From NCBI GenBank assembly GCA_002633005.1, contig NMRA01000202.1, forward strand, positions 1 through 64,000: a stretch of 64,000 nt of DNA. Reading direction: 5' to 3'. The notes beneath the pieces are model-generated. The model had not been told where the DNA came from. It did no database searches and saw only the letters and a list, made by a program, of their open reading frames with translations. Of this stretch, positions 1 through 64,000 are shown one piece after another (positions within the stretch are counted from its first letter, which is position 1; each line of letters starts with the position of its first letter). The translations under genes were made by a program, and so were the position numbers. The DNA comes from Phoronis australis (Eukaryota > Animalia > Phoronida).

Positions 1-500
1 GTTGGCCCGACGTAACGTGAGTCGTCGGACCGACGTTGGGCCACCGACAGCATGCTATCTGGGAATTCTTGAAATGAAAGATAAAAAAGCAGGAATTAAC
101 TATCAGATACTATCTCACAAATTGGATATTATTATTATGGTCCTTGGAGAGTGGTCTTTTCCCACAGTTGTTGTGTAATTCTCTAAAAATGTAGGTCATG
201 CTTACCCGCTTAGCAGATTTTGAAAGTTTTCAAATTTTCTTCCAAACATTTGATGCCTAACGGTTGTCAAGGGTTACACTTTACAGAGCATTCAATTTTG
301 TTTCGGAGAACTGGATTGGAAAGTCGTTTTTATAGTATCTGTTAATTGTTAAAACCCAGGTTTGGTGTTGTTTTAACCGTGACTATCAGTCACATTAGTA
401 TGTGTACTTGTTAATGTCTTAAGTTGGACTACAGTTTTTGGAGGCAGCATTTGCGACCTGAAATTTGGAAATGCGAGCTGAGATTTTTGTCAGCTCGTAT

Positions 501-810
501 CTAGAGAATACTTTGTTCGGCGAACGATAGGTGTCTCTATAGGACGCCCTTCCGCTACTCGCTTCAACCCACGATTGTGCTGTCGGACTCTTTTATTGAT
601 CCTCTTCATAAATAAACATATAGTTATTTCAAAGATCGTCTTTATTAGAATGAAGAGGATCTGTAAATAAAGTTCTACTATGTGAAATACGACTTACAAT
701 AGTCTTATTTACCAATAAAAGAGTCCGACAGCACAATCGTGGGTTGAAGCGAGTAGCGGAAGGACGTCCCATAGCGACACCTATCGTTCGCCGAACAAAG
801 TATTCTCTAG
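501..810. mobile_element. MITE with 98-bp terminal inverted repeats
   Basis: 501-598 is the reverse complement of 713-810 (3 mismatches by eye); TAT flanks both ends (498-500, 811-813); no credible coding content. Confidence 0.8.
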
Positions 811-2717
811 TATCAAGTCGCAAAATGCGACCTGGAATTTCCAAGGAATGCGAGCTGAGTTTTTACTCTTCTCAACAGATACCTGGCAAATACAAAGCAG
901 CTCTTGTCAATCCGACCGTTATTTGGTTGTTGCCAAATCCAAGTTCAAAAGAACACTAACCGAGAACAGCACTCCCGATGATTTGTAAGCAAGTCGCGTG
1001 AACATGGGATATGCAGAATCGATCTTTGACGCGTTTCATTGGCTAACACTTTCGGCCACTTTTGTAAATTCCCGGATTCGCCAACTAAAGAAAGTTTCGG
1101 GCCACTGCTTAACACTTGATAAAACTTCACAAAACAACGGTGTTTCTATTAATTCTTAAGCGATCGACTTACCAAACTTTGTGGTCGACAAAAATGTTTA
1201 TTTTTCACATAAGATGTCCTTATTAAATGTACCAATTACCCACGACAATATCCCTGATATCGCACTGCGGCACCGTTAGTGCACAAACTTTCCCGGCAGA
1301 CAATCGTGACTTAGACTGAGATGTGCTTCTCCTTTTTACCGTATTAAGACAGCCAAAGTGAAAATGACAACCTTATTAATCACCAAACAACGGTCACGTC
1401 TTTACTTTCAGTTGCCAAGAAATTCTCAAAGCCTTTGCTTGTTTCTGGGGCTACGTGCGCGAAATATGAGTTGTCTTTCACACGTTGTTGCCAACGTAAA
1501 GTGTAGGCCTGCTCCAGCGATTTAAGTGCATGAACTCACGCGTGCGCACTACTTCAAAGAACAGCGACAGTCCTAAATGAAAGAGTATACCGGTTTGGCA
1601 TTTTTATTTGAAAATGAACTCAGATTCCCAGCGGTTATAAAAGACCCGATGTCCCGGGACCAATATAACCCAGAACTGACGTTTTCCTGTTCTGATGTTT
1701 CCCGAGGTCGATGTTCTGTAAACCCTGTATTCTATGCCCGTAGCCAGCTATTGCAACTAAACTGGCACTAGATGCGAAATTGTGGTTCAAGTTAGCGTAA
1801 AATGTTCAGACTCCTATAGAAACAACCTTGTTCTGGCTGAAGCGGGCAGTTAAAAACAAAATCATTCTGGGTGGCTAAAAAGGGTACAAGGTAGGTGGTA
1901 ACAATATCCAGAAAGTCACCCCTACAAGATGGAGTTTGCCTCGCAAAATCGTATTATTATAACGTTTCTTACCATTGCAGCATTTTAATATCTTATTACC
2001 GCAAACACTGAGGTTAACGACTATGCTCACGCACAAGCCTACTCCCTACCATTAAAGTGTTTCATAATAAGCGCTTACTGACCTATTAAAAGTCCCCCCT
2101 TAAATTTTGAGAATTTCCAATTTAGTGCCCAAAGTTCAAGCTAGCGCCCTACAAACGACCGCGTGTGGTTTAAAATTGACACGCAGCTTATATGGTGTGT
2201 CACTTTCATTTTACACAACTTCAGCTTTCAAAAACGTCTTCACAATATGTAAAAACCAAATCCCGGCTTTGTTTTATACCTCGGAAAGAAAGTTAACACA
2301 AGTGTCATGCGTGTCGTTTTGTGACTGACCTATTTTTCCCATACTTGGAAGGTATTGAAGAGCAAACTCGCCATTACCCGAGTTAGTTTGAATCGTTAAC
2401 TACTTTGATGACAACCAGTAGCAGGCCAGATCTAACAAAATCCCGGATACTTTTTCAACGGGTATTTTCTCCCTTTTCACATCGCAAATTTAGCTGACTT
2501 CCTTCAACACAGGTTGTGAATTCGCACCCGATTTGTGCTACATCTGAAGACCCCATGATTTAGCCCATTGGTAAAAAGGCAAAACGTTGCATTTTACCTT
2601 TGAATGTCTTTGTTACTGTGATTACTTTTAAGTTCTCAATCTCTGTTCATCGTTCAAGTTTTCCCTTCAAATGTTTTAATTCTTGCTGTTTATGAATTTT
2701 GATTTTATTTCAGAATC

Positions 2718-3047
2718 ATGAAGCTACAGATATTGCTGTTCATCATTATAGTAATAAACTCATCACATTGCCGACCAACTTCAAAAGATAGTCTTATCAA
2801 GACACAGGGACTCTTTACAAAACTTGGACACTTTATTTCACACCATCCCTACCATGTGAGAAATGGAGGACATGGGAGATTATTCCAGTGGTCATGCACA
2901 GCGTGTAAGTTCATAGTGGGACTGCTCCAGGATCTAGTTCGGCTCAACAAGAGCGAGACGGAGATTATTCACTTGATTCAAGAAGTGTGCGTCAAGTTGG
3001 AAATTGAAGATAGGCGGGTATGCGATGACTTATGCGTGGAGTTTAAG
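2718..3047 (+). CDS. SMPD1: SMPD1 coding exon 1 (signal peptide, start of saposin-B)
   Basis: [18 protein letters not shown]...CTACKFIV...[10 protein letters not shown], donor AAG|gtaaaa. An acceptor tttcag lies just upstream (AG 2712-2713), implying a 5'UTR intron. Confidence 0.93.
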
Positions 3048-6000
3048 GTAAAAAATTGTTTCCTGTGAAATCAATGACTTGTGGCGTGACATTATATAAC
3101 ATTATATTGTCATGATGGACCATCTGGAGGGCAACTCTAGATGGTCAGATAACCTCAAATCTTTCCGCTCAATTACTCATTATTGTACTTCAATCTGACC
3201 GTGTTAAGATACAAGTAGGGTAATCAATAAGGCCATCTCATATTACACAGCGACACTCCAATCTCGTTTTATTTACCCACAATGCAGTAAACATCCGTCT
3301 GGCACATTTGTTGCCTCACTTTCTTGCCACTGGAGTTTCACATGTTATTTCTTGTTATCTGTTTCTTTCTGTTGCACTACTCTATTCGTCCTTCCGTTGT
3401 CAACGAAGTATTACTGCTGTGCTGTGGGCTGCAACTCCGACGAAAGAAAGTTTGATAAACTGGACAAATACCCGTGGATGCGTGATCTGAAATTCTTCAC
3501 CTTCCCGATACTAAAAAGACCCGAAAATGTGTCTGATTTGCAAAGCGAGGTCACGCGCTTCTTATCGCCACTTGATGGCCCTAAAGATGTTTGATTTCAT
3601 TTTTTGTCCTTTTTGTGGATGGAAATGGTACTTCCAGGGGCAGGTCCAGGATTTTGAGTTGGGGGGGCAGGGTACAGCAATAACCAGAATTTTGGCAGAT
3701 GCGCGTGCCCAGCCTAAACTGTAGGGATGCAGGGGTCTCGAATTTTTGGGTTTGCGGATGTTTTGACCAAAAAAAGGTAAAGGGGTTTGTTGTTCAGGGC
3801 CTGTGCATTGTTTATTCACCTCCCGTCAGCCCCCTTGTTGCATGCATGTGCTAGTCAGCGATTTGCACCCAAACTGCCAAATGGTGTCTGGTAGAATATT
3901 TTGGGAGCCATAGCCCCCTTGTCCCCCCCCCCTAAATCTGCCACTGACTAGTGATATTACTGTGTCCAGCATGCATACATTCCTTGAAGTGAAGTTCTTC
4001 ATAATTAGCTTTATGAAAAATAACAGCTATAAGGAATTCTGATCTTCAATTTTCAAATATACAAGTGTCCTTTGTCACTGAACATGAAATATTATACCTG
4101 CCTTCAATTTCCATTTGTCTATTGACGGAGGATAGATAATATTTTGATATTGAAAATTTTAGATTAGAATGCCTTTTTTCTTGATTGTCAGAACTAGTAA
4201 TGGTATCCAATATTGTGGATTGGGATTACCTTGTTTGGTTAAAAATTTGTCTCGTTTTTTGGCATGGTTATAAGTACACAAACATGTAAAATGGCGTGGG
4301 AATTATCACTTGTGAATGGGCGCAATTTCTCAAAACACAATATGTATTTTGATAGTAGCTGTTATGTAGAGGTTGGAAATTTGTTGCTTCATATCTTTTA
4401 TATTAAAAAATAAATTATTTCACTTATCAGCCGTATTGTGACAGGACTAAGTCATGTTTTACTCTAAACAAACACCTGGAAATGAAGATGTTACAACAAG
4501 GAAGAATTTTGATGTATGGATCCAATCTTTGAGTTGCAAGTACAGTAAAACTCACATACCGGTAAGGTAGAAATTCGTAAGTCGGATTTTCGATCACTCA
4601 TACAAAGTCCCGAGGTATGGTTGTTCTAGTTTGTGCATTGGTCCCTTCAGAAAAGTCAAAATTTTGCCTTGCTCAAATGTAATCTCTCACTCCGTTTATG
4701 CGAGTTTTATATATTTTTCAGTTTATTAGTATTAAATAAATGCTAAAAGTAATTCAGTCCTTGAATGAAAAAATAAATATGATATTATTTTGCATACTCA
4801 ACGTGACCCCGCTGCTGGAAGATTTCCTTGACTTTTGTTTTTTCGTAGCATATATATGTTAATAAGATTAAATGTCATGTTGTGTGATGTTTACTTTGTT
4901 TTTGGATACAGGAAGAGGTGTTCACAGTGTTTGAGAAAGTCGCTCTCAGTCCAGACGAAGTGTGTGGATTAGTATTTGGCAACTCCTGTGGTCATAAGTA
5001 TGACCCTTTTAGCGACTGGAACGTGACCTTCCCCAAGAAACCTAAACCTCCACCGCAACCACCCAAACCACCGCAGGTATAGTTCTGCCCACATGCATAA
5101 CCCTGACCAGTAGATTCTCTGTTATTCACTATTCTGTTCTGTCTTGTTATTAAACCTGTAGTAACGTCCTCTTCTATCAAAAAATGTTATTTCTAGTCAG
5201 ACCACATATTATAATTGTAAAATTGGTCCCAAAATTGTCTTCTTGTGATGGCAATTCTATATTTGGACCAGAGCAATAATAGAAAAATGAGTAGTCAAAC
5301 AGCAATTGACAATAACTGAATGCGATGTACAAAAGATACACACGTGCAATTATTCAAATATAAGTTATTCAAAATGTCATCACTGGTATGTTTTGTTTCC
5401 ATTGATGATGTTTAAAGTTGAAAAAAAAATTTGGATGTTTTTATTAAATTAATGAACATCCTCTTTGGTTATTGCCAAAGTGCTGGCTTGTTTTCCATAT
5501 TGGTTGAAGTGGTCTCTCGGCTTGTGAAAAACTGATCATCTTTGTTTGGGGCCAAGCACAATTGTTTCAGATCAGCTTATTGAGCTTGGTCACATGCAGC
5601 AATGAACTGCCACTTCTTTCAAAGCTAAGAAAACATGTGAATAAGGGACAACTAGAGGCCAATTTTATACCGACTAGTTAATACGCATGTAAATGAAAAG
5701 TGTTTTTGGTGTTTTTTGAAGATTTGAAAGTCATGTTTACTTAACATCTCAAATGCTATGTCATATCAAAGATAAGTTAAGTGACTCACATGAAAACATT
5801 GATAAATAAAAGTTCAGTGTAAGCCAAGTTTGGAAACAATAATCCGGTGAGCCGATACTCAGGTCATTCCGCTGCGAGTTACACTTGGACATGTTGCAGT
5901 ATCTGATTTCTAAAGTCACTGGGATCTTGCACTGATTAGTGATAAATAGGATTGATGTGTAAACAGGATCAATCAGCAATGTGCCAGAATCATGAATTGT

Positions 6001-9000
6001 GAGGCCAATGAGCTGTGAGTCACACTTTAATATCAAGTCTCCTGAGCAGACTTGGTGTGTACAAAGACTACAACTACCATTGAATGGAGGGCTGGTCCAT
6101 CCAACGGTGTTTTTGGGTCTGGCCTAAGGAGTTTATCTTCAACCATTGGATTGAGATGTCCTGTCAATTTTTTATGTTGTTGTTGAAATGACAAATCATG
6201 GTGTCTAAGACATGTTTCAGTGTTAACTATTCTGTTTCTAACGTCATCAATAAATTTGCTAATTAAAATTAGCAAAACAATTCAACAGAGGCTTTGGTTT
6301 TTCTTTTAAGAATCTGTGTACCTATTTTTTCTCTAACCTAGCTTTTAGTGCTGAAAACATTACGGCGTTTTCCCGTTGCTCCCAACTTGTTTGATTCTAT
6401 AGCCCAACAACAAGTTGGGAAGTTTACCCCTGTAGCCAATATCTTACACGACTGATTAACTCCATACTGGCATTCATGGTTGGAGGGCCAGCTCTCTTTT
6501 TTTCAATAATTGCTCTAATCTTCAAAAAGATTGTATATAGCCTGACTGGGCTGTGCTGTTAAAAATAAAAGTTAAGTTATAACATATTTGAACATAAACC
6601 AATAGCATTTCTGAAATCCTCGTCTAATGGTGATCATGTTTAGATTTTGAATCACCAAAATCGCCCAACTGCAACCGAAGTTATGATAATCTATTCTTTC
6701 TGAATGTACCAATCAATTCACTCTGGGTTTCATGATGTTCACATGTGGTCTGTAATAATCCTGGCAGATAATTGGCCTGCCTGTTGTCATAGCAGACAAA
6801 AGACTTTGCTTGGCTGTTAACAAAGAAGCTAGATCTATGTTTTCACATGCTCGAAATCCCCTTCGTCTGGTTAAGTCACTGAACAGGGAAAACGCTGTCA
6901 TAAAATTCATTGTGGAACTTTGGCAATAGCAAAGAAAGATAACATTCATTTAAGTCCACAATAACTTGTCCTCTTTTTCTAAAGGTCTGGGTGTTTTGAT
7001 AAAGCTGGTTAAGACAGTAACTGGGTCACTGGGTCACTTTCATCTCAGGGTATTATGAATTATCAGTCTTTGCAAAACTTTGTAAAATTCCCACTGCATG
7101 TCAGATCTCTGCTTGGTTGCATAGGGAGAAAGTGAATATAATGTATAGGGAGAAAAACGACAAAAGCGTAACACTACTTGACATTACACTTTTTTATTGA
7201 ACAAGTCTTGTTCACAACTTTTAATAATCAGTCGATACCATTAATTAGAAATTTTATCTTATACATAGCTTTTCCTGAAAGTGTCTCACTGATCACTGGG
7301 TTTAGTATTCGGTTGCTGTAATGACCGCAATTTCTAAATGTTAAAACCATGGATTAAAACTATGGATTGGCATATTTTGATTACTTTAAAAAGGTCATAA
7401 ACTCTTGTTCCCTTGGATAAACGAACTTTTTATTTAGGCCACTTACCGAGTGTAAAATTCGTCTTAACTTGTTCCTTGCTCAGATGGCAAATGATTTCTA
7501 TGTTTGCAAGAAACTGAGTTTTTTCCTTGAGGTCATGCCAGGCACTTAAAATAACGTGCAATGTTAAGTCAGCTTGCATAACATGTTCTCAAACAATAAT
7601 GAACTGTCACTTCTATCCACACTTTGATGTCAACTCCAGGAACAAACTTTATATAATCTTAATCAAAAGTCAATTTCTGTGATGGAAGCCATGATTATTT
7701 TTCTCTTAATTTAAAATTTGTTTTGTGTGTCATCCCTTTCAGCCTGGCTCACCGACCCTACGTGTTTTGACTCTGTCTGACATCCACTTCGACCCGCAAT
7801 ACAAAGTCGGGGGAAACGCTGACTGTGGGGAACCATTGTGTTGCCGTAGCGACAACGGGCCAGTGGGTGAGTACTAGATCCTGAAGGAATACTACTATAG
7901 AAACAAAAACTTAGTGAGATAAAGGCTTAGCAGTTGGCATGAATATAAACTGTGTTCCACTGACATTAGACTTTTAAGTTAAGTATCACATTTGAACCAC
8001 TTATAAACCTTAATTCCCTAATTTTCAATATGTTTTAATCAAAGTTTGCTGTATCTAAATCAACTTATTAGTGTAAACCACCGTTGTCTTGGGTCTTGTA
8101 GGTAAGCGAGCATTGAAATACAGTTTGTGTACTAGTTACCGACTTGTTGTGCTTTAATTTCATCAAATCAGTAATATCTAGGCTAACCATACATTTTCCT
8201 CCTAAATTGTTTATCATGCTCTCTTATTGCAGCTCCTGGTTCCAGCCCAGCTATGAAGTATGGTGACTATAGGAATTGTGACACTAACATGCATCTGTTC
8301 ACCAGCCTAATGAACCGGCTTAAGACTGAGACAGTAAGTTATTACTCTGGAAAAGCCAGGTCCAGTGGCTGCATGTCTAACTCATGCAAGAGCAATTTAA
8401 GGCTTTGAGTAATGCTAGGCTAGTAAAAGGTCTCAATTTGGTTGTCTTCAAAAGGGCATGTTTCAGAAATGGTTGATCAGCGAATGGAAATTTCAGATAT
8501 TTTTTGCTACGGTCACATGTGAGGGATCAGTATTTTAAAGTCTTTGGAAAACAGACAGGTTTGTATTTACTGAAGACGGAATGAAAAGATGGACAAGTTT
8601 AGATTGACTGATGACCTAATGAAAAAAGGGACCTGTTTCTGTTTGTATTAGCTGATGATCTACTGAAAAGTGACAGGTTGGTATATTGTCTGATGACCAA
8701 ATCTAAAACGGACAGGTTTATATTGACTGGTGACCTAATGAAAAACAGAATGCTTCTATTGACTGGTGACCTAAGGAAAAACTGAAAGTTTGTATTAACT
8801 AATGAAAAATGCAGACAGGTCATTGATCGATACATAGCTATGTGCCAGTTCGCCAAATAGGTTTTGACAAAATTCCCAAGTTGCCTAATAGGAACTGGGG
8901 TTGCCAACAAAAAGGCTGTTTTGACATCTTCGTTGTTGAAACTTACACATACAATGTATTCACAGCACACAATAGACACTTGTTTTTCATTGACGTGTTA

Positions 9001-12000
9001 CTCTGATTTTAGTTTGATTACATTCTATGGCTGGGTGACTTGCCACCTCATGACGTATGGAAGCAGACAAAGAATGGCCAGCTAGCCTACTACTCCTGGC
9101 TTCTCAACACATTCCTTGCCGCATTCCCAGGGGTCAAAGTTTACTCGGCATTAGGCAACCATGAAAGTGCACCTGTCAACAGGTAGGTTGTGTGAACTTT
9201 TCATAGTCTGTTTTAGAATGAGGAACTTGAAATTCCGTAAGTGGCTGAAATGAAACTACAACAGTTCCGCCAGTAGAAATGAATGTATCCAGGTCACGTG
9301 AGGTCTTGTATTATGAGTGCCCCTCATGGTTGTTTTCAGTTAATAGAGAGCCCTTCGTTCATCAACTCCAACTTGTGAATATCGAATCGCCCTTTTGTAG
9401 CTGTCAAAACGCATGAGATACGTACTGATGTCTTGACCATGGGTACTTTTTGCCCAGCCATATGAAGTGTAGATGTTTAGTAAGTCGAAAGCAGTCCATG
9501 TGTGTGGAACCATTTCTCTGTTTTGAACCTAATATTATGTGTAAATTTTAAAAAGCTAGATGTTTTAATGTATAAAATTTGGATAATTGTTTCATTTAAC
9601 ATTGGTGCTTTAAAGTATCATGACGCTGTTCCTCACCACAACTTGTTGCCTAAATTTTCTGTTTGGATCAATAAAAGAGCTATAAAAACTTTTGTTCAAT
9701 GAATTCAAAATCTGAAGGTACTATAATCAAGACATGTTAATCGCTTTAAGAATACATCTTGGGACTTGGAAGTGACTCGCCAGATGTCTTGGATCTTTAT
9801 TCTCTTTTCAATTTGTGCTCTGTCCAATCTGACTCAAAACAATAGCCTAAAGCGCACCAAAGAGTGCTCCAAAGGATGCGGACATTGTTGATCTTGTATG
9901 ATTATTGACTTCAATTCCAATCTTTTCTTACTCCAGCTTTCCTCCTCCATTCATTGAAGGCAACGACTCCATCTCTTGGCTGTATAAAGCACTAGCCCAA
10001 GTGTGGACTACAGAGGGCATCCCAATAACCACCGTACATGACATTGAGAAGTTTGTATTAAATCTGTCTTCCTTCGCTGCATTTGTGAGCTTTGTAGGAA
10101 TTTGCCTTTTGTAACTACAAATAAGAAGTGTTTATTAAAGTAAAATTTTCTTAATTTGCCTTTCTTCACCTCATATCAGAAGTTTGGGTTTGGTTTTATG
10201 CTAATAGATGTGTTTTGTTTTTGTTATGCTTGGCTGATCACGGGACTCAAGCCTCTATTGCAGTTACCTGTTCTTTTCCAGAGGAGGTTATTACACAGCG
10301 TTGGTGCGGCCTGGTCTCAGGATTGTCTCCATCAATATGAATTACTGCAACAACCAGAATTGGTAAAGATTATAAATTGTTTTTCTGCAATTAAATCTAG
10401 GTGTAACACTGAACTGAACTGATTTTATCAGCTGTCAAGATTGAAGATATTACCTTCCAAAGTCAAATTTTATGCTTCTTACAAAATTGTGGGACACCTA
10501 AAATTCTGGAGGGTCTTTCCATCACCAAAAACATTGAGAAGAAAGACTAAGCATGTTGTCAATGAATGATGCATGTCAATATTTATGTGATAATCTTGTT
10601 TTACTTACAGATACTCGACAGAAATCTGGTAGTCTTTGCTCAATTTTACCTGAACTTTTAACTTCCGTGTGATCACTTGCAATTACGTGAAGAAAACTCA
10701 CAATTTATGGCAAATTTATGAGGATAATTTTGCATCGCAGAAAATTGCTCTTGTCATTACAATTGGACTGACTTACTCAATTCACCACTTTGTGTAACTG
10801 TTATCTTGTCCATTCACTTAGAGATTAAGGAGTATTTGAACATCATGTTATCCAGGTGGCTGTTAATAAACACAACAGACCCTGCCCAACAACTGCAATG
10901 GTTGATAGGAGTGCTGCAGTCTGCCGAGGACAAGGGTGAACGGGTTCACATCATTGGACACATTCCTCCGGGCAATGGTGATTGTTTGAAGACATGGAGC
11001 TGGAACTATTACAAAATTGTCAACAGGTTTGTTTTAAAATCTCACTGATAGTAAATGTACAACTCTTTAGTATTGGGAGAGCACAGCATCGTCCGCTTGA
11101 TCCAATTTCCAATTCTGGAGTGCTAGACAGGCCGGGTTGATTGGGATGATACATGATTTCTTTCATTCACAAACGTTTGAGACAAAAAATTTTGTGTGAA
11201 GCATTGGTATCCCCACTCAAAAGTGACAATTTGATGGCATGGTGATCGCAAAGAATTCAAAAACACTGCAATGAATTCATGCCAGAATGCGAAACACTGT
11301 CCACCAACTATCCTATTGCCATCTAGCAACAAGGTGTATTTCATCATGTTGCCACTTTGTAGTGGAAGGTGGCTGTTAGAAGACATCCCCCGAGGAGGCA
11401 TCAGATTTGAGGCCATGGCACAGCTGCATTATTATTACACTGTCGATGTCACCCCTTCACAGTTCACGGAGAACATCCTTTAGACTGTGATTTTTTTTCT
11501 AGAGATTCTACTTGATTTCTGCAAACAATTTATTTCAAGGCATAATGCTATCTAAAGCAAGCTTTGCGAGTGGAGATTCATGAGTTAAAAAGAAACTTGG
11601 TGGATCTTCTTCATAGACGAGATATCTGGGGTATTTAAACCTGTTTTTGATACATGAGTGTCTACAAAGTACATAGTAATCAAATAATATTTATTTTTCA
11701 AAGGTTTGATTACGATGAAGTTGAACAAAAAAATGAAAATTCTACCTTGTTATTTAGTAATGGAATTCTGTTCTAGATACGAGAATACCATTGTTGCTCA
11801 GTTCTTCGGTCACACCCACAAGGATTCCTTTGAGATATTCTATGATGATGAGACCTTCAAGCGCCCTGTCAATATGGCATACATCCTTCCCAGCGTGACT
11901 CCATACAGTTTCATCAATTCTGGCTTCAGACTCTTCACCATTGACGGAAACTACACAGGGTCCTCTTGGGTAAGGGGATACATGTACTGTACTGTTGTCA

Positions 12001-15000
12001 ATTTAAAGTCATGCATTTGTGAAATGGCGTGGTATGTTCATGTTTTAAGAATGCTGTCAGCTATGGTGAAAATTATTTTGTAACTGTTATTTGAACAGTT
12101 GGAATTCCAACAAATTAAATGTTCTGTGTAAATATAGAGTGGCAGCTAAATTTAGCACCTGTGTGCTCTCTATAGGGCCAGATTTTAGTGTGAAGTTGTG
12201 CTTTAATGAAGCGCCAAAGCATTGCCAAACGTCATAGAGGCTATGTCAAATCAGTGTCCAGCTGTAGACCTCCACTCCAGTATGCAGCCTATCCAAGTAA
12301 TAAATCACTTACAACACTAAAGTACTATTAGTGTCATGTTTTATGTGAAACTTATACATCAAGTGCATGCTGTCTGTAGCCATGTAACAAATGTGAATTT
12401 TGAAGGTTCGCTACTTAGCCAATAGTAAGTAAGAATTATTAGTCTTCATACACGCCATGTGTTAGTCACATCACGTGACCTAGAGTTAAGTCTGAAAAGA
12501 TCTCGTGACCATACCTCGAGTGCGGGACTTTCTGTTAACTGTGCAAAAGCTGTAGTCCTCTGTGCTATCGGCACAACTGGTGAGATCAGAGATCTTTTCA
12601 GACTTAACTATAGGTCATATGATGTGACAAGCGTATGGTGCATATGAAGACTTTTATATAATACTATATTAATGCACAGATTAATAGCTGTGCAATTATA
12701 AATATTGTTCACAGCTGTTCTTAGCTCGTTCTATCAAGCTCTAAGCATAAATTTTTTGTTCATTACAGGCAGTGCTTGACCACGAGACATTCATATTAAA
12801 TCTTACAAAAGCAAACATCACAGATAACCCTGTGTGGGAAAGGGAGTACTCAGCTAAGGTATGCTAACGTATAATCCATTCAGTGCTGCCATCTGCTGAA
12901 CAGTTAGAGTACAAGGCAAAAGTGATCACTTCAACTAATGTTTCCCTGTCGTGACGACTCATTCTGTTTATTGAAAAAAATGACTGGCAATGAATATTAT
13001 GGGGGCAAAATTATAAGTTCAGAGAGGACTGGCCACGTTGCCCTCTTTCTTGTTAATTTCCGTTTTTCTTGGTCATGAGGGAAACCCATTCTCGTGACAA
13101 TGAATTTGGCTTCTATCAAGCTGTCATAATGGAGAATTCTGGGTCATTTTGTCTTGTGGTTACTTTTCGGTTGCATGTACTGTTTATAGGGATGTTTTAG
13201 TTTACTATCCAGTTTTTATTGAAATGGTGTTATGCAGGGTTCACTTTTAGTAGTCTCTGGGTGGGTTCATTTTCTGTGAAAATTTCAATTTTTTAATTAT
13301 TTTATAAACACCTACAGTAGGTTACAATACTCACAATGTTTACTTCGCAGGATGTGAGTATAAAGGAGGAGCTCAGTTTACTACAGACATACACTTACTG
13401 CTCAGAGGCCTTTACACTGTCTTGATTAAATGTAGAAGGATCGATATGCATGTTGGAGTCAAACCTTCATTGTTGTCTTGGAGCCCCTGCTGTATTGTTC
13501 AAGTAATTACGATGTTGCTGTTGTTTAAGGGGACCGGTGTTCTTGTGCCGGTGCTGAACTGTGCTGTGACACCTTTTGGCATCTTGTTTAATTAAAAGTA
13601 AACACATTTAACTTTACATTGAAATGGAACAATACTGACTGTTGTTAAGTATCAATGACTTGCAGAAAACAGGATTTTGAGTATTGTCTCGAAATTTTGT
13701 GTCAGTAATTTCCTGACGAGACGCCAAGTGTGAAGCCTGACTTAAGCAAAGCATGATTTTTATTGTATTGTTCTGTGTTTATTTTTAGGATGCCTATGGT
13801 TTGTCATCCTTGAATCCTTCTGATTGGGATAGTCTGACCAAGAGAATGTTGAAACCAGACTCAAAGGATTTCAAAAATTACCTTAGGTACGGTTCTCATT
13901 AACCATTGTTCGTTATCAGAAGGTGTTTTCATACTAACGTCGATGCGTCGATTTTTGGGGAGTTGCGGTCACTATGAATGTTTAACTTCAGTCCTGGATC
14001 GAAGTTAACAGCGCCAGTTAACGTTGCACCAAACAGGTGGATTTAAGACGCTGCGGTGCGGTATGAATGGTCAACTTTGTTCCTATCGAAGTTATCGCCA
14101 GGTGCCACTGTTATCGTCAACAATTACAGGGTAGTGCCGTCGCTAATAGTTGCTTATAATTTGCTCTAATAATCACCAATCAATTTAAAAATAAGTTTTA
14201 TGTCAATTAGCACATGTAAATGTTCCCAAATTGTCACATAAAAAAATCTTAGAGTGTAGCGCTACCTTGGGATGACTTCGATGACGGCAGCATCACCTAC
14301 CATTTACTTCGATGTTCATTAACTACTGAATCCAGTATGAACAGTCCAATTAACTTCGCTGTTAACATCAACGCTCTGCTCAGGTCTGAGTTAAGTCAGT
14401 ATGAAAGGGCCTAGAGACATCCCTCAAATGCATATCTTCCAATTATTTTGCGGTCGAGGCTGCAAATTGTGGGTTCGTGCATTTATTGCCAACAGTGTTT
14501 TCAGCCATAACTGTTTTCATGCTCTGTTGACTTTCCATAAAAAATTGCAGATTCTGTGATGCTTGAATTGCGTCATTGAAAACCCTGAAAATTCACTAGC
14601 TTTACACTTACAGTTTCTGCTCATGGGAAGTTACGAGTTTGTCAAAAAGGTGGTTCATCATTTTGCTTGTCCACAAACCTAAAGCTTTTTTTAAGAGATG
14701 GCCGTGTATCGTTACAAATGGCTACTGCTATGAAATAATAAAAGCGTTTAGCTGGTGATACCATATAATATGTTTTATGAAAAAAATGATTTCATTTTTT
14801 GCCATTTTGTGTCCTAAATTGGTGAGATCTAGCATCGATCTAATTATTCAATGATATGCAAGGTTTGTTTTTGATCAAAAAAACTTTTTAATCAGGGCTT
14901 TTAATTTTCCGCGGAAACGCAGATTTCCGCTTTTTTCAAATGTGCTTTCCACTTTTTTTATAATATTTCCGCGTAAAAAAATCGGATTTCATATAAAATT

Positions 15001-15495
15001 TCCGCGGCAAATTCCTTTGTTACCGCGGCGTTGCAGACGACGTTCACCTCGAAAAGCGGAAGTTGCTCTTTATGTTTCGGAGGAACGTAAATTGTCAACA
15101 TTGCCGGGGCATCTGGGACAGCGTGGTGGGATTTTCAATGGCGTCTCGTGTTATTAAGTTTCAAAGTTTCCGCTTTTTTTGTCATTGGTCATTCCAAGCC
15201 CTGTTTAATACTACTGCTTCTGTGTGATGCTTTCAATCAACATTAATTTGTGGTTATAGTTTTGTTACATTCCTGAGTGTATTGATGTCTGTCTCCAGTG
15301 TTGGCAGTATTCATACTTTGTTTCAGGTATTACTACAAGTCAAAAGAGCAGTCTAAGCCTTGTGATGAGACCTGCAAAAGGTCAATGGTATGCGCCTTGA
15401 GGTCAGCTCGGTCACATGACCCATCATTGTGTAAAGACATGGAAGTCGATCATGAAACTTTCATGAAATGGTTGAGAGACGAGAAGCTGTGTTAA
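2718..15495 (+). CDS. SMPD1: Acid sphingomyelinase (sphingomyelin phosphodiesterase), 12 coding exons: join(2718..3047,4912..5076,7743..7866,8233..8333,9013..9182,9937..10050,10282..10362,10856..11026,11777..11969,12769..12858,13789..13886,15327..15495), 601 aa
   Basis: All 11 introns are GT-AG with matching phases; the spliced length is 1806 nt with no internal stop. The translation shows a signal peptide, a saposin-B domain (CTAC...VC...VC...EVCG...SCG), a Pro-rich linker ([14 protein letters not shown]), metallophosphoesterase motifs LSDIH, WLGD, LGNHE, IGHIPPG and FFGHTH, and a C-terminal Cys-containing domain. Confidence 0.96.
3397..3510 (+). pseudogene. THAP zinc-finger N-terminal fragment, probably transposon-derived, in the first intron within the SMPD1 CDS
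   Basis: Reads [14 protein letters not shown]...LKFFTFP, i.e. the CxxxC and FxFP hallmarks; the later W and CxxHF motifs are missing. Confidence 0.55.
3635..3946. mobile_element. Decayed MITE(s) with CAGGGGCAGGTCCAGG ... CCTAAATCTGCCACTG ends
   Basis: Imperfect 16-bp TIRs with subterminal G/C runs; internal gatgcgcgtgcccagcctaaa resembles 19787-19807. No TSD found. Confidence 0.5.
4543..4712. mobile_element. Tc1/pogo-like MITE remnant
   Basis: TA|CAGTAAAACTCACATA at the left end and TATGCGAGTTTTAT at the right end form an imperfect inverted match. Confidence 0.45.
4912..5076 (+). CDS. SMPD1: SMPD1 coding exon 2 (end of saposin-B, Pro-rich linker)
   Basis: acag|[55 protein letters not shown]|gtatag. 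Confidence 0.95.
7743..7866 (+). CDS. SMPD1: SMPD1 coding exon 3
   Basis: tttcag|[41 protein letters not shown]|gtgagt; contains the metal-binding DxH motif. Confidence 0.95.
8233..8333 (+). CDS. SMPD1: SMPD1 coding exon 4
   Basis: ttgcag|[33 protein letters not shown]|gtaagt. Confidence 0.94.
8553..8820. repeat. Degenerate ~38-bp tandem repeat in an SMPD1 intron
   Basis: About 7 copies of gacaggtttRtattgactgRtgacctaatgaaaa-like units. Confidence 0.7.
9013..9182 (+). CDS. SMPD1: SMPD1 coding exon 5
   Basis: ttttag|[16 protein letters not shown]...[14 protein letters not shown]|gtaggt; GD and GNHE motifs. Confidence 0.96.
9937..10050 (+). CDS. SMPD1: SMPD1 coding exon 6
   Basis: ctccag|[37 protein letters not shown]|gtttgt. 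Confidence 0.92.
10282..10362 (+). CDS. SMPD1: SMPD1 coding exon 7
   Basis: ttccag|[26 protein letters not shown]|gtaaag. Confidence 0.95.
10856..11026 (+). CDS. SMPD1: SMPD1 coding exon 8
   Basis: atccag|[39 protein letters not shown]...YYKIVN|gtttgt. Confidence 0.95.
11777..11969 (+). CDS. SMPD1: SMPD1 coding exon 9
   Basis: ttctag|[23 protein letters not shown]...[27 protein letters not shown]|gtaagg. Confidence 0.96.
12441..12652. mobile_element. MITE / inverted repeat with ~63-bp arms
   Basis: agtcttcata...gtcacatcacgtgacctagagttaagtctgaaaagatctc pairs with gagatcttttcagacttaactataggtcatatgatgtgac...tatgaagact. Confidence 0.75.
12769..12858 (+). CDS. SMPD1: SMPD1 coding exon 10
   Basis: ttacag|[30 protein letters not shown]|gtatgc. 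Confidence 0.95.
13789..13886 (+). CDS. SMPD1: SMPD1 coding exon 11
   Basis: ttttag|[32 protein letters not shown]|gtacgg. Confidence 0.93.
13921..14412. mobile_element. PIF/Harbinger-like MITE
   Basis: Ends AGGTGTTTTCATACT and AGTATGAAAGGGCCT (12/15 inverted match); AGA flanks both sides; internal GTTAAC/TTCGA motifs recur. Confidence 0.6.
14893..15203. mobile_element. hAT-like MITE with 6-bp TSD
   Basis: CAGGGCTT...AAGCCCTG ends; TTTAAT at 14887-14892 and 15204-15209; repeated subterminal TTTCCGC motifs. Confidence 0.75.
15327..15495 (+). CDS. SMPD1: SMPD1 coding exon 12 (terminal)
   Basis: tttcag|[35 protein letters not shown]...EKLC then TAA. Confidence 0.94.
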
Positions 15496-18323
15496 ACGTT
15501 TTTTTTTATTTTCCTCTCGTTGATAAAAGAGAAAAAATTGATGACTAAATTAGTGCCATCTTCTCAGGAATTTTTTGTTGTTCATGAAATGCTTGGTATT
15601 GTAATGATCTGAAGTCCAAGATAAGAACAATTGGAATTCACTTACTGTGTGATTCAGATTGTTCACTATCTTGTGAAAATATTAATCCAGTGCATGTATA
15701 TTTTGCTTGAACATAAATGCTTAGCAGCACTGTTAATTCAATGCAATGATATCTTAAGTTGTATTTATTCGTTGTAATTCAGTTGTTAATTTTTTGCATC
15801 TTTTTGTAGTTAGTTGAAGTAGTATGTTTAACTCACAATCCCACGAGGGCTTGGGCTGCCTCGTATCATGTTGTTCACACTGTACTGTCTCCAGTTGGAA
15901 TGTTTGCCCATGTTACGGCGTCATCCTGAGTTTGTAAGTGTGTCGCGTTGGATGCAGCTTTTGATAAGTTGTTTGGAATGAAACTGAAGGCAGAAATCTT
16001 ATGTTTTGTCATCTTTCCATCAAATTTCCATTGGCACAACATGAATGGCTCCTTTTAAAAATTATTTCTGCTATTCTAAGGATTTTTGTATTATTCTCTG
16101 ACACAAAACTGAAATGCCTCCCCCCCAAAAAAATTGGGACGGAGGATCCTCTGGACGCCAGTGTCTGGAAGTGTCCTCAAACATTGCAGTATTGTGTTTC
16201 CTGTGGTGGGAAAATTGTGACTTATAAAACTTTTTTTTCATTTTATTAATCTATAGGTTATCTTGATTCACAAGACATATTATGTTGTTGTCACACGACC
16301 TGGTGATTTCAGGCGTGCATCTTGTGATGTGACTTTTTGTGAAACATTATTACAATTGACTGTGTAATTGATTTTTAACCAAAAATGTGTTCAGAACACA
16401 ATGACAAGTTTGAGATCACTGCACTATAAATGTGTTACTGTTGTCAGTTGCAAGAAGCCTTTTGTTTTAGGCAGCATAAACAATTTTTGTTTTAATTATG
16501 ACCTTGTGCCTGTTGTTAATAATTCTCAGATTGACATTTTCAGTATATATTTGTTATGAGCGTTTACAAGTATTAATGATGAAGTTGTTTTCCAAAATAC
16601 ATTAGTTTCTCATTGAATTAATGTTGTCTCTGATTTTTGGGTACCACGTCTTTGACTGTCGAGGAACAGAGTGCCATTACGTTTCTTGACTGCACGAAAA
16701 AACGGCAAGGGGGAGCACGGGTCCGGGAATTCAATGGATTTTTTTATCACAAAAACCAAGACTGGTCTCTGGACCCCTCAACTCAATTGCAAGAAATTGT
16801 TCACTGCCATTAAATAGGGTTATTATGGCGGTCGCTCACTCCGTCGTCGCCGCTTCTTAGGTCCATGCACAGCGTTCGAAATACACGCTGTCGCTGGGCC
16901 AGTGGATTTGCGGCCGGGTCAGTAACTTTTAAAAGTTAACTTGCCACTTAGGTCAGTAAATTTTCAGACTAACTGGTCCGGCGTGCCAGGACATTTATTT
17001 ACTGAAGTTCGGACAGTGGCCATGCAGTAGGATGGTGTAGAGTTAAGGTGACGAACATGTAACAAGATGGGCTAACTTCCATTTATTTTATCATCTTTAT
17101 TTAACGTTTCTTCCAATTCATTGGTCATCGGAAGCTGGTCTGCATTAATTTTGCAATGAGTTTCTAAGGTCTAAATCCTTTGCCAAATATGTTATTGTTA
17201 CCAGAAATTCGGGGGGTCGCAAACTTTTTATAATCACTCCAACAATTAAGTTGTTGGCAATATCAGTGTTGCACTCCACACAGTCCTAACGTAGCCTGCC
17301 CATTCTACTCGGCTCTATTAATAATTCGCCAGTGCTTGGTATTGTATCAGCGTCGTGGTTAGTCCACGCATTATGTTGGTCAAACCTTCTTATGGGCTGT
17401 CGCAACCATCTACCGCCGATGTATATAAAAGAAACTTCACATTGAGTCCACAAAATCAATCACATTTTACTTATTGGTTTAAAAGTTGTAAAACTATCAA
17501 TAACGGATGATTTTTGTCGTTTTTATGTGACCCTTGACTTTTGATGTGAGGGCGACAACTAACTAACAAGCTGGAACTTGTTTGACTTCTTAGAGCGCAT
17601 GCGCGCATATACTGTCGGGGGAGGAAAATTTGAAGAACTGTATTGGGATGAAATAAATATTATTTCGTCTGCGTTTCAAAAATACTAAACTTGACGAATT
17701 ATTCTTGAAATTCTTGCAATATTCAAAGTCAATAACTGTCACGATAGCATCCCCATGCTGTAGATTCGCTACGATCTGTTTAAAAGATGTTCTTCACGCG
17801 TTATTGTGTTCCATGCCTCTGAAATTACCATCATCCCGCAAACCGGCCCCTGAAACACCTCAAAATATGGCTAAACACAAAATAGGCATAATGACTTAGC
17901 GCATTTTGGCGCTCCGGTTAAGGTTATGGAAACTCTTTTGAAAATGCAGACTCTTCTGATAGAGAGGCTCAATTTTTACACAAAAATATTAAAACATTTT
18001 TTCACTAATTTTCATTTGAATTGTTTAAAAACTATTTTACTAACTGAACATGATACTCCAACTTAAAAAATACTGACTCGGATAATTTGAAATAAAGCTT
18101 AAGAACATATCTCACCAGGATACATGAGCAAATTTTCTCAATATATGAGATGGGGACCCTACTGGCTAGACTCGACATCGTGGAATAACAGTTAATAATG
18201 CTAAGAAAATCCACAGTTAAAGCATAGGGCAAATTTACTCACCAACGGTGAGTCGTCATGAAACAGTTTTTTCAAAATTCTCACATCTGAAATACTTCAG
18301 GACTTGAATAAACTTCTCTGCCC

Positions 18324-18367
18324 NNNNNNNNNNNNNNNNNNNNNNNNNNNNNNNNNNNNNNNNNNNN
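18324..18367. other. Assembly gap (44 N)
   Basis: Run of N. Confidence 1.
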
Positions 18368-18670
18368 ACTATGTAAATAAGCCAACTGACACCGGAATGA
18401 AACTCAACGAGAATGAATGGGCTCAATTAATTACTCCCCTACCCTCCCCCTTAAGACCTTTTGTGACGGTTTGGCTCCACATCAGGTACTCCATCGAAAA
18501 GAACCTGTTCAGGTGATACCGTATGCTGGGAACCTAATTCCATATTTGGTTTGCGCTCAGGGGGACTTCACAACAGGTAACTATGGTGGGAATAGCCTAA
18601 CTGTGTGTGTCGGCACTGCCTATTGAGTGCATCTAATAGAACAACGGGGAGTGGATGCGCTAAATCTCTT

Positions 18671-18699
18671 GTCACGTGACTTTTGAATTTCCCGCCAAA
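18671..18699 (+). promoter_or_regulatory. Perfect GTCACGTGAC E-box (CLEAR-type) next to an E2F-type TTTCCCGCCAAA motif; candidate promoter
   Basis: Both motifs are read directly from the sequence; a donor-like GTAAGT follows at 18925. Function is not shown. Confidence 0.4.
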
Positions 18700-19786
18700 T
18701 GACATATTGCTATTCGAACCAGAAAACCACTGCTATTGAGACAAGAGAGACGTGCGATTACTACTGCGATATACGAGCCTGATTACTACTACTATGAGAT
18801 TTCTATATATTGTGAAACCTAATTACTACTACAACTACGAGAGTAATATATTGTGTGGAGTGCCTGAACAAGTGAGAACGCCTTTCATAGATTACCTGAA
18901 CACCTTTTGTGGATTCATCACCCAGTAAGTACTCTGCTTTTACAACATGTGTTAAGTCGAAGTTATTTTTTTTTGACAACGGGTGTCAGGCAAACACTGG
19001 TGATTCAGTGACTAGAAGAACATAACGATGTCGGCCTTAAGCTGGTCAGGCCGTGTAACCCCATGGAAAGGGGGCGTTTGGGGAGTGACCCTCAACAGTT
19101 GTCCATTTGGATGAGCTAAAAAATAAGTTTGGCAAGGATGGAAATCGCTGAAAAAAGAGTTAATCAAGTTAGAGTTTTGAAATGTATGGTTCCATGTCAT
19201 TTGATAAGTTTGCCTTTCTCTTTAATTACGGGTTTTCTTACCATTATTAAGTTTTGTTGTCCTTGCCTGTCCTTGTTTTTAAACCCCGATCGCTTCGCAA
19301 TTCAACATTGATAGCTAAAAGTTAGCTTTAGATGCGACATCGTTAGTTATCGCTGTGTAGTTGAAACGGTAGTTCTGTTTCAAAATATTTACTTGAGTTC
19401 TTATAAAATGACAGTAGGTTACATTTTTTGATACTGCGAATAATTTCAATTTTTAGTAAGTATTTTGGTTTAACCAACTGCTGTTGAAAAACGAGCAAAC
19501 TATCATCACTTTTATTAACCTTAAAAGGCAATGTTGCCTTTATAAAGGAGCTTTTGTGAAATTTGGCGTATTTTACACATCTGAAATGTACTTTCAATCC
19601 CTTTAATCAGTTTTTGTAAAAACGATATTAAAGACACCTCAATTATGTCAGACCAGACCACCCAACATAGCGTTTCATCACAAACCATGAACAATAACAA
19701 CGGTTTTCAAGTGTTTGTTTTTTGCCGCCATATTGGAAACCACGTTTAGAATAGTAATTATCGCTGAAGAGATACAGCATCCTAGA

Positions 19787-19911
19787 CATGCGCGCACCCA
19801 GCCTAAAAATTGGCGGCTCGAATTTTTGAGAATGTCGACCTTTTACTAAGATTCACGCGGTACGTTCGGAGCTATGAACTGTGCATTCACCGAATTTTGG
19901 GTGTGCGCATG
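19787..19911. mobile_element. 125-bp MITE with 14-bp TIR and 5-bp TSD
   Basis: CATGCGCGCACCCA ... TGGGTGTGCGCATG with CTAGA on both sides; a related end (ggctgggtgcgcgcatg) lies at 22463-22479. Confidence 0.75.
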
Positions 19912-22900
19912 CTAGAGGTTTAAATAGCATTTTATGACTAAACTTTAAACGATACATTACGATTGTTGAACCCCGTTCGAGCTAAAATAAGAAAGTAGTG
20001 CTCTCAAGTCCAAAATATATGAAAGATTAAGGAAAAATGGAAAAAATGACGTCCTGCTGAAACTTTTTGTAGAGAAAAAAAATTATTAAACGAAGTAAAG
20101 TCAGTGACGGTATTTCGATTGTGATTTGCAATACGGCGAAAAAGGGCACGCAGGACAAAATCTTGAACGGACAAAAATGTAATACATCATGTCAGGACGA
20201 TAACTTATCTTCTTTAGGGCAATTCCATTTGTGATGGACGTACAATCAGAGAACACTTTGATTTGAAAAAATGTTCATCCTAGGAAAATATTGAATGCAT
20301 CAATTATATGTCTCCTTGATAGATTTCAAAGCATGTATCAACTTTTTCCCTATCTTTTTATTTGACGGAGAAAATTGCCCTTAAATGGGTGTGACGAAAG
20401 TACGCAGAGAATTTGAATTTAAAAAACAAATTAACGTTAATTTTCTGAGAGTTGCATTAAGTTACCATTTTTTGTTTTATATGATGATTTAGTGGAATGC
20501 TTGCAAAGTACAACACACATTTTTTGGTAATATCTAAGAAATTTTTGTCAGATAGCTCAATGTATGTTGAGTTAGTATGACGGACGAACGTGACGGATGT
20601 ACGCTCTGAATTTCTAGTATTAAATTGTTTGTTGTGACTAAGATATCAATTCAGAATGATTCAAACATTTGAAGTATTTAAGCTATAATTGGCCTTTTGT
20701 TATTGATTCAATGTTTCTAATTATAATGCACTGATTGAACTTTAGCACAAAATCGTCACAGGTAGGCCTATGGTAGGAATATACTCTAGGATTTTAACTT
20801 TTCAATACACTTGATTAAACATGTGACAACCTTCTAAAATTGTCACTTCTCTTTGAAGATGGCAAGCAATATAGATGGGAATGAGAGTGATAATCATTTT
20901 GTATTTGACAACTGTTAGTAATCAGGAATTGTTTTTATGCGTTAAGTACAATACTTATTCAAAACTAATAAGTAAATGTGACTGTCAAAATATAAAATGT
21001 AATAAATAAAGTTTACATTACTAATCACTGTCATAAAACAGATTTTAGTTAATTGTTTTTTTAAATAAGAAATCGCCCTAAGCTTGTACAAAATTATTCT
21101 CTGGGCCACGTCGTTGAACGTTCTGACACATACCCGTGTAAGTAATAAAGGTGATGTTTTTAAAGTATAAGTAACAGGACTTCAGTATCGTCTTAAAACA
21201 AAGTCTGAAGCATATGGTTTAGTTGACAGCATCGGCATTTGGCATTCATATTTTGATTCAAATCACCAGTGCTGTCTTCTAATGTGAAAATAAGACGTTT
21301 TAAATTTATTGCATTTAGGATTAGGATTTAGGAAATATGTAGAGCTAACTTATCACAGGCTGGTCTCTATTTAGTGATTAACAAATCTACCTTTTCATCC
21401 AGCTCAAATTTAAAGAGAGGCGGTAAATAATGTCACATCACAGTACGCGCAAGTACAATTTCTTGATCCACGATGGCATTTTCTCGAGTTTCACCGTGGT
21501 CTCCAACAATTTCCTCTTTCGTTTCTAAACACTTGTTTACTCTCCTAGAAGCTCAGCAGAAAAGTTTAGTTTTAATTTTTAAAAAGATTGCGGGATCAAA
21601 AATATGTAAGGTGAGACAGTGTAATCATTTGCTATGAAATCATTTTATACAAGTCGCACCCAATTACCCAAGACACTGAAAAACACATTAAAAATGCCCA
21701 GTATCAGATTTTTCAATACAAAACACAACATAGCATGTCAGAGCACAAATGACACGTAGATTTTAGCGCAACAGCAACTTTCACTTGACATGTGTTCATT
21801 TAGGTCTCTTGTTATTTATACTCTAGAGCACCTTAGGAATTCGTTTGTATGAATATTTTTGCATCTTGAATTTTCCAAAAACTAAGCATTTCTTTACAAA
21901 CGCGGGCCCCAGCAGAAAAACAATAAGTTCATTAATTTATTATTTTGTTTTATTTACATTTTATAATGTGGTCTAACTGTCTGATTTTAATAAGTTGAAT
22001 TCTACTGAGAATAACTAGATGACATTGTAAACTATAACTTTTCTGGAAATACATTTAAAATTGGAAAGGACCAGTGCATCTAGTTTAAATCCATAGCAAC
22101 TTCATCACTAAATTTTAGAGCTGTCTTTGTAATGTTTAATAATTTTAAGGTTCTTATATGTGAGATATATTTTATCTTCTGCAAGTTTAGAAAGTAAAAA
22201 TATGACCTAAGATTATTTAGTGGCTGAGTAATTTCATGAGTGTCACGGGGGCTCAGGGGGCTCGAACGAGCCACCCCCATTTGGCGAAGTGTGCAAAAAG
22301 GTACGCCCCTGAGAAACAAAAAGTCCGAGAAAATGAGACAAAAGTTCACTAAAGAAGCACAAACGAGCAATTCACAATGGTGCTCCCGTTTTTTTTTTGT
22401 CCGCCCGCTTTTTTGTTACCAAAAGGTCTACAACGTCAGGAATGCGAGCCCCCCATATTGAAGGCTGGGTGCGCGCATGCATTCCAGAAGCTATCGTTTT
22501 ATTTGTACCTACAGAACCTTTCGTACAAATGTAGAGATCAGTAACGCTAGGACATTACTCTCGCTGGTTCTCTGTGTGTCCGCTAGAGGGATGACACGCA
22601 TCATTTTCAATTTTTCTCGGGGAAAATTTTTACACCCACGTTTCTGATTGGCTGGTTGAATTGTCAACAGGTAGCGCTTTATACATAAACAAACCGGCGT
22701 GACTGTTGGAGGAGTTGCAAACGTGGAATGATATAGTAGGTCTGTTGTACAAACAATTCGGTGTTCAGTTGTTATATGTTCGTGAAATGTGAATCAGAAA
22801 GTTGTGTTCGTGTATTTACGGTTTGAATTTTTCGTAGCCTGTTCTGGCTGTTGGCATTAGCCTGCAGCTAGAGTGTACTTTTCGGCTATCTGCCGTGGTC

Positions 22901-25900
22901 GTGGATGTCAAACTCCGCCGGGGTTAGGCCCGGTTAGGCAACACGTAGCCCTCGGTTGGCCGGTTAGGAGCTACAATATTTCCAATCGCTTTCTGTACGA
23001 ATTTCGTCCCGTGTATTTTAAACAGGCGGTAGGCCAAATCCGGTCTCCGATTAAGAATTTTGACCTCGTCAAACTACACTCCACACTTAAAACTATCATT
23101 ACAGCGTTCTGTCGTTCAGTAACTTTTCCAGACGTGAGGGGTGCTGAACTTGCGATAACATCTGGCTCTTTTGTTAACTGCCCAGCTCAGTCTTTTGTCC
23201 CGTATGATAACAAGCAGGCCAATTATCTCCCAGGCTTCAATGGAAACGGTGGTTGCACGACTTGCACGCTATTACCGAACGCGTATGAACACAGTCAAAC
23301 CCAGCGCATTGGTAATCATTGTCCGAAATTCCATGAGACCTTCCAAAACTGGAAAGTTTGTCCAGAGATGTTTGGGGCTTAGAGCACTGTGTTGTTTGAA
23401 AATTATGATTTTAACCAAACATTCATTTGCTTAATTGGTGTTGTTCGATGACATTGCCCAGGCTAAAGATACTGCCGGAAATAAGAGCTGAATGAAAGTG
23501 TGATTTTTAGTTATACATTTCTGTTTCAAGGATAGAGAGAAGTTCCTAGACTGGGATGTTACATCTCCAAGTACAATACTCTTGTGATTGAGGAATACCC
23601 AGAGATAGATGATGACCACCTTCAACCTATCGACCATTGAACATCCCTCGCTTACCTTTCCGATGAGCTGATAGTAAGTGAAATTCTCAGTTGAGATTTG
23701 TGGTTTTGTTCTACAGCGTGTGCAGCTTGTGACATTATGACAATTTAAAGCTACTGACTGCTCTATGTGGTTATCTTTAAATTTGACTAGAGAAAGGCAA
23801 TTGCATATGAACTTAAGAGGTAATGTTTGACCTTCAATGATATTTCTTTATTGCATGCATTTAAAACTGCATGGTTAGAAGACTTATTAAACACTGTGAA
23901 GGGCTATTAGTGTTCGGAGTGTAATGCTTTGAATAGCTAAAGTGTGGTGGGCTTTAAATCTGAACAATCGCATCTAAATACGCCAATGGTGGATCAACAA
24001 GGTACTAAAAACTCAGCAGCCAAAACAGGATCAAGACATCAGTCTTTATTGATTGTAATCATGCACTCTACAGTTCAAAGATAAATGGAATGAATGAAAA
24101 AAAGTTAATTTCAACTCAGTCTCGTCATTTCTCTTCATATCAACTGCTCATTTCCTGGCATCATTTTGTTTTCAATTTAGAAAACCTGGTTCAACCGAAA
24201 ATTTCCACACAAACAGCCAATGAGAAGTTCTCACTGAATTCTATCAGTATGTAACTTGCAATTTCTAATTATCGCTCAATTCTCAGAAAATGTTCACGTC
24301 AACTGAATTGCAACTGTCTGGAATTGCCACCACCTGCTGAGTTAGTAAACTCCTTCAGTTCGCTGTGGATTCTCATGTTGTATTTCCTTCTTTCTTTACC
24401 TCAAGGGAACTGATTACCCTCCGATGGACGACATCTTCCACGAACCTTCCATCGAGTACATCCCGCCGCCAGAGCCAGACAAGCATTCTGTGAGTATGTA
24501 GTTTATGATTTAATATAGTCCATTTTTGAGCGTTTCTAATTGTAATTAATGAATGGAATTTTCATTTTCTGTAGGTTCCTTCCTTCAGGATGCTTCCCGT
24601 TGATAACTGGAGCGGGGTGGAGGGGTGCCACATTACAAAATGTAATGTTTCATGACTGCATTTTTTTGAACTTTCAGGATCACAGCAGCTTTTCATTCCT
24701 CTCTTGTTCTTTATCAGTTCCAGGTTGTACAAGTGTTAAGAATGCTGTGGCCAATCTTCACCAGTCCTCACATGTTCACCATGAGTTTGGTTCTCATGTG
24801 CGTCTTGTAGACAAGTGACAATTTTCAATTATTGTCTCAGGTTTCTTCCAGGATGATGCCCTAGCTGTGACACATTACTTGAGCGCCGTTCAACCAGCCG
24901 TGCATCCGTGAACGTGTAGTCGATGGATGAACTTCGTTTGTTTTCTTGGATTTCTTATCAGAATGCTGCTCTGTGGTAACTAGAGGGGGGTGTAGGCTGA
25001 TCCTGGTTCCTGCAAAAATCATCAATTTTGTGATTCACGACCAAGTGCCTTTCAAGTTTTGGAGACCCACATTTATATTTTTTTCACACTTGCAGTGACC
25101 TTCAAATCATGGCTCTTAAGATATGAGAAATGTCATTTTCATGTATGCACTTGGCCACGTTGCCAGCAACCGTTCATACAGACACTGAAGTACGGAAATA
25201 CCTAATATATACACCAACATTTCCAACCATACCCATTAGGGTTAAAACACCCAAGTTCAATGAAATGCTAACCGCCCAAATTTCCATTTTTAAATACTTT
25301 ATATTCGTCCAATTTATGCAGTTGCGATTTTCTGAAAAAAAGTATTGGTATCCTTATGAACTCCTTTCCGACGGGAATCTTGATTTTTGAACGTCCCATT
25401 GGCATTAAGTGCCACAAGCAGTGACCGGGGTGGGTACAGTGACTGTAAACTTGTTTGCTAATACTTTTTGTTTCTTTTTTCTTTGTAGGTTCCTTCGAGG
25501 GTGCTGCTCTGTGATAATAGTACAGGGGAGAGAAGAGGGGTTGTATCAGCATTCAAGCTAATTTCTAAAATCATTGATTTCATGATTTACAATAATATGA
25601 CTTTTCAAGTTTCACTAATCATGGCAGATTGTCGTTCCTTTTCCTTCGCAAGAGCCACTGTTCTTTGGACTATCATGACGCTAATAATTTTAGTGACACC
25701 AATTTTCTGTGATTTCAGCCTAATTACAAAATCGCATTCCGGTTTCACGTCTCCCAAAACCGTACCCTTCTTCCTTCTCTATGAATTGAATTGTGTCGTT
25801 TGTTTTCCATCTATGCATCTAGGATCACCATTTGCTGACATCGCTGCCTGTCATTGACCATCACTCAGTAGGATTCTCCCGGATTACCCACAAAGCTGCA

Positions 25901-27369
25901 GCATCTGTCAAGCAGTTCTCTAGTCTTGTTTTCATGCCTTTGTCAATTTTCATTTAATTTGTATTGATTACATTAATTGAGTTCAACCTTCCAATGACAG
26001 AAAAGTTTTGCTCAGCTGTTCTGTGGCTGCAACCCCTGATGGCAGAAAGTTGCATTGACTTGAGAATTATTTGTAGATGTGATGGTTTCCGAGATTTCTA
26101 AACCAAGGCCAATGTAACAACGCAATTTCCTACCTCCGGGGACAAAGGAGCTTTCTAGCCGGGACCATCCTATTGACCTGAAGAACGCCAGTGCATCCTG
26201 GCCACAATCAGGTACTTAAGCCACATAGTGATTGCATATGCATCAAGGAAGGGCACAGATGTGTCAGGAACCTGTAATTCAGATGGACACAGGTTATACA
26301 CTGGCAATTTTACCTTTACTTGTCAACAACTAAACTCAGCCAAATGCCAGTGACCAAAATTTCTAAATCTTCACTCATGTGTGGCTTAGCATCCACTTCT
26401 AACTTATATGAGTCAAGCTTACTTAAAAGTGTCAGTCGAACAAGAATCCCACATAAAAATTTAGCTTCCAAAATGTGTGCGTCTTGTCAGTTCATCTTTC
26501 GGCGGTAACAAAGATCGATGGTATCATATCGGCATGCCTTGCCAAGTATCCATGCTGAAAAAGACACACTGAAGAAATAATGAAATGGTTTTCTAATTTT
26601 TATGAACATCATAGAGTAGTACTTAAGTGCAAAAGTGGTCAAGACACTCTTATCAAGCAACTCAACTTTTATCTAAATTCCGTTAATGTGACCATGCTCA
26701 GCTTAATGCCCACTTTCTGATTTTTGAATGTCTCAATTAAGTGCCCTAGCTGTATGTTATTGTTAATGTGGATGAATAAGGTAATTATTGACTTGTAGTT
26801 AATTTATCATTCTTGGTTTTTCTTTCTTAGGTTTGGATCTTGCTGACCATGGCCGCCTGTCATTGACCATTGGCCAAGCGACTGCACGCATTGATGAACG
26901 TCATTACATCTACGCTTGCCGTCAACGACTATAGTCGCATCTCAACTACATCAAGGAATGGCACCTGCCTGTCATCAACTGTGCATAGTACAGATAAACT
27001 GAAGTTCAGGGAGTTTTTTTACACCTCCAGTGCATACTCAGAAGGGTTCACAGGCAAGTTGGGCCGAATGCTAATCGACAAAATTTTACATATCTTTGCA
27101 TTTAAATGCTCTCACTTTGCCCACATTTAATTGTTGCAATTACATGATACTTCCCAAAAAGTTTCAGTGTCTAAATGAGTGCCATTTTGCCAAAATATTT
27201 AGCTCCTAAAACATACGCATTTTGTTCACCTTTTGGTAACTCGTAATTTTATGTGAATCCATTTCGCAGTTCACGACAAACACGCGAAGTAGTTTGGCAG
27301 ATGAACAGAGAATTCCTGGTCATAACCGTTAATTCTATCATCATGTCGGGGAATTCCAGGTCATTCTAG

Positions 27370-28975
27370 TTGATCACTGTGGTGTGTACTGTGCCATCTG
27401 CGAGTCAACTGTGCATGTACCAGCGAATGTCCATACATCGAAGATTGCTGTCTAATTTCTGAGCATCGACTGTTCGTGCGTTGATGCCTCGGGTCGACTG
27501 TTCACATATCAACCATCCACTTCCCGAGGAATGTCCCTACGTTGAAGATCACTATCTACTGTCTGCATTTCGAACATTCACGTATCAAAGGAGCATCCAG
27601 ATGTGGAGGATTGGCATCGTCTGCCCACAAACTGATTGTTTACGCATCAATGTCTGTCATCGACCGTTCACATATTGGTCGTCCACTCATTGAGTTGCAT
27701 TCTCACATCAAGGATTGCCATCTACTGTTTGCGTGTCAACTATCCACCCATAGAGGAACGTTCACATATCCAGGATTGCCATCGACTGTTTACGTACCGA
27801 CTACCCACACATTGTGGAACTTCCATACATTCGAGGATTGCCCTCTACTGTTTTTATGTCGACCATCCACATATCGAGAAATGTCCATGTATCGAGGATC
27901 GTCTTCTTCTGTACACATGTCAACCGTCAACACATCGAGAAATGTCCACTCGTCAAGGATGACCATTTGCTGTCCACAAACCACCTGTTCACGCAACCAT
28001 GCCTGCCATCACCCGTTTGCATTTCGATCTTCTTCACATCAAGGAATGTCTACACATCTAGGATCTTCATCTCCCATCCTCCCACTGATCATGTTTCCGT
28101 TGATGCTTGCCCTTGATTGTATGCATATTGACTGTCCTCCCACCGGGACAGTCAATATGCATATGGTCAATGGACTGTATGTATAGTGACTGTCCTCCCA
28201 ATGGGAGGACAGTCAATATACGTACAGTGGATGGCAGGCATCAGTGGACACATGATCGGTTGGTGAATGGTAGTTGATGGTTCTACCTGTGTAAATGTTC
28301 CATGATGTAAGGAAGATTGGTATGCGGATGGCTGATGGTAGATGTTGTTGTGGGAACAGTTGGTTTGTAGCCAGTAGATGGTGAACCTTGAAGAGTGGAT
28401 GTTAATCGGTGTGAGGGCAGTTGACGTGTGTGTGGAAGATGGTGATCCTTTATGCATGGACATTTTTTGGTATGGGGAAGGTCGACATACGGATAGTAGA
28501 TGCCAATCCTTGAATGAATGGACGTTCCGCGATATGTGGGCTGTCGATATGCGAACAGTTGATGGTAATCGTGGATATGGGGATGATCCACTATGTGTGG
28601 GTGGTTGGCATACATACAGCAGATGACCATCTTTGATGTTAGGATGCTTCTGGTGTTTGGAAGATCAATATGCGAACAGTTGATGGCAGCCATTGATGTG
28701 CAAACAGTCGGTTTATGGACAGAAGATGATGACCCTCGATGTTTGGATGCAGGCCTTGATATGTGAATGATCGGTATGCGGGTGTTAGATGGTGAACTTT
28801 GATGTATGGATGGTCCTCGATGTGTGAATGGTTGACATGCGAACAGTTGATATCAGGTGTCGATGTACGAACAGTCTTTATTTGGAGATTAGATGGAAGG
28901 CTTTGAAGTATGGATATTCTTTGGTGCCTGCACAGTTGATACAGGGATTGCATAATACATAGCAAAGGGATCAGA
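27370..28975. repeat. Fold-back array of degenerate ~61-bp tandem repeats with twin hairpins at the centre
   Basis: Units like atcgaggattgccatctactgt...atcgagaaatgtccac start at about 27707, 27768, 27829, 27891 and 27952; the same units are inverted after 28230. Mirror copy at about 61797-63605. Confidence 0.85.
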
Positions 28976-29819
28976 TGAATTGATCGAGAATTCTCCAATA
29001 AGATGGCCGAATTAGCTCTAAGTGATCAGGACTTCCTGCTGATTCAGTCTCAGTACTTCTGCTGTGTACGTCCTAAATTTTAACATGTTTAATATCCACG
29101 TATTCAGAAAGATCCACACTATTGTTTGTGCATTGATGGTCGTGCACTAAGGTTGTGTGAAAAATTATGTCTCTGGCGCAAGCAAATTGACATTTCGGGT
29201 AAACATCCATCCCCTATTCTCTCAAAAATTCTGTTTCGGCGTCCATGCACGGCTCAACTTGCACGTCACCCTGATAGCTATTGTAACTCTGGTCTTGTAG
29301 TTTATTGGTGATCATTACTGAATGATGTTCCTTTCAGCATGATGCCCTGTGGTAGTGTCGTCTGCCAACTATCCATGGTAACCTGGATCGCCATCTGAAC
29401 TGTGTCATGACATGTCCTTGTTGTATGAAACGAAATCAAGGTGTTCAGGAATACCAATACCTAGTTTCAGTCATTCACTCTACCAAAGACAGGGTTGGTA
29501 TTGAAGATGGCTATATCTACCATCAGCAACCAGTGGCTTCCAGCACCAGCGCCTATGATTCACAGCTATCGATGGGCAAGGTAATACGAGTGTGTGTGTG
29601 CGGGCTTAGGATGAGTGTGACAATGAGACATGAATGTTATGATGACGACAGCGTATGTGAGTGTGTGCGTTATGTGTTTTTTTCCGTGAGGCTGGGGGAA
29701 ATGGGGATGTTGAGCAGTTGAGAGTGCACTATGAGGAGGTTGTCAATAGAGCGTCCCTGGTTTTTAGCAAAAACCAGGGAAATGAGGAGTATTGGGACTT
29801 GTTAACCTGATAAAGCGCT

Positions 29820-32800
29820 CCCTGTGAAAAGGGTAAAACTTTCCTGTCGAGATTTTCACGACTGGATGTCAATCACGTTAAATGGGTAAAGTCTTTCTCG
29901 TGAAAAGGGTAAAACTTTTCTATCAATTTTTTATGACTGAATGTCAATCAAGTGAAATGAGTAAAGTGGTCCTCGATGAAAGGGTAAACTTTTGTGTTCA
30001 GTGTTTCTCGACAGAGGATATCATTTGAGTGGATATTACCATCGTTGCTACTGAATTGAAGAATTAGCGAGACATTAAATTCAAACTTGGTAACTGAGTA
30101 AAGTCTTGCCTGGTGAGTGGTTAATGAATTAGTAATGTGACAAATTAATGATGAAATTGTATGAAAGTGACGAATCCGAATCCTTAAAATGCTGTGAGTA
30201 TTTGAAATCGATGAGTGTGACGAAGATAAATGCGAAAAATAAACGAACTCAAAGAAATGTGAAAATTGATGAGTCATTAAAGTACGATTCAGTGACAAAA
30301 CCTGTAAAACAGACCAGTATAATCAAATGAGACTATGAAGTATGAAAAAGTTAATGGACTAATGGAATGGGAGATTTTAATGAATGTGTGAATGAAATGT
30401 GAGTCAGTTAAACGCGACACAAATACACCTGCAGTGGTCTAAATTTAACGCGATGGATGAATCTGAAAAATGCTTTGAGTATAATAAGCCGTGAAAAATA
30501 AATGAACTGAAGAAATACCATGGCATATTCAGACTTGCTAAATGGGTAAAATCTGGCCTGTTGCAACGCTAAAAGTAAGTTCTGTGCTATGAATATGGAG
30601 ATTTTTTTCTGTCAAAATCCAGTATCAAGGAGATGTAAGTAAAGAAGGTGAGCTGATGTAAATTCTCTGAATGAAAGTGGTTAATGCATTGATCAGTAAC
30701 AAGTGACAAATAAAATGTTACAACTTATTGAAAATGATGAGTGTTATCAAGCTAAATGTGAAAAACAAATGATCCCAAAAATGTGAAAATTAATGAACCA
30801 ATCAAATGCAAATTAATGACAAAAACCTGTGAAACAGTAAAATTCAAACGAAACTATAAAATGTGAAAAATGCTACAAACCCTATAGGGTGTGACGAAGC
30901 AGAACGAACCTGTAAAATTTGAGGGTCACTCATTAAGACACCTGTATGCAGGCAAAAATAATTGAAAAAAGCATGAACTTACACCTAAACAAACTGGTTG
31001 AGTTTGACAAATAAAATCCGAGAAATTATTCAATTCTGACCACAATGTGTGAAAATTTATGAAGGAATAAAATATGCATCGGTCAAATGTGACTCAAAGA
31101 AACCTGTGGTGATCCAAATTAAACATAAATGATGAATTCATAAAATAACATAATCAAGTCAAGAGGTTGAGAGTGATAGAAAGAATGTGAAAAATAAATG
31201 AACTAGGGAAGTTCTAGAACGCTGAATGGTAAGTCTGGGCTTTTGCGAGATTAAAATTTATTTGTGCCACCAATATGGCAAATTTTTCTGTCATAATTCC
31301 CTTTCGAGGAGATGAAATCAAATAAAATGGGTTGATGGCAATTCTCTAAGTGCGACTGGTTAATGAATTGTCGAATTAATGGATGCGTAAAGTGATAAAC
31401 TAATAAAATGTTAATAAGCACTGAAGACTTTGCAAAAGGTGCCAGCGAAAAATGAGCAGAAAGAGACAACGAAAGTACAAAGAGCGAGTGAGTCCATTAA
31501 CTGCTAAACAATCATGAAACAGGGGAAGTGTGATGAATCAAGAATTCTGTAAAATGTAATCAGTTTATGAATTATCATGGGACAAATTAATAAATTCACA
31601 TAATAACTAATAAAATGGCAAAATGTGATAGACATAATAAAGCCACGAAAAAATAAAAGAGATGAAATAATGATAAACCAGAAAAGCGAGAGAATGAAGG
31701 TGTAAAATGTAATGATTAAATGAGATCTTTTAATTGCTGCAAAAAACTGACACCAAGAACAGGTAAATAAATGGAGCCTTGACTTGAAAAAATGGTGAAA
31801 TTGGGCAAAACAAACGAATCCTTAACATGCTAATGACAATGTGAAGTCAATGTCAGTGAGACGAGGCTTAACGCAAAAAAATGTGAAAGTTAGTAAACTA
31901 ATCAAGACAAGTTAACAGCAAAATCTTTTAAAATAGTATAAATCAAACGTAACCATGAAATGTGAAAAATTAATTGTGATAAAATGGGAGACTTTAATAA
32001 TGGGTAAAATCCAACAAACAAACAACAAAAGCCCTATGAGCTGTGAGAAAACAAAATGTGTGGGGAAATAAAATTAACTTATAAAATGCAATAAACGAAG
32101 CATAAATGTACACATATGCAAGGGAAGTGTCACTTAACCTGTAAAATATGCCAAACTAATGAACCTGCCAAAAGCATCGAGTCACTGTTTGCTAGCCCCT
32201 TAACTCATTTAAGAAGCTGTTAAAAAATGAAAAAGTTATGTAGTTACAGGCAACAATTAAATATACCAGTGAAATGGGCTGAATTAATGAATGCTACACC
32301 AAGTGTAACAGTTAAAAATAACATGAATTAGTCCTGTAAAATGCTACATCTAAACAAACTGGTTGAGTGTGACAAATTAATTATGGACTAATGTAAAAAT
32401 TGGATGTACTAATAAAATGATAAAATTTACAAAATCAATGAAATGGGTCGAATCAATGAATGCTACATCAATTCTAAGAGTTGAAAAAACATGAACTAGT
32501 CCTGTAAAATGCCTCATCTAAACAAACTGGTTGAGTGTGACGGATCAAGTGAGAGAAATAATTGAGCCCCACGTATTGGGAAACTTTATGAATGAATAAA
32601 ATACGAATAACTACTAAAAAGTAAAATGCAACATAAAGAAACCTGTAGTACGTGTTCCAACCGATGAATTCGAAAAATGGTATGACTAGTAAGTGAAGCC
32701 GTTAAGTGAGACGAATCAAAATATGAACAGAGGAAATACCAGGGCATATTCATAATCACTCCCTGGGTTAAAGTCTTGCCTGTTTCAAGGTTGAAGAGAA

Positions 32801-33330
32801 ATTCTTTGCCACAAGGGAATTCGAGGAGATGAAACGAAACAAAGTTGGCTGATGACAGTTCTCTAAAAGCATCTGGTTTATGAATATGTAATACATAACG
32901 TAAAGTGCAGGAACGAGATGAACCAATGAAATGAGAAAAATAAAACCATATGGTCACTGAAGAATTTGCAAAGTGTGTGTAAAATAATGACTGGCAAAAA
33001 GTAAAGAAGAATGGATAAGTGAATTGAGTAACTGCTAAAACAGCCATGTAACGGTGAAGATGGGTGTAATGAATTAGAAATTCTGTAAAAAGTTATCAAT
33101 TATTGAAATACTAGTGTATGACTAGTCAATGAACCTGCCAAAGTAAAACGGCAAAATGTTATGTAATAAACACTACAATAGTGTGACAGATAAAATTGAA
33201 GTTTCAAAATGTGGTAAGCGAAGCATAAAGATACCTGTATGTTGGTAAAAACCAACTAACATCAGAAAAATGTGCCAAACTAATGACACGTCAAATGCAA
33301 GAACGAATTACTGAGTAAAACAAGTCCTGT
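29820..33330 (+). repeat. Highly degenerate, A-rich, strand-skewed satellite-like tract
   Basis: Recurrent cctgtaaaat, aaaatgtga and taatgaa motifs; local direct repeats (29825-29870 vs 29901-29948; 32270-32375 vs 32441-32541). Confidence 0.6.
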
Positions 33331-34779
33331 AGCACGACTATGATAGACAAGAAAATGTGCAGTGAGGAATTATTTAATAAAGAGCCGTCATCTAGCCAGC
33401 TATATTCTGGAGTAGAGGAAAAAAGTAACTTGATGAGAGAAAAGTTATGCGTATGGCAAATGGTACTTGATGAGATCTATTGTCGACCTGTCAAATTTAG
33501 GTAACTGGTATCGAAGGAAAGCAGGAAATACAGCGCAGGAAATCAATCAAATGAGGACTCCGTGGAAAATCTCGAATAACTCAAGAACAGAAAGTCTTAA
33601 CAAAAAGTGACTGCAGAACTGCAGATAGCAGTTGATGTGATCCAGCCACACCTCAAATTTCAAAAAATGCCTATGGTTCCGCAAAGCAGCAAACTGAGAA
33701 ATGGATGCACTGGTGCCATCATGCGACACTAAAACAATACCACAGAAACCTTGAGTGTGAAGTTTATTATGATCTTGGTGAAAAATGTGATCTGCAGCAT
33801 GAGTACCGTATCATACCAATATTGCTGCAGAACGGAACTCTGCAAAGTGACATCGAAAAATGGCCATCACAGGCCTTCTCGCATCCAGTGCCAACCGAAA
33901 ACAATTTAGCTAGAGCTATTAACAAGTTGCATGTCAACTGTATAAAAATGGGACCTGTAGCACCTAAGGATAACAGCAAATTTAACTGAGCAACGGAATA
34001 CGCAGTGTTTGACAAAATTAATATCATATTATTTTCTGAAAGATCCGTTGAGGGGCGCTGAGATACAGCACTCCATATATTAAACAGCTGTCTCAAAAAT
34101 CTTGGGTAACATGAGTTCAGTCAGTTGTTACAAAAATTGGATGACATATATGTATGATAATCAGCTCTTGAAACATCGAGTATCCACAAACCAAGTCTCA
34201 GAAATCCCCCCATTGACTGTCAGTGGAGCTGTGCCTCCACAAATCAAACTTGAAATGTCGATGATAAAATTGCGTTTAATTAAATGTTGAGTGGATATGC
34301 AAACACAGATAAAAAGGACGAGTCCATATGCTGATCATATCATTTGCACAACCATTTTCAGCAGTTCAGAAGCAGAAAAAATGAAACTTACTGAAACTGA
34401 GTAATCTACTGACTTAACCGGACAAAACTACGCATAAAGCATGTACTGCCGAATGTCTTCTCAAATGAGTCGCTCAATTCATGACTAGTTGCAGCGATCA
34501 GTCTCACCCTCGTATACATCGCCACATGCCCAAGAAGTGGTACCGAAAATCACTAGGCAAGAACATTGCAAAAATCAAACCATGAACTGAGGAGCAAACA
34601 CCCGTGGTATTTGAGTGCACCTAAATGCAAAAGCTGTCTGGAAACCGATTTTCTGGTGACTCAAAACTTGTGGTAATTTTGAGCTAGCAATCGACATTGT
34701 CAACACAGCACTCAATCAGCAACTGAGATTTCCACTGACTCCAGTGTATAAGTTCAGTTGGTAACAAATTATGGACTAC

Positions 34780-35460
34780 AATTATGGAGAAACTTCCATG
34801 CATCTCAGGATCTGTGTCTTGCATCCAGAATCTGCGTTTTCACTCATTGGTATTTGCCATTTACTATTTGCATACAGACCACTGGCACATCGAGGGACGT
34901 CCATGCATGCAGAATCACAGTCTACTGTCCATATAATGATGGTTCAAAGATGGGTGCATTCAAGATTCCATCAACTGTTCGCATGTTCAACTCCTTATCA
35001 TGGAAGGGCCACCTATCGAGGATTAGCATCAACTGCCTGCAGCTGTTGGATCCATGTATTGAGGAATATCGACCGTCCATGCCTTGAGGAATGCCCACGC
35101 TTTGGGATCGTCATGTGATGTTTGCAAAACTGTGTGGATATCGGTCAGTCACTCGTTTAAGAACATCCATGCATTGAGGATAGCTATGTACCGTCCACCT
35201 TCTAAACATACGTTCATTGACGCCTGCCATTGGTTGTATGCATATTGACTGTCTAGGTGGGAAGATGGTCCATATGCATCCAGCTGATATATTGTACACA
35301 TAATGACAGTCCAGGTGGGTGGATAGTTGCTATGGGTACAGTTGAGGTCAAGCGGCAATGGACGCATGTTTTGTAGGTAGAAAGTACATGGCAGTCCTCA
35401 ATATGTAGATGTTCCGAGTTTGTGAAAGATCGATATCTATGAGGTTGATCCTAAGCATCG
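34780..35460. repeat. Diverged paralogue of the fold-back core, with twin hairpins at 35238-35279 and 35293-35340
   Basis: Shares atgcatattgactgtc and the atcgagga/catcaactgttcgcat motifs with 27400-28230; further copies at about 49320-49990 and 52125-52790. Confidence 0.75.
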
Positions 35461-36900
35461 ATGCACAGTTGGTTTGCAAGAGGTTGAAGGCGATCATGTC
35501 TGCTGATCAGTACATCTCAACTGTTTGTGCATGAAGGATCGTTTGTTATCTGTTTTCCAAAAGTGGGTCCTCTGCGCAATGATGCCTGTCTTCAATTGTT
35601 TGCATATCGAACGGCCTCACATCGAAGATTATCCAGGCATTAATGATCATTCTCTGTCATCCACTTCCTAAATATTTGCTCATCAATGTTGGCCAAAGCA
35701 TTTCAACAACTGCATGCTTTGAGGATTGCTGTCTTGTCTCTGAACACTGATTGTCTGCATCTCAATGTGTTCCATTGAGTATTTGCATATCAACTGTTCA
35801 TGCCTTGAGGAATGTCACTTGAAGGATCATGCATCATCAGCATCAACCATGCACCTGATGCTGTGCACTGAAGCATCCTATCCATTGTACGTAAGTGCCC
35901 ATCTACACAGAGGTGAATACACAAACGTGGTGAATTGCCTTTTTGCATCTGAAAATGCACTATTTCCATGTTGATGCCTAACCATCGGTCAGCTGTCCAA
36001 CCATCAAGGCTCATCCAACATCTGTGGAGAATCGCAACTTTCTGCATTCTGTCCGGGGTTGCATAGATGCCTATAATCAACCATACACATAACAAATGAG
36101 ACCGGACCACATCAGAGGAGTTGATGTATGTCTAGGATGAGTGTTGAGAATAATGAGGATTATGGGTTCGTAAAATAAACAAATCCGCAAAAGCAATACA
36201 TTAAGCCATCTGTAAAGTGCACTGTCAGGAGAATCTAATGATATAACTAGAAACAGAAAATGAGCAACAAGTGAACCGAACTGAAATTTCATAAATTCAT
36301 GAATCTCTAAATTGAGTTGAAAGAACATAATTATCTATAAGCAGTAATCAATTACCATCATTGCGGTTGTCTGGTGAGCAAAGTAGAGTTTACAGTTATA
36401 ACACCCCCAAAAAATATATGAAAATTTAAAGGGTAGAAGATTGAAGAAATATGGCTTCAAATTAATGGAGTCCTGAAGTATGATAGTTTAACCCATTAAA
36501 TGCATTGAAGTATTGAATTCTGAAATTTCTGGAATGAACAAATTCATGAAAAGTGAATGAATTAATGCAGCTAGAATATTTTATAAAGAAAGTGAACCTA
36601 CAAAGAGTTAGAAAATTGAAATCGAAAATGTATCAAATAAACTAAATAAGCAGAGATGTGAGAATTTGTTTAACACGTGAAAAAGGAAGGTAGGGATGGT
36701 GAATGAGCAGGGAACAACAAATTGGATATCTGACTGACTTTAAATTCATCCCAAGGGAACATGTTGATCAAACATGGCTATCAAAACTATAGCCTTTTTC
36801 ACAACTGTATTCTTAAAGGTAACTGACGAACCCAGCTCTGGCTAAAACTTAAGTTCATTCACCATCCTGAGGCTTATGGGCAATGCAGCATTTTTTTCTT

Positions 36901-39900
36901 TTTCAATGCTCCTCATTCACTTGTAAAGTGATGGGAGAAGTGTTCTGCTAGCATTTAATTGCATTTACAGTTATTTTATGCTGCATCAAGTGGTGGTTCC
37001 TTTTTCACAAATAAAAAAATTATAGAATTCATTGTATCACTGACAATTAACAATGTGTTTCCAATTTCTGAGGAAAGCAACTTGTTTTTCTTTGTTAAAT
37101 TGCGCCAACCATCATTGTAGAACATGGTGGAACAACAAAATGGGTGACTTGATTTGTGCACACCACTATATATCAAAGTGATCTTTATACTCCCAAAGAG
37201 TATAGTGAAATTTGAATGGAGTCAGTAATGTTTGATGAATTGAAAAAAATGAGTGGAATGAATTATTGGAGTCATGTGAAATGGGACAACTGAATGACAT
37301 GATGGAACAACGAAATGGATGACTTCATTTGTGTACACCATCCCTTATCAGAGGTATTTTAAAACCCCCAAAGAATTTAATGAAAGCAGAGTTAAGTAAT
37401 GCATCATGAACTGAACAATTGAGTGCATTGAATTAATTGATAAAGTCGTGTGAAATGGGACATTTGAATGAGTCTGTATTGCGTTATTAAAGGAACCTCA
37501 AAATAAAAACCAGTAAATTACTAAAAATAAATGAACTCTCAAAAATTGACAAATTCATGATCTGTCATGGATAAAGAAAAAATGTGGTTAGTACTGCCAT
37601 GAAATGCATCGAATAAATAGTTTTGAAGTACAAGTGAATGAAACTGAAATTCAATGATTTAATGAATCTTCAAGTAAATACAGCTATCAAAAGAATCTTT
37701 TTAAAGAATGTAATTGGATGCCAAAAACATTATGTCTGGAGCCGTGAAATAGAAGATTAAAAAGGTGAACAATTTTTGCTTTTGTGAAAAGCAAATGCAT
37801 TTTAGTTTTAGATTCCTAAAAAGATTCATGCAACAGAACAAATTAATGGTACAATGTTTCATATCTGACAAATTAATAAACCCCTAAAATATATGGTGTA
37901 CCATGACAGACCCCGTAAAAATAAGTAATTCTGAAGAGTGCGAGGAAGCAAAACGCCAAAGTAAACCTATAAAATGCTTAAAACATTCCACGCATGTTCA
38001 AGAAACCTCATCAGTACAAAAGGCTGTTAGATCATGTGTAAATTGAGTTGAATGACCCCATTGAATTATTGAACGTTACAAAATGTGAACGTAGTAATTG
38101 TTACAAGGTACAAAGCGAAAACGTGGTTAAGACATGAAGATGTGGTTTGTTTAGAATGTGTGAAATGTAAGGAAGGTTTGGTGATCAAAAAGGAGGGAAG
38201 CAATTGAATATTAACATCTCAGAAACAGACTAAGTTAAAGTGCAGTTAAGGGATCATTTTGCCTGGCCAACACAAAGGGGCGACTTGATTTGTGTACACC
38301 ATTGGTTACCAAAATGGTCTTAACACCTCCAAAGAATGTACCGATATTTGAATGGCTGAATGCATCATGCATTGAAGAAAACAGTTCATCAAATTACTGG
38401 AGCCCCATGAAATGTGGCAATTGAATGAGTCCGTAGAGTGTCATGAAATGAATAAAGAAATAAAGACCTATAAAACATTAAAATTCATGAACTCTTGGAA
38501 ATTGACTAATTAATGAATCCATAATATGTTATTGGGTTTACAGTCATTTTATGCTGCATCAAGTGATAGTTCATTTTATCAGCAATTGTACCAAAATGGA
38601 ATTCATTGTTGTCACTGACAATTACGGCCGATTTCATAAAGGTGGTTTAAAGTTAAACCTGGTTTAAACTGGACTTAGACCAGGTTTTTCAATGCTCCTC
38701 ATTCACTTGTTGTAAAGTGATGAGAGAAGTGGTCTACTAGCATTTAGTTGCATTATTTTACAGTTATTTTATGCTGCATCAAGTGGTGGTTCCTTTTTCA
38801 CAAATAATAAAATTATAGAATTCACTGTATCACTGACAATTAACATTGTGTTTGTGAGGAAAGCAACTTCTTTTTCTGCGCTGAATTGTGCCAAACACCA
38901 CAATTGCATAACATGCTGGAATAACAAAATGGGTGACCACATCAAAGTGATCGTATGACTCGCTAAGAGTGTAGTGAAATTTGAATGGAGTCTGTAATGC
39001 TTGATGAATTGAAAAAAATGAGTGGAATGAATCAATGGAGTCACGTGAAATTGGACAACTGAATGACATGATTAAACAATAAAATGGGTGACTTCATTTG
39101 TGTATACCACCCCTGATCAGAGTGATTTTAATACCCCCAAATAACTTAATGAAAGTAAAGTTAAGTAATGCATCATGAATTGATCAAATGAGTGCTTTGA
39201 CTTAATTGATAGAGTCGTGTGAAATGAGACATTTGAATTTATCTGTATAGTGTCATGAAAGCAACATCAAAATAAAAACCTGTAAAATACTAGAAATAAG
39301 TGAAGTCGCGAAAATTGACAAATTCATGATGTGTCCTGGATAAAGAAAAAATGTGGTAAGTAAAGCCATGAAATGCACCAAATAAATGGAGCGTTGAGGT
39401 ACAACAAGTAAATGAAACTAAAATTCAATGAGTTAATAAATCTTCAAATGCGGTAATAAATTAATCCCTGTGTAAAATACAGCTATCAAAGGAACTCTGT
39501 TTGAAAATGTATTTGGATGCCAAAAACATTATGTCTGGAGCCGTGAAATTGATGATTTGACAAATTATTAAAAGGTGAACAATTTTTGCTTTTGTGAAAA
39601 GCAAATGCATTAAATTTTAGATTCCTCAAGATTTGTGTAACAGAACAAATTAATGGTACAATGATGTCTGACAAATTGATGAGTCCCAAAATATCAAAAT
39701 CAATAAACTGGTCTACCATACAGAATCCATAAAAAAATGATTCTGAAGAGTGCGAGGAAGCAAAAGGCTAAAGTGAACCTATAAAATGATAAAAACATTG
39801 GACGCAGGAACCCTCACAAGTACAAAAGGTTAATAGAGATCACGTGTAAATTGAGAAAATTGAATGAGCCTATTGATTTATTGAATGCTACAAAATGTGG

Positions 39901-40096
39901 TACAAGGAAATGAAGATGTGCTTGGTTTAAAATGTGTGAAATGTAAGGGGTGGTGATTGAACACCAGGGAAGCAGTTGAATAACAGGCTTAATGATATTA
40001 ACATCTCACTAATAGACTTTAAATACAGCCCAAGGGATCATGTTTCCTGGCCAACACAAAGGCGTGACTTGCCATTGGTTATCAGAATGCTCTTAA
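36901..40096 (+). repeat. Diverged ~1.8-kb tandem duplication (36901-38340 vs 38688-40096), homology resuming at about 41745-42260
   Basis: Both units begin ttcaatgctcctcattcacttgt and share ttttatgctgcatcaagtggtggttcc, ttggatgccaaaaacattatgtctggagccgtgaaat and cctggccaacacaaagg. Confidence 0.85.
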
Positions 40097-40775
40097 AGGC
40101 AAATGCCACCCGATTTAATTAGTCTTGTTTGCCGTCTTAATCTGTCTATTTCTACATCTCCTCGCATACGGTCAACCTTACCTTACCAAGAGGTGTCGCG
40201 TTAACCTGTGAGGAAAGTGCGAAATGACGCTAGCGACGTCAGTGGTTCATATGCAAGAATGAATGCCGCTATGTTGCGGTGTATCGTTCCTGCTTGTCCG
40301 AACTAAGCAGGTGCGAGGAAAGCGAGTATATCGGTTTTTTTTTACTTCCTCGAGAGTCCGAAATGCTTGGGAAGTGGCTCATGGTAGTGAAGAATGAAAT
40401 GTATGCTGTAAACAGCAAGTATGAGGCCGTGAAACATCTCCGTGTCTGTGGCCTGCAGACGACGTCGACAGTGCCCGACGAATGCCGGCTTACCCAATAC
40501 CTCCATATGTTCCGTTGTCTGAGATTGTTCACAGCGCCTCTCTAGTATTTCTTCATCACTGTATTCCTGTTCGAATTGATAGCCTGTAAAACTTAACGAT
40601 CCACCTGCGAAGTCGGGACTGATGAGCTCTAGCTCGTCCTAAGTCGGGATTGCGAGTTGCCATGTTGGCGTTTATTGCTGAGCGTTCTGTTTCAAAATGA
40701 ATTTTTCTCACCCTAACCAATACTTATATAAAACCGAAAAAAAGTCTGTCTCATTAGATGCAATTTGTAATGCCT
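40097..40775 (+). mobile_element. Decayed, internally deleted Kolobok-type DNA transposon
   Basis: Starts TTAA|AGGC. Frameshifted THAP on + (40263 to about 40455: MPLCCGV...FFLLPRESEMLGKWLMVVKN...HLRVCG). KolX-like N-terminus on - (40663 to about 40455: GYQFEQEYSDEEILERR). The right end ...TGCCT at 40775 is tentative. Confidence 0.7.
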
Positions 40776-42312
40776 TTGGAGTGTTCGTGAGTGCAAATGA
40801 TTTGAGAAGCCAGCAATGAATAAATCACTGCGTTACCGGCTTTAGGTGCAATAAAACTAATTTGACCGGACACCGAGGCCGTGTGAGCTCATGCTAATTT
40901 CGTGTTTGCTGGCAGAAACTGTTGTGAAACAACTCGATTTCCATCCCATGACCAGGTGTTAGGGGAATCTTTATTTACATTTACATTACTCAAATAATGA
41001 TTGTCAATGTACAATTTCTGTCCTGACGGTGCTGTGTCCAAAGCGGAACCTCAGAATTCGCAGCCACCGACGAGTAAGCAGATTTGCAGTTTCGTGGCTA
41101 ATTCACCAACATAACCAGGTGCACATTACTTTGGCTCACTAGTATAGTATTTTCTTGGCTGGAAGTTTAGTTTCCACTGAACTTTGGCTGGATTATGTTC
41201 GTGATGTCTGATCAGTTTCCGAGCCACTGGCGGGGATAACGAGTCAATTCGGCTGGCCGCGACCGGCCTGATCGGGCTCCGAGCCACTGGCCAGGCTAAC
41301 TAGCGTTTTGTGTTTAGAACTCAAAAAGTCGCAAGTCTAAACAACACAGATCTAGGTTCTCCTGTCTGTATCTCACGGAAAATACTTCGAAATTATCTCC
41401 GAACAGACCCCAAACTCCTGCTACGGACCCGAGTTATTGGCCTGCCAAACTTTGTAGGCTACAGTGTGTCCAAATACCAGTAAATCCGTAAGAGCGAAAT
41501 AACGCATTTTTATAACAACCTGTGTATTTTTAAGGGTTTTACATCGAAGTTTGATGATTTGTTGGTGTTAAACGATGACTCCAAGCGATAAGCTGACACC
41601 AGTAACCCGTGTTGTGAACTGCTGAACAGAATGCGTGTGAAACCGATGACGTAACTGGATAATTTCAACACCTCCGTCTGCGTCAGGTAACGCAACCGAA
41701 CGTGTCGTTATGGAGTGCAACTACTCAATCTAAATTGATGCATGGATATTCCAATGGCAGAATGCATCATGCATAAAAGAAAACAGTGTTGAGTAAAGGA
41801 GTTCATCAATTTAATGGAGTTGTGTGAAGTGTGACACTTGAATGAGTCTGTAGAGTGTCATTAATAAACATAAGTAAAGCAAAGAATTCATGATTCGTGC
41901 AACAAAACAAAATTAATGAATGGTATAATATCGGACGAATTAATAAACCCCCAAAAATATACCAAATCAATGTCAAAACGAATCCGTAAAATAAATCTAG
42001 CCATTTAGTGCAAGCAAAATGCACAAGTAAACGAATCTACTGAATTTGAAAATCAGTGGATAATCAAAGTGCGGCTAGAATATGTTTCAAAGAATTTATC
42101 TACAAAAAATTGTGATAAATAAACAGACGTGTTATGATTTGCTTAAAAGCGAAAAAAGGAAAGTAGGGATGGTGAATGAGTAGGGTACAAGCAATTGAAT
42201 AGGTGGCTGATTGTAACTTCAGCCCAAGGAATCATTATGATCAAACATGAATATCATGAAGTTGTAATCTGTTATTGATAAAGAAGAATGACAAGTGACT
42301 GAAGCTCCTTTT

Positions 42313-44948
42313 AATCGACCAATCAGAGACCTCCATTCAACCGACCAATCAGAGGCCTCCATTCAATTGACCAATCAGGGGCCTCCTTTCAATCGACCAA
42401 TCAGGGGCCTCGATTAAACCGGCCAATCAGAGGCCTTCATTCAATCGACCAATCAGGGGCCTCTATAAAACCGACCAATCAGAGGCCTCCTTTCAATCGA
42501 CCAATCAGAGGCCTCGATTAAACCGGCCAATCAGAGGCCTCCATTCAATTGACCAATCAGGGGCCTCTATAAAACCGACCAATCAGAGGCCTCCTTTCAA
42601 TCGACCAATCAGAGGCCTCGATTAAACCGGCCAATCAGAGGCCTCCATTCAATTGACCAATCAGGGGCCTCCTTTCAATCGACCAATCAGGGGCCTCGAT
42701 TAAACCGGCCAATCAGAGGCCTTCATTCAATCGACCAATCAGGGGCCTCTATAAAACCGACCAATCAGAGGCCTCCTTTCAATCGACCAATCAGAGGCCT
42801 CGATTAAACCGGCCAATCAGAGGCCTCCATTCAATTGACCAATCAGGGGCCTCCTTTCAATCGACCAATCAGGGGCCTCGATTAAACCGGCCAATCAGAG
42901 GCCTTCATTCAATCGACCAATCAGGGGCCTCTATAAAACCGACCAATCAGAGGCCTCCTTTCAATCGACCAATCAGAGGCCTCGATTAAACCGGCCAATC
43001 AGAGGCCTCCATTCAATTGACCAATCAGGGGCCTCCTTTCAATCGACCAATCAGGGGCCTCGATTAAACCGGCCAATCAGAGGCCTTCATTCAATCGACC
43101 AATCAGGGGCCTCTATAAAACCGACCAATCAGAGGCCTCCTTTCAATCGACCAATCAGAGGCCTCGATTAAACCGGCCAATCAGAGGCCTCCATTCAATT
43201 GACCAATCAGGGGCCTCCTTTCAATCGACCAATCAGGGGCCTCGATTAAACCGGCCAATCAGAGGCCTTCATTCAATCGACCAATCAGGGGCCTCTATAA
43301 AACCGACCAATCAGAGGCCTCCTTTCAATCGACCAATCAGAGGCCTCGATTAAACCGGCCAATCAGAGGCCTCCATTCAATTGACCAATCAGGGGCCTCC
43401 TTTCAATCGACCAATCAGGGGCCTCGATTAAACCGGCCAATCAGAGGCCTTCATTCAATCGACCAATCAGGGGCCTCTATAAAACCGACCAATCAGAGGC
43501 CTCCTTTCAATCGACCAATCAGAGGCCTCGATTAAACCGGCCAATCAGAGGCCTCCATTCAATTGACCAATCAGGGGCCTCCTTTCAATCGACCAATCAG
43601 GGGCCTCGATTAAACCGGCCAATCAGAGGCCTTCATTCAATCGACCAATCAGGGGCCTCTATAAAACCGACCAATCAGAGGCCTCCTTTCAATCGACCAA
43701 TCAGAGGCCTCGATTAAACCGGCCAATCAGAGGCCTCCATTCAATTGACCAATCAGGGGCCTCCTTTCAATCGACCAATCAGGGGCCTCGATTAAACCGG
43801 CCAATCAGAGGCCTTCATTCAATCGACCAATCAGGGGCCTCTATAAAACCGACCAATCAGAGGCCTCCTTTCAATCGACCAATCAGAGGCCTCGATTAAA
43901 CCGGCCAATCAGAGGCCTCCATTCAATTGACCAATCAGGGGCCTCCTTTCAATCGACCAATCAGGGGCCTCGATTAAACCGGCCAATCAGAGGCCTTCAT
44001 TCAATCGACCAATCAGGGGCCTCTATAAAACCGACCAATCAGAGGCCTCCTTTCAATCGACCAATCAGAGGCCTCGATTAAACCGGCCAATCAGAGGCCT
44101 CCATTCAATTGACCAATCAGGGGCCTCCTTTCAATCGACCAATCAGGGGCCTCGATTAAACCGGCCAATCAGAGGCCTTCATTCAATCGACCAATCAGGG
44201 GCCTCTATAAAACCGACCAATCAGAGGCCTCCTTTCAATCGACCAATCAGAGGCCTCGATTAAACCGGCCAATCAGAGGCCTCCATTCAATTGACCAATC
44301 AGGGGCCTCCTTTCAATCGACCAATCAGGGGCCTCGATTAAACCGGCCAATCAGAGGCCTTCATTCAATCGACCAATCAGGGGCCTCTATAAAACCGACC
44401 AATCAGAGGCCTCCTTTCAATCGACCAATCAGAGGCCTCGATTAAACCGGCCAATCAGAGGCCTCCATTCAATTGACCAATCAGGGGCCTCCTTTCAATC
44501 GACCAATCAGGGGCCTCGATTAAACCGGCCAATCAGAGGCCTTCATTCAATCGACCAATCAGGGGCCTCTATAAAACCGACCAATCAGAGGCCTCCTTTC
44601 AATCGACCAATCAGAGGCCTCGATTAAACCGGCCAATCAGAGGCCTCCATTCAATTGACCAATCAGGGGCCTCCTTTCAATCGACCAATCAGGGGCCTCG
44701 ATTAAACCGGCCAATCAGAGGCCTTCATTCAATCGACCAATCAGGGGCCTCTATAAAACCGACCAATCAGAGGCCTCCTTTCAATCGACCAATCAGAGGC
44801 CTCGATTAAACCGGCCAATCAGAGGCCTCCATTCAATTGACCAATCAGGGGCCTCCTTTCAATCGACCAATCAGGGGCCTCGATTAAACCGGCCAATCAG
44901 AGGCCTTCATTCAATCGACCAATCAGGGGCCTCTATAAAACCGACCAA
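42313..44948 (+). repeat. CCAAT-box satellite: ~101 monomers of 26 bp, mostly as a 7-mer 182-bp higher-order repeat
   Basis: Every monomer has the core GRCCAATCAGRGGCCT (one variant in the first). The marker ctctataaaa recurs every 182 bp from 42565 to 44931 (13 periods). The array ends at N44949. Confidence 0.98.
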
Positions 44949-44949
44949 N

Positions 44950-46374
44950 TATAGACCTCGTTGGTGAAATGAAAACTGACTTAGACCAGGGCCCGGTCTC
45001 TAATCTTTGTACTCGAAACGAACTCTAAACTATTTTTGGCAATTTCTCTGCTCCTTTTGTGCGAACTTAAGATAATTGATTATCAGTTAAACCACCTTTA
45101 TGAAATGCAGATTATCTTTAAACCTGGTCTAAGTCCAGTTTAAACCAGGTTTAACTTTAAACCACCTTTATGAATTCGGCCGTAATTGTCAGTGACAACA
45201 ATGAATTCCATTGTGGTACAATTGGTGATAAAATGAACTATCACTTGATGCAGCATAAAATGACTGTAAACCCAATAACATATTATGGATTCATTCATTA
45301 GTCAATTTCCAAGAGTTCATGAATTTTAATGTTTTATAGGTCTTTATTTCTTTATTCATTTCATGACACTCTACGGACTCATTCAATTGCCACATTTCAT
45401 GGGGCTCCAGTAATTTGATGAACTGTTCTTCCAAAACCTGGTCTAATTTTAGACCCGACTTGCATTTCACCAACATGGTTTAAGAATCTGAAAGCCTGGT
45501 TTTGCTAGACCAGGGAGCTGGTTCAGTAAAAGCAGGTTTAAAGTATCAAAGGCACCCCACTGTGTCGAGCTGGGTAAACCCAACAACGAAACTATTGAAG
45601 TGCTTCAATGAAACCTTGATCACGTGGGTATACAATGGCATGCACTAGTAGAATCAGTGCAGACATTTACGAAAAACATCTGGATCCGCCCCTGCTACCT
45701 TTGATCTAGTGTCATAGTAAAACTGAATGTTGAAAATAGTCCATTTTCACTCTAAAACTGCGTCGCAAATGCACTCCGCGGCATCATTCAGTTGTACCTA
45801 TACCATGCAAGTCTGACATATTTAACAGTTAAACCTGGGTCTGACCAAGTCTAAAGTTAAACATGGTTTAAGATCTTAATACAGGTCTAAAGAATATAGA
45901 CCTCGTTGGTGAAATGAAAACTGACTTAGACCAGGGCCCGGTCTCTAATCTTTGTACTCGAAACGAACTCTAAACTATTTTTGGCAATTTCTCTGCTCCT
46001 TTTGTGCGAACTTAAGATAATTGATTATCAGTTAAACCACCTTTATGAAATGCAGATTATCTTTAAACCTGGTCTAAGTCCAGTTTAAACCAGGTTTAAC
46101 TTTAAACCACCTTTATGAAATCGGCCGTAATTGTCAGTGACAACAATGAATTCCATTGTGGTACAATTGGTGATAAATGAACTATCACTTGATGCAGCAT
46201 AAAATGACTGTAAACCCAATAACATATTATGGATTCATTAATTAGTCAATTTCCAAGAGTTCATGAATTTTAATGTTTTATAGGTCTTTATTTCTTTATT
46301 CATTTCATGACACTCTACGGACTCATTCAATTGCCACATTTCATGGGGCTCCAGTAATTTGATGAACTGTTTTC
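44950..46374 (+). repeat. ~945-bp-period direct duplication (44950-45428 vs 45895-46372)
   Basis: Both copies start tatagacctcgttggtgaaatg and differ at a few positions; the first is cut by N44949. Confidence 0.85.
45433..46127 (-). mobile_element. Truncated PIF/Harbinger-like non-autonomous element rich in palindromic AAACCTGGTTTAA / CCTGGTCTAAG motifs
   Basis: Terminus (C)GGCCGATTTCATAAAGG follows TTA; a paralogous uninterrupted site is at 37038-37055. Only about 63 bp of the element remain in the left arm (38625-38687). Confidence 0.55.
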
Positions 46375-49113
46375 TTCAATGCATGATGCATTCAGCCATT
46401 CAAATATCGGTACATTCTTTGGAGGTGTTAAGACCATTTTGGTAACCAATGGTGTACACAAATCAAGTCGCCCCTTTGTGTTGGCCAGGCAAAATGATCC
46501 CTTAACTGCACTTTAACTTAAAAGTTAGTCTGTTTGTGAGATGTTAATATTCAGCCTGTTATTCAATTGCTTCCCTCCTTTTCAATCACCAAACCTTCCT
46601 TACATTTCACACATTCTAAACAAACCACATCTTCATGTCTTAACCACGTTTTCGCTTTGTACCTTGTAACAATTACTACGTTCACATTTTGTAACGTTCA
46701 ATAATTCAATGGGGTCATTCAACTCAATTTACACATGATCTAACAGCCTTTTGTACTGATGAGCTTTCTTGAACATGCGTGGAATGTTTTAAGCATTTTA
46801 TAGGTTTACTTTGGCCTTTTGCTTCCTCGCACTCTTCAGAATTACTTATTTTTACGGGGTCTGTCATGGTACACCATATATTTTAGGGGCTTATTAATTT
46901 GTCAGATATGAAACATTGTACCATTAATTTGTTCTGTTGCATGAATCTTTTTAGGAATCTAAAACTAAAATGCATTTGCTTTTCACAAAAGCAAAAATCG
47001 TTCACCTTTTAATCTTCTATTTCACGGCTCCAGACATAATGTTTTTGGCATCCAATTACATCTTTAAAAAGATTCTTTTGATAGCTGTATTTACTTGAAG
47101 ATTCATTAAATCATTGAATTTCAGTTTCATTCACTTGTACTTCAAAACTATTTATTCGATGCATTTCATGGCAGTACTAACCACATTTTTTCTTTATCCA
47201 TGACAGATCATGAATTTGTCAATTTTTGAGAGTTCATTTATTTTTAGTAATTTACTGGTTTTTATTTTGAGGTTCCTTTAATAACGCAATACAGACTCAT
47301 TCAAATGTCCCATTTCACACGACTTTATCAATTAATTCAATGCACTCAATTGTTCAGTTCATGATGCATTACTTAACTCTGCTTTCATTAAATTCTTTGG
47401 GGGTTTTAAAATACCTCTGATAAGGGATGGTGTACATAAATGAAGTCATCCATTTCGTTGTTCCATCATGTCATTCAGTTGTCCCATTTCACATGACTCC
47501 AATAATTCATTCCACTCATTTTTTTCAATTCATCAAGCATTACTGACTCCATTCAAATTTCACTATACTCTTTGGGAGTATAAAGATCACTTTGATATAT
47601 AGTGGTGTGCACAAATCAAGTCACCCATTTTGTTGTTCCACCATGTTCTACAATGATGGTTGGCGCAATTTAACAAAGAAAAACAAGTTGCTTTCCTCAG
47701 AAATTGGAAACACATTGTTAATTGTCAGTGAACCAATGAATGCTATAATTTTATTATTTGTGAAAAAGGAACCACCACTTGATGCAGCATAAAATAACTG
47801 TAAATGCAATTAAATGCTAGCAGAACACTTCTCCCATCACTTTACAAGCGAATATGTAGCTTTGAAAAAGAAAAAAATGCTGCATTGCCCATAAGCCTCA
47901 GGATGGTGAATGAACTATAGTTTTAGCCAGAACTGGGTTCGTCAGTTACCTTTAAGAATACAGTTGTGAAAAAGGCTATAGTTTTGATAGCCATGTTTGA
48001 TCAACATGTTCCCTTGGGATGAATTTAAAGTCAGTCAGATATTCAATTTGTTGTTCCCTGCTCATTCACCATCCCTACCTTCCTTTTTCACATGTTAAAC
48101 AAATTTTCACATCTCTGCTTATTTAGTTTATTTAATACATTTTCGATTTCAATTTTCTAACTCTTTGTAGGTTCACTTTCTTTATAAAATATTCTAGCTG
48201 CATTAATTCATTCACTTTTCATGAATTTGTTCATTCTAGAAATTTCAGAATTCAATAATTCAATGCATTTAATGGGTTAAATTATCATACTTCAGGACTC
48301 CATTAATTTGAAGCCATATTTCTTCAATCTTCTACCCTTTAAATTTTCATATATTTTTGGGGGGTATTATAACTGTAAACTCTACTTTGCTCACTAGACA
48401 ATGACAATGATAGTTATTGATTACTGCTTATATATAATTATGTTCATTCAACTCATTTTAGAGATTCATGAATTCATGAAATTCAGTTTTGTTCACTTGT
48501 TGCTCATTTTCTGTTTCTAGTTATATCATTAGATTCCCATGATAGTGCACTTTACAGATGGCTTAATGTATTGCTTTTGCGGATTTGTTTATTTTACGCA
48601 GCCCATAATCCTCATTATTCTCAACACTCATCCTAGACATACATCTCCTCTGATGTGTTCAGGTCTCATTTGTTATGTGTATGGTTGATTATAGGCATCT
48701 ATGCAACCCCGGACAGAGTGCAGAAGGTTGCGATTCTCCACGGATGTTGGATGAGCCTTGATGGTTGGACAGCCGATCGATGGTTAGGCATCAACATGGA
48801 AATAGTGAATTTTCAGATGCAAAAAGGCAATTCACCATGTTTGGGTATTCACCTCTGTGTAGATGGGCACTTACGTACAATGGATAGGATGCGTCAGTGC
48901 ACAGCATCAGGTGCATGGTTGATGCTGATGATGCATGATCCTTCAAGTGACATTCCTCAATGCATGAACAGTTGATATGCAAATACTCAATGGAACACAT
49001 TGAGATGCAGACAATCAGTGTTCAGAGACAAGACAGCAATCCTCAAAGCATGCAGTTGTTGAAATGCTTTGGCCAACATTGATGAGCAAATATTTAGGAA
49101 GTGGATGACAGAG

Positions 49114-52100
49114 AATGATCATTAATGCCTGGATAATCTTCGATGTGAGGCCGTTCGATATGCAAACAATTGAAGACAGGCATCATTGCAGAGACGATCC
49201 ACTTTTGGAAACCAGATAACAAGCAATCCTTCATGCACTAACAGTTGAGATGTACTGATCAGCAGACATGATTGCCTTCAACCTCTTGCAAACCAACTGT
49301 GCATCGATGCTTAGGATCAACCTCATAGATATCGATCTTTCACAAACTCGGAACATCTACATATTGAGGACTGCCATGTACTTTCTACCTACAAAACATG
49401 CGTCCATTGTCGCTTGACCTCAACTGTACCCATAGCAACTATCCACCCACCTGGACTGTCATTATGTGTACAATATATCAGCTGGATGCATATGCACCAT
49501 CTACCCACCTAGACAGTCAATATGCATACAACCAATGGCAGGCGTCAATGAACGTATGTTTAGAAGGTGGACAGTACATAGCTATCCTCAATGCATGGAT
49601 GTACTTAAACGAGTGATGATAGGTGTTGAAATGCATATCATTGTTGTGCAAACATCATACGACGATCCCAAAGCGTGGGCATTCCTCAAGGCATGGACGG
49701 TCGATATTCCTCAATACATGGATCCAACAGCTGCAGGCAGTTGATGCTAATCCTCGATGCGTGGCCCTTCCATGATAAAGAGTTGAACATGCGAACAGTT
49801 GATGGGATCTTGAAAACACCCATCTTTGAACCATCATTATATGGACAGTAGACTGTGATTCTACACGCATGGACGTCCCTCGATGTGCCAGTGGTCTGTA
49901 TGCAAATAGTAAATGGCAAAGACCAATGAGTGAAAACGCAGATTATGGATGGAAGACACAGATCCTGAGATGCATGGAAGTTTCTCCATAATTGTATTCC
50001 ATAATTTGTTACCAACTGAACTTATACACTGGAGTCAGTGGAAATCTCAGTTGCTGATTGAGTGCTGTGTTGACAATGTCGATTGCTAGCTCAAAATTAC
50101 CACGAGTCTTTGAGTCACCAGAAAATGGGTTTCCAGACAACTTCTGCATCAGGTGCACGCAAATACGTCGGGTGTGTGCTCCTCAGTTCATGGTTTGATT
50201 TTTGCAATGTTCTTGCCTAGTGATTTTGGATACCACATCTTGGGCACGTGGCGATGTATACGAGGGTGAGACTGATCGCTGCAACTAGTCATGAATTGAG
50301 CAACTTATTTGAGAAGACATTTGGCAGTACATGCTTTATGTGTAGTTTTGTCCACGGCTAAGTCAGTAGATTACTCAGTTTCAGTCAGTTTCATTTTTTC
50401 TGCTTCTGAACTGCTGAAAATGGTTGTGCAAATGATATGATCGGCATATAGACTCGTCCTTTTCATCTGGGTTTGCATATCCACTCAACATTTAATTACA
50501 TTATCATCGACATTTCAAGTCTGATTTGTGGAGGCACAGCTCCACAGACAGTCAATGGGGGGATTTCTGAGACTTGGTTTGTGGATACTAGATGTTTCAA
50601 GAGCTGATTATCATACATATATGTCATCCAATTTTTGTAACAACTGACTGATCTCATGTTACCCAAGATTTTTGGGACAGCTGTTTAATATATGGAGTGC
50701 TGTATCTCAGCGCCCCTCAACGGATCTTTCAGAAAATAATTAATATGACATTAATTTTGTCAAGCACTGCGTATTCCGTTGCTCAGTTAAATTTGCTGTT
50801 ATCCTTAGGTGCTACAGGTACCATTTTTTATAAAGTCGACATACAACTTGTTAATAGCTCTAGCTAAATTGTTTTCGGTTGGCACTGGACGTGAGATGAC
50901 CTGTGATGGCCATTTTTCGATGTCACTTTGCCGAGTTCTGTTCTGCAGCAATATTGGTATGATACTCATGCTGCAGATCACATTTTTCACCAAGACCATA
51001 ATAAACTTCACACTCAAGGTTTCTGTAATAGCTCAAGGCTGTTTTATTGTTGCATGATGGCGCCAGAGCATCCATTTCTCAGTTTGCTGCTTTGCGGAAC
51101 CATGGGCATTTTTTGAAATTTGAGGTGTGGCTGGATAACATCAACTGCTATCTGCAGTTCTACAGTCACTTTTTGTTATTGAGTTATTCGAGATTTTCCA
51201 CGGAGTCCTCATTTGATTGATTTCCTGCGCTGTATTTCCTGCTTTCCTTCGATACCAGTTACCTAAATTTGACAGGTGGACAATAGATCTCAAGTACCAT
51301 TTGCCATACGCATAACTTTTCTCTCATCAAGTTACTTTTCTCCTCTACTCCAGAATATAGCTGGCTAGATGACGGCTCTTTATTAAATAATTCCTCACTG
51401 CACATTTTCTTGTCTATCATAGTCGTGCTGCAGGACTTGTTTTACTCAGTAATTCGTTCTTGCATTTGACGTGTCATTAGTTTGGCACATTTTTCTGATG
51501 TTAGTTGGTTTTTACCAACATACAGGTATCTTTATGCATCGCTAACCACACTATTGTAGTGTTCATTACATAACATTTTGCCGTTTTACTTTGGCAGGTT
51601 CATTGACAAGTCATATACCAGTATTTCAATAATTGATAACTTTTTACAGAATTTCTAGTTCATCACACCCATCTTCACCGTTACATGGCTGTTTTAGCAG
51701 TTACTCAATTCACTTATCCATTCTTCTTTACTTTTTGCCAGTCATTTTACACACTGCAAATTCTTCAGTGACCATATGGTTTTATTTTTCTCATTTCATT
51801 GGTTCATCTCGTTCCTGCACTTTACGTTATGTATTACATGTTCATAAACCAGATGCTTTTAGAGAACTGTCATCAGCCAACTTTGTTTCGTTTCATCTCC
51901 TCGAATTCCCTTGTGGCNAATGATCATTAATGCCTGGATAATCTTCGATGTGAGGCCGTTCGATATGCAAACAATTGAAGACAGGCATCATTGCGCAGAG
52001 GACCCACTTTTGGAAACCAGATAACAAACGATCCTTCATGCACAAACAGTTGAGATGTACTGATCAGCAGACATGATCGCCTTCAACCTCTTGCAAACCA

Positions 52101-54737
52101 ACTGTGCATCGATGCCTAGGATCAACCTCATAGATATCGATCTTTCACAAACTCGGAACATCTACATATTGAGGACTGCCATGTACTTTCTACCTACAAA
52201 ACATGCGTCCATTGCCGCTTGACCTCAACTGTACCCATAGCAACTATCCACCCACCTGGACTGTCATTATGTGTACAATATATCAGCTGGATGCATATGG
52301 ACCATCTACCCACCTAGACAGTCAATATGCATACAACCAATGGCAGGCGTCAATGAACGTATGGTTAGAAGGTGGACGGTACATAGCTATCCTCAATGCA
52401 TGGATGTTCTTAAACGAGAGACTGACCGATATCCACACAATTTTGCAAACATCACATGATGATCCCAAAGCGTGGGCATTCCTCAAGGCATGGACAGTCG
52501 ATATTCCTCAATACATGGATCCAACAGCTGCAGGCAGTTGATGCTAATCCTCGATACGTGGCCCTTCCATGATAAAGAGTTGAACATGCGAACAGTTGAT
52601 GGAATCTTGAATGCACCCATCCTTGAACCATCATTATATGGACAGTAGACTGTGATTCTACACGCATGGAAGTCCCTTGATGTGGCAGTGGTGTGTATGC
52701 AAATAGTAAATGGCAAAGACCAATGAGTGAAAACGCAGATTATGGATGGAAGACACAGATCCTGAGATGCATGGAAGTTTCTCCATAATTTGTTACCAAC
52801 TGAACTTATACACTGGAGTCAGTGGAAATCTCAGTTGCTGAATGAGTGCTGTGTTGACAATGTCGATTGCTAGCTCAAAAATACCACGAGTTTTGAGTCA
52901 CCAGAAAATCGGTTTCCAGACAGCTTTTGCATCAGGTGCACTCGAATACGACGGGTGTTTGCTCCTCAGTTCATGGTTTGATTTTTGCAATGTTCTTGCC
53001 TTGTGATTTTCGTTACCACATCTTGGGCATGTGGCGATGTATACGAGGGTGAGACTGATCGCTGCAACTAGTCATGAATTGAGCGACTCATTTGAGAAGA
53101 CATTTGGCAGTACATGCTTTATGCGTAGTTTTGTCCACGGTTAAGTCAGTAGATTACTCAGTTTCAGTCAGTTTCATTTTTTCTGCTTCTGAACTGCTGA
53201 AAATGGTTGTGCAAATGATATGATCGGCATATAGACTCGTCCTTTTCATCTGGGTTTGCATATCCACTCAACATTTAATTACATTATCATCGACATTTCA
53301 AGTCTGATTTGTGGAGGCACAGCTCCACTGACAGTCAATGGAGGGATTTCTGAGACTTGGTTTGTGGATACTCGATGTTTCAAGAGCTGATTATCATACA
53401 CAGATGCCATCCAATTTTTGTAACAACTGACTGATCTCGTGTTACTCAAGATTTTTGGGACAGCTGTTTAATATATGGAGTGCTGTATCTCAGCGCCCCT
53501 CAACGGATCTTTCAGAAAATAATTAATATGATGATGACATTAATTTTGTCAAGCACTGCATATCCCGTTGCTCAATTAAATTTGCTGTTATCCTTAGGTG
53601 CTACAGGTCCCATTTTTATACAGTTGACATGCAACTTGTTAATAGCTCTAGCTAAATTGTTTTCGGTTGGCACTGGATGCGAGATGACCTGTGATGGCCA
53701 TTTTTCGATATGTCACTTTGCCGAGTTCTGTTCTGCAGCAATATTGGTATGATACTCATGCTCCAGATCACATTTTTCACCAACACCATAATAAACTTCA
53801 CACTCAAGGTTTCTGTAATAGCTCAAGGCTGTTTTATTGTTGCATGATGACGCCAGAGCATCCATTTCTCAGTTTGCTGCTTTGCGGAACCATGGGCATT
53901 TTTTGAAATTTGAGGTGTGGCTGGATAACATCAACTGTTATCTGCAGTTCTAGTCATTTTTTGTTCTTGAGTTATTCGAGATTTTCCACAGAGTCATCAT
54001 TTGATTGATTTCGTGTGCTGTATTTCCTGCTTTCCTTCGATACCAGTTACCTAAATTTGACAGGTGGACAATAGATCTCAAGTACCATTTGCCATACGCA
54101 TAACTTTTCTCTCATCAAGTTACTTTTCTCCTCTACTCCAGAATATAGCTGGCAAGATGACGGCTCTTTATTAAATAATTCCACACTGCACATTTTCTTG
54201 TCTATCATAGTCGTGCTACAGGACTTGTTTTACTCAGTAATTCGTTCTTGCATTTGACGTGTCATTAGTTTGGCACATTTTTCTGATGTTAGTTCAGGTT
54301 TTTACCAACATACAGGTATCTTTATGCATCGCTAACCACATTTTGAAACTTCAGTTTTATCTGTCACACTATTGTAGTGTTCATTACATAACATTTTGCC
54401 GTTTTACTTCGCCAGGTTCATTGACAAGTCATATACCAGTATTTCAATAATTGATAACTTTTTACAGAATTTCTAGTTCATCACACCCATCTTCATCGTT
54501 ACATGGCTGTTTTAGCAGTTACTCAATTCACTTATCCATTCTTCTTTACTTTTTGCCAGTCATTTTACACACTTTGCAAATTCTTCAGTGACCATATGGT
54601 TTTATTTTTCTCATTTCATTGGTTCATCTCGTTTCTGCACTTTACGTTATGTATTACATATTCATAAACCAGATGCTTTTAGAGAACTGTCATCAGCCAA
54701 CTTTGTTTCGTTTCATCTCCTTGAATTCCCTTGTGGC
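49114..54737 (+). repeat. 2.8-kb direct duplication (49114-51917 and 51919-54737) joined at N51918
   Basis: Both copies start aatgatcattaatgcctgg and reach gaattcccttgtggc; each has private indels. Confidence 0.9.
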
Positions 54738-54856
54738 AAAGAATTTCTCTTCAACCTTGAAACAGGCAAGACTTTAACCCAGGGAGTGATTATGAATTTG
54801 CCCTGGTATTTCCTCTGTTCATATTTTGATTCGTCTCACTTAACGGCTTCACTTAC

Positions 54857-55221
54857 TTTTTTTTTTTTTTTCACTGTGATATATATTTATTGAAGGATAC
54901 ACAGAACATACAAAGAAATAATAACAAACCCAGAAACCGCGAAGCATTATATCTGGGTTGTAAACAATTCATAAATGAAACTTATATACATAGAGATATA
55001 TACAATTAAGTAGTATCTAAAATAAGTATTCCAATACTTAGACATGCTATTACAGATATATAAAAACAAAAATATTTACAGATTCATGTAGGGAAATCAG
55101 ATGCAACAATATTGATAAACGGTATATAAAAATTTGCTAACGTTGCTTAGGAGGAATTCGTTAAGAACAAAGTCAAGGTTAGGACTACCATTCAGTAATA
55201 ATGTAACTCTAGTAGGGATAT
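54857..55221 (-). mobile_element. 3' end of a non-LTR retrotransposon (CR1/L2-like LINE), cut by N55222
   Basis: Poly(A) seen as T15 at 54857-54871, AATAAA at 54886-54891 on the minus strand, and a minus-strand frame IPTRVTLLLNGSPNLDFVLNEFLLSNVSKFL...stop (55097-55099) that resembles CR1-group ORF2 C-termini. Absent from the left arm (about 32685). Confidence 0.7.
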
Positions 55222-56516
55222 NTTTCCTCTGTTCATATTTTGATTCGTCTCACTTAACGGCTTCACTTACTAGTCATACCATTTTTCGAATTCATCGGTT
55301 GGAACACGTACTACAGGTTTCTTTATGTTGCATTTTACTTTTTAGTAGTTATTCGTATTTTATTCATTCATAAAGTTTCCCAATACGTGGGGCTCAATTA
55401 TTTCTCTCACTTGATCCGTCACACTCAACCAGTTTGTTTAGATGAGGCATTTTACAGGACTAGTTCATGTTTTTTCAAGTCTTAGAATTGATGTAGCATT
55501 CATTGATTCAACCCATTTCATTGATTTTGTAAATTTTCTCATTTTATTAGTACATCCAATTTTTACATTAGTCCATAATTAATTTGTCACACTCAACCAG
55601 TTTGTTTAGATGTAGCATTTTACAGGACTAATTCCTGTTATTTTTAACTGTTACACTTGATGTAGCATTCATTAATTCAGCCCATTTCACTGGTATATTC
55701 AATTGTTGCCTTTAACTAAATAACTTTTTTTAACAGCTTCTTAAATGAGTTAAGGGGCTAGCAAACAGTGACTCGATGCTTTTGGCAGGTTCATTAGTTT
55801 GGCATATTTTACAGGTTAAGTGACACTTCCCTTGCATATGTGTACATTTATGCTTCGTTTATTGCATTTCATAAGTTAATTTTATTTCCCCACACATTTT
55901 GTTTTCTCACAGCTCATAGGGCTTTTGTTGTTTGTTTGTTGGATTTTACCCATTATTAAAGTCTCCCATTTTATCACAATTAATTTTTCACATTTCATGG
56001 TTACGCTTGATTTATACTATTTTAAAAGATTTTGCTGTTAACTTGTCTTCATTAGTTTACTAACTTTCACATTTTTTGGCTCATTTATTTTTTGCGTTAA
56101 GCCTCGTCTCACTGACATTGACTTCACATTGTCATTAGCATGTTAAGGATTCGTTTGTTTTGCCCAATTTCACCATTTTTTCAAGCCAAGGCTCCATTTA
56201 TTTACCTGTTTTTGGTGTCAGTTTTTTGCAGCAATTAAAAGATCTTACTTAATCATTACATTTTACACCTTCATTCTCTCGCTTTGCTGGTTTATCATTA
56301 TTTCATCTCTTTTATTTTTTCGTGGCTTCATTATGTCTGTCACATTTTGCCGTCTTATTAGTTATTATGTGAATTTATTAATTTGTCCCATGATAATTCA
56401 TAAACTGATTACATTTTACAGAATTCTTGATTCATCACACTTCCTGTTTCATGATTGTTTAGCAGTTAATGGACTCACTCGTTCTTTGTACTTTCGTTGT
56501 CTCTTTTTGCTCATTT

Positions 56517-56683
56517 TTCGCTGGCACCTTTTGCAAAGTCTTCAGTGCTGATTATCATTTTATTAGTTTATCTAAACGTTGCACTTTACGCACCCATTTA
56601 TTCGCTGGCACCTTTTGCAAAGTCTTCAGTGCTGATTATCATTTTATTAGTTTATCTAATCGTTGCACTTTACGCACCCATTA
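56517..56683 (+). repeat. 84-bp tandem duplication specific to the right arm
   Basis: ttcgctggcaccttttgcaaag...ctttacgcacccatt occurs twice; one shorter copy in the left arm (about 31378-31448). Confidence 0.85.
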
Positions 56684-57556
56684 ATTCGACAATTCATTAA
56701 CCAGTTGCACTTAGAGAATTGCCATCAACCCATTTTATTTGATTTCATCTCCTCGAAAGTGAATTATGACAGAAAAATTTGCCATATTGGTGGCACAAAT
56801 AAATTTTAATCTCGCAAAAGCCCAGACTTTAACCATTCAGCGTTCTGGAACTTCCCTAGTTCATTTATTTTTCACATTCTTTCTATCACTCTCAACCTCT
56901 TGACTTGGTTATGTTATTTTATGAATTCATCATTTGTGTTTAATTTGGATCACCACAGGTTTCTCTGAGTCACATTTGACCGATGCATATTTTATTCCTT
57001 CATAAATTTTCACGTTTTGTGGTCAGGATTGAATAATTTCTCGGATTTTATTTGTCAAACTCAACCATTTGTTTAGGTGTAAGTTCATGCTTTTTTCAAT
57101 TGTTTTTACCTGCATACAGGTGTCTTAATATGTGACCCTCAAATTTTACAGGTTCGTTCTGCTTCGTCACACCCTATAGGGATTGTGGCATTTTTCACAT
57201 TCATAAAAGTCTCCAATTCCATTAGTCTATTAATTTTTCACATTTTGTAGTTTCGTTTGAATTTTACTGTTTTACAGGTTTTTGTCATTAAAGGCGAAGA
57301 CAACCTTTTTCCATGTCATTTTGAGCTAAAATAAGGTTGGTTGGTTATCCTAGACATATTTTTCACTTAATTACAGCTTTTCGTAATTTTATTAATTATT
57401 CGTCCGCTTTTCCGGAAGTGACGTTTTAGGAGGCAAGCGCTTCCCGCCAATTTCTTTTCACATAGTCTGACTGTGAGAGCTGCCGAGTCAGTCATTGTTC
57501 TACCTCGGTTGTGTTAAGTTCCGTCGTCGTTCGCTTTCATTTACTAGTCAGTCAAC

Positions 57557-58623
57557 ATGCCACACTGTTGCTGCGTACCGGGATGTAGTAATTATCGGCT
57601 CACGCGCGCTTTGGGAGTGCCTTTGCATCGCTTTCCGATGGATGACACACTTCGCCGTACTTGGCTCGTTCGTGTGAAGAACGCAGCGTTACCCGTCCAC
57701 GCAACGTACAAAGCAGTGGAGAATTACCGTGTGTGTGGCAAGCACTTTCTGCCGTCCGATTACGAAAGGGATTTGTACGCTGAACTGATGAAGGTCCCCG
57801 CGAAACAACGCTTGAAGAAGGATGCCATTCCGTCTGTGTTGATTCCCGGCAGTGCCCCGTCGCCACCCCCGAGAAGTGCGTTTTTGAAGCGAGAAGCCTC
57901 GCGAGCTGTGGCCAGTACAGTGACTGGAGCCAGTGGAGGCACTTCATCTACTGTCACCCGTGCCTCCGAACGTACCCCAGAGCGTGCAATTCCTGGAACC
58001 AGTAGTGATTCGCCCTGTGCTGTTTTCTCCAGCCCAGAGCCTCTAAGCAGCCCTGCAGCGATATTGAGTAGTGGGAGTGATTACAGGCCCAGTTCGACAC
58101 CCAGTGAAGAGGACAGTTCGTCGTCCAGTGAACAGATCGGTGAGCCAAACTTTGATAAGTTTATTGTGGACTTGTCTAAAGTGTTGGAGCTATTTAGAAG
58201 GTGCCAGGTGTGTGGCGAGGGAGTCACGACACAATGTAAATAGTTTGGGTGCTCAGGTCACCATCCAGTGGGAGTGTGTCACGGGACACTCTGGCAAGTG
58301 GGACAGTTGTTCCTCTGTCCGTGGTATGCCGGAGGTCAACTTAACCATGTCCAGTGGTGTGCTCTTCACTGGAAACACGTTTCAGTCGGTGAAGACAATG
58401 ATGGACTTTGGAAAAGTCAAGTTTTTTTTCGAAAACAACATTCAACAACATTCAGAATTCCTATTTAATACCAGTTGTCAATGACGCATACATGTCACAA
58501 CATCTCGAGTTGGTGGCGGAATTCATGGAGGAGAACTTGTCTGACTCACCAGGGCGGTCCGCCAAGTATACCACATACACTCTAATGGAGGAAGAGACCA
58601 AAAAGATAATTGATGTGGAACTC
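57557..58623 (+). pseudogene. Kolobok THAP-domain transposase, frameshifted and truncated
   Basis: Complete THAP (MPHCCCVPGC...HRFP...W...RVCGKHF...LKKDAIPS), then CQVC...C..GH...W, then DSPGRSAKYTTYTLME...KIIDVEL. Frameshifts at about 58235 and 58425; the DGR expected before DSPG is missing; the sequence stops at the deletion junction. Confidence 0.88.
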
Positions 58624-58868
58624 GGAACAGCACAAGCATTCAATTGAGGTAGGCATAACAACGCACACAGTGCATTTGCACCAAGATGTGTCACCACGTC
58701 TGTCTTCAGTAGCCGCCTCGTTTCTCTCAACAGCGTCTGTGCCTGTGTGTACTCTGCCTCGTTGTACTCGGGCTCAAACATGTACCCACCCACTGAATGT
58801 CCGTGAAAAAATTCCTCGTCACCACTGCTGTGAACAAGGTCTCCGTCACTCACACTACTGTCACTGTG
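58615..58868 (-). pseudogene. KolX-like accessory protein N-terminal part with a P2X7-ballast-like Cys cluster
   Basis: GYMFEPEYNEAEY, then after a frameshift RRGDTSWCKCTVCVVMPTSIECLCCSE; the start codon probably lies in the N gap. Confidence 0.8.
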
Positions 58869-59735
58869 NNNNNNNNNNNNNNNNNNNNNNNNNNNNNNNN
58901 NNNNNNNNNNNNNNNNNNNNNNNNNNNNNNNNNNNNNNNNNNNNNNNNNNNNNNNNNNNNNNNNNNNNNNNNNNNNNNNNNNNNNNNNNNNNNNNNNNNN
59001 NNNNNNNNNNNNNNNNNNNNNNNNNNNNNNNNNNNNNNNNNNNNNNNNNNNNNNNNNNNNNNNNNNNNNNNNNNNNNNNNNNNNNNNNNNNNNNNNNNNN
59101 NNNNNNNNNNNNNNNNNNNNNNNNNNNNNNNNNNNNNNNNNNNNNNNNNNNNNNNNNNNNNNNNNNNNNNNNNNNNNNNNNNNNNNNNNNNNNNNNNNNN
59201 NNNNNNNNNNNNNNNNNNNNNNNNNNNNNNNNNNNNNNNNNNNNNNNNNNNNNNNNNNNNNNNNNNNNNNNNNNNNNNNNNNNNNNNNNNNNNNNNNNNN
59301 NNNNNNNNNNNNNNNNNNNNNNNNNNNNNNNNNNNNNNNNNNNNNNNNNNNNNNNNNNNNNNNNNNNNNNNNNNNNNNNNNNNNNNNNNNNNNNNNNNNN
59401 NNNNNNNNNNNNNNNNNNNNNNNNNNNNNNNNNNNNNNNNNNNNNNNNNNNNNNNNNNNNNNNNNNNNNNNNNNNNNNNNNNNNNNNNNNNNNNNNNNNN
59501 NNNNNNNNNNNNNNNNNNNNNNNNNNNNNNNNNNNNNNNNNNNNNNNNNNNNNNNNNNNNNNNNNNNNNNNNNNNNNNNNNNNNNNNNNNNNNNNNNNNN
59601 NNNNNNNNNNNNNNNNNNNNNNNNNNNNNNNNNNNNNNNNNNNNNNNNNNNNNNNNNNNNNNNNNNNNNNNNNNNNNNNNNNNNNNNNNNNNNNNNNNNN
59701 NNNNNNNNNNNNNNNNNNNNNNNNNNNNNNNNNNN
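58869..59735. other. Assembly gap (867 N) inside the Kolobok element
   Basis: Run of N. Confidence 1.
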
Positions 59736-62700
59736 GAAGCGCTTGCCTCCTAAAACGTCACTTCCGGAAAAGCGGACGAGTAATTAATAAAATTACGAAA
59801 AGCTGTAATTAAGTGAAAAATATGTCTAGGATAACCAACCAACCTTATTTTAGCTCAAAATGACATGGAAAAAGGTTGCCTTCGCCTTTAATTCGCATTT
59901 GATTGGTTCATTAATTTTCACATTTTTGGTATCATTTGTTTTTCACATTTAGCTTGATAACACTCATCATTTTCAATACGTTGTAACATTTTATGGATTT
60001 GTTTTTCTCATACCATTTCACCATTTATTTGTTTTCTTGTTACTAATAAATGCATTAACCACTTTCATTCAGAGAATTGACATCAGCTCACCTTCTTTAC
60101 TTACAACTCCTTGATACTAGATTTTGACAGAAAAAAATCTCCATATTCATAGCAAAGAACTTACTTTTAGCGTTGCAACAGGCCAGATTTTACCCATTTA
60201 GCAAGTCTGAATATGCCCTGGTATTTCTTCAGTTCATTTATTTTTCACGGCTTATTATACTCAAAGCATTCTTCAGATTCATCCGTCGCGTTCAGTTTGG
60301 ACCATTGCAGGTGTAGTTGTGTCGCGTTTAACTGACTCACATTTCATTCACACATTCATTAAAAACTCCCATTCCATTAGTCCATTAACTTTTTCATACT
60401 TCATAGTCTCATTTGATTATACTGGTCTGTTTTACAGGTTCTGTCACTGAATCGTACTTTAATGACTCATTAATTTTCACATTTCTTTGAGTTTGTTTAT
60501 TTTTCGCATTTATCTTCGTCACACTCATTGATTTCAAATACAGCATTTTAAGGATTCGGATTCGTCACTTTCATACAATTTCATCATTAGTTTGTCACAT
60601 TACTAATTCATTAACCAGTCACTAGGCAAGACTTTACTCAGTTACCAAGTTTGAATTTAATGTCTCGCTGATTCTTCAATTCAGTAGCAACGATGGTAAT
60701 ATGCACTCAAATGATATCCTCTGTCGAGAAACACTGAACACAAAAGTTTACCCTTTCATCGAGGACCACTTTACTCATTTCACTTGATTGACATTCAGTC
60801 ATAAAAAATTGATAGAAAAGTTTTACCCTTTTTACGAGAAAGACTTTACCCATTTAACTTGATTGACATCCAGTCGTGAAAATCTCGACAGGAAGGTTTT
60901 ACCCTTTTCACAGGGAGCGCTTTATCTGGTTAACAAGTCCCAATACTCCTAATTTCCCTGGTTTTTACTAAAAACCAGGGACGCTCTATTGACAACCTCC
61001 TCATAGTGCACTCTCTACTGCTCAACATCCCCATTTCCCCCAGCCTCACGAAAAAAAACACATAACGCACACACTCACATACGCTGTCGTCATCATAACA
61101 TTCATGTCTCATTGTCACACTCATCCTAAGCAAGCCCACACACACTCGTATTACCTTGCCCATCGATAGCTGTGAATCATAGGCGCTGGTGCTGGAAGCC
61201 ACTGGTTGCTGATGGTAGATATAGCCATCTTCAATACCAACCCTGTCTTTGGTAGAGTGAATGACTGAAACTAGGTATAGATATTCCTGAACACCTTGAC
61301 TTCTTTTTATACAACAAGGACATGTCATGACACAGTTCAAGGACTTGAAACTCACTAACAGGTGCAGGTCAGCAGATGGCGATCCAGGTTACCATGGATG
61401 GTTGGCAGACGACACGTAACCACAGGGCATCATGCTGAAAGGAACACCATTCAGTAATGATCACCAATAAACTACAAGACCAGAGTTACAATCGCTATCA
61501 GGGTGACGTGCAAGTTGAGCCGTGCATGGACGCCAAAACAGAATTTTTGAGAGAATAGGGGATGGATGTTTACCTGAAATGTCAATTTGCTTGCGCCAGA
61601 GACATAATTTTTCACACAACCTTAGTGCACGACCATCAATGCACAAACAATAGTGTGGATATTTCTGAATACGTGGATGTTAAACATGTTAAAATTTAGG
61701 ACTTACACAGCAGAAGTATTGAGACTGAATCAGCAGGAAGTCCTGATCACTTAGAGCTAATTCGGCCATCTTATTGGTGAATTCTCGATCAATTCATCTG
61801 ATCCCTTTGCTGTGTATTATGCAATCCCTAGATCAACTGTGCAGGCACCAAAGAATGTCCATACTTCAAAGCCTTCCATCCAATCTCCAAATAAAGACTG
61901 TTCGTACATCGACACCTGATATCAACTGTTCGCATGTCAACCATTCACACATCGAGGAGCATCCATACATCAAAGTTCACCATCTAACACCTGCATACCG
62001 ATCATTCACATATCAAGGCCTGCATCCACACATCGAGGGTCGTCATCTTCTGTCCATAAACCAACTGTTGGCACATCAATGGCTGCCGTCAACTGTTCGC
62101 ATATCAATCTTCCAAACACCAGAAGCATCCTAACATCAAAGATGGTCATCTGCTGTATGTATGCCAACCACCCACACATAGTGGATCATCCCCATATCCA
62201 CGATTACAATCAACTGTTCACATATCGACAGCCCACATATTGCGGAACGTCCATTCATTCAAGGATTGGCGTCTACTATCCGTATGTCGACCTTCCCCAT
62301 ACCGAAAAATGTCCATGCATCGAGGATCACCATCTTCCACACACACGTCAACTGCCCTCACACCGATTAACATCCACTCATCAAGGTTCACCATCTACTG
62401 GCTACAAACCAACTGTTCCCACAACAACATCTACCATCAGCCATCCGCATACCAATCTTCCTTACATCATGGAACATTTACACAGGTAGAACCATCAACT
62501 ACCATTCACCAACCGATCATGTGTCCACTGATGCCTGCCATCCACTGTACGTATATTGACTGTCCTCCCATTGGGAGGACAGTCACTATACGTACAGTCC
62601 ATTGACCATATGCATATTGACTGTCCCGGTGGGAGGACAGTCAATATGCATACGATCAAGGGCAAGCATCAATGGAAACATGATCAGTGGGAGGATGGGA

Positions 62701-64000
62701 GATGAAGATCCTAGATGTGTGAACATTCCTTGATGTGAGGAAGATCGAAATGCAAACGGGTGATGGCAGGCATGGTTGCGTGAACAGGTGGTCTGTGGAC
62801 AGCAAATGGTCATCCTTGACGAGTGGACATTTCTCGATGTGTTGACGGTTGACATGTGTACAGAAGAAGACGATCCTCGATACATGGACATTTCTCGATA
62901 TGTGGATGGTCGACATAAAAACAGTAGAGGACAATCCTCGAATGTATGGAAGTTCCACAATGTGTGGGTAGTCGGTACGTAAACAGTCGATGGCAATCCT
63001 GGATATGTGAACGTTCCCCTATGGGTGGATAGTTGACACGCAAACAGTAGATGACAATCCTTGATGTGAGAATGCAACTCAGTGTATGGACGACCGATAT
63101 GCGAACGGTCGATGACAGACATTGATGCGTAAACAATCAGTTTGTGGGCAGACGATGCCAATCCTCCACATCTGGATGCNCGTAAACAGTCGATGGCAAT
63201 CCTGGATATGTGAACGTTCCTCTATGGGTGGATAGTTGACACGCAAACAGTAGATGGCAATCCTTGATGTGAGAATGCAACTCAATGAGTGGACGACCAA
63301 TATGTGAACGGTCGATGACAGACATTGATGCGTAAACAATCAGTTTGTGGGCAGACGATGCCAATCCTCCACATCTGGATGCTCCTTTGATACGTGAATG
63401 TTCGAAATGCAGACAGTAGATAGTGATCTTCAACGTGTGGATATTCCTCGGAAAGTGGATGGTTGATATACGAACAGTTGACCCAAGGCACCAACGCACG
63501 GACAGTCGATGCTCAGAAATTAGACAGCAATCTTCGAAGTATGGACATTCGCTGGTACATGCACAGTTGACTCGCAGATGGCACAGTACACACCACAGTG
63601 ATCAACTAGAACGACCTGGAATTCCCCGACATGATGATAGAATTAACGGTTATGACCAGGAATTCTCTGTTCATCTGCCAAACTACTTCGCGTGTTTGTC
63701 GTGAACTGCGAAATGGATTCACATAAAATTACGAGTTGCCGAAAGGTGAACAAAATGCGTATGTTTTAGGAGCTAAATATTTTGGCAACATGGCACTCAT
63801 TTAGACACTGAAACTTTTTGGAAAGTCATGTAATTGCAACAATTAAATGTGGGCAAAGTGAGAGCATTTAAATGCAAAGATATGTAAAATTTTGTCGATT
63901 AGCATTCGGCCCAACTTGCCTGTGAACCCTTCTGAGTATGCACTGGAGGTGTAAAAAAACTCCCTGAACTTCAGTTTATCTGTACTATGCACAGTTGATG

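Follow-up and report, generated by a model that had tools for sequence, protein, structure and literature searches.

Features of the Locus

The window, i.e., the whole 64,000-nt stretch of DNA that was analysed, holds a transcribed non-coding gene which includes a long imperfect hairpin, hp1, and whose 3' part recurs as an inverted copy further along. The features discussed below are:

23531..23673, + strand: upstream exon, 5' boundary tentatively placed at an AG, donor GT at 23674
23674..24405, + strand: GT..AG intron, spliced out in family RNA
24406..27207, + strand: further expressed exon-like segments (from RNA/DNA depth, joints and loose ends), shared with paralogues; exon map approximate
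26973..38687, + strand: left arm of the giant inverted repeat, corresponding to the 3' portion of the hairpin-RNA gene
27275..29072, + strand: hp1, imperfect rod of ~800 bp with mostly 1x1 and 2x2 loops, built of degenerate 61/43-nt repeats
28113..28228, + strand: Y-shaped tip of hp1, formed by two near-perfect hairpins of 26-27 bp whose loops have 6 nt and 3 nt (z -10.1, -9.3)
29990..33500, + strand: A-rich spacer 1 (42% A), weakly transcribed, + strand only
34833..35494, + strand: hp2, an old, decayed paralogue of hp1
36200..40096, + strand: A-rich spacer 2, holding an old direct duplicate (36899-38323 / 38685-40096)
40097..41700, strand not assigned: decayed Kolobok-like element of very high genomic copy number, 3' end approximate
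42305..44948, + strand: 26-bp CCAAT minisatellite with 101 units and a higher-order unit of 182 bp; its real length is doubtful
44950..45427, + strand: redundant 478-bp copy of 45895-46371 directly after N44949 (2 differences, 1 gap)
46065..64000, - strand: right arm, inverted copy, 2-3.8% diverged, with single-N joins, redundant overlaps and two insertions; runs out of the window
49114..54740, - strand: two versions (49114-51917 and 51919-54740) of left-arm 32805-35651, joined at N51918
54856..55221, - strand: poly(A)-tailed, LINE-like 3' fragment
57292..59887, + strand: Kolobok0 transposon with TTAA duplication, THAP-transposase remnant (+) and KolX-like remnant (-)
61700..63500, - strand: right-arm copy of hp1, interrupted at N63180 by an overlap of 202 bp; the - strand gives the better fold

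The first-pass annotation had described about 37 kb with no intact gene, which is correct for protein genes but overlooked the transcribed non-coding one. Pfam searches of 11 + 3 ORF pieces matched only THAP, SapB_1 and, weakly, P2RX7_C, and the ORFs of the hp1 stem had no Pfam match. No Rfam model matched at gathering score across the 64 kb, and its miRNA models cannot span an insert such as the hp1 extension. As a separate observation, SMPD1 exons have animal matches at 65-82% across many phyla.

Transcription and Splicing

Three stranded RNA-seq runs of unspecified tissue, with 18-19% of each read, were mapped to the part of the window left of the array; strand was set by the GT..AG junction on first-mate-minus reads. 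The junction 23673->24406 was carried by 3 + 7 family reads (10 in total), and of the + strand splice signals previously noted at 23-27 kb the splice 23674-24405 is seen in RNA. The spliced upstream exons are common to the paralogues, and the exon chain presumably continues from exon 23531-23673 as far as hp1.

Family RNA of the left arm is A-rich, lies on the + strand and runs toward the CCAAT array; divergent transcription from a central promoter was not seen. In left-arm bins 29638-34306 antisense (first-mate-plus) depth was 0-0.14 in the three runs, against sense depth of up to 2.4, with some antisense reads at 34974-36307 (0.06-1.85). These figures disfavour both models put forward in the first-pass annotation, one with transcripts leaving the array in both directions and one with read-through that reaches the right arm and gives multi-kb dsRNA, because either would produce antisense RNA in the left arm. 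The U-rich precursors that it had expected do not agree with a sense RNA that is rich in A, and read-through pairing is further at odds with the absence of G:U bias in the giant arms. Its proposal of a dsRNA locus survives in altered form: dsRNA would come from the spliced + strand transcript, with the local hp1 and not the giant arms as its source.

Structure and Sequence Constraint of hp1

The predicted fold of hp1 comprises 696 pairs in a continuous extended stem with an inter-arm length of ~1.7 kb, and is more stable on the + strand than on the - strand (MFE -1047 vs -820 kcal/mol); the right-arm copy keeps this preference for the sense strand (-829 vs -656). Near the base, the largest loop is 4x5 and lies ~40 bp up the stem, at 27323/29022; the stem is at its least regular at the base itself. 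Predicted fold, family RNA on the folding strand and lack of coding capacity together describe a long intramolecular imperfect duplex, although folding in vivo is inferred from the model. The nested fold-backs reported earlier were confirmed, at 27.3-29.0 and about 35.1-35.4 kb.

When the two arms of hp1 were aligned blind to G:U pairing, the 802 positions comprised 577 Watson-Crick pairs, 109 G:U, 31 A:C and 85 others (+ strand; P 2e-11), so that 225 positions (28%) are non-Watson-Crick, with G:U spread over both arms (53 and 56). Strand-biased mutation as the source of the G:U excess was ruled out by the transcribed flank, where the corresponding counts were 28 vs 25 among 89 polarised changes. 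Only three single-base gaps accompany the 225 non-Watson-Crick positions, compared to 37/255 in non-hairpin arms (P 2e-7) and 31/155 in the old direct duplicate (P 6e-9); similarly, the left and right copies of hp1 differ by 47 substitutions and no indels (P 0.005). The longest Watson-Crick run is 11, against 17.6 after permutation (P 0.005), and no uninterrupted pairing exceeds 23. A Watson-Crick pair is restored in other copies at 15 of the 19 hp1 sites listed, and 27676/28667 is a compensatory pair. Changes between the left and right copies were not enriched for states that keep the pair (20 vs a null of 19.2, P 0.44), and the mismatches of hp1 have no 21-22-nt period. Judged by sequence, hp1 carries strong signs of selection for pairing. 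Its paralogue hp2 (406/644 identical) retains the Y tip and has no G:U bias (6:6).

Three weak matches of Rfam miRNA models at the hp1 tip (E 0.12-0.72) were taken as chance. A viroid-like or HDV-like rod was rejected, there being no ribozyme or viroid-like family in Rfam and no coding match. Searching viral contigs with the tip pattern gave no match, and the single metagenome match, L001, is a plain near-perfect palindrome without a Y tip which we judged unrelated. No parent or target gene for hp1 was found in the window or in Pfam.

Copy Number, Expression and Editing

DNA depth is 136-220 across hp1 and 3.5-11 in the intron bins nearby, which suggests that the genome has at least ten copies of the hp1 family. 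Many copies are at least 82% alike along the stem, and the loose ends of RNA reads at 29072 mark where expressed copies cease to match, at the 3' base of the stem. Expression is modest (RNA depth 8-44 in ~18% of one run) with both arms well covered. Only ~5% of the mapped RNA reads are at least 95% alike to the copy in the window (48/971 and 52/960). This copy may therefore be in decay or have low expression, and the evidence bears mostly on its paralogues.

Over 23450-30400, taken as a whole and not localised to hp1, RNA carried A>G at 211 and 214 places and T>C at 109 and 113, whereas DNA contigs, from different individuals than the RNA, had A>G at 85 and T>C at 96. The RNA/DNA ratio was 2.5 for A>G and 0.9-1.65 for the other 11 classes (P 4e-7, 1e-6). 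This strand-specific excess, found in RNA over DNA as in ADAR-edited long dsRNA, is likely to reflect A-to-I editing, presumably by ADAR.

The Giant Inverted Repeat

The earlier claim of arms of at least 11.7 kb holds, as 26973-38687 has an inverted copy, with 1.9-3.8% arm-vs-arm substitutions depending on the segment. Of the right arm, however, ~3.5 kb consists of overlapping sequence given twice at single-N joins (44949, 51918, 55222 and 63180), and the adjacency of the two arms depends on the single join N44949. The versions 49114-51917 and 51919-54740 differ by 3.35% and, on sequence grounds, are likely alleles; such probably allelic pieces, abutting at single Ns, make the right arm too long, and assembly errors thus partly enlarge the repeat. 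A pure two-allele mis-join is disfavoured because left 32805-35651 exists in three versions with 40-52 private changes apiece and because DNA depth is raised (12-32 at 30-36 kb vs 4-16 upstream). A pooled sample or a wrong orientation may underlie the apparent inverted repeat.

The repeat had been thought to be organised around the CCAAT/TATA array. The array is present (101 CCAAT boxes and 15 TATAAAA, with every unit in the same orientation), but an organising role is not borne out, and it lies within an asymmetric loop that also includes non-mirrored gene sequence (38688-42304). Its 182-bp unit recurs ~14 times letter for letter, which may be an assembler loop. Nor does the strand skew flip at the array, as had been claimed: it stays left-arm-like across the entire array and flips at N44949, a flip that any inverted copy would give. 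The giant arms are without G:U bias (15:15, 26:31, 33:24 and 6:10). In our reading, the giant inverted repeat arose when part of one gene of a multi-copy non-coding family was recently duplicated in inverted orientation. It is ordinary in itself, and neither its arms nor the transposons nor the CCAAT array would have a part in the proposed mechanism.

Transposons and Insertions

Two Kolobok derivatives with opposed gene halves had been reported, and both were recovered. The element at 57292-59887 has 157-bp TIRs, RR..YY termini, an empty site in the left arm and Pfam matches to THAP (E 2e-15) and, on the opposite strand, P2RX7_C/KolX-like sequence (E 5e-4); its DDE core had no Pfam match. TTAA duplication, RR..YY ends and transposase plus KolX-like remnants are those of Kolobok0 transposons (PMC9587614), from which it differs in being a broken, gapped passenger in one arm. 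The decayed element from 40097 matches THAP (E 0.008) and, weakly, P2RX7_C (E 0.14), and a search for its second TIR found none. The poly(A)-tailed insertion at 54856-55221, formerly called a LINE 3' end, is real, being present in one right-arm piece and absent from the others, but its LINE identity found no database match and its translation was uninformative.

Discussion

We favour, tentatively and at somewhat less than even chances, the reading that hp1 represents a family of genes for long hairpin RNAs, with a mode of action like that of the hpRNAs of Drosophila. RNA of the hp1 type likely feeds an animal small-RNA pathway, in our analysis, because the ~800-bp hairpin shows signs of selection and of probable A-to-I editing. 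A Pol II transcript would start upstream of 23.5 kb and be spliced, and the folded rod would then be cut by an RNase III enzyme (Dicer) into regulatory small RNAs. The G:U pairs and symmetric mismatches would hold the register of the helix while interrupting the palindrome in the DNA and every long stretch of perfect duplex. Dicer would gain access through the tight-loop tip, or at the base once this had been cropped, and its small-RNA products would be mutually related because the stem consists of degenerate 61/43-nt repeats. That the intact hairpin RNA is readily sequenced could mean that dicing is inefficient. The lack of a 21-22-nt period in the mismatches, of pair-keeping enrichment between the left and right copies, of G:U bias in hp2 and of a parent or target gene in the sequence examined also weighs against this reading.

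Alternatively, hp1 could be a stable, undiced dsRNA that serves as ADAR substrate and holds back Dicer or dsRNA sensors as a sink or brake, in the manner of rncs-1, the branched ends of which resist Dicer. The editing signature, the coverage of both arms in ordinary RNA-seq, the branched tip and the lack of any perfect duplex above 11 bp or uninterrupted pairing above 23 are in keeping with such a decoy, but a sink needs structure and not sequence, yet the copies are at least 82% alike along the stem, and expression is modest; we regard it as unlikely. Marginally less likely still is a giant pri-miRNA from which Drosha and Dicer-1 would free one duplex at the hp1 base, the 1.7-kb extension being paired solely for processing. 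It would require no siRNA machinery, the left and right copies are identical at 27238-27362 and 28995-29052 (a weak, post hoc observation), the 4x5 loop lies ~40 bp above the base, and the 5' basal arm near 27292 appears to resemble, with one mismatch, the miR-96/182/263 seed family. Against this, the base is irregular, with no obvious prominent asymmetric bulge near it, and Rfam offers only the weak tip matches and no miRNA at gathering score. Invertebrate miRNA hairpins with >1 kb between the arms do exist and need continuous pairing, but their extensions are reported to diverge between species (PMC12553114), whereas the whole hp1 extension is common to many copies.

A selfish or neutral repeat family, either a fold-back-like element or segmental duplications, would make the pairing a relic or an aid to its own spread, and the editing incidental. 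Fold-back elements do have long inverted arms made of repeats, and the family is multi-copy, built of tandem units and surrounded by transposons, with private pair-breaking changes in the window copy. Decay of a DNA fold-back, however, gives equal G:U and A:C together with indels, whereas hp1 has 109:31 and almost no indels; sharp termini or a target duplication were not seen, the paralogues share spliced upstream exons, and neither a ribozyme or viroid-like Rfam family nor a coding match was found. This makes the selfish reading improbable. We consider very improbable the model in which U-rich piRNA precursors of both arms start divergently at the CCAAT array, or in which the giant arms pair within a read-through transcript: the boxes in the loop, the transposon fragments and the few antisense reads at 34974-36307 fit it, but antisense RNA is ~0 over 29.6-34.3 kb in three runs, all units share one orientation in an array whose length may be an artefact, the giant arms lack G:U bias and their adjacency is one N join. 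A germline-only piRNA precursor at the locus is possible.

Returning to the hpRNA-like reading, the hpRNAs of Drosophila undergo splicing and polyadenylation and often exist in several or tandem copies (PMC10317233), and hp1 likewise probably belongs to a spliced, Pol II-type primary transcript, with one GT..AG junction in 10 family reads and no poly(A) end seen. With hp-CG18854/esi-1, hp-CG4068/esi-2, the hp-tHMG cluster and the hp-pncr009 family it shares a spliced non-coding transcript and a long imperfect fold-back, as well as tandem and dispersed copies in flux of copy number (PMC10317233; PMC11840564). The stem of hp1 differs in being about twice the ~400 bp of esi-1, internally repetitive and Y-tipped, no parent gene was found, and nothing in the data points to an insect host; the Drosophila genes are known by their siRNAs and Dicer-2, hp1 by predicted fold and long RNA. 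Kilobase-scale continuous pairing is shared with lepidopteran mir-12, Daphnia mir-375 and dipteran mir-989 (PMC12553114), but hp1 has no identified conserved basal miRNA or obvious prominent proximal bulge and its copies share the whole extension. While rncs-1 is a single, shorter, near-perfect duplex, hp1 is a multi-copy family with 28% non-Watson-Crick positions. Both are long non-coding RNAs in which an intramolecular duplex goes together with A-to-G changes, as in the editing-enriched regions of C. elegans, where rncs-1 is an edited dsRNA regulated by starvation and infection (PMC4408787).

For trochozoans, a loss of DICER2 and in most cases of siAGO has been reported (PMC11114477), which would count against the hpRNA-like reading if the host is one. 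It is conceivable, though rather doubtful, that a lineage reported to have lost Dicer-2 and siRNA Argonautes keeps and amplifies 1.7-kb, G:U-tuned, ADAR-edited hairpin-RNA genes, from which a single Dicer would make related small RNAs (or one record-length miRNA), as an independent hpRNA pathway outside insects. If the host is a trochozoan, the family would make it possible to check, with one small-RNA library, whether endogenous siRNA is absent from the clade as reported. Most of what has been characterised of dedicated long hairpin-RNA genes comes from Drosophila, and surveys of giant miRNA hairpins from arthropods, and a search of mostly open-access literature returned no report of such a hairpin family; if the preferred reading is true, another animal deliberately invests in long self dsRNA, as ~800-bp hairpins that are purged of indels, G:U-swapped and edited. 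In engineered plant hpRNA transgenes G:U pairs break the DNA inverted repeat while the RNA hairpin is kept (PMC9263138). Those constructs are synthetic; hp1 would be a natural, animal counterpart of this design in plant RNAi, with G:U on both arms.

A predicted long hairpin of a transcribed family, with biased pairing

The main value of this locus is a selected family of long-hairpin RNAs, likely edited, lying inside a giant repeat. The hairpin in the window, hp1 (27275-29072, + strand), is predicted to form a rod with about 700-760 base pairs. This rod contains 79 loops of 1x1 and 13 of 2x2, the largest loop being 4x5, and ends in two near-perfect 26-27-bp hairpins (the Y tip, 28113-28228). 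G:U-blind alignment of its arms gave 577 Watson-Crick, 109 G:U, 31 A:C and 85 other pairings across 802 positions (P 2e-11); a DNA palindrome in decay is expected to show G:U and A:C equally. The two were about balanced in the arms of the giant repeat (15:15, 26:31, 33:24 and 6:10), and strand-biased local mutation as the source of the excess was ruled out by a transcribed-flank control (28 vs 25 among 89 polarised changes). The hp1 arms contain only three one-base gaps for 225 non-Watson-Crick positions. As controls, arm segments outside the hairpins have 37 gaps for 255 substitutions, and an old direct duplicate has 31 for 155; the left and right copies of hp1 differ by 47 substitutions and 0 gaps (P 0.005). 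The longest Watson-Crick run is 11, vs 17.6 in permutations (P 0.005), and the stem is composed of degenerate 61- and 43-nt units. Three results point the other way: changes between the left and right copies favoured pair-keeping states no more than expected (20 vs 19.2, P 0.44), no Dicer-length period was found among the hp1 mismatches, and G:U bias is absent from hp2 (34833-35494), an old decayed paralogue that is 63% identical to hp1 and shares its Y tip. A short motif recurs at 25847, 26856, 26968, 28002 and 35223, in the upstream exons and both hairpins, which suggests a common origin for exons and stem.

Three stranded RNA-seq runs under the same species label were mapped to 22301-42300 (18-19% of each run), and two of them, with two further read/contig sets, to 23450-30400. 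First-mate-minus reads (3 + 7) span a junction that joins the exon end at 23673 to 24406, with GT..AG intron ends in the window sequence; this orientation therefore marks + strand RNA. Depth on hp1 is 8-44 sense and 0-1.7 antisense; over 29638-34306 it is 0-2.4 and 0-0.14, with some antisense RNA at 34974-36307 and within high-copy repeats. Only 48/971 and 52/960 mapped RNA reads are at least 95% alike to the window copy; the bulk derives from other family copies, and contigs of an independent run (presumed RNA) match exon and hairpin pieces at <90%. A 67-nt segment, 24827-24893, is single in the window and tandem in expressed paralogues (joint 24893 to 24827, 42 and 35 reads). Immediately upstream of the first exon seen lie very high-copy repeats (22300-23400, DNA depth 1,500-3,000) that include a reversed CCAAT box (22644); this stretch may be the hairpin gene's promoter, derived from a transposon.

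Family size and RNA editing

DNA depth was 136-220 on hp1 vs 3.5-11 in nearby intron bins, and each listed variant was carried by 4-10 DNA contigs, from which the family would comprise roughly ten or more loci. RNA reads part from the reference where the stem has its 3' base (29072) and DNA joints come back in at 27208, so the shared unit coincides with the stem. Among the variants listed (40 + 40 rows, with 1,196 and 997 further rows beyond the listing), other copies restore a Watson-Crick pair at 15/19 stem sites, so the window copy carries private damage; two of the remaining sites make one compensatory pair and two break a pair.

Within 23450-30400 the RNA showed A>G at 211 and 214 places vs T>C at 109 and 113, and the DNA contigs 85 vs 96; the RNA/DNA ratio was 2.5 for A>G vs 0.9-1.65 for the other 11 classes (P 4e-7 and 1e-6), as counts pooled over the region, with DNA from a different individual than the RNA. 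The same trend held across 22301-42300 in the three runs (A>G/T>C 158/105, 138/106 and 121/91 vs DNA 117/111). Such an excess, here on the + strand, is the mark expected of ADAR on dsRNA, as described in part of PMC4408787, and we consider it probable that the hairpin folds in vivo and is edited.

Structure of the giant inverted repeat

Arms and single-N joins of the repeat:
26973-38687 (+), left arm (self-BLAST of the window)
46065-64000 (-), right arm, continuing past the window end (self-BLAST of the window)
N44949, overlap of 478 bp, 0.4% divergent
N51918, overlap of about 2.8 kb, 3.35% divergent
N55222, overlap of about 45 bp
N63180, overlap of 202 bp, 3.5% divergent

The giant inverted repeat reported by the first-pass annotation is an ordinary duplication, partly mis-assembled, with passenger transposons. 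Both arms are present and differ by 1.9-3.8% substitutions by segment, but overlapping duplicates flank each of the four single Ns in the right half, and these would be allelic contigs joined by the scaffolder (about 3.5 kb in total). Divergence cannot separate arms from alleles, since it equals the likely allelic level and, over 202 bp, one right-arm piece does not differ from the left arm at all. The annotation's own refuting case, alleles mis-joined at N44949, is disfavoured, and the duplication is likely, with good confidence, to be real: left 32805-35651 exists in three versions with 40-52 private changes apiece (2,764 gap-free columns), which need two loci in a diploid, and DNA contig depth, although not equal to copy number, is 12-32 at 30-36 kb vs 4-16 at 23.6-26.3 kb. 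That the copies are adjacent and inverted is less certain, somewhat favoured, because it rests on the N44949 join. A fold-back/MITE-like element occupies the inner end of both arms (45428-46130, and 38624-38687, truncated) and is a likely breakpoint of the duplication.

The array, a 26-bp CCAAT minisatellite (42305-44948), has 101 units with every CCAAT on the + strand; beyond the first few, a 7-unit 182-bp block recurs letter for letter until N44949, and this exact repetition may be an assembler loop. The strand skew described as flipping at the array does flip, but AT skew stays at +0.14 to +0.21 across the whole array and falls at 45 kb, as expected from an inverted copy.

Transposons in the repeat:
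57292-59887, Kolobok0 element (TTAA duplication, 157-bp TIRs, THAP E 2e-15)
from 40097, decayed Kolobok-like relative, very high copy
54856-55221, poly(A)-tailed piece, in one right-arm version only

The two Kolobok derivatives noted earlier were recovered. The first, recognised by diagnostic features in part of PMC9587614, carries a P2RX7_C/KolX-like remnant (E 5e-4) on the strand opposite its THAP remnant, and the corresponding site is empty in the left arm.

Proposed function

The repeat, the RNA strand, one splice, the pairing biases, the A>G excess and the many copies are what the data show. We favour, at slightly under an even chance, a small-RNA precursor resembling Drosophila hpRNAs, which passages of PMC10317233 describe as spliced and often tandem or multi-copy. 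The Y tip would offer a closed small-loop end to Dicer-2/Loqs-PD-like processing (a closed end with a small loop is preferred according to part of PMC11840564), and G:U substitution would spare the DNA the trouble of a palindrome yet leave the RNA duplex intact, a design also used in engineered plant hairpins (PMC9263138). The hp1 family is a candidate member of the hpRNA family; no published report of such a hairpin family was found in the literature searched.

An undiced decoy like rncs-1 is unlikely, and a giant pri-miRNA (cf. part of PMC12553114) rather unlikely; a selfish or neutral repeat is quite improbable. Least probable are piRNA precursors driven by the array, given the near absence of antisense RNA on the left arm over 29638-34306: outward transcription from the array and read-through into the right arm, both earlier proposals, predict such RNA there, and neither was seen in the three runs (sample tissue unspecified). 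Passages of PMC11114477 and PMC8915122 report trochozoans to be without DICER2 and mostly without siAGO; were the host a trochozoan, the odds of the hpRNA reading would fall and its interest rise.

Neighbouring gene

2703-15400 (+), multi-exon acid sphingomyelinase (SMPD1) gene, SapB_1 match in exon 1

Its catalytic exons match SMPD1 of many animal phyla at 65-82%, and the gene identifies the window as animal DNA. A near-perfect ~140-bp palindrome on a metagenome contig (L001:250-560) was judged unrelated to hp1. Small MITE-like DNA palindromes lie at 501-810, with no G:U bias (0:4), and 12441-12652. SMPD1 intron 1 holds an ORF with a THAP-like start (3208-3594; no Pfam match at E 0.1), and a 36-38-bp tandem repeat lies inside an SMPD1 intron at 8548-8805.
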